This document shows, one piece after another, positions 1 through 62,833 of a stretch of DNA of 62,833 nucleotides. Position numbers and translations under genes: made by a program. The stretch comes from Promethearchaeia archaeon (GTDB taxonomy: Archaea > Asgardarchaeota > Lokiarchaeia > Sigyniarchaeales > SOKP01). How positions within the stretch are numbered: the first letter of the stretch is position 1; every line of letters starts with the position of its first letter. Under the pieces are notes generated by a model, which was given only the letters and a program-made list of their open reading frames with translations, was not told where the DNA came from and ran no database searches. The stretch covers positions 1-62,833 of the forward strand of contig JAHQWH010000009.1 in NCBI GenBank assembly GCA_029856105.1, written 5' to 3'.

Positions 1-478
1 TTTGAAATATAGTATACTTTAATTCGTTCATTAAACGGACGTTTACGTTGGAAACTAAATCCAATTGCCTCATATTTACAGCTTTAGTTAATTTTTCAAA
101 AATAGTGTCTAATCTTTTTGCCATATCCTTAATTAAATCCTCAAACAATTCTATTTCGTCGTCTAATTCAAATATAGACATCGCAAGATATTGAGTTCCA
201 TCAGCTAACTGCTTAAAATACGACAAAACTTTATAAGGCGTTTCTTTTAAGCGGCCAGTATAGAAGTTACTGAATCCGTATTTAACGCCAAATATGCCCG
301 TTGTGTGTTGATAGAACGTAGCAAAGATATCGTTCTCAATGATTAGTTCTGAAAAGTCATCTTCTTTAAATTTATCGTTCTTAAACACTAATTGAATTGG
401 GCTAAATTCGGGATCTATCTCCCCTGTAGTTTCATTCTGATTCAATTTAAATTGAAATGTACAAATCGATTGTATCAA
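1..478 (-). CDS. Partial CDS running off the window start; hypothetical protein with possible longin-like N-terminus (MIQSICTFQFK...IFATFYQHTTG...YLAMSIFELDDEIELFEDLIKD)
   Basis: Not in the ORF track; manual translation from TTG at 478 gives 159 open codons to the window edge. Confidence 0.75.
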   Translation of the reverse strand, partial: MIQSICTFQFKLNQNETTGEIDPEFSPIQLVFKNDKFKEDDFSELIIENDIFATFYQHTTGIFGVKYGFSNFYTGRLKETPYKVLSYFKQLADGTQYLAMSIFELDDEIELFEDLIKDMAKRLDTIFEKLTKAVNMRQLDLVSNVNVRLMNELKYTIFQ

Positions 479-625
479 TTTGGGTTGCCTCTAATTTTTT
501 ATAAGTAATAATAATTAATAATTGTTAATTAATAATTATGTCTTAAGTAATTTATTAACTTAAATTTAATCAATTAAATTATTTAAAATTCGTTATTTTA
601 ACAAAAAAAGAGGGTAATTTGTAAA

Positions 626-2296
626 ATGATAATTGAATTTATTAAAAAAAAAAGAAATTTTATCGTTTATCTTGGATTGTTCCTTATTTCCATAAATTTA
701 ATCTTATTAAATCCATACTTGACTTTTTCTGCGAAAGCAAACTTAGAATCAGATGTAATAAATATTTCAGGCGAAGATATTTATCCAGATGTACCATGGC
801 TTAACAACTCAGGTTTTGATTTACCCGTATATCCATGGTTTTCTGAAATAGAAGGAGATGTTTCGGATGTTGGCACCACTTCTATCCAAGGTCAAGCAGA
901 TTTTGAGGTTTACGGAGATAAAAGAACATTCTCAAATGTTTCTGGTACACCTACATCCCAAGATTGGTTAAATGTTACAAATCCGAGTTTTCCGGCTTTG
1001 CCAGACTTTCACGAGATTGACGATAATGGTTGCGAAATCTCACATTCATGGGTAGATCCCACTGATGCCTTTCAATCGTTAAGTGTACACTGGGATAGAA
1101 ATATCACTCTTCCAGTTGACATGTCGGATTATAATATTACTTCCGTTTCAATAAATACCATTGTGAATGCATCTGTCACCCCTTTTGGAACTACCCCACT
1201 TTATAGAGGTGGTATAGATGTTGAAGGTGATACCGTTGATGGTGCTTCTCCAGACTTTACTAGAGAATATGATTACGCAAGATTTTATGTATTAATTTCC
1301 GATATAGAAAAAAATGATGTATTTGAAATTTCTTTTAACCAAACAACTAATTTGGGACAGGATTCTGGTCCAACTATCGCAAATTTAACTGACTTTTCCT
1401 TGTTTACAAGACCAGAAGAGAGTTTGATTTCCTACTTAACAACTGTTTTAAATAACGATCCAGAACATAAATCGTTTACGTTATCGTTAGGAATCAGAAT
1501 TTTTTGTACTGATAATGGCCAAGGCGATAACGACACATGGAATTCTTTGCGTATTAATTCGTGTAATTTAACTTTTACTTACGAAAAAATCATTGACCAA
1601 TTTACTAAAGCTTCGTGGAAACAAGAAGGTAATAAGATTAGTAAAAAGATTAGTGGTAGTAGTATTCAAATAACTAAGGCGAACTTGAATTTTAAATATA
1701 AAATTGATCCATTATGGCCAAGTTTATCATCTCCAAATTCCGAATTACGAGTCTTGATTAATAATAAGAAGCATACTGAAACAATTAAATTGAGTTCAGC
1801 AACCGATACATTTCAACTAGCAAAACCAGGAGGATACGACGTGAGTTCGTTAATATTGACAGATATCAATATTACTGTTTCGATCCAAGTATTTCTAGCG
1901 GATAGATTTGACTTAGATCATAATATTACCGTATCAATTACTGATGTTTATTTATACATTTCATACATTGAAACATATTCAGATTATATTCCTGAACCCT
2001 TGATTTATACTGCTTTACTAATAGCGGCAGTTATTGCAGCGTCTGCTATTGGTGGCTATCTGATCGCATACCAAAGAGTTTTGAAATATCCAAAACCAGT
2101 TAGAAAAATTAGAAAATATGGACGATCTTTGAGAAGTGCAAATACTCCCTCAACAGGTATTACAAGTCGGGAAAGCGCATTTGAAAAAACCTTCAAAAAA
2201 GAAGTTAATAAAGCGTCAAAATTTTTAAAGAGCGAATCAAAACAAAAGATTGGAGTATCTGAAAAGATAACTAAAATAAGTAAAAATGGAGGGTAA
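626..2296 (+). CDS. Membrane-anchored surface (glyco)protein, paralog 1 of 4
   Basis: N-terminal signal/TM, large acidic beta-rich domain with many N-x-S/T sequons, C-terminal TM then KYPKPVRKIRKY. Confidence 0.75.
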   Translation: MIIEFIKKKRNFIVYLGLFLISINLILLNPYLTFSAKANLESDVINISGEDIYPDVPWLNNSGFDLPVYPWFSEIEGDVSDVGTTSIQGQADFEVYGDKRTFSNVSGTPTSQDWLNVTNPSFPALPDFHEIDDNGCEISHSWVDPTDAFQSLSVHWDRNITLPVDMSDYNITSVSINTIVNASVTPFGTTPLYRGGIDVEGDTVDGASPDFTREYDYARFYVLISDIEKNDVFEISFNQTTNLGQDSGPTIANLTDFSLFTRPEESLISYLTTVLNNDPEHKSFTLSLGIRIFCTDNGQGDNDTWNSLRINSCNLTFTYEKIIDQFTKASWKQEGNKISKKISGSSIQITKANLNFKYKIDPLWPSLSSPNSELRVLINNKKHTETIKLSSATDTFQLAKPGGYDVSSLILTDINITVSIQVFLADRFDLDHNITVSITDVYLYISYIETYSDYIPEPLIYTALLIAAVIAASAIGGYLIAYQRVLKYPKPVRKIRKYGRSLRSANTPSTGITSRESAFEKTFKKEVNKASKFLKSESKQKIGVSEKITKISKNGG

Positions 2297-2305
2297 AAGT
2301 TAATT

Positions 2306-3928
2306 ATGGCGTTTAATTCTTTCAGAAAAAAGTTTTTATTAGTTACTCTGTGCTTTTCCATTGTTATATCTTTAAGTTGTTTTTTGCCTTCGCTTAGCAT
2401 TGCTGATTCCTCAACTGAAAACGACATTCAACTTTCATACGAAGATAAGATTACAAAATTATGGTTTGAAAATCCTTCTTTTGATATTCCAATTAACCCT
2501 TGGTACTCGCAAATTGAGGGGGATCACTCAGATGTTAATGCAACCAGTAATCTTGGACAAGCAAATTTCGATATTTTAGGGAATGAAAACGCTTTTCAAC
2601 TCATTGACGAGCCTCTTAATAACGATTCTTGGTTAATGCAGGAAAACCCCGATTTTCCCGATTTTCCTGATACCGTTGAATTTATTGATGGTCAAGGATT
2701 TCACGCTAGTCATTTATGGGACGAAAAAGCCGACCAAGCACCAAGTGTACATTTAGAAAGAAATGTTACTATGCCCGTTGATATGTCTGATTATATAATT
2801 ACGTCTGTATCATTAAGTACGGTTGTTAATGCAACTGTTAGCGCAAATAACGGAATATGGGGGGGAATAGAAGTTCCAGGTGATCCTGTTACAGATGCGG
2901 CAACATACGATTATGTAAGATTTTACGTGTTGTTTTCAGATTTAACAGGAAACAAGGTTTATGAGGTGGCATTTAATCAATCGACCGATTTAGGAAACGA
3001 CACTGCTGGAGCTACAGATGACATGTTTGACACCTTCTTACATAATATCCCACAAAATAAGTTGATTGAATATCTTACATCTGTTTTAAACACTGATAAC
3101 AGGAATTTTACGATTACTTTGGGCATTAGAATTTGGTGCGAAGACAATTTAGATTGGGATGAAGACCAATGGGACGACTTGTGGATTAAATCTTTTAATC
3201 TTACTTTTACATATGTAAAAAAAATCAATCGATTTACTTCTATATCTTGGAACCAAGAAGGGAGCGACATTAGTGGAAATAATACCCAAATTGTAAGCGC
3301 TCACCTTAATTTCAAATATAAAATTGACCAGAATTGGACCGAATCCTCGCCAAATTCTGAAATTAGAATTTTAGTTAATAATAACCCCTACTCTGAAGTT
3401 GTTAAACTTGCCGATTATAATTATAATTCAAACTTTCAAGAGGCAAAATCTGGCGGATATAACGTTACTTCTTTAATTTTAAAAGATACAAATATCACTT
3501 TGTCAATTCAATTGTTCTTAGCTGACGATTTTGGGCTAGATAGAGAGATTAAAGTTTCAATAACAGATGTTTACTTCTATATAACATATGTTATTTCTTA
3601 TATAGATCCAATAATAGACCCTTGGATAGCTAGTGGCTTATTTATAATCGTTACGATTGGAGCGGTAGTGCTAGGTGGTTACTTGATTGCTTATCAGAAA
3701 TATTTGAAATATCCTATTCCAGTTAGAAAAGTTAGAAAATATAGAAAGACTTTGACAAGCGAAAAAGAACCAGACACGCGTATTATTAATCGAAAATACG
3801 CGTTCAACAAGAGTTTTCAAGAAGAATTAAACAAAACTACTAGTTTTTTAAAAGGCGCTCCTCTAGACGGCAAAATTGTGCGAGATAAATTGCTTGGAAA
3901 ACAACAAGAAATTCCTATTCAAAAATGA
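2306..3928 (+). CDS. Membrane-anchored surface protein, paralog 2 of 4
   Basis: Shared motifs PSVHxxRN, DYxRFYVL, LGIRIWC, SPNSEIR, TM + KYPIPVRKVRKY. Confidence 0.75.
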   Translation: MAFNSFRKKFLLVTLCFSIVISLSCFLPSLSIADSSTENDIQLSYEDKITKLWFENPSFDIPINPWYSQIEGDHSDVNATSNLGQANFDILGNENAFQLIDEPLNNDSWLMQENPDFPDFPDTVEFIDGQGFHASHLWDEKADQAPSVHLERNVTMPVDMSDYIITSVSLSTVVNATVSANNGIWGGIEVPGDPVTDAATYDYVRFYVLFSDLTGNKVYEVAFNQSTDLGNDTAGATDDMFDTFLHNIPQNKLIEYLTSVLNTDNRNFTITLGIRIWCEDNLDWDEDQWDDLWIKSFNLTFTYVKKINRFTSISWNQEGSDISGNNTQIVSAHLNFKYKIDQNWTESSPNSEIRILVNNNPYSEVVKLADYNYNSNFQEAKSGGYNVTSLILKDTNITLSIQLFLADDFGLDREIKVSITDVYFYITYVISYIDPIIDPWIASGLFIIVTIGAVVLGGYLIAYQKYLKYPIPVRKVRKYRKTLTSEKEPDTRIINRKYAFNKSFQEELNKTTSFLKGAPLDGKIVRDKLLGKQQEIPIQK

Positions 3929-4099
3929 GAAATTGATAAATCATATTTTTAACTTCTTTTTTTTAACTTTTTTTAATGAAAGAAATAAATTAAAATATAA
4001 TGAAATTATAATTTAAAATTATTAAATATTATAAGTGTGGCTAGTTATATCCTAATATATCCTACAATTTTTAATTCATAAATTTTAATTATATAAAAT

Positions 4100-5758
4100 G
4101 TGAATCTAATGGTTATCAAGAAAAAATTCTATATTTATTTTGTTATTGTTCTCTTCATCGCGTCTTTAAATTTAGTTATATTGAATCAAAATCTAAATGT
4201 TGCTGAACAGCAAACAATGATTAAAACTTCAACCGTAATTCCTCATACAGATGAATGGCTTGTAAATACTGGATTTGAAGGGTCGACTGATCCTTGGTAT
4301 TATAGCATAGAAGGTGACTCTTCCGATGTTACTGCTACTTACAGCCCGGGTCAAGCTAATTTAGAGATCACTGGAGATCAAGGATACTTCTCGGAAATTT
4401 CGGGAACGCCAACTTCGGACCATTGGTTAAATGTTACAAACCCTGCTTTTCCCGCTTTGCCAGATTATCACGGAATTGACGAATTTGGATGTGAAGCAAA
4501 TCATACATGGATCGATCCTGATGATACAAACCAATCTCCAAGCGTTCATTGGCAACGAAATATTACTATGCCTGTAAATATGGCAGACTACATAATTACT
4601 TCTGCATCGATTTCAGCAGTGTTCAATGCATCAGTTACAACCTCACCAGGTGGAGCTGGTACACCAAATGACTTTTATGGAGTAGATACTCCTGCAGATA
4701 CGGTTGCTCAACCAGGAGATTACGATACTGCTAGATTTTACGTGTTAATATCTGATATAGAAGATAATGAGGTATATGAAGTAGCGTGGTATCAAACGGT
4801 AGATTTAGGGCAAGATAGTCCCGAAATTAGTAATATTACAGATAGTTTAATGAACACTGTAGTAGAAGAAGCGTTGATCTATTTTCTATCTTCTCTTTTT
4901 GCGCGTGATAATTATGACTTTAAAGTTACTCTTGGAATTAGAATCAAATGCGTCGATAATTTCAATTACGATCGAGACCGATGGAATTCTCTTAGAATTA
5001 AATCGTGTAATATTTCTTTTAGCTACTTAAAAAAGATTAATCAATTCACAAGTGTTTCTTGGAATCAAATTGGAAACAACATTACGGGTGAAAATTTACA
5101 AATTACTGAGGCTAATCTCAAATTTAAGTATAAAATAGACCAATCATGGCCTACTGATTTATCTCCAAACTCAGAAATACAAATTCTGTTAAACAATAAC
5201 TCCCACGAAGAAGCTCTTAAACTGAATCTAGCAGAAACTGACTTTCAAGAAGCGAAGCAAGGCGGTTTTAACGTTACTAAGTTGATTCTAAAAAATGTTA
5301 ACATTGGACTTTCTATTCAAGTATATCTAGCAGATGAATTTTTGTTAAATCGTTCAATTGTTATATCGATTGACGATGTATCTCTCGTAATTTCATACAT
5401 AGAAATTCGCTCAGATGTATTCGGTGAGCCAGAGATATTCCAGCTTCTAGCTGTAATTGCTGTAATTGCTGGAGGAATTGTGGCTACATATTTCGTGTTG
5501 TATCAAAGAATATTTAAATATCCATTACCTGTAAGAAAAGTGCGAAAATACAAAAAAACTCTAAGAACGGCTAATCCTCCAAAAAAACACATAACAAGTA
5601 GTAAAGATGCTTTTAATAAGTTGTATAAAAAGGAATTAACTAAATCAGCAAAATATACTAAAACTAAACCAATATCACAACCTGATATAATACATAAAAG
5701 TACTAATACGAAAAAATCAACTGATATTAAAAATACAGGAGGGGTAGAACAGAAATGA
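4100..5758 (+). CDS. Membrane-anchored surface protein, paralog 3 of 4
   Basis: Same architecture and motifs. Confidence 0.75.
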   Translation: MNLMVIKKKFYIYFVIVLFIASLNLVILNQNLNVAEQQTMIKTSTVIPHTDEWLVNTGFEGSTDPWYYSIEGDSSDVTATYSPGQANLEITGDQGYFSEISGTPTSDHWLNVTNPAFPALPDYHGIDEFGCEANHTWIDPDDTNQSPSVHWQRNITMPVNMADYIITSASISAVFNASVTTSPGGAGTPNDFYGVDTPADTVAQPGDYDTARFYVLISDIEDNEVYEVAWYQTVDLGQDSPEISNITDSLMNTVVEEALIYFLSSLFARDNYDFKVTLGIRIKCVDNFNYDRDRWNSLRIKSCNISFSYLKKINQFTSVSWNQIGNNITGENLQITEANLKFKYKIDQSWPTDLSPNSEIQILLNNNSHEEALKLNLAETDFQEAKQGGFNVTKLILKNVNIGLSIQVYLADEFLLNRSIVISIDDVSLVISYIEIRSDVFGEPEIFQLLAVIAVIAGGIVATYFVLYQRIFKYPLPVRKVRKYKKTLRTANPPKKHITSSKDAFNKLYKKELTKSAKYTKTKPISQPDIIHKSTNTKKSTDIKNTGGVEQK

Positions 5759-7395
5759 ATAAATCGCGAATAAACAAGAAATCATTATATTTAATAACGC
5801 TATTTTTAATTTCAGGTCTGATCTTCTTAAGTTCTTTAAATATTCAAAACCAGAATTTAAAGAAAAATATAGAGTATAATACGCTTAAACTTTCAACAAT
5901 AAATGAATATCAAGAACAATGGTTGAAAAATTCTAATTTTTCAATACCAGTTGATCCATGGGAAAGTCAAGTTCAAGGAGACGCTTCTGATATAACTTCC
6001 TTTTCTAGCTTAGGGCAAGCGAATTATGAAGTAATAGGGGGACAAGGAAGCTATTCAAATATATCTGGTACTCCTTTAAGTTCAGAATGGACGAGAGTTC
6101 ATAATCCTGAATTCCCCTTATACCCAGACACATCCACAATAAATTCTGAGGGTTGTTATGTTTCTCACACATTTGCAGAAGGAGCTGATCAATTTCCAAG
6201 CGTACATTGGGAGAGAAATGTTTCAATGCCGGTTGATATGGAAGACTACATAATAACTTCTGCATCTCTTTCAGCTGAAGTAAATGCTTCAGTTACAGCT
6301 TCCCCGGGAGATTGGGGTGGTGGTGGGATAGAAGCTCCAGGTGATGCTACAGGTTCTGGTAGTACTCAAAATTATACTTGGGATTATGTCCGGTTCTATG
6401 TATTATTATCAGATTTAACGAAAACTAAAGTCTATGAAGTTGCATATAATCAAACAATTGATCTTGGGACAGATTTAGCTGGTGCAACTGATACAATGCT
6501 TGATACATTTATGGCAACAGTATCGGAAGAAGACTTAATTTTTTATCTCACCTCCGTTTTATCAAGCGATTTTCAAAATTTTACAATAACTTTAGGAATG
6601 AGAATCTGGTGCGAAGATAATTTTGTAAGCGACCGAGATATATGGAACGCTTTACTCATAAAATCTTGCAATCTTACGTTTACTTACGAAAAAAAGATCG
6701 ATCGCTTTACAACAGCCTCTTGGTTCCAAATGGGGAACACTCTCAGTGGAGAAAATATCGAAATTACTGAGGCTAATCTAAAATTTCAATATAAAGTTGA
6801 CCAATTATGGCCAGTCGGTTCATCTCCAAATTCGGAAATACGCTTTTTTATAAATGATAATTCTTTGTTAGAAACTGTTAAGTTAAGCTCGGCAGGCACC
6901 ACTTTTCAAGAGGCAAAAGCAGGAGGTTTTGATGTAACAACATTGATTTTAAAAGAAGTTAATATCTCAGTTTCAATTCAAGTATTTATCGCAGACACTT
7001 TTGCGTTAGATCAAAACATCACTATTTCGATAACAGATGTGTATTTAGAGATTTCTTATACGGAGTTCATTCGTGACACTGAAGAGACGCCCTGGTTTTT
7101 TAGTGGAATATTTATAATTGCTCTCGTAGCGGCAGTAGCATTAACGGGATTTTTAATTGCTTACATCAAAGTATGGAGATTTCCGGTTCCTGTTCGAAAA
7201 ATCCGTAAATATAATAAGACCCTAGCAAAAGAGAAAGGTCCTGATTTGAAAATTGTAACGCGCAAGACTGCTTTTAATAAGAATTATCACGATGAACTAA
7301 AAAAAACAGACAAAATTCTAACAGGCACTCAGATGGATGGAAAAATATTGAAAGATAAATTGCTCGACAAAAAAGAAGGGGCATTACCAAAATAA
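5755..7395 (+). CDS. Membrane-anchored surface protein, paralog 4 of 4
   Basis: Same architecture; ATGA overlap with the previous gene. Confidence 0.75.
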   Translation: MNKSRINKKSLYLITLFLISGLIFLSSLNIQNQNLKKNIEYNTLKLSTINEYQEQWLKNSNFSIPVDPWESQVQGDASDITSFSSLGQANYEVIGGQGSYSNISGTPLSSEWTRVHNPEFPLYPDTSTINSEGCYVSHTFAEGADQFPSVHWERNVSMPVDMEDYIITSASLSAEVNASVTASPGDWGGGGIEAPGDATGSGSTQNYTWDYVRFYVLLSDLTKTKVYEVAYNQTIDLGTDLAGATDTMLDTFMATVSEEDLIFYLTSVLSSDFQNFTITLGMRIWCEDNFVSDRDIWNALLIKSCNLTFTYEKKIDRFTTASWFQMGNTLSGENIEITEANLKFQYKVDQLWPVGSSPNSEIRFFINDNSLLETVKLSSAGTTFQEAKAGGFDVTTLILKEVNISVSIQVFIADTFALDQNITISITDVYLEISYTEFIRDTEETPWFFSGIFIIALVAAVALTGFLIAYIKVWRFPVPVRKIRKYNKTLAKEKGPDLKIVTRKTAFNKNYHDELKKTDKILTGTQMDGKILKDKLLDKKEGALPK

Positions 7396-7516
7396 TAAAT
7401 TTCCTAATTTTTTATTTACAATTTTTTATTTTCACTTAATTTTGACAATGTAATTTTAATTTAAGCTACCATACCAAAGAAAATTGAAATATTATCATAA
7501 TTTAATGATTGTATAG

Positions 7517-8578
7517 ATGAGTTCTAATATTAAAATTTTTAAGTTAAATTATTCTGGAACCTTTAAGGAAATACCACCAGATAAAATTCTCCTTAGCTTT
7601 ACTCTATTTGATATTTTAACATTTTACGTGCCAAATCAGAGATTAATGTATATTTGGATTGGAAAAAAAGTGTCGCAAAGCTTGAAAAAACTTATCCCAC
7701 AAATACGAGGAGCTATTTCAAGTGAGTATCCCGAATTAAAGATTTTAAGAAACATTACGATCGAATCTGGATTAGAATCTGCGGAATTTTTAGATATTAT
7801 TGGGATTACAGAAGAGGTCCTGAAAGTTAGAATTAAAAAGCTAGAGACTAATTTGTTACCAATTCTCTCTGAAATAAACAGGTTAAAAGAAAAAGTAGAT
7901 AAATATTTCATTTCAGAAAAATACATTATGGCAATTGATGCTGCTCAGAAAATTGTTAACCTTGCCAAGGATATAGACGATGATTCTCTTGAACAAGATC
8001 AAATCAACTTTATCGCCGAGGCTCAATCGAGGGCGCAATCCAGCGAGATTCTCCACCAAATAGAACATGAAAGTAAGGAAGTAATTAAAAAATTTAACCA
8101 GTTTGTGGATGTAGAGAATTATCGAGAGGCACATAACTTAGCACAAGATTTCAAAAAAAAATACGAAAATGAATACGACATTTCTTCAATTCCCTTAGCC
8201 CAGCAATTAATATTAAAAGATGAAAACATGATATATAGTTTGAAAATCGATCAAACAAAGATAAAAAAGGAAATTGATGAATTCTACAATTCTTTTAAGA
8301 CTGGTCCCAATAAGGGTAATTTAAAGCAAGCAAAAGAATTTTTTGGAAAAATTAAAGCTGAGATTAAGAATTTATTTGATGATGATGTTTTAAATAGTTT
8401 GAAACAATTTGAAACCCAATATAATGAAGCAAAAAAAGAAACAGTTAGTGAAATAGCTCAAGTAAGTATGGAAGCCCTTAATAATTTGGAAAAAGGTGAA
8501 ATATCTAAAGCTATAGAAATCTTTGAAAAAATTATCACAAAATTAGAATTTAACAATAAAACTTTGACGGGTGCATAA
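7517..8578 (+). CDS. Single gelsolin-homology domain + helical/TPR-like C-terminal region
   Basis: MYIWIGKK...ITIESGLESAEFLDIIG matches the gelsolin repeat consensus (YxWxG...xEGxESxEF). Confidence 0.65.
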   Translation: MSSNIKIFKLNYSGTFKEIPPDKILLSFTLFDILTFYVPNQRLMYIWIGKKVSQSLKKLIPQIRGAISSEYPELKILRNITIESGLESAEFLDIIGITEEVLKVRIKKLETNLLPILSEINRLKEKVDKYFISEKYIMAIDAAQKIVNLAKDIDDDSLEQDQINFIAEAQSRAQSSEILHQIEHESKEVIKKFNQFVDVENYREAHNLAQDFKKKYENEYDISSIPLAQQLILKDENMIYSLKIDQTKIKKEIDEFYNSFKTGPNKGNLKQAKEFFGKIKAEIKNLFDDDVLNSLKQFETQYNEAKKETVSEIAQVSMEALNNLEKGEISKAIEIFEKIITKLEFNNKTLTGA

Positions 8579-8580
8579 TA

Positions 8581-9549
8581 TTGGATTTGAACTCAGACAA
8601 AGAGACTAATAATAAGAAAAAAATAGTAATTTTATCTAAAATTGATGAGTTGAAAGTAATAGCGAATAACCATTATCTAATGGGCAAGTTTGATGAAGCA
8701 ATAAAAATAGCAGAAGAAATAATGGATAAAGCTGAAGAGGCTAAATTATATTCTATTGTAAGAGAGGAAGGAGAGTTTATTGCTGACCTTTATAAAAAAG
8801 TTAAAGAAAATAATAAATTTATTGAAATTGAAAAACAACAAAATACTCTAAAAAAACAACTTGAGCCATTAGAAATCCAGTTTAATAGCTATATAAGTAC
8901 TAATAACATCACATTAGCAGAAGAAACATTAGAACAAGCAAAAACTCTTCTGAAAAAGCTTAAAGATACTGAAACGCTGAAAATGTGGGAAACTTCCAAG
9001 GCAATGTTTTTAGAATTAAAAAAAAAAATTGATATCAATAAAGACATTGAACAATCATTGACAGAAGTTTCAAAATTAATAGATAATTACGAATTTGATA
9101 AGGCAAAACAAATACTCAATTCTAAGATAGAATTTTTGCAAAAAGAAGATTTCTTAGATTATCAACAGAAATTAAAAATAAAAATGAAAAGTTTAATTGA
9201 TGCTGAGGATAAATATCTGAAATTAGAAGAAGATTTAAAAGATTTAGAAAGCGAAATTAAACAAAATGTTTCTCAAAATCAATTTGAGCAAGCAATAAAC
9301 AATATTAAGAAAATTGTTAAAATTTCAAGGTTTATTGGTAAAAATCATTACTTAAAAAAATACACTGAATATATTGATATCATTGAAAATAAGATAAGGG
9401 AAGTTTCCAAAATCGAAGAATTAAAAATTAGGGTTACCACTCTTAACGTCCAAGGTATCGAAGCCTTGAAATATGACGATTATTCTGGAGCTCTTGAAAT
9501 ATTTAAAAAAATATTGAACCAATTAAAAGCTGAGATTAATAAAAAATAG
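8581..9549 (+). CDS. Helical TPR/coiled-coil protein resembling the C-terminal part of the upstream gelsolin protein
   Basis: Repeated xxFDEAIKIAEEI / QFEQAINNIKKI / DYSGALEIFKKI helices. Confidence 0.6.
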   Translation: MDLNSDKETNNKKKIVILSKIDELKVIANNHYLMGKFDEAIKIAEEIMDKAEEAKLYSIVREEGEFIADLYKKVKENNKFIEIEKQQNTLKKQLEPLEIQFNSYISTNNITLAEETLEQAKTLLKKLKDTETLKMWETSKAMFLELKKKIDINKDIEQSLTEVSKLIDNYEFDKAKQILNSKIEFLQKEDFLDYQQKLKIKMKSLIDAEDKYLKLEEDLKDLESEIKQNVSQNQFEQAINNIKKIVKISRFIGKNHYLKKYTEYIDIIENKIREVSKIEELKIRVTTLNVQGIEALKYDDYSGALEIFKKILNQLKAEINKK

Positions 9550-9654
9550 TTTTTATTCTCTTCTTAATAACCAGTTTAATTAATATCAAATGGTTTATAA
9601 TTTTTTAACGAAGGTATTAAATAATATAAAATCAATTTAATTTTTGGATAAAAA

Positions 9655-10101
9655 TTGATACAAGAGATTATTATTCTTAATGACACGGGTGTTCCTATAT
9701 TTTGCCATAACTTTAGTGCTAGTTCAAACGAGGAAAATAATTATCAATTAATTGGTAGCTATTTCGACCAAATTTGCCGCTTTGCCAAATACGGGTTCAA
9801 GGAGAGTTTAACCACTTTAAAAATGAAAAGAAGCGTGTTTTATTTTAAAACGCATCCTAGAACTAATTTTCATCTGATTTTAAAATGTGATAGTAAAGTC
9901 GATAATAAAAAGCTTAAAAAAAAGTCAATTGACAATATTGCTGTTAAAATCTTTGATAATTTCTTTGTTAAATTTAAAAGCGAATTGATGGATTTCAACG
10001 GAAATATTACTCCTTTTAAACGTTTCTCTAAGGATATTAATGAGATGATAAAACCTAAAGGGCTCTTGAGAAATTTTGTAATAAGTCCTGGAATTTTTTA
10101 A
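9655..10101 (+). CDS. Longin/roadblock-like domain protein
   Basis: IIILNDTGVPIFCHNF, LIGSYFDQI, DFNGNITPFKRF pattern typical of Asgard longin-like domains. Confidence 0.65.
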   Translation: MIQEIIILNDTGVPIFCHNFSASSNEENNYQLIGSYFDQICRFAKYGFKESLTTLKMKRSVFYFKTHPRTNFHLILKCDSKVDNKKLKKKSIDNIAVKIFDNFFVKFKSELMDFNGNITPFKRFSKDINEMIKPKGLLRNFVISPGIF

Positions 10102-10649
10102 ATTTTAAAACAAGCTAATATCAAAGCATCCTGATATTGATTACCATTAATATTAAGATATTTTCTTAGTATTCCTTCCTCTTCAAAGTTAGAGTTTTTA
10201 AACATTTTAATGGACCTTTCATTTTTAACAGCGATATGTGCTTCGATCCTATTTAGATTTAAGTGGTTAAAAGCAATATTTTTAACTAATTTTATTACTC
10301 GTTTACCTAATCCTTTTTCCCAATATTCTGGAAGAATCCAAATTCCAACACCAGAACGATTATGAAACCAACTTATATTCCAGAGACTAGCTGAGCCAAT
10401 TTTACTATTACTTTTATTATCTCGTAATTCTATAACGTAATTAAATTGAAGATATTTATCCCATGATTTTAGATAATTTTTGATTAATCTTCTTGAATGC
10501 TCTAAAGATCTGAGCGGTCCTAACGATAAAAAATTAGTCATCTCTTTATTAGTAAGACTATTATAAAAAAAAGAAATGTCGTCTTTAGAAACCTTCCTAA
10601 GAAAAAGATTTCCTTCGTTAATTTCATCAATTAATTCGATACTTACCAT
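10098..10649 (-). CDS. GNAT N-acetyltransferase, RimJ/RimL family
   Basis: GIWILPEYWEKGLG, LNRIEA, NERSIK, EEEGILR. Confidence 0.9.
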   Translation of the reverse strand: MVSIELIDEINEGNLFLRKVSKDDISFFYNSLTNKEMTNFLSLGPLRSLEHSRRLIKNYLKSWDKYLQFNYVIELRDNKSNSKIGSASLWNISWFHNRSGVGIWILPEYWEKGLGKRVIKLVKNIAFNHLNLNRIEAHIAVKNERSIKMFKNSNFEEEGILRKYLNINGNQYQDALILACFKI

Positions 10650-10752
10650 TAGTTATTTTATAACTAAAATTGTTTAAAAAATTATAGATTGATATGAGTA
10701 ATATTTGTAAAAAAAAAAGTAAAAAGATTTGGATATAATTTTTGATAATTGA

Positions 10753-11703
10753 CTACATTCCTATATAATGAGGTGTATCCTTAATCTTTCTCCTGCCACC
10801 GCAAACGTCACACTTTGTACCGTCTTCAAATTTTCCCTTACCGCCACATTTTGGACACTTAACCTTTCTATTGAATGCCATTATTCCCTCCTTAGAATCG
10901 GAGGCTCCACTGTTTACTCCGAAGCCCATTTGTTCCATTATTAAGCCTAATTGTTCGTATCTCGTTCCAAATTTGACGCATTTCTTTATTATAAACAAAG
11001 CGGTTGTTGCGGCTTCACCAAACCATTTAGCTTTCTCGTGGACAAGTTTTTCGAATTCCTCTCCTGCAGGTGCAACCCAAGAAGCTAAACCCCAGTCTAC
11101 TGCCGTCTGACCATCAATGGGTTCGCCAAACATTGCCATTCGCAACGCTCTATTAACCCCTATTCTTGCAGCCATTCGAGTAATACCACCATTAGCAGGG
11201 AATATTCCTCTGTTGACTTCTGGTAAACCAATTTTTGATCTATCAGAAACTATAACAATATCACAACATAATACTAATTCGCAGCCTCCACCGAGCGCAA
11301 ATCCATCAACCGCAGCAATTAAAGGTTTTGAGAATTGTTCAATTTCGTCGTAATCACGATGTCGAATTCTCATTGCTAAAGACATGTGCCAGGTGACGTT
11401 TGGTTTTAGACCAGGGCTAAAAGCTGCTGCTAAGTCCGCTCCAGCAGAAAACGCGGGTTTCTTAGTAAAATCTTTCGTACCTCTTAAAACAACAGCTCGA
11501 ACGCTCCCGTCTGTTTCCATAATCCGTAAAGCTCTAGATATTTCTGAAACAGTTTGCTCCGTTAATGCGTTCAATCTATCGGGTCTATTCATCGAAATAA
11601 CGGCGTAATTTCCATCAATTGTCCCTTCTCGAATAACATTACCTTGTTCGTCTGTTTTTGTGGGCCATTCAATTTTAATATGTTCAAATACATTTTCCGA
11701 CAT
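10753..11703 (-). CDS. Enoyl-CoA hydratase/isomerase with C-terminal CxxCxGxG zinc-finger insert
   Basis: NRPDRLNAL, AFSAGADL, KPLIAAVDGFALGGGCEL, GLPEV; tail CPKCGGKG...CDVCGGRR. Confidence 0.9.
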   Translation of the reverse strand: MSENVFEHIKIEWPTKTDEQGNVIREGTIDGNYAVISMNRPDRLNALTEQTVSEISRALRIMETDGSVRAVVLRGTKDFTKKPAFSAGADLAAAFSPGLKPNVTWHMSLAMRIRHRDYDEIEQFSKPLIAAVDGFALGGGCELVLCCDIVIVSDRSKIGLPEVNRGIFPANGGITRMAARIGVNRALRMAMFGEPIDGQTAVDWGLASWVAPAGEEFEKLVHEKAKWFGEAATTALFIIKKCVKFGTRYEQLGLIMEQMGFGVNSGASDSKEGIMAFNRKVKCPKCGGKGKFEDGTKCDVCGGRRKIKDTPHYIGM

Positions 11704-11921
11704 AATTAATAACCTCTTTTAATAACCTTTTTTCAATTAATTTAATTAATTTTAAAATTTGATTTATGAATATTTAGTAGTAATTTTTTAGTAATTAAAA
11801 ACTTTCAAATTTTTCATTTTCTAATTTTTAACGTAAATAAAAAGTAATTCAATCTATCAAACCAACAATACAATGGAAAAAAAAGAAAAAATAAATGATT
11901 ATTTTTAATTAAATATTAGAT

Positions 11922-13097
11922 TTATTTTCGCATGCTAACAAAGCCGCCAGTTTTCATCAATTCGCAAGGTTTAAGATATTCCATACCAGTCTTATCTGCT
12001 AACTCTTCTAAAATTTTAGCCCATTTCTCAAATTGTTTTTTACCAGCAGCAAATGGCCCAGGAGTGTTCATTCCCGCCATATTTGCTTCGTCAATTACCT
12101 TGAAGCCTGTTACAACTTTCTCTTCTAATAGGCGGCAACCTTCGTTTAACATAATTGCCATTGAAGTTTCGACTTTAAATAAGCCTGCTTTTTGAGATTT
12201 ATCGATTTTTGGTCTTCCTTTAGACCAATCGTAAAAACCTTGGGCTGTTTTACGCCCAAGTTTCTTGTCTTCAACCATCTTGGTAATAACTTTTCCAGGT
12301 TTAAAATTAGGAGATAATGTTTCTGTGTAATAATTACCCACATGGAACATTGTATCGAGTCCTACATAATCCGTTAACTCACACGGTCCCATTGGCATCA
12401 AAGACCCCGCATCACCGTCAATTTGCTCCCATGGAATTCCTTTCTCAGCTGCTTGATCGAATATCCAATTCATATAAATTTGGACTGGGGCATTCATTCT
12501 GTTAACTATAAATCCAGGTCTATCCTTCAATACTTTAGGAACAAACCTTTTTCCTCTTAAACAAGGTAAAGATTGACCTACTTGAACGCCTATATTCATT
12601 GCCTCATCAGAGCTTTTTTCACCTGCTATTATCTCAATTAATCTCATGAGTATCGGTGGATTAAAGAAATGCATACCAATTACTTTATCTGGTCTATTTG
12701 TTGCTGTAGCAATTTCAGTAATGCTCATCGTAGATGTATTTGTGGCTAAAATACAATGAGCTGGTGCGTTTTCGTCGCAAGTTTTAAAAACTTGTTTTTT
12801 GATATCCATTAATTCAACAACAGCTTCCAATACAAAATCAGCGTCTTTTACTGCACTTGCTGTATCTATAGATTTTTTTAATTTTCCCATAAGATCAGCG
12901 GAAGAAACACCCTCCCCTAACTTTCCTTTGGCTTCAAGTTTCTTTAACCCCTCATCTATTTTTGCAACTCCATTATCAACGAATTCGTCTTTAATATCGA
13001 CTAATGTTACGTTATAACCCGCCATTAGACAGATTTGAGCGGCATTGTGGCCCATTAGGCCGGCACCAATAATAACAACGTTTTTGACATCAACCAT
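11922..13097 (-). CDS. 3-hydroxyacyl-CoA dehydrogenase
   Basis: GAGLMG, EAVVE, ATNTST, GMHFFNP, PGFIVNR, MGPCELTDYVGLD. Confidence 0.95.
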   Translation of the reverse strand: MVDVKNVVIIGAGLMGHNAAQICLMAGYNVTLVDIKDEFVDNGVAKIDEGLKKLEAKGKLGEGVSSADLMGKLKKSIDTASAVKDADFVLEAVVELMDIKKQVFKTCDENAPAHCILATNTSTMSITEIATATNRPDKVIGMHFFNPPILMRLIEIIAGEKSSDEAMNIGVQVGQSLPCLRGKRFVPKVLKDRPGFIVNRMNAPVQIYMNWIFDQAAEKGIPWEQIDGDAGSLMPMGPCELTDYVGLDTMFHVGNYYTETLSPNFKPGKVITKMVEDKKLGRKTAQGFYDWSKGRPKIDKSQKAGLFKVETSMAIMLNEGCRLLEEKVVTGFKVIDEANMAGMNTPGPFAAGKKQFEKWAKILEELADKTGMEYLKPCELMKTGGFVSMRK

Positions 13098-13404
13098 TTT
13101 TATTTTTCAACCTTTTATTTTTAATTATATTCTTATTTTAATATTTTTCATAAACAGATTGTAATATGTAAACTAATTCGAATTTTTTTTTAACTTTTGA
13201 CATTTTATTTTTCAAAAAGTAAAAATAAATGATCAATTAGAATACAATTAATCTTTAATTTAAAAAAAATTATTGATCTTACGAAAGAGAAGGAAGAAAG
13301 AAGTGTGGATGAGATTGTAATTCAACGAGTAATTGATACCAAAACAAGTAGAGACATAGCCAGGAATTTGTCAATCAGAGGTTGAAAGAGAAATTGTATT
13401 CCCA

Positions 13405-13965
13405 TCATACTTTATCAGAGTTGTGAAAAAAAATTAATTCTTCTATGCACACATTTTTTTCAAGATCGTCTTGGAGAAAGTTAATCTCTATCTTTTTAAC
13501 TTTATTTCCCAATAATTTTCGAAAGGCCGTTTCAAAATAACCTTTATTGACTCGGCAAAACGCTTTCCCGGGTTGTAATTTTTCTCTGCGTTTACTTGAC
13601 TCTCTTAAAAAGCAGAAATTTTCTATTACTATTCTAGTTTGCTCTGAATTTAATTGAACTTCTCTAATTTGGATAGAATAAAATTCTTTCAATTCGGTCA
13701 TTAAGATTTCTAAAGCTTCAAAAATTCCAAATTCCTCCTTGTTATGCTTTTCTTTTATCCTTTTAACAATTATCTCTCCTGGTCCTGATCCTATCTGATA
13801 CAGCATTGAAAGCAAACTATTTTTACCGAAAATATCAAGGATTTTATAAACCATTGATTCACTGATTATTTCAAACCCTTTTAACGAATTAATGTTAGAA
13901 ATATCATTTTTAATATTTTTATTTATATCATTTAAAATATCTTCATTTATTTCATCTATTTCCAT
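13405..13965 (-). CDS. V4R/Bet3-like domain protein
   Basis: LYQIGSGPG, ENFCFL, FCRVNKGYF, terminal C: V4R cysteine pattern. Confidence 0.6.
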   Translation of the reverse strand: MEIDEINEDILNDINKNIKNDISNINSLKGFEIISESMVYKILDIFGKNSLLSMLYQIGSGPGEIIVKRIKEKHNKEEFGIFEALEILMTELKEFYSIQIREVQLNSEQTRIVIENFCFLRESSKRREKLQPGKAFCRVNKGYFETAFRKLLGNKVKKIEINFLQDDLEKNVCIEELIFFHNSDKV

Positions 13966-14127
13966 AAAGCAATCCCCTAAATCTACGATATTAATTTTAA
14001 TCGTTAATAATCTTAATTAATAATTTAAACTTGAAACTAAATAAATGTTTAATTTCAATTATAAGATTAAGTGTGATTTTATAAAGTTACATTTTTCGAA
14101 TAAATGTTTAATTGAAAGAACAAAATA

Positions 14128-14679
14128 CTATTGTGTCAAAATACTGGGAACTTCAGCTATATTATTTAATGCATTTTCAAAATCCTTATAGTCAGGTAAT
14201 GATTCAAGACAAACTGAGATGTTTCCCAAATTGTTGTTTCTTTCTACAACGAACTTCTTAATCGTTGGAATAATTATACCCGCACAAATCTTTGCGTTAA
14301 ATCCGATTACTTCTTTCGATATTGGAGGATAAGCGATTGAACGTATCCCTTCTTTATCGGCTAATTTCAGCGAATTCCAGATCGCTAACATCAATTTTTT
14401 TTGATCGTGACCTGCTCTTACATGGATAATAAATTTGGCATTTAAATTGCCGCCAGAGGTAATTACAGCATCCCCAATTGGAACATTTGATATCTTACTA
14501 ATAATACGATTACATTCAACTTGTACTTTATGACCTGCTCCTCTCAATACTCGACACCTTAAGGTACCACTAGGCAAAAGGCGACTATTTGTCGGAATGG
14601 CAATTGCATCGTAGTCAGCATTAATTAAATCGCCGACAAAAATTTCTAAAACCGTGTTATTGATCGTTAATTGATTCAT
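14128..14679 (-). CDS. Macro (Appr-1-p/ADP-ribose-binding) domain protein with degenerate catalytic motifs
   Basis: GDL, GDAVITSGGNLNAKFIIH, SIAYPPIS; NAAN and GGGV are replaced. Confidence 0.8.
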   Translation of the reverse strand: MNQLTINNTVLEIFVGDLINADYDAIAIPTNSRLLPSGTLRCRVLRGAGHKVQVECNRIISKISNVPIGDAVITSGGNLNAKFIIHVRAGHDQKKLMLAIWNSLKLADKEGIRSIAYPPISKEVIGFNAKICAGIIIPTIKKFVVERNNNLGNISVCLESLPDYKDFENALNNIAEVPSILTQ

Positions 14680-14817
14680 TAAAAGCTTTCTTAATATTCT
14701 TATATAATTTTTCTAATAGTATCAGTTATTTTTAATACTATCTATACTTTATATAGGCTGATTAAGAGAGCCTTTACAAAAATGTAAGTATTTAAAAGCA
14801 GTCTAAACAAGTTTAGC

Positions 14818-15303
14818 TTATTGATTTATGCGCTTAACTTTTCTAACGAGCGCCTCTACATTTTTTTCGACGATTTCTAATATTTCGTCGTATCGTTTTT
14901 TCCCGGTTTTATAAGGATCTGGAATGTTTATATCCTTTTTATCTGCCCCATTAAATTCTTTCAAAGTATAAAGTTTCTGTTTTAATTGTTCTTGTAAATC
15001 TCTAAATCGTTTTTTAATTTTTGTTAAATGATATCGTTCCATACCTATTATAAGATCTTGTTTTTCTATCAATTCTCTTGTTATGACTTTAGGTTGAAAA
15101 TCACTTATTTCGATACCTTTTGATTGTATATAATCTATTGTCTCTGGTTGAGCGTAATCAAAAGCATCGTGCCACCCTGCGGAATCGAAGACAACTCCTT
15201 TTAACTCATATTTTTTAGCGTAAAAAGCCCCCAGATGTTGTGCTGCTGGCGAACGACATGTGTTTGCGTAACATATGAACAGAATTCGTTTTATTTTCGT
15301 CAT
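14818..15303 (-). CDS. Low-molecular-weight protein phosphatase (LMW-PTP/YwlE family)
   Basis: CYANTCRSP P-loop, DSAG, DLIIGME, IPDPY. Confidence 0.92.
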   Translation of the reverse strand: MTKIKRILFICYANTCRSPAAQHLGAFYAKKYELKGVVFDSAGWHDAFDYAQPETIDYIQSKGIEISDFQPKVITRELIEKQDLIIGMERYHLTKIKKRFRDLQEQLKQKLYTLKEFNGADKKDINIPDPYKTGKKRYDEILEIVEKNVEALVRKVKRINQ

Positions 15304-15322
15304 TTTTATTCTTACTAAGTAG

Positions 15323-15828
15323 TTATGATTCGGTTTGATTTATCCGTATTATTTTTTTAATCATTTTTTCGATATTTTTATCAATTATTTTAAGAACTTT
15401 CTGATAAGTCTTAGTACTGGCGTAATATGGATCTATTATATCTAAATCATCAGTTTCTCCGTTAAATTCTTTTAAAGTAAACAATTTTTTGCTGAAGTCG
15501 TTAACCCCTTGATAATTTTCTCTAATATCATTAACATGTGACTTTTCCATCGTTATGATTAAGTCTTGTTTTTCTAACAATTTTCGATTGATTATTTGCG
15601 GTTGAAAATCAGAGTGTTTAATGCCTTTAGAATTTAAATATTCTTGAGATTCGGGTTGCATGTAAGAAAATGCATTTATAAAACCAGCGCTCTCAAAAGT
15701 TAAATTAACATCATATTTCTTGGCGTAATCTCGTGCTAAGTATTCAGCGGGGGGGCTCCTTGCTGTATATCTGTTGTTTTTTAAACAATTCCAGTACAAA
15801 CAAAGAGAACAAATTTGATTCTTTGCAT
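15323..15828 (-). CDS. LMW protein phosphatase interrupted by a 20-nt BHB intron; join(15789..15828, 15323..15768), 161 aa, MQRIKFVLFVCTGNTARSPPAEY...
   Basis: True ATG at 15828 gives FVLFVCTG then a stop; removing 15769-15788 restores CTGNTAR (CX5R) and a length equal to the neighbouring paralog. Confidence 0.85.
15769..15788 (-). other. Putative mRNA intron, 20 nt (UUGUUUAAAAAACAACAGAU), relaxed bulge-helix-bulge
   Basis: Outer helix UUGUA/UACAG, bulge AU^A, central CUGG/ACAG (one G.A), bulge AA^U, inner stem UGUUU/AAACA. Confidence 0.75.
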
Positions 15829-15921
15829 AATTCTTTTAGTATAATTAGCAAAATATCTTAAATTTTTCTATAATTAGATTGATCAGCTAGTCGAATTTCA
15901 CGAGTAAAACAAAATTCTTGT

Positions 15922-16152
15922 TTATTTTTTTAGTGTTTTCTTTAGCTCATCTATTTGTAGTTCTAATTTAGATTTTTCTATTTGACAAGCATTTAGTTGA
16001 TTCTGGAGCTTTTGTATTTCTCCTACAACTTTATTTGAGTTCAAAAGAGTATCATATAACTGAGTCTTTAATTTTTTCACATCTAGTTCAAGATTTTTTA
16101 TATATTGCTCATCATTTGGTTCATATGGCCATTCTTCTGACATGCTTTTCAC
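15922..16152 (-). CDS. Small coiled-coil hypothetical protein
   Basis: Heptad-rich 76 aa ORF co-oriented with neighbours. Confidence 0.6.
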   Translation of the reverse strand: MKSMSEEWPYEPNDEQYIKNLELDVKKLKTQLYDTLLNSNKVVGEIQKLQNQLNACQIEKSKLELQIDELKKTLKK

Positions 16153-16202
16153 ATAGTTTTATTTTTAATTTTATTATTAGAACTATTCATATTAGAGAAT
16201 TT

Positions 16203-16889
16203 TTATTTGAGAGAGACCTTTTGCGTTTCTGGGTTTCGCACAAAATACCCGGTTGTGCCACATTCTTGACATACTTGGGTATTATCATCAAGAAATACCA
16301 TAGATTTCTTAAAACACATGGGACAGATGAAATGAATAAGCTCTTGTTCATTCTTAGAGAATTCTTTTATCATTTCAATCTTGGGCGTTATTGGAGTCTG
16401 AATACAAAACATACAAAAACAGCGTCTTTTCGTATCTTCAAGGATATCATTCAATTCGTTTAGATTTGCATCGCATTCCACCGTTAATTCCAATTTAAAG
16501 TTTTCCACCGCATCAATCCCATCCTCAATCCCAAAACCAGTTGTTAGGTCAATGTCCGCAATAATTCTTATATCAAGTCGTTTTAATTCTATTTTACGCA
16601 TTGCTGCCCATTTGGCAAAAGCAGCAGAGAAGCAACCAGCAAAACCAGCCAAACAATAGTGCACTGGATGAACAGCAGTACCTCCGCCCCCAAGAATAAT
16701 AGTTTCGTCTGTTTGCACTGTTATTTCACCCGCTCTTTCTGTTTTTAATTTTACTTCGAATTGTGGTCCATAATCTACTTCTAATCTCCATTTACCATTT
16801 ATTTCTAAAGCCTTTTTACATTTTGATCGATCTTTGCGGTATGTATCTTGTACTTTCTTGAATCCCTCTACATCAATTCTGTTTAACAT
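16203..16889 (-). CDS. OsmC/Ohr family protein with C-terminal zinc ribbon
   Basis: DETIILGGGGTAVHPVHYCLAGFAGC, RRC; tail CPMC...CQECG. Confidence 0.85.
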   Translation of the reverse strand: MLNRIDVEGFKKVQDTYRKDRSKCKKALEINGKWRLEVDYGPQFEVKLKTERAGEITVQTDETIILGGGGTAVHPVHYCLAGFAGCFSAAFAKWAAMRKIELKRLDIRIIADIDLTTGFGIEDGIDAVENFKLELTVECDANLNELNDILEDTKRRCFCMFCIQTPITPKIEMIKEFSKNEQELIHFICPMCFKKSMVFLDDNTQVCQECGTTGYFVRNPETQKVSLK

Positions 16890-16901
16890 AGATTTCCCTC
16901 A

Positions 16902-17435
16902 TTATAAGACTTCTTTATACATAGAATATAATTTTTCTATTATCGCCTTAAATGCATTGCCTACTCCATTTCCTGTTTTTGCAGATGTTCTGTATACTCC
17001 TAAATAATCTTCTTTCGCACTTAATTCCTCAAAACTACTTTCATCTATTTCAGTATCTCCAACTAAATCTGTTTTATTTGCGAATATTATAATTGGGATA
17101 TCTTCGCAATACTGATTGATTTCATTATACCATTTCATAACATTCTTTAAGCTTTCATTTCCCTTATTATTTCGTTCTAATGAATAAACTATTATTACTG
17201 CTTTACTATCCTCATAGAACGAGGAACGAATGATTTGGAAATCATCTTGACCAGCTAGATCCCAGAAGAAAAGCTTAATATCATCTCCATTTATCTTTTG
17301 TTCATAAATAGAAAATTGAGCTCCGATTGTAGAGATATAATCTTCTTGAAATTCTCCTTGAGTATACTTTTTAATAAGGGAGGTTTTTCCTACTCCACCA
17401 TCCCCAATTATCGTTATTTTAAAAACAAATCTCAT
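16902..17435 (-). CDS. Rab-like small GTPase
   Basis: GDGGVGKT, TIG, WDLAGQ, NKTD, SAKTG. Confidence 0.93.
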   Translation of the reverse strand: MRFVFKITIIGDGGVGKTSLIKKYTQGEFQEDYISTIGAQFSIYEQKINGDDIKLFFWDLAGQDDFQIIRSSFYEDSKAVIIVYSLERNNKGNESLKNVMKWYNEINQYCEDIPIIIFANKTDLVGDTEIDESSFEELSAKEDYLGVYRTSAKTGNGVGNAFKAIIEKLYSMYKEVL

Positions 17436-17607
17436 AAAATTCTCTCAATAAATATGATTTAAATGTTAATTTAACTTTGTTCATAAATTCTATATAAAAT
17501 TATCTGCATACAAGTCAAATTTAATAAAACTTATTTACAGAAGTGTAAATTATTAAACCATACAATTAAATTTTCATAAAAATAAGTAATCCTAATGCTG
17601 ATATATT

Positions 17608-19254
17608 ATGAAAAAGAAATCAATTAAAGCGAGATTTATTAATACATTCATTAGAGATGTTAATATCTCTAAAGAATCATTTTTTTATTTGTTTTTAACG
17701 CTATTTGCATTAATCTTAATGGTGGAGGTAACTGTACTCAGATATGTCTTATTAAATGAAATAAGTCCTATGCTAGAATTTGAAATAATCTTAGCCCTCT
17801 TTATAATAGCATTTGGTTTTATTATATCAGGATATTTAGTCGACCGAATAAAGAATAAAACTAAGAATTTTAACATTATATTTATTGTATGTATAGCTGG
17901 TCTATTTTTAAGTACATTTAAAAACACTTTCTTTGATCATTTTGGAATATTGATTGGTCTACTTGGATTAATTCAATTAACTTCTCTGTGGTTTTCTACA
18001 TTGATTCATAACACAACAATATTAAATAGAGGACGGATAACAGCATACTTATTAATACTTTGTATCGGATCAAGCGTAATTAGCATATTTTTCACTTATT
18101 TTGATCTTTTATATAATACTTTTTCCGTATTTATGGCTATTATTTTATTTTTTATTTATAAAAGTTCAAAAAAAAATCAATATTTAGAAAACGAAAAACA
18201 TTTAGAATCAACAACCAAATTTAAGAAAATAATATTTGAAAAACATTTTTTTAGGTATTCTTCTAGTTTCTTCGTTTTAAGTTTTATTTTGGGTGATTTA
18301 GTAGCAAGATTTACGCTTCACATAAATTTATTTATTTTTTCAATAGCAACTATATTATACCTTGTAGCTGCTGGTTACTTTTTAGATAATATCGGGAGAA
18401 AAGTATCACTTGTCCTAGGTATACTTCTTCTTTCATTTTTTCTTATTACTTATGGTTCATATATAGAATCGCCAACTATTTTTGGATTACCTCGGGAAAT
18501 TTTCCTTTCAATACATTATGCCTTTTCGTTAGCACCACTATTATTAGCTATCTTCACGATTTCCGGAGATTTTTCAACTGAAAGAGAGAATATAAGATAC
18601 AGAGGCCGCATTAATGGACTTTTCATTTCTTTAGTATTTTTTGGTGTCATTTTTGGATTTTTCTTCAGTCGCACGTTAAACCTTTTATATTTATTATATC
18701 CTGAATTAAATATTATTATTCCAGATTTTCCAAATAGGTTGAACTCCTTTTTACTGGTAATTTTACTTGTATGGATGATGGCAATGAAAGAAATTTTAAT
18801 TTCTAAAGAAAAAAATTGGTCATCAGCAATAATAAATCTTTATGTTTTTAGCGTTAGTGGGGTTGGGCTTTACTACCATAATTTCAAGAAAAGTGCCCAA
18901 GGGGAAGAAAAAGAGAAGAAGAGAGAGATGGATGAAGATATTATTTCTGGTGCTTTGACAGGTGTTGTAGGAATCATTTCTGAAATTACTCAAAGCAAAA
19001 AACAGTTAAGGAAAATTGACAAGGAGGGTTATGATCTTCTATTCTCTTTTGGAAAATACCATATTGCCTGCTTAATAACAAAAATAGATTTACCAGTGTT
19101 ATTAAAGAAACTTGATGAGTTTTCAAAAGATTTTGAAGTAAAATTCGGGAAGTATCTTAAAAAGTTTGCTGGAAATGTATCCCCCTTTGAAGATACTAAG
19201 TATTTAGTTGAAAAATACTTCAATCAGAAATATTCTGATTTATTTGGGGCATAA
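17608..19254 (+). CDS. Multi-pass (MFS-like) membrane protein fused to a C-terminal longin-like domain
   Basis: About 12 TM segments with GYLVDRI/GYFLDNIGRK loops; C-terminal LYVFSVSGVGLYYHNF...IISGALTGV...FAGNVSPF. Confidence 0.65.
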   Translation: MKKKSIKARFINTFIRDVNISKESFFYLFLTLFALILMVEVTVLRYVLLNEISPMLEFEIILALFIIAFGFIISGYLVDRIKNKTKNFNIIFIVCIAGLFLSTFKNTFFDHFGILIGLLGLIQLTSLWFSTLIHNTTILNRGRITAYLLILCIGSSVISIFFTYFDLLYNTFSVFMAIILFFIYKSSKKNQYLENEKHLESTTKFKKIIFEKHFFRYSSSFFVLSFILGDLVARFTLHINLFIFSIATILYLVAAGYFLDNIGRKVSLVLGILLLSFFLITYGSYIESPTIFGLPREIFLSIHYAFSLAPLLLAIFTISGDFSTERENIRYRGRINGLFISLVFFGVIFGFFFSRTLNLLYLLYPELNIIIPDFPNRLNSFLLVILLVWMMAMKEILISKEKNWSSAIINLYVFSVSGVGLYYHNFKKSAQGEEKEKKREMDEDIISGALTGVVGIISEITQSKKQLRKIDKEGYDLLFSFGKYHIACLITKIDLPVLLKKLDEFSKDFEVKFGKYLKKFAGNVSPFEDTKYLVEKYFNQKYSDLFGA

Positions 19255-19257
19255 ATG

Positions 19258-19752
19258 TCATTTTTTATTTAGTTCGATAATTTTATCAATGGATTTAATA
19301 ATTCCATCTTCGATTCTTTTAAGAACTTTATTATATTCATTTTCCTCTAAATAGAAAGGATCTTTTATTTCTAGATTGTAAGTTTCTCCAGCAAATTCTA
19401 AGAGTAAAAAAGTCTTTTCATCCAGATCTTTTAACTGCTTGAATCTTCTCTTCAATTTTCTAACGTGGTATTTCTCTTCGAAACATAGAATAAGGTCTTG
19501 TTTAATTATCAGTTCTTCATCGGCATCCTTGGCTTGAAAATCGTCCATTTCGACGCCTTTAGATTTAAGATATTTTAACGTGCCTTCTTGAGGTTGCTCA
19601 TAATAGTGGTAAAGTCCTGCCGAATCAAAAGCTATATCTTTTAATTCATCTTTATATATTGTCTGCTGTAACCGCTTAGCAAAATATTCCGCAAATGGTG
19701 ATCTGCAGGTATTACCACTACATAAAAAAAGTATGTTTTTAATTTTAGGCAT
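19258..19752 (-). CDS. LMW protein phosphatase (LMW-PTP/YwlE family)
   Basis: CSGNTCRSP, DSAG, IKDPF. Confidence 0.92.
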   Translation of the reverse strand: MPKIKNILFLCSGNTCRSPFAEYFAKRLQQTIYKDELKDIAFDSAGLYHYYEQPQEGTLKYLKSKGVEMDDFQAKDADEELIIKQDLILCFEEKYHVRKLKRRFKQLKDLDEKTFLLLEFAGETYNLEIKDPFYLEENEYNKVLKRIEDGIIKSIDKIIELNKK

Positions 19753-19902
19753 AATCTAAACCATAAAATGTAGACAACCAAAAAAAAATTATTATTCTGT
19801 TCAAAAAGATATATAAAAATAATTTCATTTTGCTATTTTAAGATATTTTGGTAAAAACATGGGGTTTGAAAAAATATTTCGCTAAAACTTAAGACGGGGT
19901 TC

Positions 19903-21453
19903 TTGATAATCGGAGGAGGCATTTCTGGTCTATCTTTAGCTATTAACTTAGCAGATATGGTTCCTGAGGAGGATATATTATTAATTACCAAAGAAAAATT
20001 ATCAGAATGCAACACTTTTTATGCCCAAGGTGGAATCGCATGTGTACGGGACAAGAATGATAGTTTTGAGAAACACATTCAAGATACATTAATCGCCGGG
20101 GATGGACTTTGTAATGAAGAGGTTGTAAGGTTAATTGTATCAAAAGCGCCTGAAAGAATTGATCAACTAATTGAGATGGGAGTTGAATTCTCAAGGAATA
20201 ATGAGGGGGAATATGATCTTGGAAAAGAAGGAGGTCACTCTGAAAGAAGAATTCTTCACGTAAATGATTTAACAGGGCAGAATATAGAGCTTAAGCTTAT
20301 CGAAAAAGTAAAAAAAATTCCAAATCTTCAAATTAAAGAAAATTGGTGTGCTATCAATTTATTCTGTAATAATTTTAGATGTGATGGCGCTTACGTATTA
20401 AATCAAGAGAGCGAAGAGATTTACAATATTTCTGCTAAATCTACAATTTTAGCGACTGGTGGGGCCGGTAAGATTTATCTTTATACCACAAATCCAGATG
20501 TTGCCTCTGGAGATGGAATTGCAATGGCATATCGTGCTGGAGCGATAATTGCTAATATGGAATTTTATCAATTTCATCCTACTTGTCTTTATCACCCATT
20601 TGCTAAATCTTTCTTGATAACAGAAGCCATGAGAGGGGAAGGTGCTGTTTTAAAAGATATTTATGGCAATGAATTTATGGAAAAATATCATCCATTAAAG
20701 GAATTAGCACCACGAGATATTGTATCACGAGCAATTGATGTAGAACTTAAGCGAACTGGATATGACCACGTAGTATTAGATTTTGCATCATATAAGAGTC
20801 CTGATTTTATTAAAAGTCATTTTCCAGGCGTTTACGAGCAATGTAAATTATTTAATATTGATATTACTAAAGATCCGATACCCGTTGTCCCAGCAGCTCA
20901 TTATAGTTGTGGAGGTGTAATTGCCAAAGTAAATGGTTCTACAAAAGTAAAAAATCTCTACACAATTGGAGAATCAACTTGTACGGGATTGCATGGAGCT
21001 AATCGATTAGCAAGTAATTCTTTATTAGAAGGATTAGTATGCGCATATGAATGTGCTGAAACACTTGCAAAAAAAGCGAAAGATCTGAAAATCACCGAAT
21101 TTAAAGAATGGGAACCCGGTCATGCCGTACCCTCTACAGAAGCGGTTATAATAACACAGAATTGGGATGAAATAAGAAGATTCATGTGGAATTACGTTGG
21201 AATCGTCCGAACGGATAAGCGTCTTCAAAGAGCTAAAAAAAGAATTAATATGCTTCTAGAAGAAATCAATCAATATTATTGGGATTTTAAGCTAGAAAAG
21301 AATCTCGTTGAACTTAGAAATTTAGCTACAGTGGCTAAAATTATAATTGTAAGCGCTATCTCACGTAAAGAAAGTCGTGGAATTCATTACAATTTAGATC
21401 ATCCATATAAATCTGAAATGAGTAGAGCTACTACAATTAGAAGACCTTGGTAA
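19903..21453 (+). CDS. nadB: L-aspartate oxidase; start uncertain
   Basis: GGGISG, AQGGIA, EGGHSERRI, QFHPT, EAMRGEG, HGANRLASNSLLEG, ESRG. Confidence 0.93.
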   Translation: MIIGGGISGLSLAINLADMVPEEDILLITKEKLSECNTFYAQGGIACVRDKNDSFEKHIQDTLIAGDGLCNEEVVRLIVSKAPERIDQLIEMGVEFSRNNEGEYDLGKEGGHSERRILHVNDLTGQNIELKLIEKVKKIPNLQIKENWCAINLFCNNFRCDGAYVLNQESEEIYNISAKSTILATGGAGKIYLYTTNPDVASGDGIAMAYRAGAIIANMEFYQFHPTCLYHPFAKSFLITEAMRGEGAVLKDIYGNEFMEKYHPLKELAPRDIVSRAIDVELKRTGYDHVVLDFASYKSPDFIKSHFPGVYEQCKLFNIDITKDPIPVVPAAHYSCGGVIAKVNGSTKVKNLYTIGESTCTGLHGANRLASNSLLEGLVCAYECAETLAKKAKDLKITEFKEWEPGHAVPSTEAVIITQNWDEIRRFMWNYVGIVRTDKRLQRAKKRINMLLEEINQYYWDFKLEKNLVELRNLATVAKIIIVSAISRKESRGIHYNLDHPYKSEMSRATTIRRPW

Positions 21454-21541
21454 TTTGAATCTAAATAATAATAATAATAATATAATTTTATATTTTTACT
21501 CTCATTTATAATGATTATAATTAAAGGATAGTGTAAAAAGA

Positions 21542-22342
21542 TTGAGTCTTGGAAAGGGCATTAGAATTGAACGGTTGTTCGATCGAAAAAGCAAAAGAAC
21601 GATAATTGTACCAATGGACCACGGCCTCACTGTAGGTACAATTAAAGGATTAGAAAATTTGGCTGATATTGTTGATAAGGTAGCTATAGGTGGCGCAAAC
21701 GCGGTTTTAATGCATTCGGGTATGGTTGGAGCGGGGCATAGGCAGTACGGACAAGATATAGGGTTAATTATTCACCTTTCGGGAGCAACAAGTTTAACTC
21801 CAAACCCTGATAGAAAAGTATTGGTGTGTTCTGTAGAGCGAGCCTTGAAAATGGGTGCAGATGGAGTTTCAATTCATATTAATATAGGCGCTGATGAGGA
21901 ACCAGAAATGCTTCAAGACGCTCATAATGTCGTTGAGTCATCAAGAGAATGGGGCTTACCGCTTATAGCAATGATGTATCCTAGAGGTAAAAAAATAAAA
22001 GATGAGAATGCTCCTGAAGTAGTTAATATTGCTGTAAGAGCCGGTGCTGAATTAGGCGCTGACATAGTAAAAACAAATTACACTGGAGATATTGACTCTT
22101 TCAAATATATCGTAAAAAGTGTACATGTTCCAGTTATTATAGCCGGTGGTCCGAAAACTGATACGATTCAAGATTTGCTCCAACTAGTTTACGATTCTAT
22201 CCAAGCAGGAGGTAAAGGAGTTGCGTTTGGAAGAAATGTTTTTCAAGCGGATGATCCTATAAAAATTGTTAAAGCTCTATCAAAAATTGTACATCATAAA
22301 TACACCGTAGAAGAAGTTCTAAAAGAATACCAAATAAAATAG
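21542..22342 (+). CDS. DhnA-type class I aldolase / 2-amino-3,7-dideoxy-D-threo-hept-6-ulosonate synthase
   Basis: [41 protein letters not shown]. Confidence 0.88.
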
Positions 22343-22359
22343 ATGAGTTAAAGAAAATT

Positions 22360-22500
22360 ATGAAACAAGATAAATTGGTTTCTTACCCTTATTTAGTAAA
22401 GAGAGCGATTAAGGGCTCAATTGAATTTGTAATAATTTTGATTTTACTATTCTACTTACCGGAAATATTTAACTTTTTTCAGTTTTTATACGGATTATAA
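22360..22500 (+). CDS. Small membrane protein, 46 aa (MKQDKLVSYPYLVKRAIKGSIEFVIILILLFYLPEIFNFFQFLYGL)
   Basis: Manual translation; fills the gap between two co-oriented genes; one clear TM helix. Confidence 0.55.
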   Translation: MKQDKLVSYPYLVKRAIKGSIEFVIILILLFYLPEIFNFFQFLYGL

Positions 22501-22514
22501 ATGAGGAAATAAAT

Positions 22515-23021
22515 ATGTTTCCAATTTTTCATGTTGCTATTCCGTTAATTCTCTTTGAATTACCACTGGTTAAGAAGAGATTTGAATTTAATAGATTTGC
22601 GTTAATTATTGGCTCGTTATTTCCAGATATTATTGATAAATTTCTACTCTTTTTAAATATGGGTTCAGGGAGGGGAATCTCACATACAATTTTATTTATT
22701 TTAATCAGTTTTGTTATTTTGCATTTTATTACGAAAGGAAGAAAATCTATATCAATACCATTTTTAGGGGGAATGGTTGTTCACTTAATTCTAGATCTAC
22801 CAGAAGTACCACTCTTTTATCCATTTATCATGTATGATTTTATTTTAATTGACGATCCTATTGGATTATGGTTACATACATTATTTAACAATCCCGTAGT
22901 TTATTTGACGGAGATAACAGGGATTCTAATTTTCATTTTTATCGTTATAAATAACAAATTGTACAGTATAAAAGAAATCACAAATTACCTAAAGAGTAAT
23001 ATTAACCTAGAACCTCATTAA
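22515..23021 (+). CDS. Membrane metal-dependent hydrolase (YdjM-like)
   Basis: GSLFPDIIDK, RGISHT, HLILD. Confidence 0.85.
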   Translation: MFPIFHVAIPLILFELPLVKKRFEFNRFALIIGSLFPDIIDKFLLFLNMGSGRGISHTILFILISFVILHFITKGRKSISIPFLGGMVVHLILDLPEVPLFYPFIMYDFILIDDPIGLWLHTLFNNPVVYLTEITGILIFIFIVINNKLYSIKEITNYLKSNINLEPH

Positions 23022-23153
23022 TAGAATAAAAACAAATAATTTAACTTTTAAAAGTAATACTACTATTTTTTATTTTTATAGCTTAGATTATTTTAATTAA
23101 CATAATTGATTTTAAAATAACAATTACAAATTCGATTACCAATAAAAATAAAA

Positions 23154-23885
23154 ATGAGCCAAACTAACATCCTCCATGTCATTATTGACAATAGAGAAAG
23201 GAAGTTAATCACATTATTGGAAGAGAAGTACATTAATATCAAGTTCGAAACTAAACAATTAGATATTGCGGATATAGTAATTTCTGAAGATGTAGCAATT
23301 GAAAGAAAAGAAGGGTTTGATTTCGTTTCTTCTATTATGGATAATCGTTTATTTGAGCAGTGTCTTCGCTTAAAAGAAACCTACACAACGCCTATATTAA
23401 TTCTAGAGGGATTAAATGATAATGTGTTTGAAAATACTGGAATGAAGATTTCCTCAATTTATGGTGCTCTGGCATACATTTCTTATAAATTGGGAATATC
23501 TATAATTCCCACTCGTAACTTGGAGGATACGGCGATTGTAATCGAAAGGATTGCCTATCGCGAACAAGTAAAGGATGGAGCATTCATTCTCTCCCGAAGG
23601 GCACCAAAAGGTATGAGTACTGAAGAAAGAAGGACATTTATTGTGGAAGGATTTGTAGATATTGGCCCAAAAAAGGCAAAATCTTTAATAGATAATTACA
23701 AGACGCCCTATCGCGTGTTAAAGGCAATTCAACAAACAGAAATTACATTTACTCGGACAGGAACCCCAAAAGGAATTAAAGGCCCCTTAAGTGAACTTTC
23801 TGGGTTTGGGTGGAAATTTGTAGAAAAGAATAAAGAAATGCTTTTTGGGAAAATAAAGGATCCTCAAAAAAGAATTAATGAATAG
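23154..23885 (+). CDS. ERCC4/XPF-type nuclease (short form, nuclease + HhH)
   Basis: IIDNRE, ADIVISEDVAIERK, RLFEQ, LILEG, IGPKKA. Confidence 0.9.
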   Translation: MSQTNILHVIIDNRERKLITLLEEKYINIKFETKQLDIADIVISEDVAIERKEGFDFVSSIMDNRLFEQCLRLKETYTTPILILEGLNDNVFENTGMKISSIYGALAYISYKLGISIIPTRNLEDTAIVIERIAYREQVKDGAFILSRRAPKGMSTEERRTFIVEGFVDIGPKKAKSLIDNYKTPYRVLKAIQQTEITFTRTGTPKGIKGPLSELSGFGWKFVEKNKEMLFGKIKDPQKRINE

Positions 23886-23898
23886 AGATTAAATATTT

Positions 23899-24660
23899 AT
23901 GATTATACCTATATCACTAATAGCAATTTTCTTCTCGAGTACGGTCTACGGGATTATAGGATTCGGCGACGCGTTGATATTAATCCCTATTTTAGCTCCA
24001 ATAATAGGCGTTAAGGATGCGGTAATACTGGTAAATATCTGGGGCACTTTTCCCGCTTTACTCAATTATATTAAATATAGAGAATTTTTAGATAGGGGTT
24101 ATTTTCTCCGAATTGTATCGCTAGGCATTCCCGCCACAATTCTAGGAACTTATTTAATTATAAATATTCGATTGGAATGGGTTGAGTTAATTTTGGGCGT
24201 TTTTATTCTGATATATTCTTCTTTAAAACTCAGTAATTACATTAAGGGTCAATCTCAAATTGAAATACAAAAGGAAATAAACACAACATCGCCTTTAATT
24301 TTGTTCGGGGGGTTCTCTTATGGTTTGTTAACGGGTTTAATTGGTGCGGCAGGACCCATTAATGTAGCCCTATTAGAAAAAACAGGACATTACAGAGAAA
24401 GTTTTATCGGAAATTTTGCTGCTATTGGAATAGTACTTTCCGTTTCAAGAATCCCATTCTATTTAGTTGAAGGACTATTCCCAAGCGAACTACTGTTAAT
24501 ATTCTTCTTCGCTTTTCCAATTATATTCCTCGGGGCTAAACTTGGTCATAAGATTACTCCTAAAATTCCTATAAAAAAATTTCAGATTCTTGTTTTTTGT
24601 TTTCTCTTAGTTATTAGCATTAAGTCGATTGTTTCGTCAATTTTGAGTTTGATTAGTTAA
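23899..24660 (+). CDS. TauE/SafE family sulfite exporter-like membrane protein
   Basis: GIIGFGDALILIP and GLIGAAGP repeats, about 8 TM. Confidence 0.85.
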   Translation: MIIPISLIAIFFSSTVYGIIGFGDALILIPILAPIIGVKDAVILVNIWGTFPALLNYIKYREFLDRGYFLRIVSLGIPATILGTYLIINIRLEWVELILGVFILIYSSLKLSNYIKGQSQIEIQKEINTTSPLILFGGFSYGLLTGLIGAAGPINVALLEKTGHYRESFIGNFAAIGIVLSVSRIPFYLVEGLFPSELLLIFFFAFPIIFLGAKLGHKITPKIPIKKFQILVFCFLLVISIKSIVSSILSLIS

Positions 24661-24698
24661 AAAACATTCAAAAAAGAAATGATGAGATTTAAACTATT

Positions 24699-25331
24699 TT
24701 AATAGCCATTAATTTGTTTAAAATAATCGTCTGGATCGTCGATTCCAGATTTTAATAAATCATATTCCTTTTGAATTCCTAACTTCTTGCTAGTTCTATC
24801 CATATAAAGTAGATCTATTAAGTCGTTAAATCTCATCCAACATCCTAAAGCGTCAGAATAATCTTGCCACCCTCCAAAAACTAATTTACTTAAGATGAAA
24901 TCTTCTTTAGATGTTGCCCAACATTTGATATCGTCGAATTCGACTCTTATTCTCCTTTTTAGAGCTATAGGGCCAATCCTTTTATATTTACTTTTATTAG
25001 ATTTATCAATAATATAATTATCAAGCTTAATTCTTTCCTGTTTGTCTAAATATTGGATTATGTTAGTTTCTCTTGCTAGTATTGTAGTTGTATTCCAATC
25101 TTGAATGGGAAAAAAATCATTATCTTGTAATAATAAAATATATGTCTCAAGATTAATGTTTACTGAAATTATATCTACTACAAAATCAATATCTTGTGTA
25201 AACCTTGTTTCAGAATAGATACTAGTCAAAATTCCACCAACTAAATAATATTTAATACCCTTATCTTTTTCCATTTTTTCGAGAAAATTAATTAATTGAA
25301 TAAACGCATTTTTGTAAATTACTTCCATCAA
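24699..25331 (-). CDS. Nucleotidyltransferase-family protein (AbiEii/DUF6036-like toxin)
   Basis: YYLVGG, RFTQDIDFV, EDFILSKL, QDYSD. Confidence 0.75.
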   Translation of the reverse strand: MMEVIYKNAFIQLINFLEKMEKDKGIKYYLVGGILTSIYSETRFTQDIDFVVDIISVNINLETYILLLQDNDFFPIQDWNTTTILARETNIIQYLDKQERIKLDNYIIDKSNKSKYKRIGPIALKRRIRVEFDDIKCWATSKEDFILSKLVFGGWQDYSDALGCWMRFNDLIDLLYMDRTSKKLGIQKEYDLLKSGIDDPDDYFKQINGY

Positions 25332-25594
25332 TTTTTTCTCCCTCTTGTCTTTATTTTTTCGTGAAATTTATGCATTTCCAAAACAATTTCTTTGATTGTT
25401 TTATTTGGAAACCTTTCTTTTTCAATTCTAATGTAATTATTTATACCAAGGTCGCAAATTTCGAAAAAAATTTTCACCGCATCTTCAGTGGGTATTTTAT
25501 TCATAAATTCCATTCTTCCCTTGAAGTTTCTTACGATTTTTCTGTAATTATTATCATTAGTTTCTGGCATAATTCTTATTTTTTTTAAAACCAA
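25328..25594 (-). CDS. Small partner protein upstream of the nucleotidyltransferase (antitoxin-like)
   Basis: 4-nt overlap with the NTase gene; 88 aa helical. Confidence 0.55.
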   Translation of the reverse strand: MVLKKIRIMPETNDNNYRKIVRNFKGRMEFMNKIPTEDAVKIFFEICDLGINNYIRIEKERFPNKTIKEIVLEMHKFHEKIKTRGRKN

Positions 25595-25936
25595 AATATA
25601 TTTACACTTCTTCCTTCTTAATGTAATTATTCCATTTTGAACTTATTAATTTTCCTTATACGCTTTATACATTAATCTTTTAAAAAAAAGAAAAGACTTC
25701 TATCATTTAATAAAAAAGTAATATCAGATTATAAAAAAACAATCTGATCACTATAAATATCTAATAATCTCTTATCTTCTCGAAAAATCGAATATTAACT
25801 GTTTTTATCATGCTTTTAATTAATATCTGCACTAACAAACTATTAATATTACATCTTCTTAACTTTGAATAAGAACTAGAGACAAATACATTTTAATCAA
25901 TAGATATTCTATTTATAACAATAAAGTGGTTGAATA

Positions 25937-27907
25937 ATGATTTCTATCAAAAAGATGAAGTTTAGCAATTTAATACTATTGATTTTTTTTCTATTTATCT
26001 TTTTAATTCCAATAAATCTAACATTTTTCACATTGGATAAAAATAATACAGTAATAGAAAATGATACACCTTTAGAAATTAACGATTTAAAGCTTTCAGG
26101 AATTTCAGGGAAAATTAGTATAGTTGGCGAACAAGGTTGGATTGATTTCGAAGACGCTGGCAATTGTACAGGTTCAGGAACTTATTATGATCCTTACGTT
26201 ATACAAGATTTAATAATAGATGGTCATGGTTCAGGTTCAGGAATTAAGATTAACCTCTCAAGAAATTCCTTTTTTAGAATTGAGAATTGTACGATTTTTA
26301 ATTGTTCAATAGGAATCGAATTAATAAGCACTGATAATGGAACATTGTATCAAAATGATTGTTCATTTAATGGTAATAATGGTATATATTTACATTGTCC
26401 GAGCATGCCTTCACCGGAAACATATGGTTGCTTTAACAATACCATAATTGAAAATATTGCAAATAATGGTTTATATGGAATTCACTTGGATTGGGCCACT
26501 AGTGGAGATATAATTAATAATACGGCTAACAACAATAGTATGGGAATATTACACGAAGGGTATCCAGAGATAATTTCAGGAAATACTGTAAATAATAATA
26601 GTATTGGAATATCTATATGGGGGCCAGGAGGAAATAGCGAAATTTCAAGAAATATCGCAATCGATAATAGAGATTATGGAATGGATATTCTTTCTTATGG
26701 TTTAAATTTAACAGAAAATTTTATGGTAGGATCAGGTATAGCGATGTCGTATTATTCTCAAATCAGTATTGATACAACCAATTTTGTGAATGGTGGTCCG
26801 ATTTATTTTTATGTAAATGAAACAAACCTGACTCCAAATGACTTTACAAATGCAGGTCAAATAATATTAGGTAATTGTACAAATATCTTAGTTAAGGACA
26901 TTGATGTGTCTAATTCATCAAGTGGAATAAAGATATATGATTCGAACAACATAACTGTGCTGAATGCAGTAAGTTCAAATAATTATTATGGAGTATATCT
27001 TCAGAATACCAATAATAGTTTTATAATTAATAACACACTTGAAAACAATAAAAGGGGTAACTTTATTGGTGGTTTAAATAACACAGTTGAGGGAAACTAT
27101 ATATATAGTAATTATAGGACAATGGAAGGGTTGACTTTTAATTTCTATGATGATTACAATAAAATTATTAATAATGAAATAATCGGATGTTTGATGGGCA
27201 TAGTGTTAAGGTTAAGTAGTTATAATTTAATTTGTGGCAATATCATCAGAGAAAATCCATATGGTATAGTAGTTATGGGTGGAAGTGAACATAATCTTTT
27301 TTATGAAAATTTTTTTATAGGGAATAGTGTACATACAGACGGGGGTTCAACTACTAATAAATGGAACAACACAGAAATTGGCAATTATTGGGATAATTAT
27401 ACAGGTACAGATGGAAATAATGATGGCATTGGGGATACACCACATAATATTACTCAATCCCCTCTAATGCAAGACTTACTTCCTATTGTTGATAATATAG
27501 CTCCAGAGATGACTATTATATTACCTACGAATAACTCTGTTTATAATCTTGATGCTCCGAACTTCAAGGTTATAATTAAAGAGAGATTTTTACATAAAAT
27601 GTGGTATACACTTGATGGTGGTTTACGTAACTATACTCTTATTGAAAATGGGACAATTAATCAAGATGCTTGGGATGCATTAAATTATGGTCAAATTACA
27701 ATTAGGTTTTATGCAGTAGATAAAGCTGGAAATATTTCATTTAAGGAAATCATTATTATAAAAGATCTATCATCCTCAGAGCTCATCCCTGGATATTATC
27801 TATTTGTACTTTTTTGTGTAATTTCAATAATGGGCATCATTCTGATTGTAATAAGTAGGAGAAGTTATTCTTTAGAAGGTTTTAAAAAAAGTTATAAAAA
27901 ATTTTAG
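25937..27907 (+). CDS. Secreted right-handed beta-helix (NosD-like) protein with Ig-like domain and IPGY-TM sorting tail
   Basis: GSGTYYDPYVI, Asn-rich PbH1 repeats, GNYWDNY-DGNNDGIGDTP, AVDKAGN, IPGY + TM + basic end. Confidence 0.85.
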   Translation: MISIKKMKFSNLILLIFFLFIFLIPINLTFFTLDKNNTVIENDTPLEINDLKLSGISGKISIVGEQGWIDFEDAGNCTGSGTYYDPYVIQDLIIDGHGSGSGIKINLSRNSFFRIENCTIFNCSIGIELISTDNGTLYQNDCSFNGNNGIYLHCPSMPSPETYGCFNNTIIENIANNGLYGIHLDWATSGDIINNTANNNSMGILHEGYPEIISGNTVNNNSIGISIWGPGGNSEISRNIAIDNRDYGMDILSYGLNLTENFMVGSGIAMSYYSQISIDTTNFVNGGPIYFYVNETNLTPNDFTNAGQIILGNCTNILVKDIDVSNSSSGIKIYDSNNITVLNAVSSNNYYGVYLQNTNNSFIINNTLENNKRGNFIGGLNNTVEGNYIYSNYRTMEGLTFNFYDDYNKIINNEIIGCLMGIVLRLSSYNLICGNIIRENPYGIVVMGGSEHNLFYENFFIGNSVHTDGGSTTNKWNNTEIGNYWDNYTGTDGNNDGIGDTPHNITQSPLMQDLLPIVDNIAPEMTIILPTNNSVYNLDAPNFKVIIKERFLHKMWYTLDGGLRNYTLIENGTINQDAWDALNYGQITIRFYAVDKAGNISFKEIIIIKDLSSSELIPGYYLFVLFCVISIMGIILIVISRRSYSLEGFKKSYKKF

Positions 27908-28002
27908 AATAAAAATAGGTTAGGGTTTCTCTAACTAAATAATATTTTACTCTTTAATTTAAGCAGAAGAAAAAAATAAAAAGAATATTATTATCAGATT
28001 TT

Positions 28003-29262
28003 TTACAGAATTTTTGAATACCTTCGAAGCCCACCGTGTAAAATAAGCAATTGGATGTTTCTGGCTCCACCAATTACTTCTTCAATTTTACTTACATCCA
28101 TGAGCTCGTCAACTGGAGTGTTGTCTGTAACAGATACACCACCCATTTGCTGTTGAACTTCGTAGCAAACTTCGTGCGTAAGTTTTGAAAGTAAGTACTT
28201 GCCTTGAGAGGAGACTCCCGCCACCCATTTTTCTGCTTCTTTGCTTGGTTTATCGGCAAAAAGTATTTTATCGTCATAGATAGTCGCTGCTTGGAATGCC
28301 AAGCTTGTAGCAGCACTACATTTCGATAATAAATCCCCTAAACTATATCCGACGCCTTGATAATTAATTACTGTTTTTCCAAATTGTTGTCTGAGGTTAG
28401 TATAAATTATTGCGTATATAAGTCCTGCCCAACATATACCTACACCTGAGCCCATAATACCTAAGCGTTCAGGAACTAATCCATTAAACAGATTATGATA
28501 GCCTCCTCCATTATCCCCTAAAATATATTCCATTGGAACTTTTACATCATTTAAAAACGTATGAGCGATATGAACTCGAGGAACTGAATTAATCTTCAAT
28601 CTTTTTGTCTCTATTCCACCGAAATCCCTAGAAAGCATTCCTTGAACCATCGTTTGTCTTGGGTGCTCGGTATCGTAAACTCCATAACAGGCAAAATACT
28701 TTGCTTTAGGACCATTTGTCGTAAAGACCTTTTCACCTGAAAAAACAATACCATCATCCACCTTTGTACAAGTCGTTGTCAGGTTCACAGCATCGGACCC
28801 GCGTTCTGGCTCAGTTATTCCAATACAACCTACTTCTTTTCCACTCATCAATTCGTCTTGGACTTTAAGAATCTCGCTTGTATCGCCATGTTGAAATGTT
28901 GGATTCCCACATAAAATACCGCTTGCTAGTCGGGCTAATTCTAATTGAGGATCACATATAGACATGATTGTAGCTAATAAAATTTCTTTTTTCATACCAT
29001 ATGGCTCAAAATCGCGCCATTTATTTATCCTTTGCATGTATCCGTGCTTACCTAGCTCGGGGAATAATACGTATACATCTTTACTTTTATCGATTTTAGG
29101 GTGAAGCTCTAAACAAAAAGACTCTAACTCCTGGCAATATTCTACCTCTTCATCATTTAACATTGGAAATATATTATCGTTAAAAATTTTGAATACATTA
29201 TCCAACGTCATTTTTTCGAGGATTTTATCGTTTATTATTTTCTCTTGCATGATTCTCGTCAA
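28003..29262 (-). CDS. Acyl-CoA dehydrogenase
   Basis: GITEPERGSD, GEKVFTTNG, ERL, RQQFGK, QQMGG, IGGARNIQ. Confidence 0.93.
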   Translation of the reverse strand: MTRIMQEKIINDKILEKMTLDNVFKIFNDNIFPMLNDEEVEYCQELESFCLELHPKIDKSKDVYVLFPELGKHGYMQRINKWRDFEPYGMKKEILLATIMSICDPQLELARLASGILCGNPTFQHGDTSEILKVQDELMSGKEVGCIGITEPERGSDAVNLTTTCTKVDDGIVFSGEKVFTTNGPKAKYFACYGVYDTEHPRQTMVQGMLSRDFGGIETKRLKINSVPRVHIAHTFLNDVKVPMEYILGDNGGGYHNLFNGLVPERLGIMGSGVGICWAGLIYAIIYTNLRQQFGKTVINYQGVGYSLGDLLSKCSAATSLAFQAATIYDDKILFADKPSKEAEKWVAGVSSQGKYLLSKLTHEVCYEVQQQMGGVSVTDNTPVDELMDVSKIEEVIGGARNIQLLILHGGLRRYSKIL

Positions 29263-29423
29263 TTCTAATTGTATTTCTTTTAAATTGAAAGATTTTATAC
29301 TATTACTATTATTAAATTTTTTATTTAAAATAAAGTTTTAATATGAAATTTGAAAATTGGATAGTAAAATTATTTTAACTAAAAAATTCTTTATTTAACT
29401 AATTAACAACGATTAATACTTAG

Positions 29424-31118
29424 TTGAATCCACTAATAATGTTCGTTTTTAGTACTGCTTTATTTGTATCATTTCTACTATTAATTTTTTACGTTGTATT
29501 AACTCTTCGTTATAAAAAGTTTCTTGATAAAAAGGAAGTTCTAGCGGAACTAAGAAAAAAAGAAATCCATATTGAGAAATTTATTAGCGAAGAAAAAAAA
29601 GACGATGTGAAGAAGAAATTAGCGAAAATATCTCAAATTATATCAAAAACTGAAAAACAAGTAGAAATAACGGTTAAAAAGAAGATAAAAGTTGCTGAGG
29701 AACAACTTAAGCTTAAAGATACAGAAGTACAAGTTATCGAAAAAGCAGGTAAGGAATATCGGGTCTTTACGGCAGGATATAAGTCTGCTATGCCAAAATC
29801 TGATGAAGATTTAAAGCAAGACGTTGAGAATCTTGAAGGTGCAATTGAAAAGCTTGAGTCTTTCGATTTGTCTTTGGATAACATTGACGCGAAAAAAGCA
29901 AATGTCGGAGTTGGAATGTTTTACGAAAAAATGTCTCGTAAATTTGATTCCATTATTAGAGACTACGATTTAGATAAACTCAAAATAATTCCGATTCAAC
30001 AATTTAAATACCACGCATTTACGAATATTAAGAGCATAAAAAACGACGATTTTTTGCCCGTTCTAAATCTGATGAAAAAAACACAATTTCTAAGTGACAT
30101 TATAGAAATCAACCCTACATTTCATTTAATGGTGTTTACTGCCGAAAAGATCGAACTGTCGAATCCAGAAAAGGTTGTTTTAAGTTTTGTTTACGAAAAC
30201 GAAGATCTAACTATTCAAAAATTATTAGATATAACCAGTTGGGATTACACTTATGCAAATAAAATTATTGAAAAATTAAAGAAAAAGGAAATTATTCAGA
30301 TTGAAGAGGAGGATCACATTGTTATTGAAGGATTTAGCAAATTCGAGGAAAGAAAAAAATGGAACGAAATAATAGAAGAACACACAGAAAGAGAAAAAGT
30401 TAAGGAACAAGAAAAACTTAAACGCCAATTAGAACTAAAGGATAGATTAAAAGAACGCTTAAAAAAAACACAAAGCGTGAAAATTCCAAAAACACCTCCT
30501 AAGAAAAAACAACCTAAGGTTGAAGATAAACTAAAAGATACAAGCATAGATGAAATTGAAGAATTACCAAAAATTAAATTTGCTACCAAACCAGCTGTGA
30601 AAAGCCTACCAAAAACTAAAAAAAAAGAAGTAGCAAAAGATAAAAGTACGCTCAAAAAGCCATTAGATTTAGAATATGTTGAGAAGGAAGACCTTCAATT
30701 AAAAGAAACTATTTCTCAAAAAATCTTGAGCTACCACGAAAAGTTCTTTTTAATAAATGGTGGGTTCTCTCAATACGAGAAAATAAAGCAATTCATCGAT
30801 CAAGAAATCACAGATGTTCCTAACGAAGTAATTTTAACCGTATTAGACCAACTTTTTGAATTGAAATTGATATTTAAATCGTTTAAAATTGGTAAAGTCA
30901 TATATTATCTTTTTAAAGATGTAGAATTAAACGCTGTCGAAAAAAAGTTCATTAAATTCGCAACAAATAAAAAACCATTGAAAAAAATTAACTTCTTGAA
31001 AGGTTTAAAGTGGGACGAAGAAAAAGTATTAAGCACAATGAAAAGTCTTCAAGAAAAAGGAATTTTAAGGATAGAATCTAATAATATTATAATACCTGGA
31101 ATAGTTCAGAAAATGTAA
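29424..31118 (+). CDS. N-terminal TM + coiled coil + two EAP30 (Vps22/Vps36)-like winged-helix modules
   Basis: VGVGMFYEKM, ELSNPEKVVL...SWDYTYANKIIEKL, INGGF, ELNAVEKKFI...LKWDEEKVLSTMKSLQEKG. Confidence 0.6.
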   Translation: MNPLIMFVFSTALFVSFLLLIFYVVLTLRYKKFLDKKEVLAELRKKEIHIEKFISEEKKDDVKKKLAKISQIISKTEKQVEITVKKKIKVAEEQLKLKDTEVQVIEKAGKEYRVFTAGYKSAMPKSDEDLKQDVENLEGAIEKLESFDLSLDNIDAKKANVGVGMFYEKMSRKFDSIIRDYDLDKLKIIPIQQFKYHAFTNIKSIKNDDFLPVLNLMKKTQFLSDIIEINPTFHLMVFTAEKIELSNPEKVVLSFVYENEDLTIQKLLDITSWDYTYANKIIEKLKKKEIIQIEEEDHIVIEGFSKFEERKKWNEIIEEHTEREKVKEQEKLKRQLELKDRLKERLKKTQSVKIPKTPPKKKQPKVEDKLKDTSIDEIEELPKIKFATKPAVKSLPKTKKKEVAKDKSTLKKPLDLEYVEKEDLQLKETISQKILSYHEKFFLINGGFSQYEKIKQFIDQEITDVPNEVILTVLDQLFELKLIFKSFKIGKVIYYLFKDVELNAVEKKFIKFATNKKPLKKINFLKGLKWDEEKVLSTMKSLQEKGILRIESNNIIIPGIVQKM

Positions 31119-31162
31119 AGATTAACTGGAGCTATTCCCTTAACTTAAGTTAATATTAAAAG

Positions 31163-32953
31163 TTATGAGTAATTCGTTTTCACGTAATCTTGTACAGCCT
31201 TTATTTCTTTTAGATGAGTATCACGATTTCCAAAAATATAAAACCTTACTTCCGGACCGGTCCCGCTAGGTCTAAAATATAACGTCGAATCGTTACTTTT
31301 CAACTGGTATAAGTCCACTTTGTTATTATTGTCAGATAAGGAACTCACTTTATACTCTTTGTTATTGATTTTAATTGTTTTACCGTCGTTTTTTCCAAAA
31401 TTATTCATAATTTTAACTTTTTCCTCGTCAATTGCACTTATAGTTCTATTAATTCCTTTGATTGACCAATCAATTGATTCGGAAATTTTATGTCCACGTG
31501 AGATTAATTCTGTGATAATAACTAGAGCAGGCACGGGATATTTATCTGCGATAATTGGAAATTTTGTCTCAAATTGGAGTCCCCCAGTTATTTCGTCTTT
31601 AGAAACATTTAATATGTTCAGAGTGTGTCCTCCTGACTCTTCCCACATTACGATTAAAAATTCTTCTTCTAGTAAGTTGTTTTTTTTTATCAATTCGAGT
31701 AATTTTTGTTTTAAAGGCGCTGAGTTATCAATTTTTATCAAATTTTTGTTTTCATCTTCATAATAAAGAATTGCTGTATCCACTTTTGATTGGTCTACTT
31801 CGATCCCTAGTAGAAAATATAAAATCACCCCCAGGTGTTTATATCCAACACCCGTTAGAATATTTATAAAACTAGTATGGTCTCCTCTTAAGTCGCTTGG
31901 AATCGTTCTTACATTAATGATTTTCTTATGATAAACATTAGCTAATATATTATGCATAGCAGAATATATCTCATTCGGAATATAATAGTAATATTCACCA
32001 CTCTGTTTAACATATAAGGCAATTCTATCTCTATCGGCATCTAATAGTAGAGCTAAATCTGAATCTTCTGATTCCATAACTTGCCGCAATTTATCTTCTC
32101 GAAGCACTTTTATTGGATTGGGGGGGTTGATTTCTTCCTCTATTAAAATTACATTCGCTCCTAACTGATTAAATAGGTTAACAATTCCTCTAGCTTTCCC
32201 TAAGTAAGGCCAAATAACAATATTTTTACCTCTTAGGTTATTAAGTTCTAAAACTCTCGATAAAAGAGAAATTACATAATCGTTGTTTTTCTGCTCAGCA
32301 TCAATCAGAAAAGGTTTGTAATTTGGATCAAACTTAATTTCTTCAAGTTTTAGTGCTTTAGCACCAATCTCTTTAAATAGATCTCCCGACAGAGGTATCG
32401 GATAATTAATATAAAATTTAACTCCGTTCCACGATAGATCGTTATGAGACGCTGTTAGTACGATAATTAAGTTTATATCTTCGAATAAAGCGACAGAGGC
32501 GGCGCCATAAGGGGCAGATAATTTAGATTCCCCAGGCTGATCTGTTTGATGATATATTTCATATCCTTCATAAGCAAAAATTTGAGAGCAATACCGAAGT
32601 AGAATCTGTTTGCTTGGTCGATTATCGGTAACAATCAAAATTTTAAGATTCTTCCCTTCTTTCAGTTCTTTATATTTTTCACTAATCGCTTTAAAGGTTC
32701 TGAGAAATAAAAAAAGCTTTCTGTTGGGTAATAAATATTTTTTCTTTCCTTCTTTTTCTATATTTTCAAGAATCTGAATTCTTAACCCCGAAGTTGGGGC
32801 TACTAGTGGATCAACTAAAAATCTTTCTTCTTCGGTTAATACTGGCAATTCTAGAGTCCTAAAATTTCCATCTTCGATAAAGGGAATATCTTCTAATTCA
32901 AATTCAAAATCAATCAAATTAATCACAATAATTATTTGTAAGATAATAACCAA
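31163..32953 (-). CDS. Phosphoglucomutase/phosphomannomutase family; true start probably slightly downstream
   Basis: TSGLR, TASHN, NGVK, DADRDR, EESGG, RPSGTGPEVRFY. Confidence 0.9.
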   Translation of the reverse strand: MVIILQIIIVINLIDFEFELEDIPFIEDGNFRTLELPVLTEEERFLVDPLVAPTSGLRIQILENIEKEGKKKYLLPNRKLFLFLRTFKAISEKYKELKEGKNLKILIVTDNRPSKQILLRYCSQIFAYEGYEIYHQTDQPGESKLSAPYGAASVALFEDINLIIVLTASHNDLSWNGVKFYINYPIPLSGDLFKEIGAKALKLEEIKFDPNYKPFLIDAEQKNNDYVISLLSRVLELNNLRGKNIVIWPYLGKARGIVNLFNQLGANVILIEEEINPPNPIKVLREDKLRQVMESEDSDLALLLDADRDRIALYVKQSGEYYYYIPNEIYSAMHNILANVYHKKIINVRTIPSDLRGDHTSFINILTGVGYKHLGVILYFLLGIEVDQSKVDTAILYYEDENKNLIKIDNSAPLKQKLLELIKKNNLLEEEFLIVMWEESGGHTLNILNVSKDEITGGLQFETKFPIIADKYPVPALVIITELISRGHKISESIDWSIKGINRTISAIDEEKVKIMNNFGKNDGKTIKINNKEYKVSSLSDNNNKVDLYQLKSNDSTLYFRPSGTGPEVRFYIFGNRDTHLKEIKAVQDYVKTNYS

Positions 32954-33013
32954 TAGTTATAAAATTCTTAAATTTTTTATGTTTTCACTCAGATTTTTGA
33001 TTTAAATTGGGAC

Positions 33014-33898
33014 TTACTTAAGAATTTTATTTATGGCTTCTCTTAAAATCGCGTGAATCTTTTCTCGATATACAGAATTAATTGCAATCATTCCGTGGAC
33101 TTTAATGGGAGGGTTTCTTTCCGCTTCGGACAGTATCTTTTCACAAAATATTGGTGTTAACCTATTTGGCAAATCTTGTTTATTCGCGATTCCTATAACT
33201 AATGTGTCTTTATAATATCGATCTAAAATATCGTGAATTATTTCTTTGCATTGATTAACATTCTTAAAACTAGAATCTAGCACTAAAAGAGCTATGTCAG
33301 TACTATCCAATAAACTTCGCCATAAAGACCTATAATTACTTTGGCCCGCAAAGTCCCACAGCACAATAGAGCGGTGAATATCAAGTTCTTCACCGTTATA
33401 TGATGTGATATCCACATTTATGGTCGGGATGTATTCTAAATCTATTTCCTTACCACAAATGAGGTGTAATAGGGTGGTTTTACCGACTCCTCCAATTCCA
33501 ATAATAGAGACTTTTATAGAGCCAAGTATCGTATCATCAATTTCTCTTTCAAAATTTGTAAAAATAGCGCGATTTCCAGTCCAATCACCACTCGCTAAAA
33601 GTTCTCCATACATTTCAATGAATTTTGCTCTTATCGTTGTAATTTTAGAATTAACTACAGCGTCATCATCCACAAGATCTGTGCATACTACAATTATAAT
33701 CTCTTCAATAATTGTATAATAGTACTTAAACTCGTCTGTAGCCGTTGATTTTATGTCACTTTGACTTATTTCTTTCATAAACCCCGAAAAAGCACTTAAA
33801 AATCCCGCTAATAAGTCTCTATCCACATCAGAACTACCGTAATTCCTAAATAGCAAGGATTTTCCAGTTCGGGTCAATATATTAATGTATTGAATCAT
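33014..33898 (-). CDS. Longin-domain + Arf-like small GTPase fusion
   Basis: N-terminal GKSLLFRNY...LLAGFLSAF; GIGGVGKT, PT, WDFAGQ, ANKQD. Confidence 0.88.
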   Translation of the reverse strand: MIQYINILTRTGKSLLFRNYGSSDVDRDLLAGFLSAFSGFMKEISQSDIKSTATDEFKYYYTIIEEIIIVVCTDLVDDDAVVNSKITTIRAKFIEMYGELLASGDWTGNRAIFTNFEREIDDTILGSIKVSIIGIGGVGKTTLLHLICGKEIDLEYIPTINVDITSYNGEELDIHRSIVLWDFAGQSNYRSLWRSLLDSTDIALLVLDSSFKNVNQCKEIIHDILDRYYKDTLVIGIANKQDLPNRLTPIFCEKILSEAERNPPIKVHGMIAINSVYREKIHAILREAINKILK

Positions 33899-34125
33899 AA
33901 AATCACGAGGGTTTATGTTGTGAGGTGCTTATGCGCCTCTATTGTATATATCTTGATAATGACTCATAATTGAAGCTGTAAAACTTGATAATCGAAAAAA
34001 CTTGAATTTATATTTTTAATGTACTATATTTATTATAAAAAATTGATCTTTTTATAACATTCTCATCAAAAACATTAAAATAATCTTATTCTTCAAATTT
34101 ATTTGAATTTAAAAGGTGATAACTT

Positions 34126-34767
34126 ATGGCAGAACCTAACGACATTACACTTAACGATTTGTCTAAGTCTTTTAAAGAGTTCGACGAGAAAATTGGCGCA
34201 TTCTCGTCAATACTTGAAAAGTTTGGTTTAGATATTATAACAAAAATGGGACAGACAAATTTGAAAATTACGCAACTAACTGATAAAATTAACGAGCTAG
34301 ATAAGGCTACTATTGACATTAAAAGTCTAATACCTCAATTGAGTAATTTAATTGAAAATCAGAAAACTTTAGAAAACGAATTAGACTTAATTAAATCCCT
34401 GATTACAAATTTGACCGTAAGTCCTTCTAAAAAAGAAAGCGTAGAAGAAGTTATAGAAAGAAACGAATCTGCAACAGACAAGAAAGAATCGATAATAACC
34501 CAATTAAACGATTTAAAAGCGGATTTAGAAGATATCGACGATCCTCAAGCCGTTAGATTAATTTTGGAGAAAATTAAAGAAGAGATTTTCGAATTCACAG
34601 GCGGACATAGAATGCTCTATGAGATCTCACAAGCCATAAATCGTTTAAGCTCTGCAAAATCGTTATCAGATTTGTTTGACGCAGAAAATCCATCCTCTGA
34701 GAGTATTAAAAAATATTTAGAGGAAAAAATAAAATTTTGGATAAACAAATTAATGGTAAAAAAGTAA
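34126..34767 (+). CDS. Coiled-coil hypothetical protein
   Basis: GGTGA SD motif, heptad pattern, conserved-looking FTGGHR. Confidence 0.7.
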   Translation: MAEPNDITLNDLSKSFKEFDEKIGAFSSILEKFGLDIITKMGQTNLKITQLTDKINELDKATIDIKSLIPQLSNLIENQKTLENELDLIKSLITNLTVSPSKKESVEEVIERNESATDKKESIITQLNDLKADLEDIDDPQAVRLILEKIKEEIFEFTGGHRMLYEISQAINRLSSAKSLSDLFDAENPSSESIKKYLEEKIKFWINKLMVKK

Positions 34768-34960
34768 TATCTAATAAAAAACTTCAAAAAAAAATTTTTC
34801 ATAATTCTCTTAAACTTTCTCAATGAATTCCTTATTAATGCTTACTTTTTTCAATCGCTAAGCTTAAAAATTTTAAAAACAAATTGTTAAAAATTATAAA
34901 TAAGAACTTCATATTTATAATAACTATTTATAATTAAAATCACAAACGATCAGAAATCAA

Positions 34961-35530
34961 ATGAGTAATAACGAGAAAAAAGAAGGGAATTTAGTTTTTC
35001 AAGGGCGAACTGAATCGATTTATAAAGTGATTGTTATTGGCGATCCCGCCGTGGGGAAGACGAGCCTTCTTACAAAATTCGCTAAAAACCAATTTGAGGA
35101 AAAATATTTACCCACAGTCGGGGTTAATATTGTAAAAGAGACCATTGAATTGAAGGATATTAACGCCACAATTTCCCTGATGTTCTGGGACGTCGCAGGA
35201 CAACCACAATTCTATATGTTACATCGGCCATACTTTAACGGGGCGGATGGTATGCTTCTGGTATTTGATATAACACGGTCTAGTACTTTTTCCAACATCA
35301 ATAATTGGTACAATTCTGCCGTAAAATATGGGCTTAGTGGCATCCCTCGAATCTTAATAGGAAATAAAATAGATTTAAAAGACGAGCGTAAAATTATATT
35401 ACCCATGGCGGAACATCTAAGCGAAAAACTCAACGCGCCTTATTTCGAAACCTCGGCTCTTACGGGGGACACCGTAAAAGAAGTGTTTCAAAAAATAGGA
35501 GAATTAGTTTTCAAGTACAAAGAAAATTAA
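34961..35530 (+). CDS. Rab-like small GTPase, tandem copy 1
   Basis: GDPAVGKT, PTVG, WDVAGQ, NKID, SALTG. Confidence 0.95.
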   Translation: MSNNEKKEGNLVFQGRTESIYKVIVIGDPAVGKTSLLTKFAKNQFEEKYLPTVGVNIVKETIELKDINATISLMFWDVAGQPQFYMLHRPYFNGADGMLLVFDITRSSTFSNINNWYNSAVKYGLSGIPRILIGNKIDLKDERKIILPMAEHLSEKLNAPYFETSALTGDTVKEVFQKIGELVFKYKEN

Positions 35531-35817
35531 ATTTTAGATAAATTTTGTTAACTTTATTGCTTTAAGGTTTTAAGACTAATTAGATATGATTTAAGCTAAT
35601 TTTAAATTTCCTTGGCGGAGCAACCGCAGTTCTATTTAAAAATAAAAAAATTTTTTATCGATACTCTTTAACAATTCTTTTTAGTAGAAGCAAATTAAAT
35701 TCCTTTGGAGTGTTTCAAACTTAATTAGTTTTAAAGTAAATTCTTAAAAATTATATAGATGTACTTCATATTTATTATAAGAATTCAAAATTAAAATCAC
35801 AAAGGTTCAGAATTCAA

Positions 35818-36387
35818 ATGAGTAATAACAAGAGAGAAGAAGGAGGATTATTTTTTGAGGGGAAGAGTGAATCGATATATAAAGTAATAGTTATTGGTGA
35901 CCCCTCAGTTGGAAAAACGAGCCTTCTTACAAAATTTGCTAAAAATAAGTTTGAAGAAGTATACTTACCTACTGTTGGCGTTAATATAGTAAAGGAAACG
36001 ATTGAATTAAAGGAGTGTAACGCCACAATTAACCTAATGTTCTGGGAGGTTGCTGGACAACCACAATTCTATATGTTACATCGTCCCTACTTTAACGGGG
36101 CGGATGGTATGCTTCTGGTATTTGACATGACGCGGTCTAGCACGTTTTCCAATGTTTCTAATTGGTACTCTTCAGCTGAAAAATTTGGGCTAAGTAACAT
36201 CCCTCGAATCTTAATAGGGAATAAAGTAGATTTAAAAGACGAACGTAAAATTATACTGCCCATGGCAGAACACCTAAGCGAAAAACTCAACGCGCCTTAT
36301 TACGAGACTTCAGCTCTTACGGGGGACACCGTAAAAGAAGTGTTTCAAAAAATAGCAGAATTAGTTTTCAAATACAAAGAGAATTAA
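35818..36387 (+). CDS. Rab-like small GTPase, tandem copy 2 (G3 motif WEVAGQ)
   Basis: Same length and near-identical to copy 1. Confidence 0.93.
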   Translation: MSNNKREEGGLFFEGKSESIYKVIVIGDPSVGKTSLLTKFAKNKFEEVYLPTVGVNIVKETIELKECNATINLMFWEVAGQPQFYMLHRPYFNGADGMLLVFDMTRSSTFSNVSNWYSSAEKFGLSNIPRILIGNKVDLKDERKIILPMAEHLSEKLNAPYYETSALTGDTVKEVFQKIAELVFKYKEN

Positions 36388-36390
36388 AAT

Positions 36391-36894
36391 ATGAATATTA
36401 AACAAAGGCACTTCATCCAAAAATCGCAAATAAAAGAGTTACAGGAAGACATTTTAAAGCTTTACGACGAGAAATTCCTGAACCAAATTTTTCCTAAAAA
36501 AGCTCGAGTCGAGGTTATCCAAACGGAGGCTGGAGACACCTTATACGCCATAAATAACGTGTTAAAACTCTGGAAATCTAAAGACGGATTTATTCCTGTT
36601 TTAACGCTACTTTTTAATAAACAGGTCGATTTGAAAAAAATTGTCGTTGATAAGGGAGCTATTCGATTCGTTTCAAACAATGCAGATGTTTTTCGAGCAG
36701 GAATTACTGAGATTGATAAATCAATAAAAAAAGGAGACATTCTTCAAATTGTCGACGAGAATAATCATAGAGCAATAGCAGTTGGAAAGGCAATGTATAA
36801 TGCTAAGGAAATGGAAAATATGAATGAAGGGAAAGTAATCAAGAACCTTTTATGTGTAAAAAGTAAAGTGTGGAATTTCATTAAACATTTTTAA
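36391..36894 (+). CDS. PUA-domain RNA-binding protein (DUF1947+PUA, MCT-1/Tma20-like)
   Basis: VVDKGAIRFVSNNADVFRAGI, AIAVGKA, GKVIKNL. Confidence 0.88.
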   Translation: MNIKQRHFIQKSQIKELQEDILKLYDEKFLNQIFPKKARVEVIQTEAGDTLYAINNVLKLWKSKDGFIPVLTLLFNKQVDLKKIVVDKGAIRFVSNNADVFRAGITEIDKSIKKGDILQIVDENNHRAIAVGKAMYNAKEMENMNEGKVIKNLLCVKSKVWNFIKHF

Positions 36895-36901
36895 AAAAAT
36901 T

Positions 36902-37201
36902 TTATAGAGAGCGAATAAATTCTTCTTTTAAAACAGTTATTAATTCTTCTTTTTCATCAAATGGCGCGTTGACAAAATAATTACGCTCAAGTTCACAGGG
37001 TGCCATACTATAATGATTGAAGAGTAGCATAATCATTCTTAGTGCGTTTTCCATGAGTCCGTTATCGTCTTGTCCGTCCGTGATCTTCATTAAATCAATT
37101 ATTGTACGCATTTTCCACATGATTTTTTGGTTTTCGTCGTTTCCAGATAGTAGAAAATCGTCAAAGATATCCATATAGAAATCGCATTCGCATGCTACCA
37201 T
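36902..37201 (-). CDS. Hypothetical protein
   Basis: 99 aa ORF with upstream GAGGT SD. Confidence 0.65.
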   Translation of the reverse strand: MVACECDFYMDIFDDFLLSGNDENQKIMWKMRTIIDLMKITDGQDDNGLMENALRMIMLLFNHYSMAPCELERNYFVNAPFDEKEELITVLKEEFIRSL

Positions 37202-37620
37202 TATTAAGGAATACCTCTCTTACCCCTAATCTCCTTTTTCAACATTCAAGTAACAATAATCCAATCGTATTTTTAAATGGTTTTTTTATAGAAGAATATC
37301 GTTGCTATATTACAAACTTGCAATGGAAATTTTGTTTATATAACCTAAGGTATTTTTTTTTTAGTAAATGGTGCTTTCCTGTTTACTTTGCTATTTAAAT
37401 ACTAATTTGTTAGTTTTTTGATTATAGTGTATTTGAATAATATGAGTAAATCTATTAATCACAAATTAATTCGCGTAATACGTGGATATAATACGCATAA
37501 CACATCTATCTATAATCGCACATAACTTATATTATTTAGATACTACTTAAAGGGTCATTAGTAGTTATATCACGATGACTCGTAAAAAATATATGAAAAT
37601 TAAGGTCGCGTGTGTGAAAA

Positions 37621-37929
37621 ATGAGTATGTACAGATCGTATCTACTTAAGAACGCCTTCTGGGCTAAGAAAGGAAACGAGAGGGATGGAAACTTGAAAGG
37701 GGAAAAAGTATTTATAAAACATGACTCTGAAATAGGAGGAATTTACGCAATTGTCGACAATAACGATAAGAAGGGCGTAAAAATAATAGCAAATGGAGAA
37801 GAGCATTGGTTTAATAACTTTGACAAGTTAGATATGTTCCTTAGCCGATTAAAACAAAATGAAGACGATTTTATGAAGATTCTAAGAAGAAAAAACATTT
37901 CTCAAAGGTTAAGAACGCTGGAAATTTAA
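37621..37929 (+). CDS. Hypothetical protein
   Basis: 102 aa ORF with coding-like composition. Confidence 0.65.
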   Translation: MSMYRSYLLKNAFWAKKGNERDGNLKGEKVFIKHDSEIGGIYAIVDNNDKKGVKIIANGEEHWFNNFDKLDMFLSRLKQNEDDFMKILRRKNISQRLRTLEI

Positions 37930-38028
37930 TTTGGTTTTTACAAATTATCATCTATTCTTTTTCAATGGTATGAGATGAGTTTCTAAACCATTTTATTGTT
38001 AGATTATATTTGTAAGATGTTCTTAGAT

Positions 38029-39642
38029 TTAATCGTTGTAAATAGGTTGTAGTCCTGATTGAAAGTGGCGCAATCTTAAATCAGCACCACGAGAAACTCT
38101 TATTTTCGGAATTTTTTCTCGATTGCGATAAAGTTCAGTTACCGCAGCAACTGCGTAATTAATATGAGAAAGTCCATAGGTGTTTCTAGGTACCGCAAAT
38201 CGAACAAAATTTAAGATACTTTTTCGTTGTTCTGGCGTTTTCTTATCCCACTCAAACGCAAAAGGTCCTAATTCACAGGCTCTAATTCCGTAATGTCTTA
38301 AAAGTTCTATACAGAACCCGACGCCCCCATAATCGTCAATTTTCATATCGGTTCCTTCAAAAAATTTCTCCACATTAATATACACTGCATGTCCACCGGC
38401 AGGAAGAACGACGGGGACTCCATTAATTGCCAGTTTTTTTGCAAATTCTCGAACTTGGCCAATCCTCTCAGCCAGATATGGTTCTTTAACAACTTCATAT
38501 AATCCTACTGCTAAAGCCATAATGTCTCGACCTGATAATCCCCCGTACGAGTCGTTCCCAAATGTAAGGATTTGATTTTCTTTTAATTTGGTACCAATAT
38601 TCCCGTTAGTCGAGAATTTTTTGTAAAATACTCCTTGATCTCTAAAAAATAAACCCCCGCCTATGTTGGCAAGTCCATCTTTTTTAAAACTTATAGTAAA
38701 ACCATCAACGTAAGAAAACATCTCTTGAATTATTTTTAAAATGCTAAGTTTATTATACCCTTCTTCGAATTCCTTAATGAAAAAAGCGTTTTCTGCGAAT
38801 CTGCAAGCATCTAGAAAAAGCGGAATTCCATAGCGATGTGCGATTTCTTTAATCGTCTTAATGTTATTCATTGAAACGGGTTGACCTGCGGCAGTGTTAT
38901 TAGTAATAGTTAAATATATTAATGGGATGCTATCGGCTCCCTTTTTTTGGATAAAAGATTCCAATTTTTCACTATCCATATTTCCCTTGAAAGGATTTTT
39001 AATATCCATTTGATCGTGAGGAAAGTCTTCCAATAAGTTTGCTGAGAATAGATTTATTGGATGTAATCCATTTGCGGCAATATTTGCTTCAGTTGTATCG
39101 AAGTGTCCGTTGTTGAGGATGAAGAATTCTTTATTTGGGGTCTTTTCCTTTAGAATTGGAGCAATAGTGGAAAATAACAAATGTTCCGCACAACGACCTT
39201 GGGGTACTAAAAACGCGTTAGGGCGAATTAGCTGATGAATTCCCCCGTTAACAAAACCTCCTTCGAACGATGTAAGATATAACTCGTCCATTAATTTTTG
39301 TACATTGTTTTCTCCAGAAAGAACCAAGTTTATAGCGTTTTTTGGCTCACTTCCCCTTTCAAAAGTATCTCTAATAGCATCAAGAAGAACATAATATCCT
39401 TTGTTACGCCCATAAGATTCATCTCCGTGGAAAAGTGCAGCCCACTGCAAGTCCGTCATAGATGAACTTCCACTATCAGAAAGAAAATCTAATACAAGCA
39501 TATCTGCTGGAAAAGAAAACATACTGTATTCTGTCTTTTTCAAAGCAACTTCTCTCTGCTCTTTAGAAACTTCTTTGATATTCCTTACAATTAAAGCTCG
39601 TTTAGACGGAACTGGAACGTTTAATTCATGCATAGATTTCAT
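38029..39642 (-). CDS. tnaA: Tryptophanase / tyrosine phenol-lyase family (PLP beta-eliminating lyase)
   Basis: DFLSDSG, GDESY, QGRCAE, HFDTT, DACRFAENA, SFKKDG, YGGLSGRD, GGHAVY, LRHF. Confidence 0.85.
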   Translation of the reverse strand: MKSMHELNVPVPSKRALIVRNIKEVSKEQREVALKKTEYSMFSFPADMLVLDFLSDSGSSSMTDLQWAALFHGDESYGRNKGYYVLLDAIRDTFERGSEPKNAINLVLSGENNVQKLMDELYLTSFEGGFVNGGIHQLIRPNAFLVPQGRCAEHLLFSTIAPILKEKTPNKEFFILNNGHFDTTEANIAANGLHPINLFSANLLEDFPHDQMDIKNPFKGNMDSEKLESFIQKKGADSIPLIYLTITNNTAAGQPVSMNNIKTIKEIAHRYGIPLFLDACRFAENAFFIKEFEEGYNKLSILKIIQEMFSYVDGFTISFKKDGLANIGGGLFFRDQGVFYKKFSTNGNIGTKLKENQILTFGNDSYGGLSGRDIMALAVGLYEVVKEPYLAERIGQVREFAKKLAINGVPVVLPAGGHAVYINVEKFFEGTDMKIDDYGGVGFCIELLRHYGIRACELGPFAFEWDKKTPEQRKSILNFVRFAVPRNTYGLSHINYAVAAVTELYRNREKIPKIRVSRGADLRLRHFQSGLQPIYND

Positions 39643-39806
39643 AATATTGCCATCAGAATTTTGTTTTAAAGTTATAGTTTATTGTTAAAAATAGAAATCG
39701 TACAACATTACTTTTTAATAATTAATAGAAGGTATAAAAATTTTATAACATATTCTTTATTTTTTCTTTTCTCTTAAAACGGAAAGAAATTCAGAATGAT
39801 TTTAGA

Positions 39807-40355
39807 TTATTTTATTTTTTTTACTATACTTTTACTAATTGTTGCAAATAATTCCTCAACATTTTCACCGCTTTTTGAAGAACATTCAATATAATCAATA
39901 AAATTATTATCTTTGGCAAATTTAATGGCTTCTTCTTTGGGAACTGTTCTCATTCCCTCAAGATCGAGCTTGCTTCCAACTAGAAGTATAGGTAATTTTT
40001 GATCGTGTATTTCGTTAGCTTCGTTAAAAACAGTTAACCAATCGGTTAGATTTTTAAATGTGATGTATCGAGTTATATCGTACATAAAAATAATTCCGTT
40101 AGCTCCCATAACCGCACCAGGTAAGAGAAACCTAAATTTCTTTTCTCCGGCAAAATCCCAAATTTGTAGAGAGATTTTTTTACCATCAAGTTCAAGTTTT
40201 TTTATATAAAAGTCCATACCAATCGTTAACTGATATGTTTCTTTAAAAACCCCATTAAGAAAGCGGTGAGTCAAGGTAGTTTTTCCTACGCCCCCGTCCC
40301 CGAAGATTGGGACCTTAAATTTTATGGGGTGGGTTTCAGAGCCTGGTTCCTTCAT
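39807..40355 (-). CDS. Rab-like small GTPase
   Basis: GDGGVGKT, TIG, WDFAGE, SKLD, SSKSG. Confidence 0.92.
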   Translation of the reverse strand: MKEPGSETHPIKFKVPIFGDGGVGKTTLTHRFLNGVFKETYQLTIGMDFYIKKLELDGKKISLQIWDFAGEKKFRFLLPGAVMGANGIIFMYDITRYITFKNLTDWLTVFNEANEIHDQKLPILLVGSKLDLEGMRTVPKEEAIKFAKDNNFIDYIECSSKSGENVEELFATISKSIVKKIK

Positions 40356-40532
40356 TTTATCTAATTCAATTTGTTTTATTTTTTAAAATTAAGCAAAAGA
40401 CTAACAACAAAATATATCATTAAGATTATTTGAATGTTTTTCAAAACAAAAATTTATTAATATTTAGTTTATAATGAAACATACGATTTCTCTTAGGATA
40501 TATTAAATATTAAAAACAGTTTCGGTATTTAT

Positions 40533-41951
40533 TTAGTTTTTATTTCTTGATTTTAAAATTTTAGCCCGTTCACTTAGTATAGTCTTAATTTGTTCCTTAT
40601 CTCGGGTATACCAATTACGAGACAATGTCCATAAAACTATACCAGGAATTACAAAAATAGTTATTATTACAGCACTAATCTTATAATCCTGTCCGAAAAT
40701 GGATATAAAAATACCTGCGATTAAAGGCCCCATACCATAGCCTATATTCTCTAAGAATTGATTCCACGAAACAATTTTGCCTTGAGCTTCTGGAAGATTT
40801 ATTTCTTGTAGGATCGGTGGTTGATTAACCATGTATAAAGAAGATATGGCGTCAGAACTTAAAATTAAAACACCCATTACATATGTTAAAGGAAGCGAAA
40901 AGAATAGGACGATGTTTGCTCCTTCTTCAGGCGTTAAAAAAGGCAATGGAACGAAAAACATCAAAACAAATGTAATTGACCCTCCTACTAGAGATAATAT
41001 TATAAAACCAATTCTTCTGGCATCATTTTTCTCTGCTAACTTATCTGACACTCGAGCGAGTAAAATCTGTCCTATAACGCGTCCAATGACTCCAAAAATA
41101 ACGACAAATAATCCTGTTATTAGTGGAGAGAGATTATGTGGAGGCGTTTGTAAATAAGGTAGTATGATCATATCCAAACTTCCCATAAATACATTGGTAA
41201 AGATTCCCTCAATTAAAGCTGCAATATTTGTGCGAGATAGCATAGTACTACGCATCAATTCTTTATCGATCTTAAAATCATATTCAATCGATCGATCTTT
41301 AAGTACATCTCGTAATTCTTTGATTTGTACACCTCTTTTTGGTTCCTTAACATAAAAAAGAAAAATTAAGCCCGAAAGAAGAACCGCAATTCCTATACTT
41401 ATAAAATATAATCTCCAATACCCAAACTGCATTAAAGCACCAGATATTAGAAAACCAAGCATCATAAAGACGGAGCCAAAAATACCAAAATATCCAAAGA
41501 ATTTAGAACGATGTTTTAATGGAACAATATCGTTAGATAAGGAAACTATGGCGGGATAACTTCCTCCGGCAAAGAGTGCAAAAATTAGAACAAATATAAA
41601 AAAATACCACCATGTCAGTATACCTTGACCGGCAATAGCGAACCCGAGCATAATCATGCAAAAACTTCTGGCAATGGATATGATTAATAAGATTTTTACT
41701 CGTGAATACTTATCAATAAGCCTACCAAGGAATAATCCTGACACTGAAGAAGTCCATAGGAGAGTGGTCATTAAAATTCCCATCTCTAACGCGTGATAAT
41801 CTTCTCCTGGCCAAATTAGCGAAGACAGGGGCACCATTAGAATAATTATCCCTGCAAAGGCTATACTATTAAATCCGTTGAGTAAATATACTGGCCAAAT
41901 TAATTTATTGTAAGATTGATGAGAATCGTTTAATTCCATTTCTAACTTCAA
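40533..41951 (-). CDS. MFS transporter
   Basis: GRLIDKYSR motif A, about 12 TM; paralog of the next gene. Confidence 0.9.
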   Translation of the reverse strand: MKLEMELNDSHQSYNKLIWPVYLLNGFNSIAFAGIIILMVPLSSLIWPGEDYHALEMGILMTTLLWTSSVSGLFLGRLIDKYSRVKILLIISIARSFCMIMLGFAIAGQGILTWWYFFIFVLIFALFAGGSYPAIVSLSNDIVPLKHRSKFFGYFGIFGSVFMMLGFLISGALMQFGYWRLYFISIGIAVLLSGLIFLFYVKEPKRGVQIKELRDVLKDRSIEYDFKIDKELMRSTMLSRTNIAALIEGIFTNVFMGSLDMIILPYLQTPPHNLSPLITGLFVVIFGVIGRVIGQILLARVSDKLAEKNDARRIGFIILSLVGGSITFVLMFFVPLPFLTPEEGANIVLFFSLPLTYVMGVLILSSDAISSLYMVNQPPILQEINLPEAQGKIVSWNQFLENIGYGMGPLIAGIFISIFGQDYKISAVIITIFVIPGIVLWTLSRNWYTRDKEQIKTILSERAKILKSRNKN

Positions 41952-42048
41952 TTCTAAATTCTATAAATTCATAATTATATGGAATGGAAAATGAGAATTC
42001 AAATTTTAAATTGATGAAACATTACAACTTTGAGAGTTTTTTATTTTA

Positions 42049-43500
42049 TTAAGGTTTTATTTGATGATCTGAGGGAGTCGCCGCCCCTTCATTTGATTTT
42101 AAAATGTTAGCTCTTCCCTTTAATATTTCTCTTATGTTATAAGCATCAGAAGGAAACCATTTTATCGCAAATCCCCATAATATTACTCCGGGAAGAATGC
42201 ATAGTGCAATTATTAAAATTGTGGATTGAAAATTCATGCTTGTCACAGCTAATAGAATTCCACTTAATAAAGGGCCAACCCCTCTCCCTAAATTTTCCAA
42301 GAACTGATTCCATGAAACTATTTGACCTTGTGCTTCTGGCAAATTAATTTCTTGCAATAATGGACTTTGGTTAACCATATAAAGTGAAAAAATAGATCTT
42401 GATGAGAAGAACATAATACCCATTAACCAAATTATTGGGAGCGTCATTAAGAAAGCAACATCTTTCCCTTGCTCAATATTCAAGTGGGGCCAAGGAATAA
42501 AAAAGAAAAAAATAAAAGTTAATAGACCCCCAATAATTGCTACAATAATAATTGGTATTCGTATAATAGGCCGCTCTTTAGCTAATTTATCGCTTAACCT
42601 TGCTAATAGTAGCTGTCCAATAATTCCTCCCGTTAACCCAAAAGTAATCATAAAAATGCTAGTTGAAAATTCGGAAATATTGTGAGGATCATTTTGGATA
42701 AGGTTAAGAATTAAGAAGTTAATAGAGCCCATTAGAATTTGAGTAAATATTCCTTCAATTAAGGCAACAATATTAGTTTTACTTAACATTGTCTTAAGCA
42801 TAGTCTCCCGATTGATTTTAAAGTCGTAATTGACATCTTTATTTTTAAGAATATGGAACAACTCTTCTTGTTGAGCTCCTCTTTTAGGCTCTTTGTTATG
42901 AATTGCAAAAATTAGGGCACAAATTAAAATACCTAATCCAGTACCCCAAAAATACTGTCTCCACAGCCCGTTCTGCACTAGAAAAGCTCCAATCATAAAA
43001 CCAAAAGTCATAGTAAGAGAGCGAACTATCTCATAAACGCCAAAAAAACGAGAACGAAAAGCTTTAGGGACGATATCGTTAGACAAAGATATTACGGCGG
43101 GCCAGCTTAATCCCGCAAACATCCCAAAAATACTTATAAAAACTAAGAAATATATCCAAGCTGACGAGCCACCGCCCTCCAATGCAAATCCAAGCATTAC
43201 TATCGCAAGCCCCCTAAATATTGATATAATAACGATTATCTTTTTACGAGAGTATTTATCAATTAAGTGTCCAAATACTAATCCTGAAAGCGAAGCAGAC
43301 CATGATAGCACTGCAATTAATATTCCCATTTCTAATGCGTGAGTTGGCTCAGTTGGCCACATAATTCTTGATATTGGTACGATAAGAAAAATAATCCCGC
43401 CCCAGGCAATACTTTGGAACCCATTAAGAAAATAAATAGGCCATAATATGCGATTGTAGCTAATAGAATTTGTTGAGTTATTAGAGTTGATATTTTCCAT
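42049..43500 (-). CDS. MFS transporter
   Basis: GHLIDKYSRK; shared QEINLPEAQG..VSWNQFLEN. Confidence 0.9.
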   Translation of the reverse strand: MENINSNNSTNSISYNRILWPIYFLNGFQSIAWGGIIFLIVPISRIMWPTEPTHALEMGILIAVLSWSASLSGLVFGHLIDKYSRKKIIVIISIFRGLAIVMLGFALEGGGSSAWIYFLVFISIFGMFAGLSWPAVISLSNDIVPKAFRSRFFGVYEIVRSLTMTFGFMIGAFLVQNGLWRQYFWGTGLGILICALIFAIHNKEPKRGAQQEELFHILKNKDVNYDFKINRETMLKTMLSKTNIVALIEGIFTQILMGSINFLILNLIQNDPHNISEFSTSIFMITFGLTGGIIGQLLLARLSDKLAKERPIIRIPIIIVAIIGGLLTFIFFFFIPWPHLNIEQGKDVAFLMTLPIIWLMGIMFFSSRSIFSLYMVNQSPLLQEINLPEAQGQIVSWNQFLENLGRGVGPLLSGILLAVTSMNFQSTILIIALCILPGVILWGFAIKWFPSDAYNIREILKGRANILKSNEGAATPSDHQIKP

Positions 43501-43597
43501 AAGAACTGAGTTTTTATAATAATATCCCTTATATGGGTTCTAAAATGAGCTTTCTCATATTAAAGTAATGAAATAAAAAATCCAAAATTTTAATTTT

Positions 43598-44791
43598 TTA
43601 ATTAGTTTTAATTTTGTTTTTAAAAAGTAGATATATAACTAAACTTAGCAGCGATAATAGGGATAAAAAGAAAAATGCTAAGTTTGCATCTACCGCAGCA
43701 ATAAAACCACAAAGTATTGGCGCAAAAAAGAATCCAATTCCAATCGCAGTTTCAAAATATATGCTGTATTTTGAAGTGTTATTCGCTATATTCCGAAATA
43801 CTATTAATTTGAAAGCAAGGGTATAGTAAAAAGAATTAAATATTCCAAACGCACAAAAGAGAATTGCAAAAATGAATAAGTTTTGATTTATTCCCATTAA
43901 GAAAAGGGAAAATACGATAAGTAAATTAGATATAGGAATCATTTTTTTGGTGGTTTTTATTTTAAAGTCCATAGATTTTGAAATTGAAATCGTTTGAGTA
44001 CTCATTCTTAAAAAGAAAAATAGATAGTTAGTAAAGAGAGCGAAATTTAGTATTTCAGATTTAATCGGATAAATTAATCCCATACCTCCAATTAAAAAAC
44101 CATAGATTCCAATCATTAATAGTGGTAGAAATATAGGAAAAGAAATGTGTTCTCTTTGAGGAACTACTTTTATTCCCCCGTCAATTGGAACGATAATCTC
44201 TTTGTCGAAACTTTGAGATGGTTCTTGAATAATTAAAGCCATACTAAAGCCGATAATTGCAATAAATAACGCAAATAAAAACATAATCTGAATATTATCA
44301 ATATAAAACAAAATAAGGAAACCTAAAGCGTAGCTAAAAATTCCTCCAAAATTCCAAGCTAAACTATACTTTTTCATTAATTTATCCTTTAAGGAGTTAT
44401 TTTTACGATATTCTTCTGAATTTGATATCGCCGAAAGTGCTCCCATTAAAACTGGCCAAAACAATCCTAAAAATGTTCCATCTAATATTAACAAGAAATA
44501 AATTAACAATGGATCTTTTGAGAACTGTAAGATTACTTGAACAAATAAGAAGCCCAATGATGATATAATAATCGTAGGTTTTACGCCAAGCTTTTTCTGT
44601 ACATTTCTAAAGATTAAAGGCGAAAATAAGTATGCCATGGCAGTTCCAGAAGTAATGAATCCAATTATTTCTGGATTTAAACCTATCTCAATTAAATAAA
44701 GTGGAATAGCTAAACCAATCGCCACGCCTGTTGCTACACGCGTAAATGCTAAAAAGAATATTGGAAACACTCTGTAATTATCTGTTTTCAT
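43598..44791 (-). CDS. MFS transporter
   Basis: About 12 TM, MFS-like loops. Confidence 0.8.
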   Translation of the reverse strand: MKTDNYRVFPIFFLAFTRVATGVAIGLAIPLYLIEIGLNPEIIGFITSGTAMAYLFSPLIFRNVQKKLGVKPTIIISSLGFLFVQVILQFSKDPLLIYFLLILDGTFLGLFWPVLMGALSAISNSEEYRKNNSLKDKLMKKYSLAWNFGGIFSYALGFLILFYIDNIQIMFLFALFIAIIGFSMALIIQEPSQSFDKEIIVPIDGGIKVVPQREHISFPIFLPLLMIGIYGFLIGGMGLIYPIKSEILNFALFTNYLFFFLRMSTQTISISKSMDFKIKTTKKMIPISNLLIVFSLFLMGINQNLFIFAILFCAFGIFNSFYYTLAFKLIVFRNIANNTSKYSIYFETAIGIGFFFAPILCGFIAAVDANLAFFFLSLLSLLSLVIYLLFKNKIKTN

Positions 44792-45018
44792 TATATTAAT
44801 AAGAAGAACTTGTTAACGATAATAAGGAAAGCGAAATCTTGAACTTAAAGTTTATTAAAATAGCTAAAACATGAAGAATATATCTTTTACATAAGTTTCA
44901 GAGAAATTGTTAATGACTTTCGGTTTTTAAAAGTAAATAGAAAAAAATAACGATAATTCAAATCAAAAATTTAACGCATTCGTGAAAGAAAAAGAAAAAG
45001 AAATTTTTATTTAAATGC

Positions 45019-45438
45019 TTAGTCACTTTCTAAAAAGCTTTGCATTTCGGTTAACTTTATTAAAAATTTTGGATTTTTCATTTTGATTTTGCGAGCTACA
45101 ACTTTCTTTATGATATCGCTTTGCGACAGTTTTCCATCGCCAATCTCTTCAAATAACGCTTTCGTCGTTTTCATCATTCCATTCCAACCAAGTTTTTCCT
45201 CTGTTAAGTCTTTCTTATCTTTGTTTTCAATTCCCTCAATGGAAACTGTTCCTTTGTTAACAGTTATTAAAGCGGCATACTGACCATCTTTTGGATTTAA
45301 TAAAATCTTAAAGGTTTCGTCAGCGAATTTCTCTTTAAATTTATCAATTGAATTTAAGGGGTTATAAAGATTAAAAACGCCCTCCGGATATGTTCCTTCT
45401 TTAATCTTACCAAGTTTACTTTCTGACATATTTGTCAA
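45019..45438 (-). CDS. SCP2 (sterol carrier)-like lipid-binding protein
   Basis: ALITVNKGTVSI, IGDGKLS...VVARKIKMKN pattern. Confidence 0.6.
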   Translation of the reverse strand: MTNMSESKLGKIKEGTYPEGVFNLYNPLNSIDKFKEKFADETFKILLNPKDGQYAALITVNKGTVSIEGIENKDKKDLTEEKLGWNGMMKTTKALFEEIGDGKLSQSDIIKKVVARKIKMKNPKFLIKLTEMQSFLESD

Positions 45439-45564
45439 TTCTCTTTCTGTAATTTTTATCGATATTTAAAGTTATATCAACTCTATGAAATATAAATGTT
45501 TTATTGTCCTAAAAAAAAGAAAGTTACTTTATCTTAATAAGAAGTAAGAATATTAGTTTTTATA

Positions 45565-45687
45565 TCACTTGAGTTTGGGCTTTCTTTTTAGAAATAATTT
45601 TTTATAAATCTTATTTGTTAGTGGAATAGTTTGAAGAAAATCAGCGTGACGATACTTATCCCCTTGAAGTTTAATCTGCTCTTGCAT
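45565..45687 (-). CDS. Small basic protein, 40 aa (MQEQIKLQGDKYRHADFLQTIPLTNKIYKKLFLKRKPKLK)
   Basis: Manual translation; GAGGT SD 7 nt upstream of the ATG. Confidence 0.5.
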   Translation of the reverse strand: MQEQIKLQGDKYRHADFLQTIPLTNKIYKKLFLKRKPKLK

Positions 45688-46004
45688 ACTAAATACCTCA
45701 ACATTATATATATTTCATAGTTTAACATATAAAGTTCGCATATTAAAGAATTAATATTAGAAAGAAATGTTAGAAATTACAGAAAATAAATACTCGTTAA
45801 TTCTAAATTCGTAAATTTTTTTCGTTAAATTTTCATCAAATTACATGCAATTTATTATTAAATAAAGCATCTAAATAATGCCTAATTAATACAAATAAAA
45901 AATTAAATGATTCAAAAAATTTTTAAACAAATATATGTTTAAGTAAACTTAATAATTCATCTAAATAAAAAGTTATTAAAATTTTTGCCCTTTTTTAATA
46001 AATA

Positions 46005-46787
46005 ATGCTTGCTGACAATCAATTAATTAAACGGCTTCAAAATGGAACGATTCGTGGAATAATCCTCGATTTTGATGGTACTATCCTCGATATCAGAAAA
46101 ACGCTTAAGGACGCAATAGAAGAAATATACGAGGAAAAACACATTTCAGCTGACATTGATAGCACAATACAAGAAATAGGGGCTCTAATGGAGACTATTC
46201 AAGGACTTCCGCTTCCAAAAATCGTATTGGAGTCTTTTAATTTGTTTAAATACATAGAATCGCTCCAACCACTAACATATTTAAAAAAATTACGAATAGC
46301 AACGAAAATTTTCACGCGTTATCTAGAGTACGCGAAAGACGCTTCTTTTTATCCAGAAGCAACGGAATTTATTAATAAATATAAAAAAACTTACGATTTA
46401 TTTATTGTCTCTCACAACCAGACTAAGAATATAATTCCTCACTTGGAAGAAAAAAAGGTAAAAAGCTTTTTTAAAGGAATTTTTGGAGCAGATCTTCTTC
46501 CCGCTCTAAAACCCGACCCAAACGCGTTAAACCCTGTTTTTGAAAGTTATAAATCCTGCAAGTTAAAGGAATTTGTAATGATTGGAGATATGCCTTCAGA
46601 TATTGAAGCAGGTAGAGAAGCTGGAGTTTGGACTATTGGTGTTGCGAGCGGAGTAAGTAAAAGAGAAATGTTGGCAGAATTTAACCCAAGCTTATTGATT
46701 GACTCGTTAGATGAATTAATTAAAATAATTGAAAATAAAGATTTATCAAATTCAAGTACTCAAAAAAAGATTGAGATAAAATCCTAG
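46005..46787 (+). CDS. HAD-family phosphatase
   Basis: DFDGT, VSH, KPDP, IGDMPSD. Confidence 0.92.
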   Translation: MLADNQLIKRLQNGTIRGIILDFDGTILDIRKTLKDAIEEIYEEKHISADIDSTIQEIGALMETIQGLPLPKIVLESFNLFKYIESLQPLTYLKKLRIATKIFTRYLEYAKDASFYPEATEFINKYKKTYDLFIVSHNQTKNIIPHLEEKKVKSFFKGIFGADLLPALKPDPNALNPVFESYKSCKLKEFVMIGDMPSDIEAGREAGVWTIGVASGVSKREMLAEFNPSLLIDSLDELIKIIENKDLSNSSTQKKIEIKS

Positions 46788-46791
46788 GAGG

Positions 46792-48477
46792 ATGAAATTA
46801 ATGGTGCTTAAAGAGGAATATAAAACTTCAGCAGATACAAGTATTATAAAAACTACTGAAGAAAAAGAAAAGGAAGATTTAGAGTTCAAGAAACGACACC
46901 AAAACTCGATGTATAACATTTTAAAATATAATCCAATCGATCCATTAAACGACCTCTATCGCCAAGCTATTGACCGATTGAACATTGGAGAAATAGAGGG
47001 AAAACTCCAATGGTGGGCGGCATATGTTTATATAAAGTTTTTTGCCCGAATACTCTGGAATTTTAAAGCAGAATATCCTTTAGGCAATTTATTTCCGGAT
47101 TATGGGGCAGGCATTCTTGTAGGAAGCCACGAGTCTCATTTGGACCCATTCTTCTACGGTGCTGCTTGTCAAAGAAGAATCCATTACATGAGTAAATTGG
47201 ATAATTTTAAAACTCCTTTAGTAAAAACGCTTTTTACAAATTTAGGAGCTTTCAAAATAGATCGTGAATACCCCGAACAGGGTTGGAACACCGCCAAAGA
47301 GATCCTCAGAAGCGGAGACTGGGTAGGAATTTTTCCTGAAGGTACGAGGTCTAGGGCAGAGAATGATTGGGAACTAGGAGAATTTAAAACGGGGGCAGTT
47401 CGACTCGCGATTGAAATGGGTGTGCCGATTGTTCCAATGGCAGTGATTGGGTCTAGAAACGCGTTACCAAAAGGTAATTTGGTCATGAAACCAACTCAAG
47501 TCAAAGTACGCGTAGGTGATCCGATTTACTACGATAAGTATAATATTGACGATGTTTCTTACGAAGAAATTAAGAGGCTAACAAATGAATTAAGACAGAA
47601 TGTTCTTGATTTAAGAGAATACGTCATTGTGGACACAAGAAAAAAGAAAAAGGAAGAAGAACTATCGATTGGTTCCCCTGAAGATGCTGAAAAACCCAAA
47701 AAGTCAAATTCATTTATGAGATATTTAAAAGATGTAGGAATGGGAACGCTACAACTTGCTGACGACCTCTGGTACTCCTTCATAAAATCGTTAGAAGTAT
47801 TAGGATTACGCGAACATTTTGCATCACCATCGCAAGCTATCTATGGGTGGGCAGTCCATAATTTAGGCAACTTAATGATACCATATAAAGCAATTGACTT
47901 TGAAAAATATATTCCTGATACCGGGGCAGCAATTTTTTGTACCAACCACAATTCTGAGTGGGACGTAATTATGACTGCGACTTGTATGACGTACCATAAA
48001 AAACGAATTCTTTACCAAATGGCGAAACAGGGTTTGTTTAAATTCCCAATCGTTAACGCTTGGGTTAGAACCCACCATGCGTTTCCACTAAAAAGGGGGC
48101 AACACGATGTCGATTCATATAATTACGCTAAGTATCTCCTTGATAACGGAGAATTGGTTATGATGTACCCCGAAGGAACGACCAATCCCGGGGGTGGTGA
48201 ACTCCTAGAGGGCCACACAGGTGCTATGCGATTAGCTATTGAAAAGCAGGTACCCATCTTATTAGTAGGAATTACAGGTACAGAAAATACATACCCAAAA
48301 CACGCTAAGATGTTAAACTTCTATAGAGGGTCTATATTAAAAGCAGGACCCCCATTCATGGAACATAAAAAACATTGGGGCAAACCAATGCCAGATTACG
48401 CCGAATTAAAGCGTTTAACAGATAATATGATGGCTCAAATTAAAGATTTGCTTTTATACGATAGCCCAGATGCCTAA
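46792..48477 (+). CDS. Tandem two-domain PlsC-type lysophospholipid acyltransferase
   Basis: Two HxxxxD (SHESHLD, NHNSEWD) and two PEGT motifs. Confidence 0.92.
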   Translation: MKLMVLKEEYKTSADTSIIKTTEEKEKEDLEFKKRHQNSMYNILKYNPIDPLNDLYRQAIDRLNIGEIEGKLQWWAAYVYIKFFARILWNFKAEYPLGNLFPDYGAGILVGSHESHLDPFFYGAACQRRIHYMSKLDNFKTPLVKTLFTNLGAFKIDREYPEQGWNTAKEILRSGDWVGIFPEGTRSRAENDWELGEFKTGAVRLAIEMGVPIVPMAVIGSRNALPKGNLVMKPTQVKVRVGDPIYYDKYNIDDVSYEEIKRLTNELRQNVLDLREYVIVDTRKKKKEEELSIGSPEDAEKPKKSNSFMRYLKDVGMGTLQLADDLWYSFIKSLEVLGLREHFASPSQAIYGWAVHNLGNLMIPYKAIDFEKYIPDTGAAIFCTNHNSEWDVIMTATCMTYHKKRILYQMAKQGLFKFPIVNAWVRTHHAFPLKRGQHDVDSYNYAKYLLDNGELVMMYPEGTTNPGGGELLEGHTGAMRLAIEKQVPILLVGITGTENTYPKHAKMLNFYRGSILKAGPPFMEHKKHWGKPMPDYAELKRLTDNMMAQIKDLLLYDSPDA

Positions 48478-48489
48478 ACGAGAATAAAA

Positions 48490-49566
48490 GTGGAACAAAT
48501 GGAAGCGCCTCTACAAACAGATAAGAAACGGATCAAAGTAGGGATACCAAGAGCACTTCATTTTTATAGATATTTTCCGTTTTGGAAAAAATTACTGGAA
48601 GAACTAAACGCTGAAATCATTATAAGTCCTCTTACAAACAAGAAAATCGTCGAAGAGGGCGTAACACACGGATTTGGGGAATTGTGTATTCCAGTCAAGA
48701 TATATTACGGTCAACTCTTAAAGTTGGTAAGAGATAATCCTGATTTAGACTTCATTTTTGTACCTAGGTATGTTTCGGAAGTAAAAGATTCGTACTTTTG
48801 CCCTAAATTTATTTCTTTACCAGACGTAATTAAAATTTTACCTGACATTCCAAAAATTTTAAATTTTGAAGTAAACGTTAAAGAGTTTCCAATATCGACA
48901 GCCGCTATTGAACTTGGAAAGCAACTAGGAAAAAGTCAAAGCAAAGCTTTAAATGCTTATAAAGAAGCTCAAAAATATTTCGACGAATATCACGACTTTC
49001 TTAGAGAGGGCGCCTCAGTTAACCACGCTTTAAGGTTAGTCGAAAGAAATCGCCCTTTTACCTTACCAAAAAGAAAAAGCCAAGGAGATATACGATTTTT
49101 GCTATTAGGGCATAGTTATAACATATTTGATACTTTTATTAACCTCGATTTTCAAAAAAAATTGATAGACCAAGGAGTTAATCACATTACCATCGAAAAT
49201 CTACCAGAATCTATTTTCGAGAAGCCCGTTATAGTGAACCCAAGAGGGGCAAAATTACAAAATTATTGGAGACACGAAGAGGAAATTATGCAAGCTATTC
49301 GATATTTCCTTACGAAAGGACGCGACGAAATAGATGGCGTAATTTTCTTAATCAGCTTCGCGTGCGGACCAGATAGCCTTATCTCTGAACTGATCATGAG
49401 AGACATGAAAGTCGTAGGACTTCCCTTTTTGGAGATCATAATGGACGAACACAGCGGTGAAGCCGGATTGCTCACAAGAGTAGAAAGTTTTGTCGAAATG
49501 ATCCGAAGAAAGAAAAAGGGATTGACAGTCGGGAAAAGAGATAAATTAACGATTAAATCTGCTTAA
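48490..49566 (+). CDS. CoA-activase-associated (DUF2229-type) subunit, 2-hydroxyacyl-CoA dehydratase / PlsA-like
   Basis: KVGIPRAL, LCIPVKIYYG, FCPKF, GHSYN, SFACGPD, DEHSGEAGLLTRVESF. Confidence 0.85.
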   Translation: MEQMEAPLQTDKKRIKVGIPRALHFYRYFPFWKKLLEELNAEIIISPLTNKKIVEEGVTHGFGELCIPVKIYYGQLLKLVRDNPDLDFIFVPRYVSEVKDSYFCPKFISLPDVIKILPDIPKILNFEVNVKEFPISTAAIELGKQLGKSQSKALNAYKEAQKYFDEYHDFLREGASVNHALRLVERNRPFTLPKRKSQGDIRFLLLGHSYNIFDTFINLDFQKKLIDQGVNHITIENLPESIFEKPVIVNPRGAKLQNYWRHEEEIMQAIRYFLTKGRDEIDGVIFLISFACGPDSLISELIMRDMKVVGLPFLEIIMDEHSGEAGLLTRVESFVEMIRRKKKGLTVGKRDKLTIKSA

Positions 49567-49658
49567 TAAAAAAACCATTGACTACTTTTTATAAGTCATT
49601 TTTAAAAATTCAAACGGAAAATATATTAAAATTAAAATATTTCATATGGGGTGATTTT

Positions 49659-49814
49659 TTGAGTAAACGAGGGAGAATGGGAGGATCTAAAGCTGCAGGA
49701 CCCGGTGGTAGTTGCAAGTGTCCTAAATGTGGCAAAACTATGAAACATCAAGTGGGCATACCTTGCTCCCAGCAAAATTGTCCAAAATGTGGCACTAAAA
49801 TGGTTAGAAAATAG
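49659..49814 (+). CDS. Small Cys-rich metal-binding protein, 51 aa
   Basis: GGGGTGA SD before TTG at 49659; GPGGSCKCPKCG...PC...CPKCG. Confidence 0.75.
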   Translation: MSKRGRMGGSKAAGPGGSCKCPKCGKTMKHQVGIPCSQQNCPKCGTKMVRK

Positions 49815-50088
49815 GTAGACATTTGTAAGGCTTCAAAATATAAATATTCTCCATTTTTTTTATGTTCATTTTGGAAAATAACATAATAACTTAATTCATA
49901 AAGATTAATTTTTTTATTGTGATAAGATAGGTTAATTGATATTTATTTTTTAATTATTAATTTTACTCAGTTTTTTTATTAAAATTATCATACAATTGAT
50001 AATCTATTTGTATTGGGTAATTTTTTAACTTGGGTAATTTTTTATTTAATCAAGATACTGACTATTAACTTGAGGATTTTTCCAAGAA

Positions 50089-50206
50089 ATGATAATTTCT
50101 TTTCCCCAATATGGGCCCCAAAACTCTATTTACAAGCCTTGGTCTAGATGTAGTTATTCCAGATCCAACGAATCGAGAAGCGATTAAGATTGGGATAAAA
50201 CAATCC
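50089..50206 (+). pseudogene. Degenerate 5' fragment of the 59450 dehydratase-like gene
   Basis: CTATTTACAAGCCTTGGTCTAGATG and TTCCAGATCCAACGAATCGAGAAGCGAT are identical to 59500-59560; carries a +1 frameshift and a 15-nt deletion. Confidence 0.85.
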
Positions 50207-50207
50207 T

Positions 50208-50291
50208 CGAATAGAATCCTTCACTGAAATGATTAAGCGCAAGAAGAGAATGCAAGCTGGAAAAAAGAAAGCGAAAAGAGGCGTGCAATAA
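50208..50291 (+). pseudogene. 3' remnant of another DUF2229-type subunit gene (RIESFTEMIKRKKRMQAGKKKAKRGVQ*)
   Basis: Matches the C-terminal RVESFVEMIRRKK of 48490-49566. Confidence 0.75.
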
Positions 50292-50317
50292 TCGTTTCGT
50301 GCAATAATCCCAACCCT

Positions 50318-52738
50318 GTGTTTGACATGAGCGAAGAAAAACTAGCAATACATAAAAGAAAAGTAGAAGCGATCTCTGAAATGGTTAGAAATGCGTACGA
50401 TAACGCGAAGCCGGGGGAATATTTCTCTCTAAAAAAGGCGAGTGTTTCCCACATGGCTCCACAGCCGGATAACCCGGTCTATAGCGACAAGCCGATAGAC
50501 GTGAGGTCACTTACAGACATTATTGAGATAAACACGGATACAAGGACATGTATTGCAGAAGCAGGGGTTACTTTTGTTAGGCTTGCAAGAGAAACATTAA
50601 AGTATGGGCTCGTACCGCAATGCGTTTCCGAGCTCAAGGGAATCACGATAGGCGGGGCAGTAGCAGGATGTTCAGTTGAATCCATGTCTTTCAAGTATGG
50701 GGGATTTTTCGATTCCTGTGAAGAAATAGAGATTGTGACAGGAACAGGTGACATAATGTTATGCACGAAAAGTGATAACCATGAAATATTCGAGATGCTG
50801 CACGGGAGTTTCGGCACGATTGCAATCATCACGCTCCTGAAGTTCAAGCTCGTTCCAGCAAAAGAGTGCGTCCGCATCGATTACATCCGTTACGATACTT
50901 TTAGTGAATACATGGAAGCTATCAAGCAACACTACGAAAAGCAGGATATTGAAATGATGGACGGGCTTATCTTCTCCGAGAATATGAACGTACTCTGCGT
51001 TGCCAGCTTCGTTGATGAGGAGGAAGCTCCTTACAAGAGTGAATATTTCTACGATATTTATTACAAAAGTGCGATGAAAAAAAAGCGAGACTTCCTCTCC
51101 ACCATAGACTATTTTTTCAGGTATGATGCAGATTGCCACTGGTCGATACGGAATGTTGCTGGAGGAATTTTTGAGAATAAAGTAGTCCGGTGGTTAGTAG
51201 GGCCCTTTATACTTGGATCGACAAATATTCTTAAGATCAGCGAACGATTGCCATTTTTAACTAAGAAGGGGGGAGAACCGGACGTGATTATTGATGTCTT
51301 CATACCAATCACTCACGCGGAAGAATTTTTCAATTGGTACCTGGAGTTATTTGATTACTTCCCGGTTTGGATCGTCCCTTACCGCATGCAAAAAAATAAA
51401 CTAGATGGGTACAAGTTCTACCCGTGGCTCAATCAAGACATGATCGCTCCCATCGAGGATGAGCTATTCATAGATTTTGCCATCTACGGGTTCGAGCAAA
51501 AAAGAAAGGGATTTAACTTCTATAAAGCGCTAGAAGAAAAGGTTCATGAGCTCAGGGGAATGAAAACCTTGATAACTCACAATTTCTACGAGGAAGACCA
51601 GTTCTGGAAGGTATATAACAAGAAATTTTACGATAAAGTGAAAGAACGAACGGATCCCAAGAACCTATTTCGACACTTGTACGAAAAGACGAATTATAAG
51701 AAAAAGACTGAAAAGACGAAAAGACTGAAGGTAGGTATCCCACGTTCCCTGTATTTCTACAAGTATTTTCCATTATGGGAAGGAATGCTTACAAGTCTTG
51801 GTTGCGAAGTTATTGTGAGTCCAGAAACAAACAAAGAAATTCTTACCAACGGATCTAATCAATCTGCAACCGATTTATGCATTCCAGTCAAGATTCATTA
51901 TGGTCATGTGAATTATTTATCGAGAAATCACCCCGATCTAGATTTTATATTTGTTCCAAGACTCATTAGTAAGAGTAATGATCATTATTATTGTCCGAAA
52001 TTCCTGATCCTTCCAGATGTCACTCAACACTCAGCAGTTTCTAATATTCCCGTTATTGAATGGATTTTTAATGCCAGGGAATATTCAATGATGCAATCAG
52101 CAATAGATTTTGGAAAAACATTAGATAAATCAAAAGAAGAATCAAAACTTGCGTATGAGAATGGATATAAAAAACTTGAAGAATTCCATGAGTTGATTGA
52201 GGATGGAATTCTTGTTCCTGATGCACTTTACAAAATGTATCCTTTTGAAAAATATCCAAATTATAAGTTTAAGAAAAGATTTCAACCTAAACTTAACAAA
52301 GATTATGAAAAATATCCACTTTCATTAATGGTTCTTGGTCATCCATACAATACTTATGAATCAATTATTAATCATGGATTAATGGATATTCTCAAAACCA
52401 ATTTTGTTGATGTTGTAACTGTTGAAAATGCTCCAAAGGAAATCTTCTCAAGAAGAGTTGAAATTGATGATAATTTTTGCAATTTCTGGGATAATGAAGA
52501 TGAATTGATTCAATTATCTGATTATGTTATCCATAATGAAGAGATTGATGGGGGTATTTTCTTAATCAGCTTTGCGTGCGGTCCTGATTCTTTAATTCAA
52601 GAATTGGTAATGCAGGATTTTGACATGAAAGATAAGCCTTTTATTAATCTCACATTAGATGAACACACTGGAGAATCTCAAATAACTACAAGAGTAGAAT
52701 CTTTTATCGAAATGATAAGGAGGAAGAAATACAAGTGA
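50318..52738 (+). CDS. Fusion: FAD-binding PCMH oxidoreductase (DHCR24 / TmsA-BfaA-like) + DUF2229-type subunit
   Basis: ELKGITIGGAVAGCSVESMSFKYG, GSFGT, FRYD, DPKNLFRHLYEK; then KVGIPRSL, CIPVK, CPKF, SFACGPD, DEHTGE. Confidence 0.85.
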   Translation: MFDMSEEKLAIHKRKVEAISEMVRNAYDNAKPGEYFSLKKASVSHMAPQPDNPVYSDKPIDVRSLTDIIEINTDTRTCIAEAGVTFVRLARETLKYGLVPQCVSELKGITIGGAVAGCSVESMSFKYGGFFDSCEEIEIVTGTGDIMLCTKSDNHEIFEMLHGSFGTIAIITLLKFKLVPAKECVRIDYIRYDTFSEYMEAIKQHYEKQDIEMMDGLIFSENMNVLCVASFVDEEEAPYKSEYFYDIYYKSAMKKKRDFLSTIDYFFRYDADCHWSIRNVAGGIFENKVVRWLVGPFILGSTNILKISERLPFLTKKGGEPDVIIDVFIPITHAEEFFNWYLELFDYFPVWIVPYRMQKNKLDGYKFYPWLNQDMIAPIEDELFIDFAIYGFEQKRKGFNFYKALEEKVHELRGMKTLITHNFYEEDQFWKVYNKKFYDKVKERTDPKNLFRHLYEKTNYKKKTEKTKRLKVGIPRSLYFYKYFPLWEGMLTSLGCEVIVSPETNKEILTNGSNQSATDLCIPVKIHYGHVNYLSRNHPDLDFIFVPRLISKSNDHYYCPKFLILPDVTQHSAVSNIPVIEWIFNAREYSMMQSAIDFGKTLDKSKEESKLAYENGYKKLEEFHELIEDGILVPDALYKMYPFEKYPNYKFKKRFQPKLNKDYEKYPLSLMVLGHPYNTYESIINHGLMDILKTNFVDVVTVENAPKEIFSRRVEIDDNFCNFWDNEDELIQLSDYVIHNEEIDGGIFLISFACGPDSLIQELVMQDFDMKDKPFINLTLDEHTGESQITTRVESFIEMIRRKKYK

Positions 52739-53766
52739 ATGAACCAGAATTTTTCAAGAATATTCTTTCAGATGATGTGGATGACAAGTTATATCTAGGA
52801 ATCGATGTCGGAAGTGTCTCCACGAAATGTGCAATAATTAATGAGAGAAATGAATTATTGTATGCTACCTGGACCAGAAATGATGGTTCTCCCATTGTTT
52901 CTACACAAGAAAATCTAAAATACATGGAAGAAGTCCTTCCTGATAACATCGAGAGAAATATTTGTGGTGTTGGGACAACAGGTTCTGCTAGGTATTTAAT
53001 AAAAGCTCTTATCGGTGCAGATATAGCAAAACCTGAAATAATTGCTCATGCAATTGGAGCTTCAACTTATACCCCGGATGTAAGGACGATATTAGAAATA
53101 GGGGGACAGGATAGTAAAGTTATCCTAATGAAAAATGGCATCGTAACAGACTTCAACATGAACAGCGTCTGTGCTGCAGGTACAGGATCTTTTCTAGATC
53201 ACCAAGCAGTTCGGATCAAGGTTCCAATTGAAGAATTTGGGGATTATGCTCTTCGGGCAGAAGAGGAGGTTTCAATTGCAGGACGATGCACAGTTTTTGC
53301 CGAATCTGATATGATCAGTAAACAACAAGAAGGATATTCTAAAGAATCAATTATCAAGGGATTGTGTAAAGCTCTTGTTAGAAACTACTTGAATAATGTT
53401 TGCAAGGGTAAAAAAATGTATCCTCCCTTCGTATTCCAGGGAGGAGTTGCAGCAAATTCCGGAATAAAAAATGCTTTTGAAGAAGAATTGGGGTATGAAG
53501 TCATTATTCATGAAAACTATTACGTGATGGGAGCATTTGGTTCAGCCATTTTGGCAAAGGAACATGTAAATGGACAGATATCTTCTTTTCATGGCCTAAA
53601 AGTTAGTGAAATGAACTTGGCTCAAGGTTCATTTGTCTGTCCTGATTGTGCAAATAGATGTACAATTAAATACCTTGTCAGGAAAGAAGATAAAAGTAGA
53701 GTAACTGGAAGAGAAAAGGATGATGCGATATTTGCACGATGGAATAGTAGGTGCGGTAAATGGTAA
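52735..53766 (+). CDS. Acyl-CoA dehydratase activase (BadF/BadG/BcrA/BcrD ATPase, Fe-S)
   Basis: GIDVGSVSTK, TTGSAR, EIGGQDSK, CAAGTG, RCTVFAES, CPDCANRC. Confidence 0.93.
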   Translation: MNEPEFFKNILSDDVDDKLYLGIDVGSVSTKCAIINERNELLYATWTRNDGSPIVSTQENLKYMEEVLPDNIERNICGVGTTGSARYLIKALIGADIAKPEIIAHAIGASTYTPDVRTILEIGGQDSKVILMKNGIVTDFNMNSVCAAGTGSFLDHQAVRIKVPIEEFGDYALRAEEEVSIAGRCTVFAESDMISKQQEGYSKESIIKGLCKALVRNYLNNVCKGKKMYPPFVFQGGVAANSGIKNAFEEELGYEVIIHENYYVMGAFGSAILAKEHVNGQISSFHGLKVSEMNLAQGSFVCPDCANRCTIKYLVRKEDKSRVTGREKDDAIFARWNSRCGKW

Positions 53767-55094
53767 ATGTTAGAGTTTCATTTTCACGAATGGGTTGGAG
53801 CTATATTTTTTTCAAAGGTTTATTCCATGATCTTCCTGGTATTGAAGTTGTTGAACCCCCTCTAGTAAACACTGAAATCGTTAGTGAAGGAGTCAAAGTT
53901 TCTCCTGAATTCGTTTGTTTTCCATTTAAAGTCATTCTTGGTGAAATGATAAACCTTTATCGTAATTATGATGTTAAAGATTTTGCGATGATTGCTGACT
54001 ACGGCCCTTGTCGAGCAGGAATGTATGGTGTTGTCCAGAAAAGAATCCTGAAAAACATGGGATTCAAGGATGTTAGAATGTTTTATCTGCGCCAAGATGA
54101 TTTTCGAACTCTTGAATGGCTAAGGATATTTCGTGATTTAGAAAAAAGAACAGGAAAAAAATTTGATGACTATAAAGTTTTAAGAAACACACTCTTGTTC
54201 TTGGCCAAAGCATACTATGTTGAAAGAATAAGCCATATTGAAGGACTTGTTAGATGTCGAGAAAAAAACAAATCAATGACTACCAAAGTAGTTCATACTT
54301 TGATGAATTTACTTGATAACGAAAATAATTTGATGAAATTATCTAATTTTGATAGAACGATAGATGAAAATTTTCGCAAGATTCCTATTGACAAGGAAAT
54401 GGAACCTTTGAGGGTTTGTTATACTGGGGAAATCCAAGTCATGTTGGAGAAATGGGTTAATTATGATCTGATGGGAGAATTAGGCGTCATGGGTATCGAG
54501 GTTCACAAGCAGTATGATGTCTTTGATTGGGTCATGCACAAACTTAACGCCAGCAAACGAAGAAGACGGCTTGAACATAGTGCAAGAAAGTATATTCCAA
54601 TGGATTGCGGTGGAGAAGCGCAGTGGAACATGGGAAGTTATCTTGAGTCTCAAGAAAAAGGTTTTGATGGTTTTGTCCATATATTCCCATTTACTTGCCT
54701 CCCCGAAATATCCCTCATGGGAATGTTAGAAGCTGAGAAAAACATGGACAAGTTTTACATGCCCCACATTCATATTAGTCTTGATGGAAGTTCTGGTTTT
54801 GAAGGACTTAGAACAAGAATCGAGGCATTTCACGATTTAATGGTTGGCAACAAGAAAACTAATCCCTTGTTTAGAGATGCCAAGTATGTGGTCCCGGATG
54901 AAGTAAAAAATATATATTTTAAGCCGAAATCCAATTTTGAATATTTCCTGTCTAGTATTGAAACCCCCATGTCAAAGGTTTTAACAATGCTGAATCCATC
55001 AAAGAAATTAGATGTAGGATTCACCGTTAAGAATGGACTCGAGTTTTTTTCAAGAAATTCGTTTTTTGGTATCGGATCTCTTTTTAACCTTTGA
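53760..55094 (+). CDS. 2-hydroxyacyl-CoA dehydratase-like / PlsR-like subunit (intron-less paralog of 59450)
   Basis: SPEFVCFPFK, GPCRAG, GEI, GGEAQW, PFTCLPE, TRIEAF. Confidence 0.85.
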   Translation: MVNVRVSFSRMGWSYIFFKGLFHDLPGIEVVEPPLVNTEIVSEGVKVSPEFVCFPFKVILGEMINLYRNYDVKDFAMIADYGPCRAGMYGVVQKRILKNMGFKDVRMFYLRQDDFRTLEWLRIFRDLEKRTGKKFDDYKVLRNTLLFLAKAYYVERISHIEGLVRCREKNKSMTTKVVHTLMNLLDNENNLMKLSNFDRTIDENFRKIPIDKEMEPLRVCYTGEIQVMLEKWVNYDLMGELGVMGIEVHKQYDVFDWVMHKLNASKRRRRLEHSARKYIPMDCGGEAQWNMGSYLESQEKGFDGFVHIFPFTCLPEISLMGMLEAEKNMDKFYMPHIHISLDGSSGFEGLRTRIEAFHDLMVGNKKTNPLFRDAKYVVPDEVKNIYFKPKSNFEYFLSSIETPMSKVLTMLNPSKKLDVGFTVKNGLEFFSRNSFFGIGSLFNL

Positions 55095-55110
55095 GAGGCT
55101 TAAGGCAAAA

Positions 55111-55563
55111 CTACTTTCGCAACGAAAAGTAAACCTTCAACAGCACCAAGCTCCAGAAAACGGTCCAAACGCTAATTATTAAAGGCATAATGTCATTTGC
55201 AGAAATCGAGTAAAGAAATCTCGTAAAGGCATAATAGGTGGCGTAGACGCTGCAAGTAGCAATAAAAATTATCAAAGGGACGATAACAAAAGCTAAATCG
55301 GCTTTAAAGTGTTTTAACTGACTACTTTTAGGTTTTGTTTTTTTACGAGTTGCTAAATTAAGCGTTTTCTTTTTCAAATATTTAACCGTAAAAACTATTC
55401 CAAGCGCGAACAACCCCGATAAAAGGACGGTAAGGAAGAAATAAAACGCTACTAAGGTCGGTTGCTGCTCGAGTAAGACGTTTAAGCATTGGTAAGGCAC
55501 GAAATAGCCGAACGCTAAAAAGCCAAAAACAATGGTAAAAATTACTAGCGGAAAATACAGCAA
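55111..55563 (-). CDS. Four-TM membrane protein, possibly 5'-truncated
   Basis: Hydrophobic segments; overlaps the start of the divergent ORF. Confidence 0.6.
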   Translation of the reverse strand: MLYFPLVIFTIVFGFLAFGYFVPYQCLNVLLEQQPTLVAFYFFLTVLLSGLFALGIVFTVKYLKKKTLNLATRKKTKPKSSQLKHFKADLAFVIVPLIIFIATCSVYATYYAFTRFLYSISANDIMPLIISVWTVFWSLVLLKVYFSLRK

Positions 55564-58500
55564 ATGTTTTAGTTGTATTGATCTTAGTGCAAACCCGATT
55601 CGATTTACTAAGTTGCACGCCCTGCTCGGCGAGCTTACGCTTACGCTTACGGTACCTTTAAACGCGAAGTTAGCGAATATTTTAAACGCTCTTTATTTCG
55701 AGATTCAGCGCGTAGAAAGTGAGCCCGATAGTTCGGGTTGCTCCTATTACGTCGTTTTCCAGTTTAATATCGAGAAGTACCGCTCGATCGACGACCTTCG
55801 AGACCTCACCTCGGAACAGGTAAATAAGATCGCCACCGCGCAAGCGATAGAAGCTTCTATTCTCGAGTACAATTACCAATTTAACCTCGCAGTTCAGACT
55901 CAGATGAGCTACCACGAGCTATTTTACACCGGGATAGTTACGGCTGTATCCACTGCTATTACTATGGGTGCTACTTTAGGCGTCGGAAAGGTAGTTGAAT
56001 TAGCAGGAAGCCTAACAGGTACCGCTGCGAAAGAGTTGAGCAAGTCCGCTTCGAAAACGCTTTTGGGCCTTTTACAACCCACCGCTGGGTTTAGCTCTTG
56101 GGGCGTATTGTATACCGTGGCTAAAGAGATCGGTCAAGAAGTATTAATAGACCCTTGGATCGAGAGCGCGGTTTCTGGAATGGTTAGGCGCGCGGGAGGG
56201 GACGCTATGCTACAGATGGTGCTCAGTTCGGTCGCGGAGAGCTTGAGAGAAACGCTCACCGGACCTTTTACTAACCTATTTAGCTCCCAGCAATCTGAAG
56301 GCGCGTCTTTATACGAGCAACTCGACGCTAAATATTTCTCAAGCGGTTTAAAACCAACGGTCCAAGACGTTCTCACTGTTTTTAACGAGTACAGAACGGA
56401 AATTGAAGTGCAAATAGAACAACATAGAGGTGATCTGAAATTGCTCGGTGGAGCCACGAGAGCTATTAGTTTTGTGTCAATAGCTTTAGGTTTTACCGCT
56501 TCGCAATTTCTCGGACCCATTAGCGCCTTAGTGTACTCAACGCTTGCAACCTATTGCTTCTCAGAAGACATTTCGCTTAAAGACGCGTTCAAGCAAGCTT
56601 TTAGCCCTATTAAAGCGGCTATAAGCAATAGTAAAATCGGAGACTATGTGCAAAACAACAAAAAGAAAGTGTTAGGTCTTGTCGGTATTGGCGCGCTGTC
56701 GGCTACAATGACGGGATTGCAAGTATTATTACCCTCTTTAAACCTTCTCTGGAGCTTTCTACCCGGAGTAGGCGTGCCGATAACGATAGGGATGGTTCAA
56801 AATAAAAAATTAGATTCTAAAGAGGAGATAGTCCATTATAACAGATGGTTAACAGATCGTATAAAGTCTTACTTAGACAACCTTCCTAATAGGATTAATT
56901 ATTTATTTGATCCATATAAAGCTTTTACAAAGATGGGCAGTCTTCTCGGTCAGAAGGATTCTTACTTCCTCGAGCAAAGACGGTTGAAATGGGCTAAGAG
57001 AGTTTTAGCTCAGACAGTACTCGATACTATGAGTTCAAGTTTGAAGCAGAAAATTGAAGAGTGGTCTGGCGAGTTTCCACAATTAGAAGAAGATTTATTC
57101 AAAGTTTACTCTGATCTGATTAGTTTTGTTGACGATTATCAAAGAATCTTAAATCCTAAACCTTCTCCACGGTATCAGATGTATAATCACCATCCAAATT
57201 TCAATAGAAATTTCTTCTCTGAGATTACGACCGCTGAACAAGCATACTGGCTTGGATTTATAGCAGCTGATGGTTATATTAGTGTAGAGCACAAAAAATA
57301 TGGAGATTATTATCGTATGGGCATAGGGATATCTACCAAGGACGAAACTGAATTTGGTCTTTTGACGAAGTTTTGTAAAGCTGTAGGACTAAATCCAAAA
57401 TATATAAGCACTAGACCAGTTCGTTGCGATTTTACGGGGAAAGATAGTTTAATTAGCGAGATAAGATGGGGCGATCAAGAATTTGCTCAAGACCTTATTG
57501 ACCTCGGCATAGAGTATGATTTCGTCGAATCCAAAGGGAGGAGAGTGAAAGTAGCAACATTGCCTGAATTCGCCAGCAGAGAATTAGCTTTAGCTTATCT
57601 TTTAGGATTCTACGATGGAGATGGTTCAAAAGGTTTAAATAGCCAAGATAAGAGTATTTATCCCACAGTTTCTTCTGAAAACAGAGAATTCTTGTATCAA
57701 TTAAAGAATTACTTTGGAATTAAAAGCAAAGTAACAAAAGCTACCGTTGAAAGATATGATCACAGAAGGGATATTATTGTAAGAAGTACCCAGCACAGGC
57801 TCTACTTGGAAATACCTCTCTTTAAAGAAATGATGGAAAATTATGGAAACAGTCTAGAAAGGAAAAGAGAAAAGCTCGAACGACTCGATCATTATGGAGT
57901 GTCTTCCACTCGGTATTTCTTAAGACAAGTTCTTAAAAGGGATTTATTAGAAGCAATGTTAGAGATTATATCTCCTAATAAGATTGGTAAGATTTTAGGC
58001 GTAAAAGGTGAGACAATAGCTAGGTTTGCTCGAGACGAGTATGGGCTTTCAATCCCAAAGACTGCAGGTGAGTATCAATCGATTCAACATTCACTTAGAA
58101 ATTTAAGAGTAGATTCTGAGTATTACGCAGATTATTTCCACTATACAAACTTCCTTGGTGGCTTAAGACGTGGTTCACAGGGATTATTTGGGGATTTTAA
58201 TTTTAGATTACATGAATACTACGATACAGAGTTAATTAAAGAGCTAGTGAGTCAGGGTATCAAAGTCGACGAAACCAAATCGGTAGCTTTCGCTCGAAAT
58301 CGAGGAGTTGTAGATAAAAACGGAAAAGTAATAGAAAATCCTAGAATTATTTGGTTAACGCAGGGAACAGCAAGGAGAGGTCTTGACCATATTTTACTTC
58401 GTCACGGTGAGGGTGGCATCCCAAAGAAGAAATTCAGCACTATTTTTGGTATATCAGACGACGCTGAAACTATTGGCAACTTTATTTTTTACGCTATTAC

Positions 58501-58657
58501 TAAATTTCCAGTTCACTTAAAATTACCAGGAGCTGGGGGACGGTCTACACTTTATGTGTATCAAATTCGGAGAAAAGGTGAAATTAATTATTTGAAAATT
58601 CTAGTAGACGAAGAGGGAGAAATTGTTACGGCATACCCTGATAGGAACGAAAACTAG
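55532..58657 (+). CDS. Polymorphic-toxin-like protein: hydrophobic helical region + two-motif LAGLIDADG domain + C-terminal nuclease-toxin-like tip; N-terminus probably truncated
   Basis: AYWLGFIAADG and AYLLGFYDGDG; tip IIWLTQG...GLDHILLRHG...GEIVTAYP. Confidence 0.7.
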   Translation: MVKITSGKYSKCFSCIDLSANPIRFTKLHALLGELTLTLTVPLNAKLANILNALYFEIQRVESEPDSSGCSYYVVFQFNIEKYRSIDDLRDLTSEQVNKIATAQAIEASILEYNYQFNLAVQTQMSYHELFYTGIVTAVSTAITMGATLGVGKVVELAGSLTGTAAKELSKSASKTLLGLLQPTAGFSSWGVLYTVAKEIGQEVLIDPWIESAVSGMVRRAGGDAMLQMVLSSVAESLRETLTGPFTNLFSSQQSEGASLYEQLDAKYFSSGLKPTVQDVLTVFNEYRTEIEVQIEQHRGDLKLLGGATRAISFVSIALGFTASQFLGPISALVYSTLATYCFSEDISLKDAFKQAFSPIKAAISNSKIGDYVQNNKKKVLGLVGIGALSATMTGLQVLLPSLNLLWSFLPGVGVPITIGMVQNKKLDSKEEIVHYNRWLTDRIKSYLDNLPNRINYLFDPYKAFTKMGSLLGQKDSYFLEQRRLKWAKRVLAQTVLDTMSSSLKQKIEEWSGEFPQLEEDLFKVYSDLISFVDDYQRILNPKPSPRYQMYNHHPNFNRNFFSEITTAEQAYWLGFIAADGYISVEHKKYGDYYRMGIGISTKDETEFGLLTKFCKAVGLNPKYISTRPVRCDFTGKDSLISEIRWGDQEFAQDLIDLGIEYDFVESKGRRVKVATLPEFASRELALAYLLGFYDGDGSKGLNSQDKSIYPTVSSENREFLYQLKNYFGIKSKVTKATVERYDHRRDIIVRSTQHRLYLEIPLFKEMMENYGNSLERKREKLERLDHYGVSSTRYFLRQVLKRDLLEAMLEIISPNKIGKILGVKGETIARFARDEYGLSIPKTAGEYQSIQHSLRNLRVDSEYYADYFHYTNFLGGLRRGSQGLFGDFNFRLHEYYDTELIKELVSQGIKVDETKSVAFARNRGVVDKNGKVIENPRIIWLTQGTARRGLDHILLRHGEGGIPKKKFSTIFGISDDAETIGNFIFYAITKFPVHLKLPGAGGRSTLYVYQIRRKGEINYLKILVDEEGEIVTAYPDRNEN

Positions 58658-58741
58658 AATCCCCACGCACTACCTAAATTTAAATTAGAATTGTTCTTTT
58701 TTTTTATTAATTATTAATTTAATTAGCATTTTTACGGAGTT

Positions 58742-59284
58742 TTGGTTTTGAGGGTATTTGTATCAGATGTTATCGTTAAAAAGGATAAAGATGGCTACGA
58801 TTACTACTGGGTTGTTGGAAACCTTCAGAGTGGGATGGAAGTTATTATCGACGATTATTACTTTGATCTTCGCGAGTGGATAGGTCAAAGCGTTGAAATG
58901 TTGCTGTCATTTTTGCGGTCACCTTACAGCGAGCTCCAGAGAGGTATTTGCAACAAATTATTTTTACCGTTTAAGTATTATTCCGTGGAGCTCATTGACG
59001 AGTTGTTAGAAGAGAAGGGCGTCGTCTCAACCGGCAACGAAAGAGTTGTAATCTTGACTGGTGAATTTATTGATTCCTATGCTATCCCCAAAAAATGGGC
59101 TTCTTTCACTCAACGAGACTTGTTTAGAGTTTTGTACAAGGAACCGTCTGCTCTAAAAACTGAGGACGGAGCGTTCCTTCTATACCCCTTTCATTTGCGA
59201 AAGGCAGTTCCAATAGAGAGATTTCCTCAGGAAGTAACAGTGGCGGGAAGTTTGAATTTAGAAGCCTGGATTCCAAGCCATTGA
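58742..59284 (+). CDS. Hypothetical protein, candidate immunity protein
   Basis: Directly downstream of the toxin tip; GGAG SD before TTG; no recognised family. Confidence 0.55.
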   Translation: MVLRVFVSDVIVKKDKDGYDYYWVVGNLQSGMEVIIDDYYFDLREWIGQSVEMLLSFLRSPYSELQRGICNKLFLPFKYYSVELIDELLEEKGVVSTGNERVVILTGEFIDSYAIPKKWASFTQRDLFRVLYKEPSALKTEDGAFLLYPFHLRKAVPIERFPQEVTVAGSLNLEAWIPSH

Positions 59285-59449
59285 TGTTGGCTTGGTTTTA
59301 ACCTTAACAATCTGAAAGAAACAGACTATTTAGCGAGGGATTTGGAAAATTACTTTTTTATCATACTATTGCGAATCTGTTTGTAATGGGAAAATTTTTA
59401 TTTTAAACTGTGTTATTTGATTAAATACTTAACTAGGTAAAAATACATC

Positions 59450-60670
59450 ATGTTAATATCATTCCCTAACATGGGGCCTAACTGGGTAGCTTTTAAAACG
59501 CTATTTACAAGCCTTGGTCTAGATGTTGTAGTTCCAGATCCAACGAATCGAGAAGCGATAAAGATTGGAGTCAAGTATTCCCCCGAATTCGTGTGCTTCC
59601 CGTTTAAAGCGACTATTGGAGATTTCGTGAATGCTATAGAAAAGGGAGCAGATACGCTAATCATGGCAATAGATTGCGGACCGTGTAGATTTGGCTTTTA
59701 CGCGAGCGTTCAAGAACGCATTTTAAAAGATATGGGTTATAAAGACATTACGGTTATCCCCCTTGACCAAGCAGACCTTTTAGATTTTAAATGGGTCAAA
59801 ACTCTTCAAGAAGTTAGCGGTCGAAAGGATTTATTTATGTATTCAAAATTCGTTAAGGCTGTTATTATTTTTCTAAAGAAAGCTAAACTGTTAAACGATA
59901 TTCAAACTGCCGAAGGTATCTTCCGAGCTTACGAGCGTAATCAAGGAGATACAACGGATTTGATTAAAAACTTATTGGATAAGCTTGATCAAGCTAATAC
60001 GCTCCCAGAATTGAGAAAATTTAAAAGCGTTATTAAGCAAGATTTTAGCAATTTAGATATTGATAAAACCCGAACTCCTCTACGGGTGGGTGTTTCGGGG
60101 GAGATTCACATTAACTTGGAACCCTATGTAAATTTAGATATCCGTAGAAAGCTGGGTGAGATGAACATTGAAGTACACCAAAGCTTGAGCTTATACGATT
60201 GGGTCGTCCATAAATTCCATTTAAATTATCACAGAAAGTGGTTGGAACACCTTTCCCATCCATACATGCCCATGGACATTGGCGGTGAAAGTTTTGAGCT
60301 TTTAGCTTAAAACCATCTTTGCCAATGGGTGTTAGGTGAATATATAGACAAAGCTCAAGCGGGGTTTGATGGCTTCGTTCATCAATATCCGTTCTTATGC
60401 CTCCCCGAAGTGACGGCTCGGACGATTTTAACTAATAAACTTAAGGGAATTTACGATCTTCCCATCATTTACTTCTCTTTCGACGAACAGAGTGGATTAG
60501 GTGGCTTCAGAACTAGGTTAGAAGCATTTTCAGATCTAATGTATGGTCGTAGGAATAAAGAAATTGAAACTAACGCCAAATTCATATCAAATGGTAATAA
60601 AAAGATTTATCCGCATTATGGCAATTTATTTTATAATGAATGCGTTCAATTAATTCAAAATTCGGTTTAA
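59450..60670 (+). CDS. 2-hydroxyacyl-CoA dehydratase-like / PlsR-like subunit interrupted by a 30-nt BHB intron; join(59450..60289, 60320..60670), 396 aa
   Basis: The two track ORFs (59450-60310, 60329-60670) are halves of one protein; the spliced junction PMDIGGE^CQWVLGEY aligns without gaps to paralog PMDCGGEAQWNMGSY. Confidence 0.9.
60290..60319 (+). other. Putative mRNA intron, 30 nt (AGUUUUGAGCUUUUAGCUUAAAACCAUCUU), canonical bulge-helix-bulge
   Basis: Outer helix CAUUGGC/GCCAAUG, bulge UU^U, central GGUG/CAUC, bulge AA^A, inner stem GUUUUGAGC/GCUUAAAAC; contains an in-frame UAA. Confidence 0.9.
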
Positions 60671-60688
60671 TAATAAAAGTGAGATTAT

Positions 60689-61714
60689 ATGGTTGAAGTT
60701 ACTGAAAAAATTGCTAAAGAGAGGAAAAAAAAAGATGCTTTCCTTGGTATTGACATAGGAAGCGTGAGTTGCAAATTCGTTCTAATGGATAAAGATGGAA
60801 ATTTACTTACCAGCGTATTTTTACGAAATAGAGGTTCTCCCATCGACTCAGCCAAGGCAGGAATGGCAGGGTTACGCGATAACATAGAACAAAGTGAAAA
60901 TTTAGGCGACTACGAGATACGTTGCTGTGGTACTACTGGTTCGGCACGGTATTTAACAAAAGCAATCGTAGGTGCCGATCTCGCTAAAACTGAGATAATA
61001 GCTCACGCTGTTGCAGCACAGACCATCTATCCCGATGTAAGAACGATTTTAGAAATTGGTGGTCAAGATTCGAAAATAATTCTTCTACGGGACGGAATAA
61101 TTGTAGATTTTGCGATGAATTCTGTGTGCGCTGCGGGAACGGGTTCTTTTCTCGATCATCAAGCAGCGAGACTTGGGATTCCTATAGAGGAGTTTGGCGC
61201 TTACGCTGTAAAATCGAAAAATCCTGTGAGTATAGCTGGAAGATGTACTGTATTTGCAGAATCCGATATGATTCACAAGCAAAATGCGGGGTATTCTAAA
61301 GAAGATATTATTGCTGGTTTATGCGATTCACTTGTTCGCAATTATATGAACAATGTAGGTAAGGGTAAAACCTTGGAAGAACCTATTGTGTTCCAAGGCG
61401 GCGTTTCTTACAACAAAGGGATCATTGAAGCATTTGAAAGACATTTAGGTTGCAAAGTAATTGTTCCTAAATATAACGTCCTAATGGGGGCTTTAGGAAT
61501 GGCAATTTTAGTTAGAGATTTCTATTTAGAGAACGAACATCAAACTGTATTTCGAGGACTCGAAGTAGCTGAAATTGAATTCACGACCTCAGCGTTCAAC
61601 TGTGGAGACTGCCCCAATAATTGCGAAATAGTCCAAGTAAAGATGCCCCAAGAGGGAAATAAAATTATAGCTCGCTGGGGCTCTCGTTGTGGTAAATGGG
61701 ATCAAGTAGATTAA
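60689..61714 (+). CDS. Acyl-CoA dehydratase activase (BadF/BadG/BcrA/BcrD ATPase, Fe-S)
   Basis: GIDIGSVSCK, EIGGQDSK, CAAGTG, RCTVFAES, CGDCPNNC. Confidence 0.93.
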   Translation: MVEVTEKIAKERKKKDAFLGIDIGSVSCKFVLMDKDGNLLTSVFLRNRGSPIDSAKAGMAGLRDNIEQSENLGDYEIRCCGTTGSARYLTKAIVGADLAKTEIIAHAVAAQTIYPDVRTILEIGGQDSKIILLRDGIIVDFAMNSVCAAGTGSFLDHQAARLGIPIEEFGAYAVKSKNPVSIAGRCTVFAESDMIHKQNAGYSKEDIIAGLCDSLVRNYMNNVGKGKTLEEPIVFQGGVSYNKGIIEAFERHLGCKVIVPKYNVLMGALGMAILVRDFYLENEHQTVFRGLEVAEIEFTTSAFNCGDCPNNCEIVQVKMPQEGNKIIARWGSRCGKWDQVD

Positions 61715-61875
61715 TTTCGAGTTTTATATTCTGATCTTTTGATAACATACTTTTCAAACTATTATTGTATTTACAATCTTTAAATTAGATAAATGAATAT
61801 TTGAATAAAATAAGAAAAAGCATATCTACTAAAGTTATTAAAATATTGTCCAATTTTTAATAAAAGAGAAGTAAA

Positions 61876-62070
61876 ATGACAGAATTTTTTAAGCAATTAA
61901 AAGACTTGGGCGGGGAATTTCTCGAGTCCTTGCAACATAAAACAAAATTATCGACAATATTTGATATTTATTTAGAAAAAGTAATCCCTTCATTTGTTTC
62001 CGAAAAAGAGTTAAAGGAATATTACGAGAGACGGATGGAGGAAGTTAATAATTTCATAGACAAACTATAA
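61876..62070 (+). CDS. Small helical hypothetical protein
   Basis: 64 aa, co-oriented within the lipid cluster. Confidence 0.6.
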   Translation: MTEFFKQLKDLGGEFLESLQHKTKLSTIFDIYLEKVIPSFVSEKELKEYYERRMEEVNNFIDKL

Positions 62071-62084
62071 ACGAGGGGAAAATA

Positions 62085-62780
62085 ATGGTTGAAACATCTT
62101 CCGAGGAGAATGAAACGAAAGGAAAAGATAAGGTGCTTAGTAAGAATCTTATGGAAGATATTTTTTACGCAGTTACCAAAGGTTTAGGAAACTTTGGTTT
62201 AACGGCATTCGCAGACTTACAAATTGAAGGGCGGGAAAATGTACCTATTATGGGAAGAGCGATTTTAACTACGATTAGCCACAACGCGTTAAGAGATATG
62301 GCGATTATAAGTCAAGTTACTGGACGAAGAGTTCACTTTATGGTCCATCATAAACTAATGAAGAATCAAATGTACGGCCCCGTTCTTAAGTCGTTAGGCA
62401 TGTTTCGCAGTACCCTCGATAAGGACGATACTATACCTATAGATAAAGTGTTCCACTATCTTAACGAAGTTGGGGATCTTGTAGCCATGACGCCGGAATC
62501 AAAACTTACACCCGAAATTCAGGTGAAAGCAATGGCGGGAATCATTAAATTTGCGGTTGCTGGAAAAGCGCCTATAATCCCCATAGCAATATACACGGAA
62601 AACGCGAAAATTTTAGGTATGTTTAAAACACAGGGGTTAAGAGTAAAAATCGGGACCCCACTTAAGGTAGAGAAACGATTGTCTCGACCAAAATATCGAG
62701 ATGAGAGATACGAACTCGCTGAGGATATATTAAGAATTATTGATTCCCTTAAACCACAACCCGATAATGAATTAGAATAA
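62085..62780 (+). CDS. Divergent PlsC-type acyltransferase
   Basis: IEGRENVP, SHNALRD, TPES (for PEG), APIIPIAI, VKIGTP. Confidence 0.8.
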   Translation: MVETSSEENETKGKDKVLSKNLMEDIFYAVTKGLGNFGLTAFADLQIEGRENVPIMGRAILTTISHNALRDMAIISQVTGRRVHFMVHHKLMKNQMYGPVLKSLGMFRSTLDKDDTIPIDKVFHYLNEVGDLVAMTPESKLTPEIQVKAMAGIIKFAVAGKAPIIPIAIYTENAKILGMFKTQGLRVKIGTPLKVEKRLSRPKYRDERYELAEDILRIIDSLKPQPDNELE

Positions 62781-62833
62781 AATTAAACATAAAAATGAGG
62801 TTTTATTATGGAAAAGAGCCAAAGTTCAGAACT

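What the first reader, a model, noticed from the sequence alone, without database searches (positions are those of the whole stretch)
15763..15798. Second BHB-type micro-intron, in the catalytic P-loop of an LMW phosphatase
Seen: on the minus strand the real start gives MQRIKFVLFVCTG and then hits a stop, while the rest (TARSPPAEY...) is in another frame. Only removal of exactly UUGUUUAAAAAACAACAGAU (15769-15788) recreates the invariant Asn (GGA A|AT ACA = CTGNTAR) and a 161-aa protein matching paralogs of 161 and 164 aa. Those two cut points fall after the second nucleotide of two 3-nt bulges (AA^U, AU^A) flanking CUGG/ACAG (one G.A mismatch), closed by UUGUA/UACAG and UGUUU/AAACA. Protein homology and RNA structure predict the same splice sites independently. 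Inference: a relaxed-BHB intron.
Basis: partly seen in the sequence, partly recalled or inferred. Interest (0 to 1): 0.9.

Follow-up and report, generated by a model that had tools for sequence, protein, structure and literature searches.

The report
20-base tRNA-type intron in Asgard phosphatase
A phosphatase gene of an Asgard (Lokiarchaeia-type) archaeon is broken inside its active-site loop by a 20-base insert shaped like the substrate of the tRNA-splicing enzyme, so its messenger RNA very probably has to be spliced, which the papers I could search report inside only one other archaeal coding sequence (cbf5); no spliced RNA was seen here.

Summary
Observation confirmed, interpretation supported, splicing itself not observed. 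Removing 15788-15769 (minus strand) is the only tested deletion that restores the CxGNxxR loop and a 161-aa protein. The locus is identical in three independent assemblies. Related genes carry 13 different inserts of 20, 21, 22 and 33 nt at this site (15 alleles, two paralog clades). Each has a stop or frameshift and keeps the bulge-helix-bulge (BHB) fold, with compensatory changes. Exon 2 is open in all (one cut by its contig end); dN/dS is 0.14-0.31 in close pairs. The genome encodes an alpha/beta EndA with the broad-specificity loop, and RtcB. I found six more such inserts in this genome. The scan had already noted this class in at least 38 other genomes.

The parts
15789..15828 (-). Exon 1 (40 nt): ATG, 13 codons including catalytic Cys11 (15798-15796), plus the first base of the Asn14 codon
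   Evidence: same exon 1 in L123, L141, L248
15769..15788 (-). 20-nt intron: third base of bulge 1, 5-bp hairpin (15787-15775) containing the in-frame TAA (15783-15781), 3' strand of the central helix (15774-15771), first two bases of bulge 2
   Evidence: unique frame-restoring deletion; 13 different inserts at this site in relatives; exact intron-less alleles
15323..15768 (-). Exon 2 (446 nt): rest of the P-loop (N14, T15, A16, R17, S18), DPYY acid loop, stop
   Evidence: Pfam LMWPc E 3.6e-20; dN/dS 0.09-0.22 against close relatives
15756..15807 (-). Whole bulge-helix-bulge: 12-bp exon-exon helix, central helix 15794-15791/15774-15771, bulges 15790-15788 and 15770-15768
15747..15871 (-). 5' segment (upstream leader, exon 1, intron, first ~21 nt of exon 2) that matches intron-bearing allele L123 and not the otherwise closest intron-less relatives; crossover near 15747
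   Evidence: 117/121 nt to L123, then 15/21 and 13/21; G017/G026/G005 14/21, then 21/21 three times
14818..15303 (-). Adjacent intron-less LMW phosphatase paralog, 161 aa
19258..19752 (-). Second intron-less paralog, 164 aa; in G020 and G018 a member of this paralog clade carries the same-site intron
60290..60319 (+). The other BHB insert of this window (30 nt, in-frame stop, perfect geometry); context, not part of this gene

Best explanation
This is a true mRNA intron of the archaeal tRNA type. The pre-mRNA folds into a relaxed bulge-helix-bulge. The cell's (alpha-beta)2 splicing endonuclease cuts after the second base of each 3-nt bulge, releasing 20 nt. RtcB joins the exons, which the 12-bp exon-exon helix holds together. 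The joined mRNA reads C11-T-G-N-T-A-R17 and gives a 161-aa low-molecular-weight phosphatase; unspliced it gives a 15-residue peptide. SHOWN: the sequence, the unique frame-restoring deletion, conserved and covarying fold in relatives, purifying selection, presence of the enzyme genes. INFERRED: transcription, cleavage, ligation, enzyme activity. The intron looks like a tolerated passenger, not a regulator. It is present in a minority of relatives and gained or lost by homologous recombination in the conserved P-loop codons (inferred from crossovers; direction not resolved).
For: Unique deletion. Identical in three other assemblies. 15 distinct intron-bearing alleles with 13 insert sequences of 20, 21, 22 and 33 nt; all keep ATG and exon 1, 14 have a full exon 2 with the DP loop and one runs off its contig. 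On 11 aligned alleles, 94.3% of cells pair, 4 pairs change on both sides, covariation 0.153 against 0.074 in shuffles (0/500) and at most 0.042 in slid controls; 8 of 11 have G-C where this allele has G.A. The bulge bases predicted to be intronic vary (U/A/G; AA/AU/AG) while exonic ones do not. Exon-2 dN/dS between close intron-bearing alleles is 0.14-0.31. Intron-less alleles carry exactly the predicted junction (L029, L249, L253). EndA alpha has Y141/H149/K180 and K58 aligned to K44 of the Aeropyrum specificity loop; a second paralog lacks the His; RtcB is present. PMC5829648 states that only (alpha-beta)2 and epsilon2 enzymes cut relaxed motifs and that Asgard have the former with this loop.
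Against: In this allele the needed register is 1.7-2.8 kcal/mol above competing folds, and the neighbouring registers would remove 21 or 22 nt and leave the frame broken, so splicing may be inefficient. Two intact paralogs lie nearby and could mask a dead copy. Relatedness inflates the covariation statistic (tool caveat). Exonic bulge bases are also constrained by the protein.
Confidence: 0.9

Rival explanations
1. The intron family is real, but this 20-nt allele (G.A in the central helix, U able to close the first bulge) is poorly or wrongly spliced and the gene is becoming a pseudogene behind two intact paralogs.
For: Competing registers fold as well or better. Eight of 11 aligned relatives have the perfect pair. 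If the intron segment arrived recently, dN/dS has had little time to show decay.
Against: The 20-nt G.A form occurs on diverged exon-2 backgrounds (L123 84% nt, L248 92% nt, L141), open wherever sequenced. L102, in another clade, has the same AAU plus ACAG combination with dN/dS 0.23-0.26. Most cbf5 introns also have unconventional BHB motifs, and the cDNAs tested matched the predicted cuts (PMC2738675).
Confidence: 0.06
2. The insert is skipped during translation (programmed frameshift, read-through or ribosomal bypass), not spliced.
For: There is a stop codon in a hairpin and an A-run; some 21-nt alleles have matching AAT codons on either side.
Against: Inserts of 20, 21 and 22 nt need three different frame moves. 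A frameshift or read-through would put about 7 residues into the C-X5-R loop. This allele has no landing codon that yields Asn (the exon-2 frame reads AGA TAT ACA). Bypass does not explain selection on an exon-exon helix or 3-nt bulges.
Confidence: 0.02
3. A neutral hairpin insertion has inactivated the gene (plain pseudogene), or the insert is an assembly error.
For: Most relatives lack the insert (28 of the 31 best orthologues listed).
Against: Identical in three other assemblies. Fifteen alleles without a disabling change in exon 2, dN/dS well below 1, and compensatory pairs.
Confidence: 0.02

Closest known systems
BHB intron in the cbf5 pre-mRNA of Desulfurococcales and Sulfolobales (Watanabe 2002; Yokobori 2009, PMC2738675)
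   Same: Short ORF-less intron inside a coding sequence, unconventional BHB, cuts between the 2nd and 3rd bulge base, hetero-oligomeric EndA in the host, variable intron interior, lineage-specific absence.
   Different: Other host gene (LMW phosphatase) and other phylum. One of at least seven in the genome rather than a single case. Presence varies between genomes 92-95% identical and between paralogs, with crossovers beside the intron. Splicing is not shown by cDNA.
BHB intron in the 5' UTR of Haloferax volcanii HVO_1309 (PMC7714728)
   Same: EndA substrate in an mRNA.
   Different: That one is untranslated; this one splits the Asn codon of the catalytic loop, so protein synthesis depends on its removal.
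Archaeal tRNA introns, abundant in Asgard (PMC11291895; bioRxiv 10.64898/2026.10.13.758758)
   Same: Same motif and enzymes, similar length. The spliced junction folds into a stem with a 7-nt loop and the intron sits after the 6th loop base, like position 37/38.
   Different: The host is an mRNA. The text of that preprint has no occurrence of 'mRNA' or 'cbf5'. The insert does not resemble this genome's tRNA-Ser(GGA) intron beyond the forced complement.
IRE1/RtcB splicing of XBP1/HAC1 mRNA in eukaryotes (PMC13149111; details from my own knowledge)
   Same: Spliceosome-independent removal of a short intron that changes the reading frame, cut by a protein nuclease and ligated tRNA-style.
   Different: Different nuclease and RNA motif; regulated by stress, whereas nothing here indicates regulation.

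Membership tests
Archaeal BHB (EndA-spliced) intron | Two 3-nt bulges on opposite strands around a 4-bp helix, with outer exon and intron helices | tested here: met
   Met in relaxed form (3 Watson-Crick pairs plus G.A). G-C at that pair in 8 of 11 aligned alleles; 94.3% of cells paired; 4 compensatory pairs. This allele's register is not the minimum-energy fold.
Archaeal BHB (EndA-spliced) intron | Cutting after the second base of each bulge regenerates the functional RNA | tested here: met
   Same boundaries as the unique frame-restoring deletion; holds for 20, 21, 22 and 33-nt alleles; product matches natural intron-less alleles.
Archaeal BHB (EndA-spliced) intron | Host encodes a splicing endonuclease able to cut relaxed motifs, and a ligase | tested here: met
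   EndA alpha with triad and L1/CSL lysine, second paralog without the His, RtcB E 8.7e-168. The heterotetramer is inferred from sequence only.
Archaeal BHB (EndA-spliced) intron | Spliced RNA exists in the cell | not testable with these tools
Archaeal BHB (EndA-spliced) intron | EndA cleaves the precursor in vitro at both sites | not testable with these tools
   Bench experiment.
cbf5 intron family | Located in the cbf5 pseudouridine synthase gene | tested here: not met
   Host gene is Pfam LMWPc; works like the cbf5 intron but is not a member of that family.
Group I / group II self-splicing intron | Ribozyme core of hundreds of bases | tested here: not met
   20 nt; no Rfam match at E<=1 in 15300-16200.
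Spliceosomal intron | GU...AG ends | tested here: not met
   Ends are UU...AU here and vary among alleles.
LMW phosphotyrosine/phosphoarginine phosphatase fold (PF01451) | C-X5-R P-loop with Asn, and a downstream DP acid loop | tested here: met
   Only after splicing: C11...R17, N14, DPYY. The usual second Cys is Ala in this whole clade. Below all NCBIfam equivalog cut-offs, so the substrate is not assigned.

The most novel reading that the evidence does not exclude
This Lokiarchaeia genus routinely splices protein-coding mRNAs with the tRNA machinery. Its micro-introns are a mobile polymorphism that spreads between species and between paralogs by short-tract homologous recombination carrying the intron together with the ~40 exonic bases it needs to fold, with no intron-encoded mobility protein. 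This would be an observable route of intron gain and loss in close prokaryotic relatives of eukaryotes.
Probability: 0.55. Interest if true: 0.88.

Novelty: new variant of a known kind. Interest (0 to 1): 0.74.

Why it matters
The searchable literature knows one archaeal coding-sequence intron (cbf5) and one 5' UTR case (PMC7714728). Several in one Asgard genome would mean protein genes there depend on RNA splicing, by a route unrelated to the spliceosome. Gene callers mis-annotate such genes: this one is on record as a 158-aa protein without its catalytic Cys. The locus is also a test case for how BHB introns arrive, which a 2026 preprint calls the central open problem for Asgard tRNA introns. 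Intron-bearing, intron-less and recombinant alleles coexist among close relatives, and a ~60-nt RNA is enough for an in vitro assay.

Tried and rejected
(2) Looking for a spliced product among database proteins: no listed full-length protein carries this exon 1. Full-length proteins with intron-type flanks traced to an assembly labelled METAG (L249) or of unstated type (L253), so they count as intron-less alleles, not as spliced RNA. (3) First genome-wide scan by BHB pattern plus ORF repair showed no enrichment over shifted deletions. Its codon filter was too strict and rejected the target and the perfect 60290 insert, so it is uninformative. (4) Homology-based census at low score gain was noise (21 BHB of 223, 16.7 expected). 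Only the 17 sites with gain >= 35 are usable, and the reference covered under half of one distant genome plus own paralogs, so six more inserts is a lower bound. The target itself was not recovered by this census (exon 1 too short). (5) Origin from a tRNA intron: the junction loop resembles a Ser(GGA) anticodon loop, but that tRNA's intron is dissimilar; rejected. (6) Translation of exon 2 from TTG 15799 (the 158-aa database protein) lacks the nucleophilic Cys and is blocked by a stop in the 21-nt alleles; rejected as the functional product. (7) The upstream segment has no second copy in this genome, so the donor was not an own paralog. (8) PMC3064391 was not held. No structure or complex prediction was run; neither bears on the question.

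Full report
VERDICT. The insert is real and is very probably (about 0.9) a bulge-helix-bulge (BHB) intron removed from the mRNA by the tRNA-splicing endonuclease. All evidence is comparative; no spliced RNA was observed.

ORGANISM. The window is contig C10 of a 3.66-Mb, 92%-complete genome. Homologues are named Lokiarchaeota or Promethearchaeota by their sources. The five GTDB contigs matching the intron-plus-flank pattern are titled Promethearchaeota (4) or Hermodarchaeota (1). I infer an Asgard archaeon of Lokiarchaeia type.

THE OBSERVATION. On the minus strand the ATG at 15828 reads 13 codons to Gly13, then Ile-Val-stop (TAA 15783-15781). The rest of a Pfam LMWPc protein (E 3.6e-20) lies in another frame. 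Among all deletions of 1-61 nt starting 20-69 nt into the gene, only 15788-15769 restores C-x-G-N-x-x-R-S and a 161-aa frame. Under the same constraint none of 1500 random 20-nt placements folds as well (-11.8 kcal/mol). The locus is letter-identical in two Logan assemblies and one JGI assembly, which excludes an assembly error or chimera.

RELATIVES. Of 29 orthologues fetched from other genomes of the genus, 27 lack an insert and two (G010, G022) carry different 21-nt inserts at the same base. Pattern searches added more. An unfiltered recount gives 15 distinct intron-bearing alleles with 13 insert sequences of 20, 21, 22 and 33 nt. Each contains a stop or shifts the frame. All keep an ATG and exon 1; 14 have a full exon 2 of 143-153 codons with the DP loop, and one runs off its contig. 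On 11 aligned alleles the named structure has 94.3% of cells paired and four pairs changed on both sides: one in the exon helix, one in the central helix, two in the intron stem. The covariation score is 0.153, against 0.074 for shuffles and at most 0.042 for slid controls; relatedness inflates this. Exon-2 dN/dS (NG86) between close intron-bearing alleles is 0.14-0.31, and 0.09-0.22 between this gene and its nearest relatives. Natural intron-less alleles (L029, L249, L253) carry exactly the predicted junction.

MACHINERY. The genome has two EndA paralogs. One has Y141, H149 and K180, and a loop whose K58 aligns with K44 of Aeropyrum EndA, the residue PMC5829648 ties to broad specificity. The other lacks the His and is presumably the structural subunit. 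RtcB is present. That paper reports Asgard EndA as (alpha-beta)2 with this loop, so this part is expected, not new.

MECHANISM. Inferred: the precursor folds, EndA cuts at 15789/15788 and 15769/15768, the long exon helix keeps the halves together, and RtcB ligates. The product folds into a stem with a 7-nt loop, with the intron site after the sixth base, the geometry of a canonical tRNA intron. The catalytic Cys is in exon 1 and the Arg and Asp are in exon 2, so no active enzyme can be made without splicing. The protein is nearest to LMW tyrosine and arginine phosphatases among solved structures but passes no NCBIfam cut-off; its substrate is open. A weakness specific to this allele: compared with the 21-nt alleles it lacks one C, so the fourth central pair is G.A, and U15788 can pair instead. 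The needed register (-11.8) competes with folds at -13.5, -11.4 and -14.6, and cutting the neighbouring registers would not restore the frame. The same G.A form persists in L123, L141, L248 and L102, which argues it is tolerated.

THE INTRON TRAVELS WITH ITS FLANKS. On a tree of exon 2 (58 genes, first 10 codons left out) the intron label needs 7 changes, at least 6 forced by well-supported branches, and occurs in two paralog clades. The 39 exonic bases around the site are 31-38/39 identical to all other intron-bearing alleles, even those with about 50% identity in exon 2, but only 23-26/39 to the intron-less relatives that are 93-95% identical in exon 2. Against L123 the window matches 117/121 bases through leader, exon 1, intron and the first 21 nt of exon 2, then falls to 15/21 and 13/21. 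Against G017, G026 and G005 the first 21 nt match 14/21 and the next three bins 21/21. L244 is the reciprocal type: a G017-like intron-less exon 1 (38/40) joined to the intron-type start of exon 2 (20/21 to the window, 15/21 to G017). Selection for the helix explains part of the flank conservation, but not sharp crossovers between genomes this close. I infer homologous recombination in the conserved P-loop codons. Whether it brought the intron in or removed it from the others is not resolved; no root or formal recombination test was applied. Because close relatives do without the intron, a regulatory role is unlikely.

GENOME CONTEXT. A homology-based search that did not use the motif (2 Mb of a distant complete genome plus own paralogs) gave 17 high-gain sites. 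Seven of them, six distinct plus one exact duplicate, are 30-33-nt inserts that fold as BHB at -10.8 to -22.0 kcal/mol, each better than all 40 local controls. An eighth is weaker (-7.5), and the other nine do not fold as BHB (several look like gene junctions). One is the window's 60290-60319. I also confirmed that the histone, cobO, elf1 and FGGY-kinase frames named in earlier notes are broken as described, without testing them further. At 20 nt the phosphatase intron is the shortest I saw here.

COMPARISON AND NOVELTY. It works like the cbf5 intron (PMC2738675) and meets every sequence-testable criterion of a BHB intron, but it is not a member of the cbf5 family. PMC7714728 lists cbf5 and one 5' UTR case as the only mRNA substrates. 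Five literature searches found no report of Asgard mRNA introns; subscription journals are mostly not covered. The scan itself has noted this class repeatedly (70 findings in at least 38 genomes). One note says that joined RNA was seen for other genes; I could not check that and do not count it. What this locus adds is phase diversity at one site and direct signs of recombinational shuffling. Rating: new variant of a known kind, interest 0.74.

Noticed in passing
window 60290-60319 (+) and G000 C26 near 2544 (-): 30-nt perfect BHB insert with in-frame stop; the same sequence and the same frame lengths occur on contig C26, suggesting a duplicated or redundantly binned segment (contamination 6%).
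   Followed up: partly
G000 C74 8114(-), C45 30690(-), C191 9161(+), C191 37095(+), C39 31937(-); weaker C34 47133(-): Further homology-defined 30-33-nt inserts with BHB folds.
   Followed up: partly
window 15769-15881 versus L039 3574-4421: G005 is 92-93% identical on both sides but has a 238-aa membrane-protein gene here; the start of the phosphatase gene is a rearrangement hot spot.
   Followed up: partly
window 14818-19752: Cluster of three LMW phosphatase paralogs with a Macro-domain gene (14128-14679), an OsmC-like gene and a small GTPase (16902-17435); the interrupted clade has Ala for the second P-loop Cys.
   Followed up: no
P0003, P0128: Database proteins with a G022-type start joined to a G017-type body, further mosaics at this locus.
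   Followed up: no
G000 whole genome: ARAGORN finds only 23 tRNA genes, most with introns and several mis-called, consistent with many non-canonical tRNA introns.
   Followed up: no
P0122 / window 15323-15799 (-): Public gene calls record this gene as a 158-aa protein from TTG 15799 without the catalytic Cys.
   Followed up: yes

What the first reader, a model, noticed from the sequence alone, without database searches (positions are those of the whole stretch)
15769..60319. Possible genome-wide system of endonuclease-spliced mRNA introns in an Asgard archaeon
Two unrelated micro-introns occur among about 55 genes in one window. Both sit in a conserved motif (CX5R; GGE), both make the unspliced message non-functional, and both have intron-less paralogs nearby. 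They differ in sequence but share the architecture, so structure rather than sequence is kept. Inference: such introns may be common in this lineage, may explain many split genes in Loki assemblies, and could spread by reverse splicing or act as a splicing-dependent expression switch. That would bear on the ancestry of non-spliceosomal mRNA splicing in eukaryotes. I cannot confirm novelty against the literature.
Basis: inference. Interest (0 to 1): 0.92.

Follow-up and report, generated by a model that had tools for sequence, protein, structure and literature searches.

The report
tRNA-type mini-introns in Asgard protein genes
Two protein genes of this Loki-type Asgard archaeon are each broken by a 20-30-base insert shaped like the introns that the archaeal tRNA-splicing enzyme removes; comparison with relatives indicates they are cut out of the mRNA, as are similar inserts in other genes of this genus, a form of splicing published for only about two archaeal transcripts.

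Summary
Both inserts are real and lie at the stated coordinates. One is 20 nt (15769-15788, minus strand) in the catalytic CX5R loop of a low-molecular-weight phosphatase. The other is 30 nt (60290-60319) after the GGE motif of a DUF2229/HgdB-like gene. Each sits in bulge-helix-bulge (BHB) geometry. Cutting after the second base of each 3-nt bulge restores the frame and gives exactly the sequence of intron-less orthologs (GGECQWV; CTGNTARSP).

The same introns occur in other lineages with different lengths (20/21 nt), structure-preserving substitutions and intact exons under purifying selection. The genome encodes an alpha and a beta EndA subunit and the ligase RtcB.

A loose BHB descriptor shows no genome-wide enrichment, because background swamps it. 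When breaks are defined by homology alone, against a 92%-identical sister genome, 6 of 8 lineage-specific inserts fit the geometry (P 0.0001-0.03) and a mirror-image control does not. The single-copy ribosomal protein uL11 gene carries two such introns, and the genus shows three polymorphic uL11 intron positions.

No RNA data were available, so splicing itself is inferred. The held literature documents only cbf5 and one Haloferax 5' UTR. This scan has already flagged the same phenomenon on many other Asgard genomes. Spread by reverse splicing and an expression switch remain untested.

The parts
15789..15828 (-). LMW-PTP exon 1 (ATG 15828; encodes MQRIKFVLFVCTG plus the first base of Asn)
   Evidence: Pfam LMWPc
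15769..15788 (-). Intron 1, 20 nt, shifts the frame and contains TAA. Made of the last base of bulge 1, a 5-bp/3-nt-loop hairpin (15775-15787), the central-helix 3' strand ACAG (15771-15774) and the first two bases of bulge 2.
   Evidence: Boundaries from orthologs; geometry 11/12, P = 0.0003; homologous 21-nt introns in G022 and G010
15323..15768 (-). LMW-PTP exon 2 (…NTARSPPAEY… to the stop)
   Evidence: 96% identical to the G017 ortholog
15791..15807 (-). Exon-1 half of the BHB: outer helix CUCUUUG..UGUA (15807-15795) and central-helix 5' strand CUGG (15794-15791). Bulge 1 is 15790-15788.
15756..15767 (-). Exon-2 half of the outer helix (UACA..CAAGGAG). Bulge 2 is 15770-15768.
59450..60289 (+). 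DUF2229/HgdB-like (acyl-CoA dehydratase activase-related) exon 1, 280 codons, ending ...PMDIGGE
60290..60319 (+). Intron 2, 30 nt, in frame, TAA at 60308-60310. Inner 9-bp hairpin 60291-60313; central-helix 3' strand CAUC 60314-60317.
   Evidence: Exactly the 30 nt missing from 8 orthologs; geometry 12/12, P = 0.0001; same intron in a second lineage, L234
60320..60670 (+). Exon 2 (CQWVLGEYIDKAQAGFDGF… to the stop), HGD-D-like C-terminal part
60277..60287 (+). Exon-1 half of the BHB: outer helix CAUUGGC (60277-60283) and central-helix 5' strand GGUG (60284-60287). Bulge 1 is AAA, 60288-60290.
60321..60327 (+). Exon-2 half of the outer helix, GCCAAUG. Bulge 2 is UUU, 60318-60320.
14818..15303 (-). 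Intron-less LMW-PTP paralog (CYANTCRSP)
53760..55094 (+). Intron-less paralog of the locus-2 gene (…DCGGEAQW…), 41% identical

Best explanation
Both inserts are archaeal bulge-helix-bulge (BHB) introns in pre-mRNA.

Proposed mechanism. After transcription, the exon sequence flanking each insert pairs with the insert. This forms outer helix / 4-bp central helix / inner hairpin, with a 3-nt bulge on each strand 3' of the central helix. The heterotetrameric (alpha-beta)2 tRNA-splicing endonuclease EndA cuts after the second base of each bulge. RtcB then joins the exons, and probably circularises the 20- or 30-nt intron. Only the spliced mRNA encodes the active phosphatase (intact CX5R loop) or the full-length 396-aa DUF2229/HgdB-like protein.

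The same machinery serves this genome's many tRNA introns and similar mini-introns in other protein genes (uL11 twice, Elf1, an FGGY kinase). Introns are gained and lost quickly within the genus.

Shown here: the inserts, the geometry, the exact match of the predicted product to intron-less orthologs, conservation with structure-preserving changes, purifying selection on both exons, and the presence of EndA alpha and beta and RtcB.

Inferred: cleavage and ligation in the cell.
For: 1. Geometry at homology-defined boundaries scores 12/12 and 11/12, P = 1e-4 and 3e-4; the mirror control is null-like. The cut rule (between bulge bases 2 and 3) and the BHB definition are from PMC2738675 and PMC4090602.

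2. Eight same-genus orthologs lack exactly 60290-60319. G017 reads GGECQWV, which is the predicted spliced product. About 40 LMW-PTP orthologs and paralogs read C-x-G-N-T-A-R-S-P with no insert.

3. Locus-1 intron in other genomes. The same site is occupied in G022 (21 nt, perfect central helix CUGG/CCAG, in-frame TAA) and in G010 (21 nt, different inner sequence, TAG). Lengths of 20 and 21 nt give the same spliced frame. The three host genes are 61-66% identical in protein, with synonymous sites saturated (pS 0.71-0.78) and pN 0.20-0.24.

4. Locus-2 intron in a second lineage (L234, 89% aa identity).
- 25 of 30 intron bases are identical, although synonymous sites are saturated (pS 0.85-0.89; pN 0.08-0.10 in both exons).
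- The closing pair G-C has become A-U, and central CAUC has become CACU with all 4 pairs kept.
- Exon 2 is intact and has no in-frame start codon.

5. Machinery. There are two EndA paralogs: one keeps the catalytic His, and in the other I saw none on reading the sequence by eye. RtcB is present. Asgard EndA is reported as the (alpha-beta)2 type with the broad-specificity L1 loop (PMC5829648).

6. Other genes.
- Removing two inserts from the only uL11 gene restores MSKTNKIIVKALVTGGSASGGPPIGPAVGPTGINIKD, which matches intron-less homologs across both junctions.
- The Elf1 intron scores 12/12.
- uL11 intron C in 7 genomes: 96% of cells paired against 27-43% in slid controls, with 2 compensatory pairs.

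7. Motif-free census against G017 (1.13 Mb aligned). There are 8 lineage-specific stop-containing or frame-shifting inserts in conserved ORFs. Six fit the geometry (P 1e-4 to 0.027). A tRNA-Lys intron of the same size and shape also differs between the two genomes.
Against: - No RNA evidence. No spliced transcript or circular intron was available, and no 100%-identical spliced form was found among public proteins.
- The central helix of locus 1 has only 3 of 4 pairs in this genome (a G-A mismatch).
- Locus 2, changes private to G000: exon 2 has 3 synonymous and 6 non-synonymous codon changes, against 15 and 2 in exon 1 and 20 and 8 in exon 2 of two sister lineages (Fisher p = 0.057). This could mean relaxed constraint downstream of the stop, although 5 of the 6 fall at variable sites.
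- Relatives 93-97% identical lack the locus-2 intron, so in this lineage it could be recent.
- A loose BHB descriptor shows no genome-wide excess over the mirror control.
- Two of the 8 census inserts (one G017 gene) do not fit the geometry.
Confidence: 0.87

Rival explanations
1. The inserts are disabling insertions. Both genes are young pseudogenes, or locus 2 makes a truncated 286-aa protein, and the hairpins resemble BHB motifs by chance.
For: Intron-less paralogs nearby could cover the function. G000-private changes in locus-2 exon 2 are 3 synonymous and 6 non-synonymous, against 15 and 2 in exon 1. Close relatives lack the locus-2 insert. The genome-wide descriptor scan shows no enrichment.
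Against: - Chance geometry has P of about 1e-4 at each locus, at boundaries fixed independently by homology.
- The same inserts persist in lineages separated by saturated synonymous divergence, with both exons intact and pN far below pS.
- The intron is far better conserved than synonymous sites, with pair-preserving changes.
- The same kind of insert sits in the single-copy uL11 gene and in a tRNA-Lys gene, which cannot be dead.
Confidence: 0.06
2. Locus 2 is a split gene: the two halves are translated separately and assemble. The hairpin would be an intercistronic element. This does not apply to locus 1.
For: The insert is in frame and carries a stop. In G000 a GTG lies 3 codons into exon 2, at 60329.
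Against: In the second intron-bearing lineage that codon is GTA, and no ATG, GTG or TTG occurs in frame for about 25 codons, yet the residues CQWVLGEYIDKAQAGFDGF are conserved. The break lies inside a conserved motif. The BHB cut reproduces the ortholog sequence to the base.
Confidence: 0.03
3. Ribosomes bypass the insert during translation (programmed hopping, as in phage T4 gene 60 or the yeast mitochondrial byp elements), without RNA splicing.
For: The inserts are short, contain a hairpin and carry a stop close to the take-off point, a superficial likeness to bypass elements (from my own knowledge of those systems).
Against: There are no matching take-off and landing codons at either locus (GAA...CUU|UGC; GGA A...GAU|AUA). 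Bypassing does not predict two 3-nt bulges spaced by 4 bp, exon-exon pairing, or covariation in the helices. An insert of the same shape occurs in a tRNA gene.
Confidence: 0.02
4. Assembly or sequencing artefact in a metagenome-assembled genome.
For: The assembly has redundancy: C26 duplicates the end of C10. Estimated contamination is 6%.
Against: Homologous inserts occur at the same sites in independent assemblies: G022 and G010 for locus 1, and a Logan contig from another run for locus 2.
Confidence: 0.01

Closest known systems
BHB intron in the cbf5 pre-mRNA of Desulfurococcales and Sulfolobales (Watanabe 2002; Yoshinari 2006; Yokobori 2009, PMC2738675)
   Same: A short intron inside a protein-coding sequence. 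The exon-intron junctions form a BHB, often relaxed. The cut is predicted between the second and third bulge bases. The organisms have a hetero-oligomeric EndA. The intron sits in a catalytic motif codon. Gain and loss are patchy among relatives. Gene callers mistake it for a frameshift.
   Different: There, one gene (cbf5) in thermophilic Crenarchaeota, with cDNA confirmation. Here, other genes (LMW-PTP, DUF2229/HgdB-like, uL11, Elf1, FGGY kinase and more) in a mesophilic Asgard genus, up to two introns per gene in this genome, and three polymorphic positions in one gene across the genus. There is no RNA confirmation here.
EndA-processed intron in the 5' UTR of Haloferax volcanii HVO_1309 (Schwarz 2020, PMC7714728, as summarised in PMC10485636)
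   Same: An mRNA that is a substrate of the archaeal splicing endonuclease.
   Different: That intron lies in the untranslated leader and is cut by an alpha2 enzyme with strict BHB needs. The ones here interrupt reading frames.
Archaeal tRNA introns, including multiple and non-canonical ones, and their transposition in Thermoproteales; heavily interrupted Asgard tRNA genes (PMC4090602; bioRxiv 10.64898/2026.10.13.758758)
   Same: The same motif and the same size range, and presumably the same enzymes. In this genome, ARAGORN calls introns in 16 of the 23 tRNA genes it finds (some of these calls look doubtful). A 30-nt tRNA-Lys intron differs between G000 and G017, just as the mRNA introns do.
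   Different: The host RNA is a message, so intron length and content interact with the reading frame (stops, frameshifts). The exon half of the motif is also constrained by the protein sequence.
Unconventional cytoplasmic splicing of HAC1/XBP1 mRNA in eukaryotes (Ire1 plus tRNA ligase/RtcB); TSEN-initiated mRNA decay (PMC10485636)
   Same: Non-spliceosomal, protein-catalysed removal of a short mRNA intron defined by RNA structure. Ligation uses the tRNA ligase (RtcB in metazoa).
   Different: The endonuclease (Ire1) and the motif (paired stem-loops) are different, and that splicing is regulated by stress. No homology or regulation is shown here.

Membership tests
Archaeal hBHBh' intron (substrate of splicing endonuclease EndA) | 4-bp central helix flanked by two 3-nt bulges on opposite strands, each bulge 3' of its central strand | tested here: met
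   Locus 2: GGUG/CAUC (4/4, one G-U), bulges AAA and UUU. Locus 1: CUGG/ACAG (3/4) in G000 and CUGG/CCAG (4/4) in G022, bulges AAU and AUA. Definition from PMC4090602.
Archaeal hBHBh' intron (substrate of splicing endonuclease EndA) | Flanking helices: outer (exon-exon) and inner (intron) | tested here: met
   Locus 2: outer 7 bp, inner 9 bp. Locus 1: outer 4 bp plus 7 more after a 1-nt bulge, inner 5 bp.
Archaeal hBHBh' intron (substrate of splicing endonuclease EndA) | Cutting between bulge bases 2 and 3 yields the functional RNA | tested here: met
   The predicted products equal the intron-less ortholog sequences (GGECQWV; CTGNTARSP). Rule from PMC2738675.
Archaeal hBHBh' intron (substrate of splicing endonuclease EndA) | Structure conserved by covariation among homologous introns | tested here: met
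   Locus 2 against L234: G-C to A-U at the closing pair, and the central strand changed with all pairs kept. uL11 intron C: 96% paired, 2 compensatory pairs, slid controls 27-43%. Samples are small.
Archaeal hBHBh' intron (substrate of splicing endonuclease EndA) | Host encodes EndA and an RNA ligase (RtcB) | tested here: met
   PF01974 on C107 and C12, both over the cut-off; PF01139 on C191. One EndA keeps the catalytic His and in the other I saw none, by eye.
Archaeal hBHBh' intron (substrate of splicing endonuclease EndA) | Spliced exons and excised (circular) intron observed in RNA | not testable with these tools
   No transcriptome of this organism is on hand. Public protein searches gave no spliced form 100% identical to G000.
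cbf5-type pre-mRNA intron (orthologous intron family) | Located in cbf5 at the catalytic Asp codon | tested here: not met
   The host genes are an LMW-PTP and a DUF2229/HgdB-like gene. It works like the cbf5 intron but is not that intron.
Programmed translational bypass element | Matching take-off and landing codons flanking the gap | tested here: not met
   No matching codons at either locus.
Miniature transposable element / repeat insertion | Multiple related copies, terminal inverted repeats with target-site duplication | tested here: not met
   Each of 12 intron sequences is unique in G000 plus 2.2 Mb of G017, apart from the assembly duplicate on C26 and the Elf1 intron at its orthologous site in G017, and the introns are unrelated to one another. 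No duplicated flank appears at the junctions.

The most novel reading that the evidence does not exclude
Mini-introns are actively proliferating in the protein genes of this Asgard genus.

- Two genomes only about 8% apart in DNA differ by at least 8 coding-region introns per 1.1 Mb compared.
- One ribosomal protein gene shows three polymorphic intron sites across the genus.
- Junctions are confined to invariant G/C-rich motif codons.

This would imply an ongoing mechanism of intron gain (reverse action of EndA/RtcB followed by reverse transcription, or recombination that drags flanking exon along) and of precise loss. It would be a prokaryotic model of intron invasion in the closest relatives of eukaryotes.
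Probability: 0.3. Interest if true: 0.9.

Novelty: new variant of a known kind. Interest (0 to 1): 0.75.

Why it matters
In the papers I could search, splicing of archaeal messages by the tRNA endonuclease is confirmed for cbf5 and for one Haloferax leader. A 2023 review says more cases probably remain to be found (PMC10485636).

Here the same mechanism appears to serve many genes of an Asgard lineage, including a ribosomal protein gene that the cell cannot do without. It also turns over quickly between close relatives. Three consequences follow.

1. Gene calls in Promethearchaeota genomes are systematically wrong at these sites. Examples are the truncated uL11 calls, and enzymes annotated as split or frameshifted. 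This distorts metabolic and phylogenomic inference.
2. Expression of these genes depends on EndA and RtcB, which opens the possibility of control at the splicing step.
3. It offers a tractable case of intron gain and loss in the prokaryotic group closest to eukaryotes. No link to spliceosomal introns is shown.

Tried and rejected
1. Genome-wide BHB descriptor scans, both strands, introns up to 100 nt. I tried a strict version (outer 5, central 4, inner 4 pairs) and a relaxed version (central at least 3 pairs with at least 2 G-C, outer 4, inner 3).
- Counts were 4619 true against 4716 mirror-image, and 7356 against 7256.
- No excess appeared after adding ORF-rescue filters, shifted-cut controls or a compact-hairpin filter.
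- In a 32% GC genome the background swamps a few dozen true sites. This is a limit of the descriptor, not evidence of absence.

2. Paralog-based check of descriptor hits (tblastn of spliced peptides against the same genome). It gave 6 true against 4 mirror hits, too few to be useful.

3. Rfam and ARAGORN on the window found nothing.

4. Looking for repeat families among the introns found none.

5. Looking for RNA-derived, exactly spliced copies among public proteins for locus 2 and uL11. Only intron-less relatives at 97% identity or less, and intron-bearing truncated calls, turned up.

6. radA-like gene on C45.

Both were rerun in reduced form.
Full report
**What is there**

The window is contig C10 of a 3.66-Mb, 32% GC metagenome-assembled genome. 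Its closest named relatives are Promethearchaeota (Loki-type Asgard) MAGs, including Loki_b31. The finding's start and end are the outer coordinates of two short inserts.

Locus 1 lies on the minus strand.
- A low-molecular-weight phosphotyrosine phosphatase gene (Pfam LMWPc) begins at ATG 15828 and reads MQRIKFVLFVCTG.
- It meets TAA inside a 20-nt insert (15769-15788). The rest of the protein (…TARSPPAEY…) continues in another frame.
- Deleting the 20 nt gives CTGNTARSP, an intact CX5R loop.
- The neighbouring paralog 14818-15303 is uninterrupted.

Locus 2 lies on the plus strand.
- A DUF2229/HGD-D ("acyl-CoA dehydratase activase-related") gene, 59450-60670, has an in-frame TAA at 60308-60310.
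- It carries 30 nt more than its paralog 53760-55094 (GGEAQW).

**Geometry**

An archaeal BHB is a 4-bp helix flanked by two 3-nt bulges (PMC4090602). The endonuclease cuts between the second and third bulge bases (PMC2738675).

Locus 2 folds as follows:
- outer helix CAUUGGC/GCCAAUG (7 bp)
- central helix GGUG/CAUC
- bulges AA|A and UU|U
- inner hairpin of 9 bp.

The cuts remove 60290-60319 and join GGUGAA to UGCCAAUGG, giving GGE-CQW.

Locus 1 folds as follows:
- outer helix UGUA/UACA, plus 7 further pairs after a 1-nt bulge
- central helix CUGG/ACAG (3 of 4 pairs)
- bulges AA|U and AU|A
- inner hairpin of 5 bp with a 3-nt loop.

The cuts remove exactly the 20 nt required by homology.

Minimum-free-energy folds give long hairpins built from the same helices (z = -4.3 and -2.5). 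I then fixed the boundaries by homology alone and scored 4 central, 4 outer and 4 inner pairs.

| Locus | True geometry | P vs 20,000 random pseudo-inserts | Mirror-image geometry |
|---|---|---|---|
| Locus 2 | 12/12 | 1e-4 | 3 |
| Locus 1 | 11/12 | 3e-4 | 6 |

The null mean is 5.2 with sd 1.7.

**Relatives, locus 2**

Eight same-genus orthologs (78-94% aa identity over the full protein) have open frames of about 400 aa and lack exactly the 30 nt. G017 reads GGECQWV, identical to the predicted spliced product.

A public 286-aa protein (P0027) led to a contig from another sequencing run (L234) whose gene is 89% identical and carries the same intron.
- 25 of 30 intron bases are identical, although synonymous sites between the two genes are saturated (pS 0.85 in exon 1, 0.89 in exon 2). 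pN is only 0.08 and 0.10.
- The closing pair of the inner helix has changed from G-C to A-U.
- The central 3' strand has changed from CAUC to CACU, which still pairs at all four positions with GGUG.
- One inner pair is lost.
- Exon 2 is intact in that lineage. The GTG that might serve as a restart in G000 is GTA there, with no other in-frame start for about 25 codons. That argues against a two-polypeptide split gene.

One weak counter-signal exists. Among codon changes private to G000, exon 1 has 15 synonymous and 2 non-synonymous, while exon 2 has 3 and 6. Two sister lineages show 20 and 8 in exon 2 (Fisher p = 0.057). Five of the six non-synonymous changes fall at variable columns, and all conserved motifs are kept.

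**Relatives, locus 1**

Of about 45 orthologs and paralogs examined, three carry an insert at this site.

| Genome | Insert | Notes |
|---|---|---|
| G000 | 20 nt | central helix 3 of 4 pairs |
| G022 | 21 nt | nearly the same sequence with one extra C, which makes the central helix a perfect CUGG/CCAG; in-frame TAA |
| G010 | 21 nt | different inner sequence; TAG |

- G006, the close sister of G022, has the same exon sequence without an insert.
- Lengths that differ by one base, yet splice to the same frame, are what is expected of a removed intron and not of translated sequence.
- The three intron-bearing genes are 61-66% identical in protein, with saturated synonymous sites and pN 0.20-0.24. 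They have therefore stayed under purifying selection.
- The G000 gene is a recombinant. Its 3' exon is 96% identical to G017. Its 5' exon, intron and upstream region resemble the G022/G006/G010 type instead. The alignment to G017 breaks at 15771/15772.
- This suggests the intron can travel with flanking exon by recombination. That is an inference.

**Machinery**

The genome has two EndA homologs of about 200 aa. One keeps the catalytic His, and in the other I saw none (read by eye). It also has RtcB. This fits the (alpha-beta)2 enzyme with the broad-specificity L1 loop reported for Asgard archaea (PMC5829648). ARAGORN finds only 23 tRNA genes and calls introns in 16 of them, some of which look doubtful.

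**Is it genome-wide?**

A loose descriptor cannot show it. True and mirror-image geometries give equal counts with every filter I tried.

I therefore made a motif-free census. I fetched 2.2 Mb of the sister genome G017 (about 92% nt identity), aligned 1.13 Mb of G000 to it, and listed indels of at least 12 nt. Apart from ordinary in-frame indels and divergent tracts, a distinct class stood out: inserts of 29-31 nt with stops or frameshifts, inside otherwise perfectly conserved ORFs.

| Genome | Gene | Insert | Junction |
|---|---|---|---|
| G000 | locus 2 (DUF2229/HgdB-like) | 30 nt | GGE\|CQW |
| G000 | FGGY kinase | 30 nt | TNQ\|RET |
| G017 | NadE | 30 nt | KYGD\|GGVD (G000 reading; G017 reads SGVD) |
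| G017 | FwdB-like | 29 nt | CPF\|CG |
| G017 | PFK-like | 30 nt | IGGD\|DT |
| G017 | thiolase-like | 29 and 31 nt | two inserts |

- Six of the eight mRNA inserts, counting locus 1, fit the geometry at homology-defined boundaries: scores of 9-12 and P from 1e-4 to 0.027. The mirror scores were 2-6.
- The two thiolase inserts do not fit in a strict register.
- A 30-nt tRNA-Lys intron of the same shape also differs between the two genomes.

Following leads from earlier notes of this scan, I verified three more introns in G000.
- Removing C16:9747-9778 and 9829-9857 from the only uL11 gene restores a canonical N-terminus. It matches intron-less homologs across both junctions.
- Elf1 (C191:74089-74120) scores 12/12 and regains its CPNC zinc-ribbon motif.

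Across the genus, uL11 has three intron positions with patchy presence. The other genera of the order that I searched have none. For position C, 96% of cells pair, against 27-43% in slid controls, with two compensatory pairs.

The public gene call for G000 uL11 starts inside an intron, and many public Promethearchaeota uL11 calls are 119-142 aa.

**Why conserved motifs?**

The exon strand of the central helix is G/C-rich in every verified case (GGUG, CUGG, AACC, CCGU, GUGG, AGGG, GCAU, CCAA) in a 32% GC genome. My inference is that introns survive where invariant Gly, Pro, Cys or Ala codons supply a stable, unchanging half of the motif. The cbf5 intron likewise sits at a catalytic codon (PMC2738675).

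**Known or new**

The held literature documents EndA-dependent mRNA splicing for cbf5 in some Crenarchaeota and for the HVO_1309 leader in Haloferax. Other cases were only "predicted" (PMC2738675, PMC10485636). A 2026 preprint treats Asgard tRNA introns only.

The mechanism is therefore a known kind. Its spread over many genes in an Asgard genus, its rapid turnover, and more than one intron per gene form a new variant.

This scan has already noted the same thing on many other Asgard genomes. Two follow-ups report RNA-level support elsewhere. I did not check those.

**Limits**

Splicing is inferred and not observed. The census covered 31% of the genome and only differences from one relative. 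Counts per genome (at least 6 verified in G000) are lower bounds.

Noticed in passing
window 53749-62833 and G000:C26: Contig C26 (9085 nt) is a 99.98% reverse-complement duplicate of the end of this window.
   Followed up: yes
window 15772-18099: This 2.3-kb segment, which lies upstream of the LMW-PTP gene in the gene's orientation, has no counterpart in sister genome G017. The alignment breaks exactly at the 3' flank of the intron. The gene is a recombinant of a G022/G010-like 5' part, carrying the intron, and a G017-like 3' part.
   Followed up: partly
window 50099-50212 (+): A 43-aa fragment 84% identical to the N-terminus of the locus-2 protein lies just upstream of the 806-aa FAD-binding/DUF2229/HGD-D fusion ORF. 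It is probably a remnant copy.
   Followed up: no
window 46792-62780: A cluster of three paralogous sets of DUF2229/HgdB-like genes, two of them with BcrAD/BadFG-type activase ATPases, together with acyltransferase-domain genes (the last ORF judged by eye).
   Followed up: no
window 55532-58657 (+): A 1041-aa ORF with two LAGLIDADG-like motifs, seen by eye in the translation. It may contain a homing-endonuclease or intein-like module.
   Followed up: no
G000:C121:3090-3119 (-): The tRNA-Lys gene carries a 30-nt BHB intron that is absent from the G017 ortholog. It has the same size and shape as the mRNA introns. ARAGORN finds only 23 tRNA genes in the genome and calls introns in 16.
   Followed up: partly
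G017:C45 about 14270-14400 (minus strand; loci): A thiolase-like gene in G017 has two stop-containing hairpin inserts (31 and 29 nt, summing to 60) that are absent from G000:C17. One has a perfect central helix but a 2-nt 3' bulge. The other fits no frame-restoring BHB register.
   Followed up: partly
G000:C16:9697-10255 (+): The public gene call for uL11 of this genome (P0248, 141 aa) begins MEIESISYAN, inside intron C. Many public Promethearchaeota uL11 entries are truncated to 119-142 aa.
   Followed up: yes
G000:C45:30694-31248 (-): A RadA-like gene matches the Rad51 model only to position 196 of 244.
   Followed up: partly

Follow-up and report, generated by a model that had tools for sequence, protein, structure and literature searches.

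The closest known systems to the locus described here are the glycerol ester reductase Ger (Thermotoga maritima Tmari_0479 and Desulfatibacillum alkenivorans SHJ90043) and the plasmalogen synthase PlsA/PlsR of Clostridium perfringens (CPE1194/1195), among which Ger and PlsA turn acyl esters at the sn-1 position into ethers (PMC13159169, PMC9702350). For DUF2229 proteins other than these two, no functional description was found in the full-text literature searched. These systems and the Lokiarchaeial enzyme have three modules in common, namely, an activase of the BcrAD_BadFG type, a DUF2229 subunit whose end is HGD-D-like and one further HGD-D-like subunit, as the original prediction had proposed and the domain profiles bear out; all of these enzymes come from anaerobes. 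At the same time, Ger and PlsA are fused BB-D(-H...) proteins, whereas the Lokiarchaeial enzyme is divided among three genes (DH, R and B) with one activase per set, its operon is linked to acyltransferases and a HAD phosphatase, one of its copies is fused to a flavin domain, its activity is predicted, and its connection with glycerolipid esters rests on PlsC synteny. The nearest non-Asgard relatives are the split DH-R-B operons of Clostridia (e.g., Thermoanaerobacter, Caldanaerobacter and Fervidicola) and Dehalococcoidia, which have the same three-gene architecture, belong to the same clade and correspond to the "additional PlsA homologs" of PMC13274423, where the role of PlsA homologs without the activation domain was called unclear and PlsA and Ger were considered not assignable from sequence. 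Homologs of Ger in Lokiarchaeota are already in print (PMC13159169), as are Asgard PlsC genes; the operon link, the split clade, the FAD fusion and the intron are new.

The window, i.e., the whole 62,833-nt stretch that was analysed, ends at the end of its contig, and positions 53749 to 62833 recur as a 99.98% identical copy on contig C26. The conserved order of the Lokiarchaeial core operon is HAD phosphatase, tandem PlsC, DH1, R2, B2, a 64-aa gene and PlsC, and in the window all of the operon genes are located on the + strand, with intergenic spacings of -7 to 18 nt that fit an operon organisation. The first gene (46005..46787) encodes a HAD-superfamily phosphatase (PF13419, E 3e-23; PF00702, E 9e-17) and adjoins the tandem PlsC gene in most own-family loci. 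This tandem two-domain acyltransferase, PlsC2x (46792..48477; 561 aa), contains two PF01553 stretches (TIGR00530, 151 bits) with the motifs HESHLD/FPEGT and HNSEWD/YPEGT (HX4D at residues 113 and 386), and its sole match in the PDB was the T. maritima PlsC 5KYM (E 3.6e-11). At the other end of the operon, a conserved 64-aa gene (61876..62070) with no family match is followed by the single-domain acyltransferase PlsC1 (62085..62780; 231 aa; PF01553, E 1.3e-9), in which the HNALRD motif is kept and the second motif is degenerate. The same position of the 64-aa gene, between B2 and PlsC1, was found in eight own-family loci from five genera (55-89% identity) and in the related locus L009. A Cys-rich, zinc-ribbon-like ORF of 78 aa (49578..49814, + strand), with weak, sub-threshold Zn-ribbon matches only, is of uncertain membership in the system; it also directly follows DH1 in the related locus L010 and is missing from L009. 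Two MFS genes are located upstream of the operon.

All of the genes listed in the original prediction were present, at or near the positions first given, but the cluster proved to be bigger than first described, since the FAD-fused subunit, a second enzyme set, a block at 55111..59284 and a duplicate of the R2 5' region had been omitted. Likewise, the co-orientation claimed for every gene but the SCP2-like one holds for the listed operon genes, whereas a 150-aa membrane ORF within the inserted block is also on the - strand.

The synteny with PlsC was found to extend well beyond the window. PlsC2x is adjacent to DH1 in 20/20 own-family loci from eight genera, and the complete core operon is present in loci L020, L021, L030, L031, L034 and L036. 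More distant Lokiarchaeia retain the association: a second family has a PlsC-DH-R-B arrangement (45% identity), and in two further families (41-44% identity) PlsC2x-PlsC1-HAD and DH-R-B share a locus, about 0.8 kb apart; the order in locus L016 is PlsC-DH-B-R. Orthologs of DH1, 67-95% identical across Lokiarchaeia, occur in 58 of the 68 own-family genomes and in all seven genomes of the next family. In contrast, no PlsC, HAD, FAD or other lipid genes were found near the split operons in the 80 bacterial loci examined.

DH1 (48490..49566; 358 aa) is a stand-alone DUF2229 subunit with an HGD-D-like C-terminus (PF09989, 148 bits against a cut-off of 29). Its partners in the ancestral set are the dehydratase-like subunit R2 (59450..60670, intron-interrupted) and the activase B2 (60689..61714; PF01869, E 3e-47; TIGR00241, 200 bits against a cut-off of 125). 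A triad of presumed cluster-binding Cys is invariant throughout the DH sequences, those of the split clade and the fused bacterial forms alike, and every R sequence has an invariant triad of its own. Judged by these features, the core enzyme is a DH/R heterodimer with an activase, of the ATP-dependent iron-sulfur type. The same activase and a heterodimeric, Cys-ligated iron-sulfur core are found in 2-hydroxyacyl-CoA dehydratases (HgdAB/HgdC, HadBC/HadI) and double-cubane cluster proteins, to which the Lokiarchaeial subunits bear a weak likeness over the C-terminal approximately 60 residues (PDB 3O3M, 7YYL; E 0.002 for the DH1 C-terminus against 3O3M). However, the DUF2229 match is full-length and replaces the full-length PF06050 of the dehydratases, PF06050 being confined to the final 60-80 residues with scores that do not exceed its cut-off, and there is no CoA-transferase context. 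Domain content thus places the subunits in the DUF2229/PlsA-Ger superfamily and not among the Hgd or Bcr enzymes, in line with the earlier view that they are not amino-acid-fermentation dehydratases.

In the DH tree, the window subunits were located in the split-operon clade, apart from the fused two-activase clade (99% SH-aLRT), to which the validated PlsA/Ger proteins were assigned by their published architecture. All PlsC-linked DH sequences formed a single Asgard subclade (99% support), separate from the bacterial split operons. Identities to the split bacterial operons were 30-38% for DH, 29-37% for R and 46-56% for B, and those to the fused bacterial forms were 26-33% for DH and 21-24% for R. 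Because the window DH subunits lie outside the fused clade, orthology to PlsA/Ger is unsupported and the reaction is one that we infer; what stands of the likeness to PlsA/PlsR/Ger originally proposed is membership in the superfamily.

A single three-subunit enzyme had been expected, but two complete, paralogous DH/R/B sets are present in the window. The second, FAD~DH2-B1-R1, is a laterally exchanged cassette located between DH1 and R2 in the window genome. Its first gene (50318..52738; 806 aa) encodes a DHCR24-like FAD_binding_4 domain (PF01565), which takes up about residues 1-460, in fusion with another DUF2229 subunit (PF09989, 151 bits), and is 97% identical to an 809-aa ortholog in L009. 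Stand-alone homologs share 45-62% identity with the FAD part; for an Anaeramoeba protein that bears the annotation Delta(24)-sterol reductase, the identity is 56% across 98% of the length of the FAD part. The likeness to FAD-dependent C=C reductases of the DHCR24/DWF1 type is carried by FAD_binding_4 in the N-terminal 460 residues, the comparator being an annotated sterol reductase; unlike those enzymes, the Lokiarchaeial domain shares its polypeptide with an iron-sulfur subunit and comes from an anaerobic archaeon. The cassette continues with B1 (52735..53766), an ATPase of the acyl-CoA-dehydratase activase type (PF01869, E 6e-47; TIGR00241, 188 bits), and the PlsR-like partner subunit R1 (53760..55094; 444 aa), with weak PF09989 and PF06050 matches. 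A DH2-R1 heterodimer was predicted with an ipSAE of 0.77 against 0.00 for the best control (the mark used was passed by 58/80 solved complexes and 2/110 mismatched pairs), with contact agreement between runs of at least 92% and partner pLDDT of at least 85; all six Cys motifs lie in the modelled interface. This pass may reflect resemblance to solved 2-hydroxyacyl-CoA dehydratases.

The R2 upstream region and its first ~35 codons are duplicated at about 49973..50227 (+ strand; blastn match to the R2 start region of L009), with a 74-nt repeat (50120-50193 and 59495-59568) that is 93% identical; the duplicate is a remnant of the cassette insertion. Between R1 and R2, the block 55111..59284, missing from the same place in L009, contains the 150-aa membrane ORF (- strand; an 81% identical paralog is located on contig C31), a 1041-aa TM/LAGLIDADG ORF (+; PF14528 at residues 685-760) and a 180-aa ORF (+). 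The block does not belong to the lipid system.

The best, although still tentative, reading is that the operon performs ester-to-ether reduction of acylglycerolipids. PF01553 occurs in this genome solely as the three domains that the operon encodes, which supports the lipid link. The acyltransferases would attach acyl chains by ester bonds to a backbone of glycerol phosphate or lysolipid, the HAD enzyme would remove a phosphate, and a low-potential electron would be passed from the activase into the DH/R clusters, where the acyl ester would be reduced, giving either a vinyl or an alkyl ether as in PlsA/PlsR and Ger; the flavin domain fused in the second set would putatively saturate a double bond, either that of the vinyl ether or another one in a lipid. 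The sterol-reductase-like FAD domain and the neighbouring SCP2-fold gene, as apparent accessory lipid genes, would favour such a lipid function. Counting against ether lipids are the split-clade placement, the bacterial operons devoid of lipid genes, the failure to find GpsA, which bears on the glycerol-phosphate backbone, and the lipid analysis of a cultured Lokiarchaeon, which gave archaeal lipids only, at least as it is cited in PMC13400652.

It is unlikely that the DH/R/B enzymes instead act on an acyl-thioester as radical dehydratases or reductases like the 2-hydroxyacyl-CoA dehydratases, altering the acyl chain before or after PlsC transfer to give unusual ester lipids rather than ethers. 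The fold and cofactor logic are indeed common to that family (the 3O3M match and the TIGR00241-type activases), acyl-CoA or acyl-ACP is the substrate of PlsC, the split clade has no characterised member (PMC13274423), and in locus L001 a 3-hydroxyacyl-CoA dehydrogenase gene adjoins DH1, with thiolase genes about 8.5-10 kb upstream. Nevertheless, the confinement of PF06050 to the subunit ends points the other way, the Asgard and bacterial loci examined show no conserved gene for a CoA-transferase, ETF or acyl-CoA dehydrogenase beside the operon, and lipid esters are the substrates of every DUF2229 protein whose function is described in the papers searched.

The operon might also serve salvage of exogenous bacterial lipids without a de novo membrane pathway, with the MFS and SCP2-fold proteins importing lysolipids or glycerol phosphate from partners, PlsC re-acylating them and DH/R/B remodelling their ester bonds; this we consider distinctly improbable. 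The SCP2-like gene (45019..45438, - strand, divergent to the operon) was correctly recognised in the original prediction: its 139-aa product has no Pfam match, but the AlphaFold model (AF2; mean pLDDT 90.9) gave only SCP2 folds as best Foldseek matches (probability 1.0). Its family is multi-copy and is present in 77/91 Lokiarchaeia genomes, with several copies apiece. One or both MFS genes recur beside the operon in L002, L009, L017, L020-L022 and L032-L034, and in L002 an AMP-binding gene adjoins them. The MFS proteins weakly resemble organophosphate:phosphate antiporters (TIGR00881, E 1e-14), and the second-best NCBIfam match of both PlsC proteins is the lysophospholipid-reacylating Aas model NF006386; however, all of these likenesses score far under the cut-offs of their families. 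A search of the 92%-complete genome did not find GpsA, which agrees with salvage. Two PlsY-like genes are also encoded in the genome and suggest de novo acylation.

Returning to the ester-to-ether reading, its ancestral set includes the subunit for which an intron had been predicted. In R2, exon 1 (59450..60289, + strand; PF09989 N-terminal match) and exon 2 (60320..60670, + strand, same frame; PF06050 C-terminal match) align with the uninterrupted 391-aa L009 ortholog and are separated by a 30-nt insert with an in-frame TAA (60290..60319, + strand). The insert adopts a canonical hBHBh' bulge-helix-bulge (BHB) fold, h(7 bp)-H(4 bp)-two 3-nt bulges-h'(9 bp), at -24.7 kcal/mol (z -4.3), a stability equalled by 0/200 shuffles, and its excision gives GAA|TGC CAA TGG, base for base the sequence of the intron-less orthologs. 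Archaeal BHB introns occur in protein-coding genes, e.g., crenarchaeal cbf5; the R2 insert resembles them in its fold, in the two 3-nt bulges set 4 bp apart and in its in-frame excision, and differs in being just 30 nt long, in an Asgard metabolic gene, and present in 1 of the 41 genus genomes compared (it is missing from all 22 others with a match). The computed structure and exact junction mark it as an intron, which is presumably spliced. That it is instead a disabling insertion, and the ancestral set a pseudogene whose place the incoming FAD~DH2-B1-R1 cassette has taken, would agree with its confinement to the window genome, with a functional replacement set immediately upstream and with the other insertions that have hit the locus, as seen from the LAGLIDADG block and the duplicated start of R2, but is very improbable given the canonical motif, the cut sites that restore the ortholog sequence and two fully conserved exons without a further lesion.

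"Bacterial-style" ether lipids in the closest archaeal relatives of our own, eukaryote lineage, so far inferred, are made directly testable by this operon.

A gene map of the 45-62.8 kb region, built from the ORF listing and from Pfam and NCBIfam scans, contained every gene named in the original prediction and a number of others. On the forward strand, a HAD phosphatase gene (46005-46787) is followed by that of the 561-aa tandem acyltransferase PlsC2x (46792-48477), which has two PF01553 acyltransferase domains, and by DH1 (48490-49566), a 358-aa DUF2229 subunit with an HGD-D-like C-terminus. Further along the same strand lie FAD~DH2 (50318-52738), an 806-aa protein in which a FAD_binding_4 domain is joined to a second DUF2229 subunit, the activase B1 (52735-53766) and the 444-aa R1 (53760-55094), which is weakly HGD-D/DUF2229-like. 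After an inserted block come R2 (59450-60670), a second R gene interrupted by an in-frame TAA, the activase B2 (60689-61714), a 64-aa ORF (61876-62070) and the 231-aa PlsC-family protein PlsC1 (62085-62780), all again on the forward strand. The listed genes were thus correct, and the observation was enlarged: one three-subunit enzyme had been assumed, and two full DH/R/B sets are present. The end of the window is the end of the contig; the stretch 53749-62833 recurs with 99.98% identity on contig C26 of this assembly, which is therefore regarded as an assembly duplicate. A 78-aa Cys-rich ORF downstream of DH1 (49578-49814, forward strand), with two CxxC pairs (CKCPKCG ... CPKCG), also occurs in the 95%-related contig L010 and is absent in the metagenomic contig L009; it may encode a small zinc-ribbon protein or have arisen by chance.

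Synteny was followed by tblastn of the window proteins against 40 Asgard loci. The clean arrangement is seen on L009, in the order HAD, PlsC2x, DH1, FAD~DH2, B1, R1, R2, B2, 64-aa gene and PlsC1, and the loci L020, L021, L030, L031, L034 and L036 hold the core HAD-PlsC2x-DH1-R2-B2-64aa-PlsC1, which is the ancestral one. PlsC2x adjoins DH1 in 20 of the 20 loci of the window's own family, representing eight genera, so that the proposed check of synteny with PlsC gave a positive answer. A second family has the order PlsC-DH-R-B at ~45% identity; in two further families (41-44% identity), PlsC2x-PlsC1-HAD and DH-R-B occupy the same loci with ~0.8 kb between them, and locus L016, from a genome of ~1.3 Mb (GCA_964457955.1), is a compact PlsC-DH-B-R operon. 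Two other Asgard families have DH-R-B at ~33% identity, PlsC not being detectable nearby. Genes of the DH1 type were detected in 58 of the 68 genomes of the own family and in 7/7, 1/1 and 1/1 genomes of the next families, and were missing from many other sampled Asgard families (0/76 in one, for example). In other Loki genomes (L001, L019, L022, L024 and L026), a fused two-activase-DUF2229 gene (865 aa) and a 462-aa gene adjoin DH1 in place of the FAD~DH2-B1-R1 genes.

The FAD~DH2-B1-R1 genes constitute an extra cassette between DH1 and R2 that is present in some genomes only. Its proteins are 94-97% identical to those of L009, against 72-87% for the products of the flanking genes, which indicates a recent exchange of the cassette. 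At the DNA level, 50206-55099 of the window and 10977-15888 of L009 are 96.8% identical, compared to ~76% for the flanking operon genes; this contrast, together with a closely related copy (89-94% protein identity) in a different arrangement in a third genome, G113, shows that the cassette moves between Lokiarchaeial lineages. The start of R2 is duplicated at ~49973-50227 (a 74-nt repeat, 93%), and this duplication marks the insertion. The closest relatives of the cassette proteins are the PlsC-DH-B-R proteins of L016 (57-66% identity), a sequence relationship that suggests a possible origin of the cassette. A second insert, the block 55111-59284 between R1 and R2, is absent from the orthologous cluster of L009 and contains genes in mixed orientation. 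On the reverse strand is a 150-aa membrane ORF, of which contig C31 carries a paralog (81% identity). The others are a 1041-aa TM/LAGLIDADG ORF, hydrophobic in its N-terminal half and with the LAGLIDADG domain placed internally at residues 685-760, and a 180-aa ORF that matches no family. This block looks like a mobile or polymorphic-toxin-like insert. The 1041-aa ORF was considered as an intein or intron of a subunit and rejected, since it shows no resemblance to dehydratases and L009 lacks it.

R2 could be aligned end to end with its uninterrupted 391-aa ortholog from L009, apart from exactly 10 extra codons containing the TAA. The RNA around this insert forms a canonical hBHBh' motif, in which an exon helix of 7 bp (CAUUGGC/GCCAAUG) and a helix of 4 bp (GGUG/CAUC) are combined with two 3-nt bulges (AAA and UUU) and an inner stem of 9 bp, and its fold energy of -24.7 kcal/mol (z -4.3) was matched by 0 of 200 shuffles. 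A cut between the second and third bulge bases takes out 60290-60319, 30 nt that are absent from all 22 other genomes of the genus with a match; the predicted junction, GAA/TGC CAA TGG, is the exact sequence of the intron-less orthologs (G125, G323 and G320), and the protein obtained after excision aligns with the L009 ortholog without gaps. The insert is probably a BHB intron, and the original view that this subunit requires splicing agrees with the sequence of the locus. A disabling insertion instead of a spliced intron is a minor alternative. Selenocysteine or pyrrolysine recoding was rejected because the codon is TAA and lies inside the 10-codon insert, and further introns in DH1 orthologs, suspected from in-frame stop flags, were dismissed because those stops are terminal.

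The expected modules, namely activase, DUF2229 and HGD-D-like subunits, were all recovered by the family scans. DUF2229 (PF09989) covers DH1 and DH2 at full length (148 and 151 bits), and PF06050 matches only their last 60-80 residues (profile positions ~262-342), at 28 bits, just below the cut-off of 28.4. R1 has a longer PF06050 match, sub-threshold at 23.5 bits, and both R1 and R2 show weak PF09989 and PF06050 matches. B1 and B2 are stand-alone activases (PF01869, E 6e-47 and 3e-47; TIGR00241, 188 and 200 bits). The best PDB sequence match, to a 2-hydroxyacyl-CoA dehydratase beta subunit, has an E value of 0.002 over 60 residues. The full-length DUF2229, the C-terminal-only PF06050 and the weak PDB match argue that the enzyme is not of the Hgd or Bcr type. 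The HgdAB-type 2-hydroxyacyl-CoA dehydratases differ in having full-length PF06050 in both subunits and a CoA-transferase context; the window lacks both, so that the kinship with amino-acid-fermentation dehydratases that would have spoken against a lipid pathway is not what was found, and no CoA-transferase genes occur in the neighbourhoods of the Asgard and bacterial loci examined. Acyl-thioester chemistry instead of ester-to-ether reduction, weighed between the HGD-D-like C-termini and this gene context, is unlikely.

Three cysteines are invariant in the DH subunits across both clades (CxPxK, xCPKF and FxCGPD) and three in the R subunits (EFVCFPFK, GPCR and PFTCxPE), and all six motifs lie inside the predicted DH2-R1 interface. 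The complex prediction for DH2 with R1 gave an ipSAE of 0.77 (best control, 0.00). Among 80 solved complexes 58 attained the mark of the DH2-R1 pair, as did 2 among 110 mismatched pairs; since related dehydratase heterodimers are already solved, the result points to resemblance rather than proving the complex. Contact agreement between the DH2-R1 runs was at least 92%, with a partner pLDDT of at least 85.

Ger has the domain order BBDHDDH, every confirmed producer of alkyl ethers shares its "BBD" part, and homologs of Ger are on record for Lokiarchaeota and Heimdallarchaeota (PMC13159169). The cut-offs of that work (at least 30% coverage with a long fused query) imply that its homologs are probably fused BB-D genes rather than split subunits. 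PlsA/PlsR-Ger enzymes have two activation domains fused N-terminally to D, whereas the activases of the window are separate single-domain genes, and a BB-D gene is absent from its own genome. PlsA and Ger are not separable by sequence, and the role of PlsA homologs without an activation domain is unclear (PMC13274423); a separate activase gene lies next door in many bacterial operons of the latter kind. A HMMER all-against-all search with DH1 yielded 2654 relatives, and nearly all of the best 150 of these are either stand-alone and 300-370 aa long or DH-R fusions (~700-770 aa), with no fused ~1400-aa protein among them; a search for longer homologs with R1 yielded a single fused protein (P0243). 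The genome scan, which gave 80 bacterial loci, none of them from Thermotoga maritima or Clostridium perfringens, revealed two classes. Fused BB-DH-R proteins, ~1400-1460 aa where complete (L060-L076), are 26-33% (DH), 21-24% (R) and 36-45% (B) identical to the window proteins; the split DH-R-B operons of Clostridia, Dehalococcoidia and others (L077-L139) show 30-38%, 29-37% and 46-56%, respectively.

In the DH tree (73 sequences; IQ-TREE, LG+C20 PMSF, SH-aLRT), the fused sequences, with the BB-D genes of Loki among them, are separated from all split sequences at 99% SH-aLRT. The DH subunits of the window fall in the split clade, not in the fused clade with the architecture of the validated enzymes, and all PlsC-linked Asgard DH sequences, namely DH1 and DH2 with L016 and the other Lokiarchaeial families, form one clade (99%). 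The anticipated grouping with PlsA/PlsR/Ger was not obtained, as judged from the fused clade, which stands for the validated enzymes in this tree and to which they are assigned by published architecture. The original interpretation is partly supported: the system can be placed in the PlsA/Ger superfamily as a split form linked to PlsC, and not as an established ortholog of the validated enzymes. A tblastn search detected PlsC at none of the bacterial loci, 80 in number; the 113 ORFs neighbouring 20 of the split operons, tallied by Pfam, gave only sporulation and housekeeping genes, and conserved metabolic partner genes were absent at L077-L139. As the bacterial split operons have no lipid genes nearby, the PlsC link is specific to the Asgard subclade and L016. 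Several Clostridia carry the split DH-R-B operon, which is widespread in bacteria, beside sporulation genes (spoVA, gerA).

Both domains of PlsC2x have the HX4D and (F/Y)PEGT motifs, and PlsC1 has HX4D and a degenerate second motif; these three PF01553 domains are the only ones in the genome. Two tandem PlsY-like genes (401 and 402 aa) are located on contig C215 of the same assembly (860-3460, locus L170) next to an alpha/beta hydrolase (BD-FAE) gene; PF02660 fills only the first ~190 residues of each protein, and the C-terminal halves have no family match. The genome also carries the GGGPS gene for archaeal lipids, and a search of backbone supply for a G1P dehydrogenase with PF13685 gave unspecific matches. 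Two MFS transporter genes are located upstream of the operon (42049-44791, reverse strand), and one or both recur beside it in many Lokiarchaeial loci. Their best NCBIfam similarities include, far below cut-off, the organophosphate:phosphate antiporter subfamily (PgtP/GlpT type), and the proteins could import a glycerol-phosphate-like backbone in this genome (92% completeness), where the GpsA C-domain was not found.

The gene called SCP2-like, a 139-aa ORF (45019-45438, reverse strand) with no family match, PF02036 (SCP2) included in the Pfam scan, is borne out at the level of the predicted fold: for its AlphaFold model (28 homologs, mean pLDDT 90.9), the best Foldseek matches are all SCP2 folds (probability 1.0, TM 0.5-0.67), including alkylsulfatase SCP2 domains, AF1534, yeast and human SCP2 and UbiJ. 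The family is multi-copy in Lokiarchaeia, being found in 77 of the 91 genomes of the class, often in several copies.

A glycerolipid substrate is proposed on good guilt by association, and the operon may carry out ester-to-ether reduction, a tentative reading that falls a little short of an even chance. Lipid salvage or remodelling is distinctly unlikely, and partial decay of the ancestral set is very unlikely.

Ester-to-ether reduction would acquire a second step through the flavin domain. FAD_binding_4 (PF01565) was detected in the 806-aa protein at E 3e-14, and the first 445 residues have stand-alone ~445-aa homologs (45-62% identity) in Asgard archaea, where they are common (Sigyn-, Promethearchaeota), Spirochaetales and Deltaproteobacteria. 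The domain (50318-51700) shares 56% identity, across 98% of its length, with P0136, a protein of the anaerobic protist Anaeramoeba flamelloides that is DHCR24 by annotation only, the annotation reading Delta(24)-sterol reductase; this might reflect an Asgard-eukaryote connection, or HGT, in the DHCR24 family. Alkyl-DHAP synthase (AGPS) was rejected as an identity, with E 3e-5 vs 2.6e-19 for cytokinin oxidases and with full-length DHCR24-like relatives in existence, and the neighbourhoods of two stand-alone homologs were uninformative. The fusion of a C=C reductase with a PlsA-like subunit leads to the working hypothesis of vinyl-ether saturation. According to the most far-reaching proposal, which is possible and at the same time doubtful, Lokiarchaeia would use the operon to make non-isoprenoid acyl and alkyl glycerolipids beside archaeal lipids, with FAD~DH2 as a two-step machine, in which vinyl-ether formation by the PlsA-like iron-sulfur core would be followed by saturation in the fused DHCR24-like flavin domain.

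For Asgard archaea, PlsC and PlsY genes and homologs of Ger had been listed already, as isolated hits only; within the literature searched, nothing appears to have been published on the operon link, the split clade, the flavin fusion or the intron. Lokiarchaeial PlsC genes are not isolated; they belong to a conserved operon with a distinct split PlsA/Ger branch. In this genome, a mobile second enzyme copy is fused to a sterol-reductase-like flavin domain. The 7 to 10 genes are a defined set for expression and assay, and the operon gives a reason for an ester-preserving lipidomics re-analysis of Asgard cultures. A "yet-unknown enzyme" turning vinyl into alkyl ethers has been called for (PMC13274423). 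If the two-step proposal is true, FAD~DH2 would be this enzyme; the vinyl-ether saturase still sought for bacterial ether-lipid (brGDGT) biosynthesis has a candidate in the fusion. The acquisition of bacterial-type membranes by an archaeal host is a central open problem of eukaryogenesis, and the split PlsC-linked clade would, if the proposal holds, represent a pathway that crosses the lipid divide and is native to the archaea most closely related to eukaryotes.

What the first reader, a model, noticed from the sequence alone, without database searches (positions are those of the whole stretch)
60277..60327. Canonical bulge-helix-bulge intron inside a protein-coding gene
Seen: the apparent gene break is a 30-nt insert (60290-60319) with an in-frame UAA. 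The pre-mRNA folds as a 7-bp exon-exon helix (CAUUGGC/GCCAAUG), a 3-nt bulge UUU, a 4-bp helix GGUG/CAUC, a 3-nt bulge AAA and a 9-bp intron stem GUUUUGAGC/GCUUAAAAC with a UUUUA loop. Established: archaeal splicing endonuclease (EndA) cuts BHB motifs after the second nucleotide of each bulge and RtcB ligates; the well-documented mRNA case is crenarchaeal cbf5. Applying that rule gives GGC GGT GAA|TGC CAA TGG = GGECQW, aligning without gaps to the intron-less paralog GGEAQW at about 54608-54625. Inference: a real, spliced mRNA intron in an Asgard metabolic gene that annotators would call a pseudogene or two genes.
Basis: partly seen in the sequence, partly recalled or inferred. Interest (0 to 1): 0.96.

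Follow-up and report, generated by a model that had tools for sequence, protein, structure and literature searches.

The report
tRNA-type intron in Asgard enzyme gene
A 30-base insert with a stop codon breaks a metabolic gene of a Loki-type Asgard archaeon, and it has the exact shape and borders of an archaeal tRNA-type intron, so the messenger RNA is very probably spliced, which the papers I could search report inside an archaeal coding sequence only for cbf5.

Summary
Gene 59450-60670 (+), a DUF2229/HGD-D-like protein, is one reading frame broken by a 30-nt insert (60290-60319) with an in-frame TAA.

- **Motif:** the insert and its flanks form a strict helix-bulge-helix-bulge-helix motif. 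The canonical cut sites fall exactly on the insert borders.
- **Relatives:** about 95 orthologs, one 97% identical, and the paralog in the window all lack the insert with zero-gap junctions.
- **Chance:** a motif this strong occurs nowhere else in the 3.66-Mb genome and never in a mirror-geometry control.
- **Artefact excluded:** the identical insert sits on at least 10 contigs from 10 samples. Gene callers split the gene there into 286 + 113 aa.
- **Selection:** exon 2 stays under purifying selection.
- **Machinery:** the genome encodes EndA alpha and beta-like subunits and RtcB.
- **Lineage context:** the single-copy uL11 gene carries two frameshifting introns of this type, retained across the genus. 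A thiolase gene carries another.

Best reading (0.85): a recently gained intron removed by EndA and RtcB. No RNA data were available. This scan has flagged similar Asgard mRNA introns on other DNA. The papers searched report only crenarchaeal cbf5 and one Haloferax 5' UTR.

The parts
59450..60289 (+). Exon 1 of the DUF2229/HGD-D-like gene (280 codons, ends ...MDIGGE)
   Evidence: ORF list and translation. Pfam DUF2229 at E 1e-11. Collinear with orthologs.
60290..60319 (+). 30-nt BHB intron, in frame, carrying TAA at 60308-60310
   Evidence: Absent from all orthologs with zero-gap junctions and from the paralog. Borders equal the canonical BHB cut sites. Identical in 10 independent contigs.
60320..60670 (+). 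Exon 2 (116 codons plus stop, begins CQWVLGEY...)
   Evidence: Same frame as exon 1. Weak HGD-D C-terminal match. dN/dS 0.063 against the nearest ortholog, and 10 synonymous to 3 non-synonymous changes derived on this lineage.
60277..60283 (+). 5' strand of the exon-exon helix (CAUUGGC), pairs with 60321-60327
   Evidence: Sequence; strict scan reports H1 = 7 bp with no G-U.
60321..60327 (+). 3' strand of the exon-exon helix (GCCAAUG)
60284..60287 (+). Central 4-bp helix, exon strand (GGUG), pairs with 60314-60317 (CAUC)
   Evidence: The U at 60286 is a synonymous change derived in this genome that turns a mismatch into U-A.
60314..60317 (+). Central 4-bp helix, intron strand (CAUC)
60288..60290 (+). 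5' three-nucleotide bulge AAA; predicted cut between 60289 and 60290
   Evidence: Geometry. The cut site equals the insert border.
60318..60320 (+). 3' three-nucleotide bulge UUU; predicted cut between 60319 and 60320
   Evidence: Geometry. The cut site equals the insert border.
60291..60313 (+). Intron hairpin: stem 60291-60299 / 60305-60313, loop 60300-60304
53760..55094 (+). Intron-less paralog (444 aa, 40% identical) used as an internal reference
   Evidence: BLASTP shows a gap of exactly 10 residues at the insert. GGEAQW lies at 54609-54626.
60689..61714 (+). Downstream BcrAD/BadFG-type ATPase, likely functional partner in the same cluster
   Evidence: Pfam PF01869 at E 3e-47. The same gene order occurs in all public contigs.

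Best explanation
The 30 nt at 60290-60319 are an archaeal bulge-helix-bulge intron inside a protein-coding gene. In the transcript, exon 1 and exon 2 pair (7 bp). The last exon-1 nucleotides pair with the 3' end of the intron (4 bp). Two 3-nt bulges flank this helix, and the rest of the intron forms a hairpin. The heteromeric splicing endonuclease (an EndA alpha subunit and a beta-like subunit, both encoded in this genome) cuts after the second nucleotide of each bulge. RtcB then joins the exons, restoring the conserved DIGGE-CQW motif and a 396-residue protein. Without splicing, translation stops at the intron's TAA after 286 residues. The intron was gained recently, in this species only. It sits in a pre-existing exon hairpin, at the place that corresponds to position 37/38 of an anticodon loop.

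Shown: the motif, its exact borders, its absence from relatives, its presence in many independent assemblies, the enzyme genes, and continued constraint on exon 2.

Inferred: cleavage and ligation in vivo, and the timing and manner of the gain.
For: 1. The motif is a strict hBHBh'.
2. The canonical cut sites equal the insert borders. These borders are unambiguous, because the flanking bases differ from the insert ends. They are defined independently by the paralog, by the 28 orthologous loci fetched and read across the junction, by 25 genus orthologs with no internal stop and 30 nt shorter, and by 69 further species loci with gap 0.
3. A motif of this quality occurs only here in the whole genome and never in the mirror control.
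4. The insert is not an artefact. The exact 286-aa truncated ORF lies on 13 contigs. The 10 shown come from 10 samples (2 JGI, 3 ENA, 5 Logan). All carry the identical 30 nt, and there are two haplotypes.
5. dN/dS is 0.05-0.09 against the nearest intron-less orthologs. For exon 2 it is 0.063 against the nearest ortholog (0.06-0.22 across the five orthologs compared). Changes derived on this lineage are 23 synonymous to 4 non-synonymous, and 10 to 3 in exon 2.
6. Two synonymous exon changes that set this genome apart from its four closest relatives both strengthen the motif. GAT to GAC at 60277 was polarised by outgroups. GGR to GGT at 60286 was read from the junction sequences.
7. EndA alpha (with the conserved His), a beta-like paralog and RtcB are encoded. 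Asgard archaea are reported to have the broad-specificity (alpha-beta)2 EndA (PMC5829648).
8. The same genome's single-copy uL11 gene is broken by 32-nt and 29-nt inserts of this type, and removing them restores the universal N-terminal motif. In the genus, such inserts occupy at least 4 positions in uL11 in a presence/absence mosaic. One is kept in 11 species with the central helix always paired.
9. A thiolase gene has a 30-nt in-frame BHB insert.
Against: - There is no RNA-level evidence of any kind.
- No relative carries the insert and all 10 contigs are identical in it, so there is no covariation support for this particular intron.
- The BHB fold is 3.6 kcal/mol above the MFE, with about 1% ensemble probability. 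The enzyme would have to select or stabilise it, as is usual for BHB substrates (my knowledge, not tested here).
- A very recent disabling insertion would leave the same dN/dS signal.
- My structure-only census of ORF-restoring BHB motifs showed no excess over the mirror control. The genome-wide extent of mRNA splicing is therefore not measured.
Confidence: 0.85

Rival explanations
1. A recent insertion has inactivated the gene. The transcript is not spliced and the gene is a young pseudogene. The BHB shape is either incidental or left over from an intron-derived insert that is not processed in this context.
For: Only one species carries the insert. There is an in-frame stop. An intact paralogous gene set lies 5 kb upstream and might compensate. 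dN/dS cannot exclude a very recent event.
Against: An incidental BHB with cut sites exactly on the borders has a chance of about 3e-6 or less per placement. The allele is the only one seen in 10 samples, with two haplotypes. There are no further lesions. Two derived synonymous exon changes improve the pairing. The lineage tolerates such inserts in uL11, which cannot be a pseudogene.
Confidence: 0.07
2. The gene is split and makes two polypeptides: the 286-aa product, and a 113-aa product started at GTG 60329. The two assemble into a working protein without RNA splicing.
For: Gene callers find both ORFs in every contig. Exon 2 is under purifying selection.
Against: The break falls inside the conserved DIGGE-(A/C)xW motif. 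The second ORF would lose CQW, and the first would gain a foreign SFELLA tail. I saw no ribosome-binding motif before the GTG (reading). This reading does not explain the BHB geometry.
Confidence: 0.03
3. Translational recoding: the TAA is read through, or the ribosome bypasses the 30 nt.
For: The insert is in frame and contains a stable hairpin.
Against: Read-through would put 10 foreign residues into an invariant motif that no homolog interrupts. There are no matching take-off and landing codons, and the stop does not follow the would-be take-off site. Other inserts of this type in the genome are 29, 31 or 32 nt and shift the frame, so recoding cannot be the general solution.
Confidence: 0.02
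4. Assembly or binning artefact: the insert is not in the organism's DNA.
For: The source is a MAG with 6% estimated contamination, and contig C26 duplicates the end of C10.
Against: The identical insert is present in 10 contigs assembled independently from 10 samples by different pipelines.
Confidence: 0.01

Closest known systems
cbf5 pre-mRNA intron of Crenarchaeota (Desulfurococcales, Sulfolobales; Watanabe 2002, Yokobori 2009, PMC2738675)
   Same: A BHB intron inside a protein-coding sequence, removed by the tRNA splicing endonuclease and ligase. It shows lineage-specific gain and loss, and gene callers miss it.
   Different: The gene, position and phylum differ (Asgard rather than Thermoproteota). 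This intron is restricted to one species, so it is much younger. cbf5 splicing has been shown experimentally; this one has not.
Canonical archaeal pre-tRNA intron at position 37/38 (hBHBh' motif, Marck and Grosjean 2003, cited in PMC11291895)
   Same: The architecture is identical. The exon stem plays the part of the anticodon stem. The central 4-bp helix forms between 5'-exon loop nucleotides and the intron's 3' end. There are two 3-nt bulges and an intron hairpin. The spliced exons form a 7-bp stem with a 7-nt loop, and the intron sits between loop nucleotides 6 and 7.
   Different: The host RNA is an mRNA with no tRNA body. The exon sequence is constrained by codons.
BHB intron in the 5' UTR of Haloferax volcanii HVO_1309 (PMC7714728)
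   Same: An mRNA that is a substrate of the archaeal splicing endonuclease.
   Different: That intron lies in the untranslated leader and does not interrupt the reading frame. It is in a euryarchaeon with an alpha'2 enzyme.
Heavily interrupted tRNA genes of Asgard archaea (PMC11291895; bioRxiv 10.64898/2026.10.13.758758)
   Same: The same lineage, the same enzyme system and the same small intron size class, with evidence of repeated independent gains. ARAGORN finds introns in 16 of the 23 tRNA genes it detects in this genome.
   Different: Those papers treat tRNA genes only. Neither mentions introns in coding sequences.
Unconventional HAC1/XBP1 mRNA splicing in eukaryotes (IRE1 cleavage, RtcB-type ligation). 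From my own knowledge, not tested here.
   Same: Non-spliceosomal, protein-catalysed excision of a short intron from an mRNA, followed by tRNA-ligase joining. It changes the C-terminal part of the product.
   Different: The endonuclease is different (IRE1, not EndA) and recognises stem-loops rather than a BHB. It is a regulated stress response. No regulation is known here.

Membership tests
Archaeal BHB (splicing-endonuclease) intron | Two 3-nt bulges on opposite strands separated by a 4-bp helix | tested here: met
   60288-60290 and 60318-60320 flank GGUG/CAUC.
Archaeal BHB (splicing-endonuclease) intron | Flanking helices on both sides (strict hBHBh') | tested here: met
   A 7-bp exon-exon helix and a 9-10-bp intron stem.
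Archaeal BHB (splicing-endonuclease) intron | Cuts after the second bulge nucleotide give a functional, collinear product | tested here: met
   Removing 60290-60319 gives GGECQW. The junctions in about 95 orthologs and in the paralog have no gap.
Archaeal BHB (splicing-endonuclease) intron | The host encodes the splicing endonuclease and an RtcB ligase | tested here: met
   PF01974 and PF02778 in two 200-aa proteins, one with the catalytic His region. PF01139 RtcB at E 9e-168.
Archaeal BHB (splicing-endonuclease) intron | Pairing conserved or covarying in relatives that carry the intron | tested here: inconclusive
   No other species carries it. The 10 public contigs are identical in the intron. 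Two derived synonymous exon changes improve the pairing.
Archaeal BHB (splicing-endonuclease) intron | Spliced RNA and excised (circular) intron observed | not testable with these tools
   No transcriptome data were available.
cbf5 intron lineage of Crenarchaeota | Located in cbf5 at the homologous position | tested here: not met
   The host gene is a DUF2229/HGD-D-like protein. It works like the cbf5 intron but is not a member of that intron lineage.
Group I or group II intron, or another described RNA family | Match to a catalytic-intron or other Rfam model | tested here: not met
   No Rfam match at gathering score in the window, nor at E up to 1 in 60150-60450. At 30 nt it is far too small.
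Repeated mobile element (MITE-like) | Further copies in the genome or in relatives | tested here: not met
   No other copy within 6 mismatches in the genome. In 42 genus genomes only chance-level 3-mismatch hits, equal in number to the reversed-pattern control.

The most novel reading that the evidence does not exclude
In this Lokiarchaeial genus, tRNA-type introns are still being gained and lost inside protein-coding genes, so EndA/RtcB splicing of messenger RNAs would be a routine step of gene expression in close prokaryotic relatives of eukaryotes. The present intron would be a very young gain, caught in one species. It landed in, or survived only because of, an exon hairpin that mimics an anticodon arm, with the intron at the 37/38-equivalent position. 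Exon codons were then tuned by synonymous changes to fit the motif.
Probability: 0.45. Interest if true: 0.92.

Novelty: new member of a known kind. Interest (0 to 1): 0.8.

Why it matters
- **Rarity.** Splicing-endonuclease introns inside archaeal coding sequences are reported in the searched literature only for crenarchaeal cbf5 (PMC2738675, PMC7714728). Finding them in Asgard archaea bears on how intron-tolerant gene expression arose before eukaryotes.
- **A dated gain.** This case has a textbook motif, an unambiguous intron-less state in a 97%-identical relative, and population-level confirmation. It therefore gives a dated example of intron gain in an mRNA, and a clean substrate for biochemical tests.
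- **Annotation.** Public gene calls split this gene, and uL11 and a thiolase in the same genome, into fragments or truncated products. Metabolic reconstructions and pseudogene counts for Asgard MAGs will be biased unless such introns are modelled.

Tried and rejected
- **Census of ORF-restoring BHB motifs from structure alone.** I tried three parameter settings, each compared with a mirror-geometry control. None showed an excess of true over mirror hits (305 vs 330; 2480 vs 2638; 106 vs 90 at the stricter cut). The AT-rich genome and ordinary gene boundaries swamp the signal, so I give no genome-wide count.
- **Source of the intron.** There is no similar sequence elsewhere in the genome within 6 mismatches. 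The only hits in 42 genus genomes were 3-mismatch matches in a coding region without hairpin potential, as frequent as the control.
- **Exact-pattern scans of metagenome contigs.** Scans for the intron and for the spliced junction both returned nothing. The tool may withhold near-identical records, so neither result is informative.
The truncated Rad51-family match on C45 turned out to be a collinear paralog with no split. I did not locate the reported radA intron.
- **Covariation in the uL11 intron.** Pairing is strongly kept, but there are few double changes, and shuffles reach the covariation score in 111 of 500. I therefore cite conservation, not covariation.
- **Rfam.** Nothing was found.
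- **Loki_b32 locus L076.** The apparent 284-nt extension is an upstream partial duplicate of the first 27 residues, not an intron.

Full report
**What is in the sequence**

The + strand holds one reading frame from ATG 59450 to TAA 60668-60670. It is interrupted by an in-frame TAA at 60308-60310. ORF finders therefore give 286 aa plus 113 aa.

The N-terminus matches Pfam DUF2229 (CoA enzyme activase domain). The C-terminus weakly matches the HGD-D dehydratase component. The next gene is a BcrAD/BadFG ATPase. A second, paralogous set of such genes lies 5-10 kb upstream.

The paralog at 53760-55094 is 40% identical. It aligns along the whole protein with a single gap of exactly 10 residues at the interruption. 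Its GGEAQW motif is at 54609-54626.

**The motif**

Around the break the RNA can form these elements:
- a 7-bp exon-exon helix (60277-83 with 60321-27)
- directly stacked on it, a 4-bp helix between the last exon-1 bases GGUG (60284-87) and the intron bases CAUC (60314-17)
- a 3-nt bulge AAA (60288-90) on the 5' strand and a 3-nt bulge UUU (60318-20) on the 3' strand
- a 9-10-bp intron hairpin (60291-60313)

This is the strict hBHBh' layout of an archaeal pre-tRNA with an intron at 37/38. The spliced exons fold into a 7-bp stem with the 7-nt loop GGUGAAU, and the intron sits between loop positions 6 and 7.

Cutting after the second nucleotide of each bulge removes 60290-60319 and yields GGE|CQW. 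The thermodynamic model prefers a slightly different fold (-23.1 against -19.5 kcal/mol), which I record as a caveat.

**Is it chance?**

I scanned both strands of the whole 3.66-Mb assembly for this geometry, with intron lengths of 14-150 nt. As a control I scanned for a mirror geometry that keeps helix content but puts the bulges on the wrong side.
- At the quality of this motif the only hits are this locus and its duplicate on contig C26. The mirror control gives none.
- A much looser definition gives 2822 hits in about 1e9 placements, roughly 3e-6 per placement, with no excess over the mirror.

For one insertion with fixed borders, an accidental BHB whose cut sites coincide with those borders is therefore extremely unlikely.

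**Relatives**

- The 28 orthologous loci fetched from a first draw of 40 related genomes read straight through the junction.
- A search of all 42 genomes of the genus found 25 further orthologs. All are 30 nt shorter and have no internal stop.
- In 69 further species-level genomes named as Promethearchaeota (Lokiarchaeota) and allies, the distance between the exon-1 and exon-2 matches is 0 in every case.
- The nearest relative (97% protein identity, dS about 0.35) reads GGGGAA|TGCCAATGG.

The borders are unambiguous, because the bases flanking the insert differ from its ends. The insert is thus specific to one species and young. For the same reason, covariation cannot be assessed for it.

**Is it real DNA?**

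Contig C26 is a reverse-complement duplicate of the last 9085 bases of C10. It has two mismatches and also carries the insert.

More decisive is a look-up by exact identity of the 286-aa truncated product. It found 13 public contigs. The 10 shown come from 10 different samples (2 JGI, 3 ENA, 5 Logan assemblies of sequencing runs). All have the same 286 + 113 aa gene calls.

All ten hold the identical 30 nt. Two share a haplotype with two exon-2 differences, one synonymous and one Asn/Asp. An assembly artefact is excluded.

**Is the gene alive?**

- There are no other lesions.
- Against five intron-less orthologs dN/dS is 0.05-0.09. For exon 2 alone it is 0.063 against the nearest one.
- Among codon changes assigned to this lineage by outgroups (residues 158-396), 23 are synonymous and 4 are not. 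In exon 2 the split is 10 to 3.
- Two synonymous exon-1 changes that distinguish this genome from its four closest relatives both improve the motif. GAT to GAC turns a U-G into a C-G at the end of the exon helix. GGR to GGT turns a mismatch into the U-A pair of the central helix.

This fits selection for the fold. The numbers are small, and a very recent disabling insertion cannot be excluded from these data alone.

**Machinery and lineage context**

The genome encodes two 200-aa proteins with the endonuclease N- and C-terminal domains. One has the conserved His region and the other lacks it, which is the alpha/beta arrangement. It also encodes RtcB. PMC5829648 reports the broad-specificity (alpha-beta)2 enzyme for Asgard archaea.

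ARAGORN finds only 23 tRNA genes, 16 of them with introns. That is in line with published reports of heavily interrupted Asgard tRNA genes (PMC11291895; bioRxiv 10.64898/2026.10.13.758758). Both papers deal with tRNAs only.

Following leads from earlier notes of this scan, I checked two other genes myself.
- **uL11.** The single-copy uL11 gene (C16:9697-10258) is broken by a 32-nt and a 29-nt insert that shift the frame. Removing them restores the universal N-terminal motif VTGG-SASGGPPIGPAVGPTGIN. Across the genus, the uL11 N-terminus carries such inserts at four or more different positions in a presence/absence mosaic. The 29-nt insert is kept in 11 species. There, 91% of cells are paired against 29-47% for slid controls, and the central helix is paired in every sequence. 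An essential ribosomal protein gene cannot be a pseudogene in 11 species, so this lineage must splice such inserts from mRNA.
- **Thiolase.** A thiolase gene (C39:31908-31937, minus strand) has a 30-nt in-frame BHB insert between HDAF and YEELG.

**Mechanism and rivals**

The best explanation (0.85) is EndA cleavage at the two bulges followed by RtcB ligation, giving a 396-residue protein. Unspliced RNA would give a 286-residue truncation.

The rivals are:
- a young pseudogene (0.07)
- a split gene making two polypeptides (0.03)
- read-through or ribosomal bypass (0.02)
- an assembly artefact (0.01)

None of them explains why the insert has this geometry with cuts exactly at its borders.

How the intron arrived is unknown. 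No related sequence was found in the genome or the genus. The exon hairpin already exists in the nearest intron-less relatives. Either insertion is targeted to anticodon-arm-like hairpins, or only inserts that land in such a context can be spliced and so survive.

**Comparison with what is known**

Papers found by full-text search report a BHB intron inside an archaeal coding sequence only for crenarchaeal cbf5, and one in a Haloferax 5' UTR (PMC2738675, PMC7714728).

This intron works like the cbf5 intron but lies in a different gene and phylum. It is therefore a new member of a known kind.

This scan has flagged, and follow-up agents have supported, similar Asgard mRNA introns on other DNA. 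I did not test those.

Noticed in passing
G000 contig C16:9697-10258 (L125/L130); relatives L131-L159: The single-copy uL11 gene is broken by two frameshifting BHB-type inserts (9747-9778, 32 nt; 9829-9857, 29 nt). Across the genus, inserts occupy at least four positions in the first 40 codons, in a presence/absence mosaic.
   Followed up: yes
G000 contig C39:31908-31937, minus strand (L170): A thiolase gene carries a 30-nt in-frame insert with a stop. It has central helix CUGG/CCAG, bulges ACA and UCA, and exon helix CUUCU/AGAAG. Removal gives HDAFSGQEVISYEELGF.
   Followed up: partly
G000 contig C26 (9085 bp) versus window 53749-62833: C26 is the reverse complement of the end of the window's contig, with two mismatches (54201 T/C, 54335 G/A). 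This is assembly redundancy or a second strain in the bin, and it fits the 6% contamination estimate.
   Followed up: yes
window 50099-50212 (+): A short open stretch, 84% identical to residues 4-46 of the interrupted gene, lies just upstream of the 806-aa FAD-binding/DUF2229/HGD-D gene. It is probably a gene fragment left by a duplication. A similar upstream fragment occurs in relatives (G005, Loki_b32 L076).
   Followed up: partly
window 55532-58657 (+): A 1041-aa ORF between the two activase gene sets has a LAGLIDADG homing-endonuclease domain (residues about 685-765) and a hydrophobic N-terminal half. In one public contig (L162) this region is called as smaller ORFs and differs at 57 positions.
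   Followed up: no
G000 whole genome: ARAGORN detects only 23 tRNA genes, 16 of them with predicted introns (7-58 nt, plus one doubtful call of 1171 nt). Many tRNA genes are probably too interrupted to be found.
   Followed up: no
G000 C107:27654-27685(+), C19:180189-180220(+), C161:9667-9695(-), C227:27785-27813(-), C161:21340-21369(+), C124:16076-16111(+): These are further 29-36-nt BHB-like inserts whose removal joins two long open frames. They came from a relaxed scan that has as many hits in its mirror control, so each needs a homology check before it is believed.
   Followed up: no
G000 C191:86017-87324 (L038): The RtcB open frame is 545 aa, while the Pfam RtcB domain match covers 426 profile positions.
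   Followed up: no
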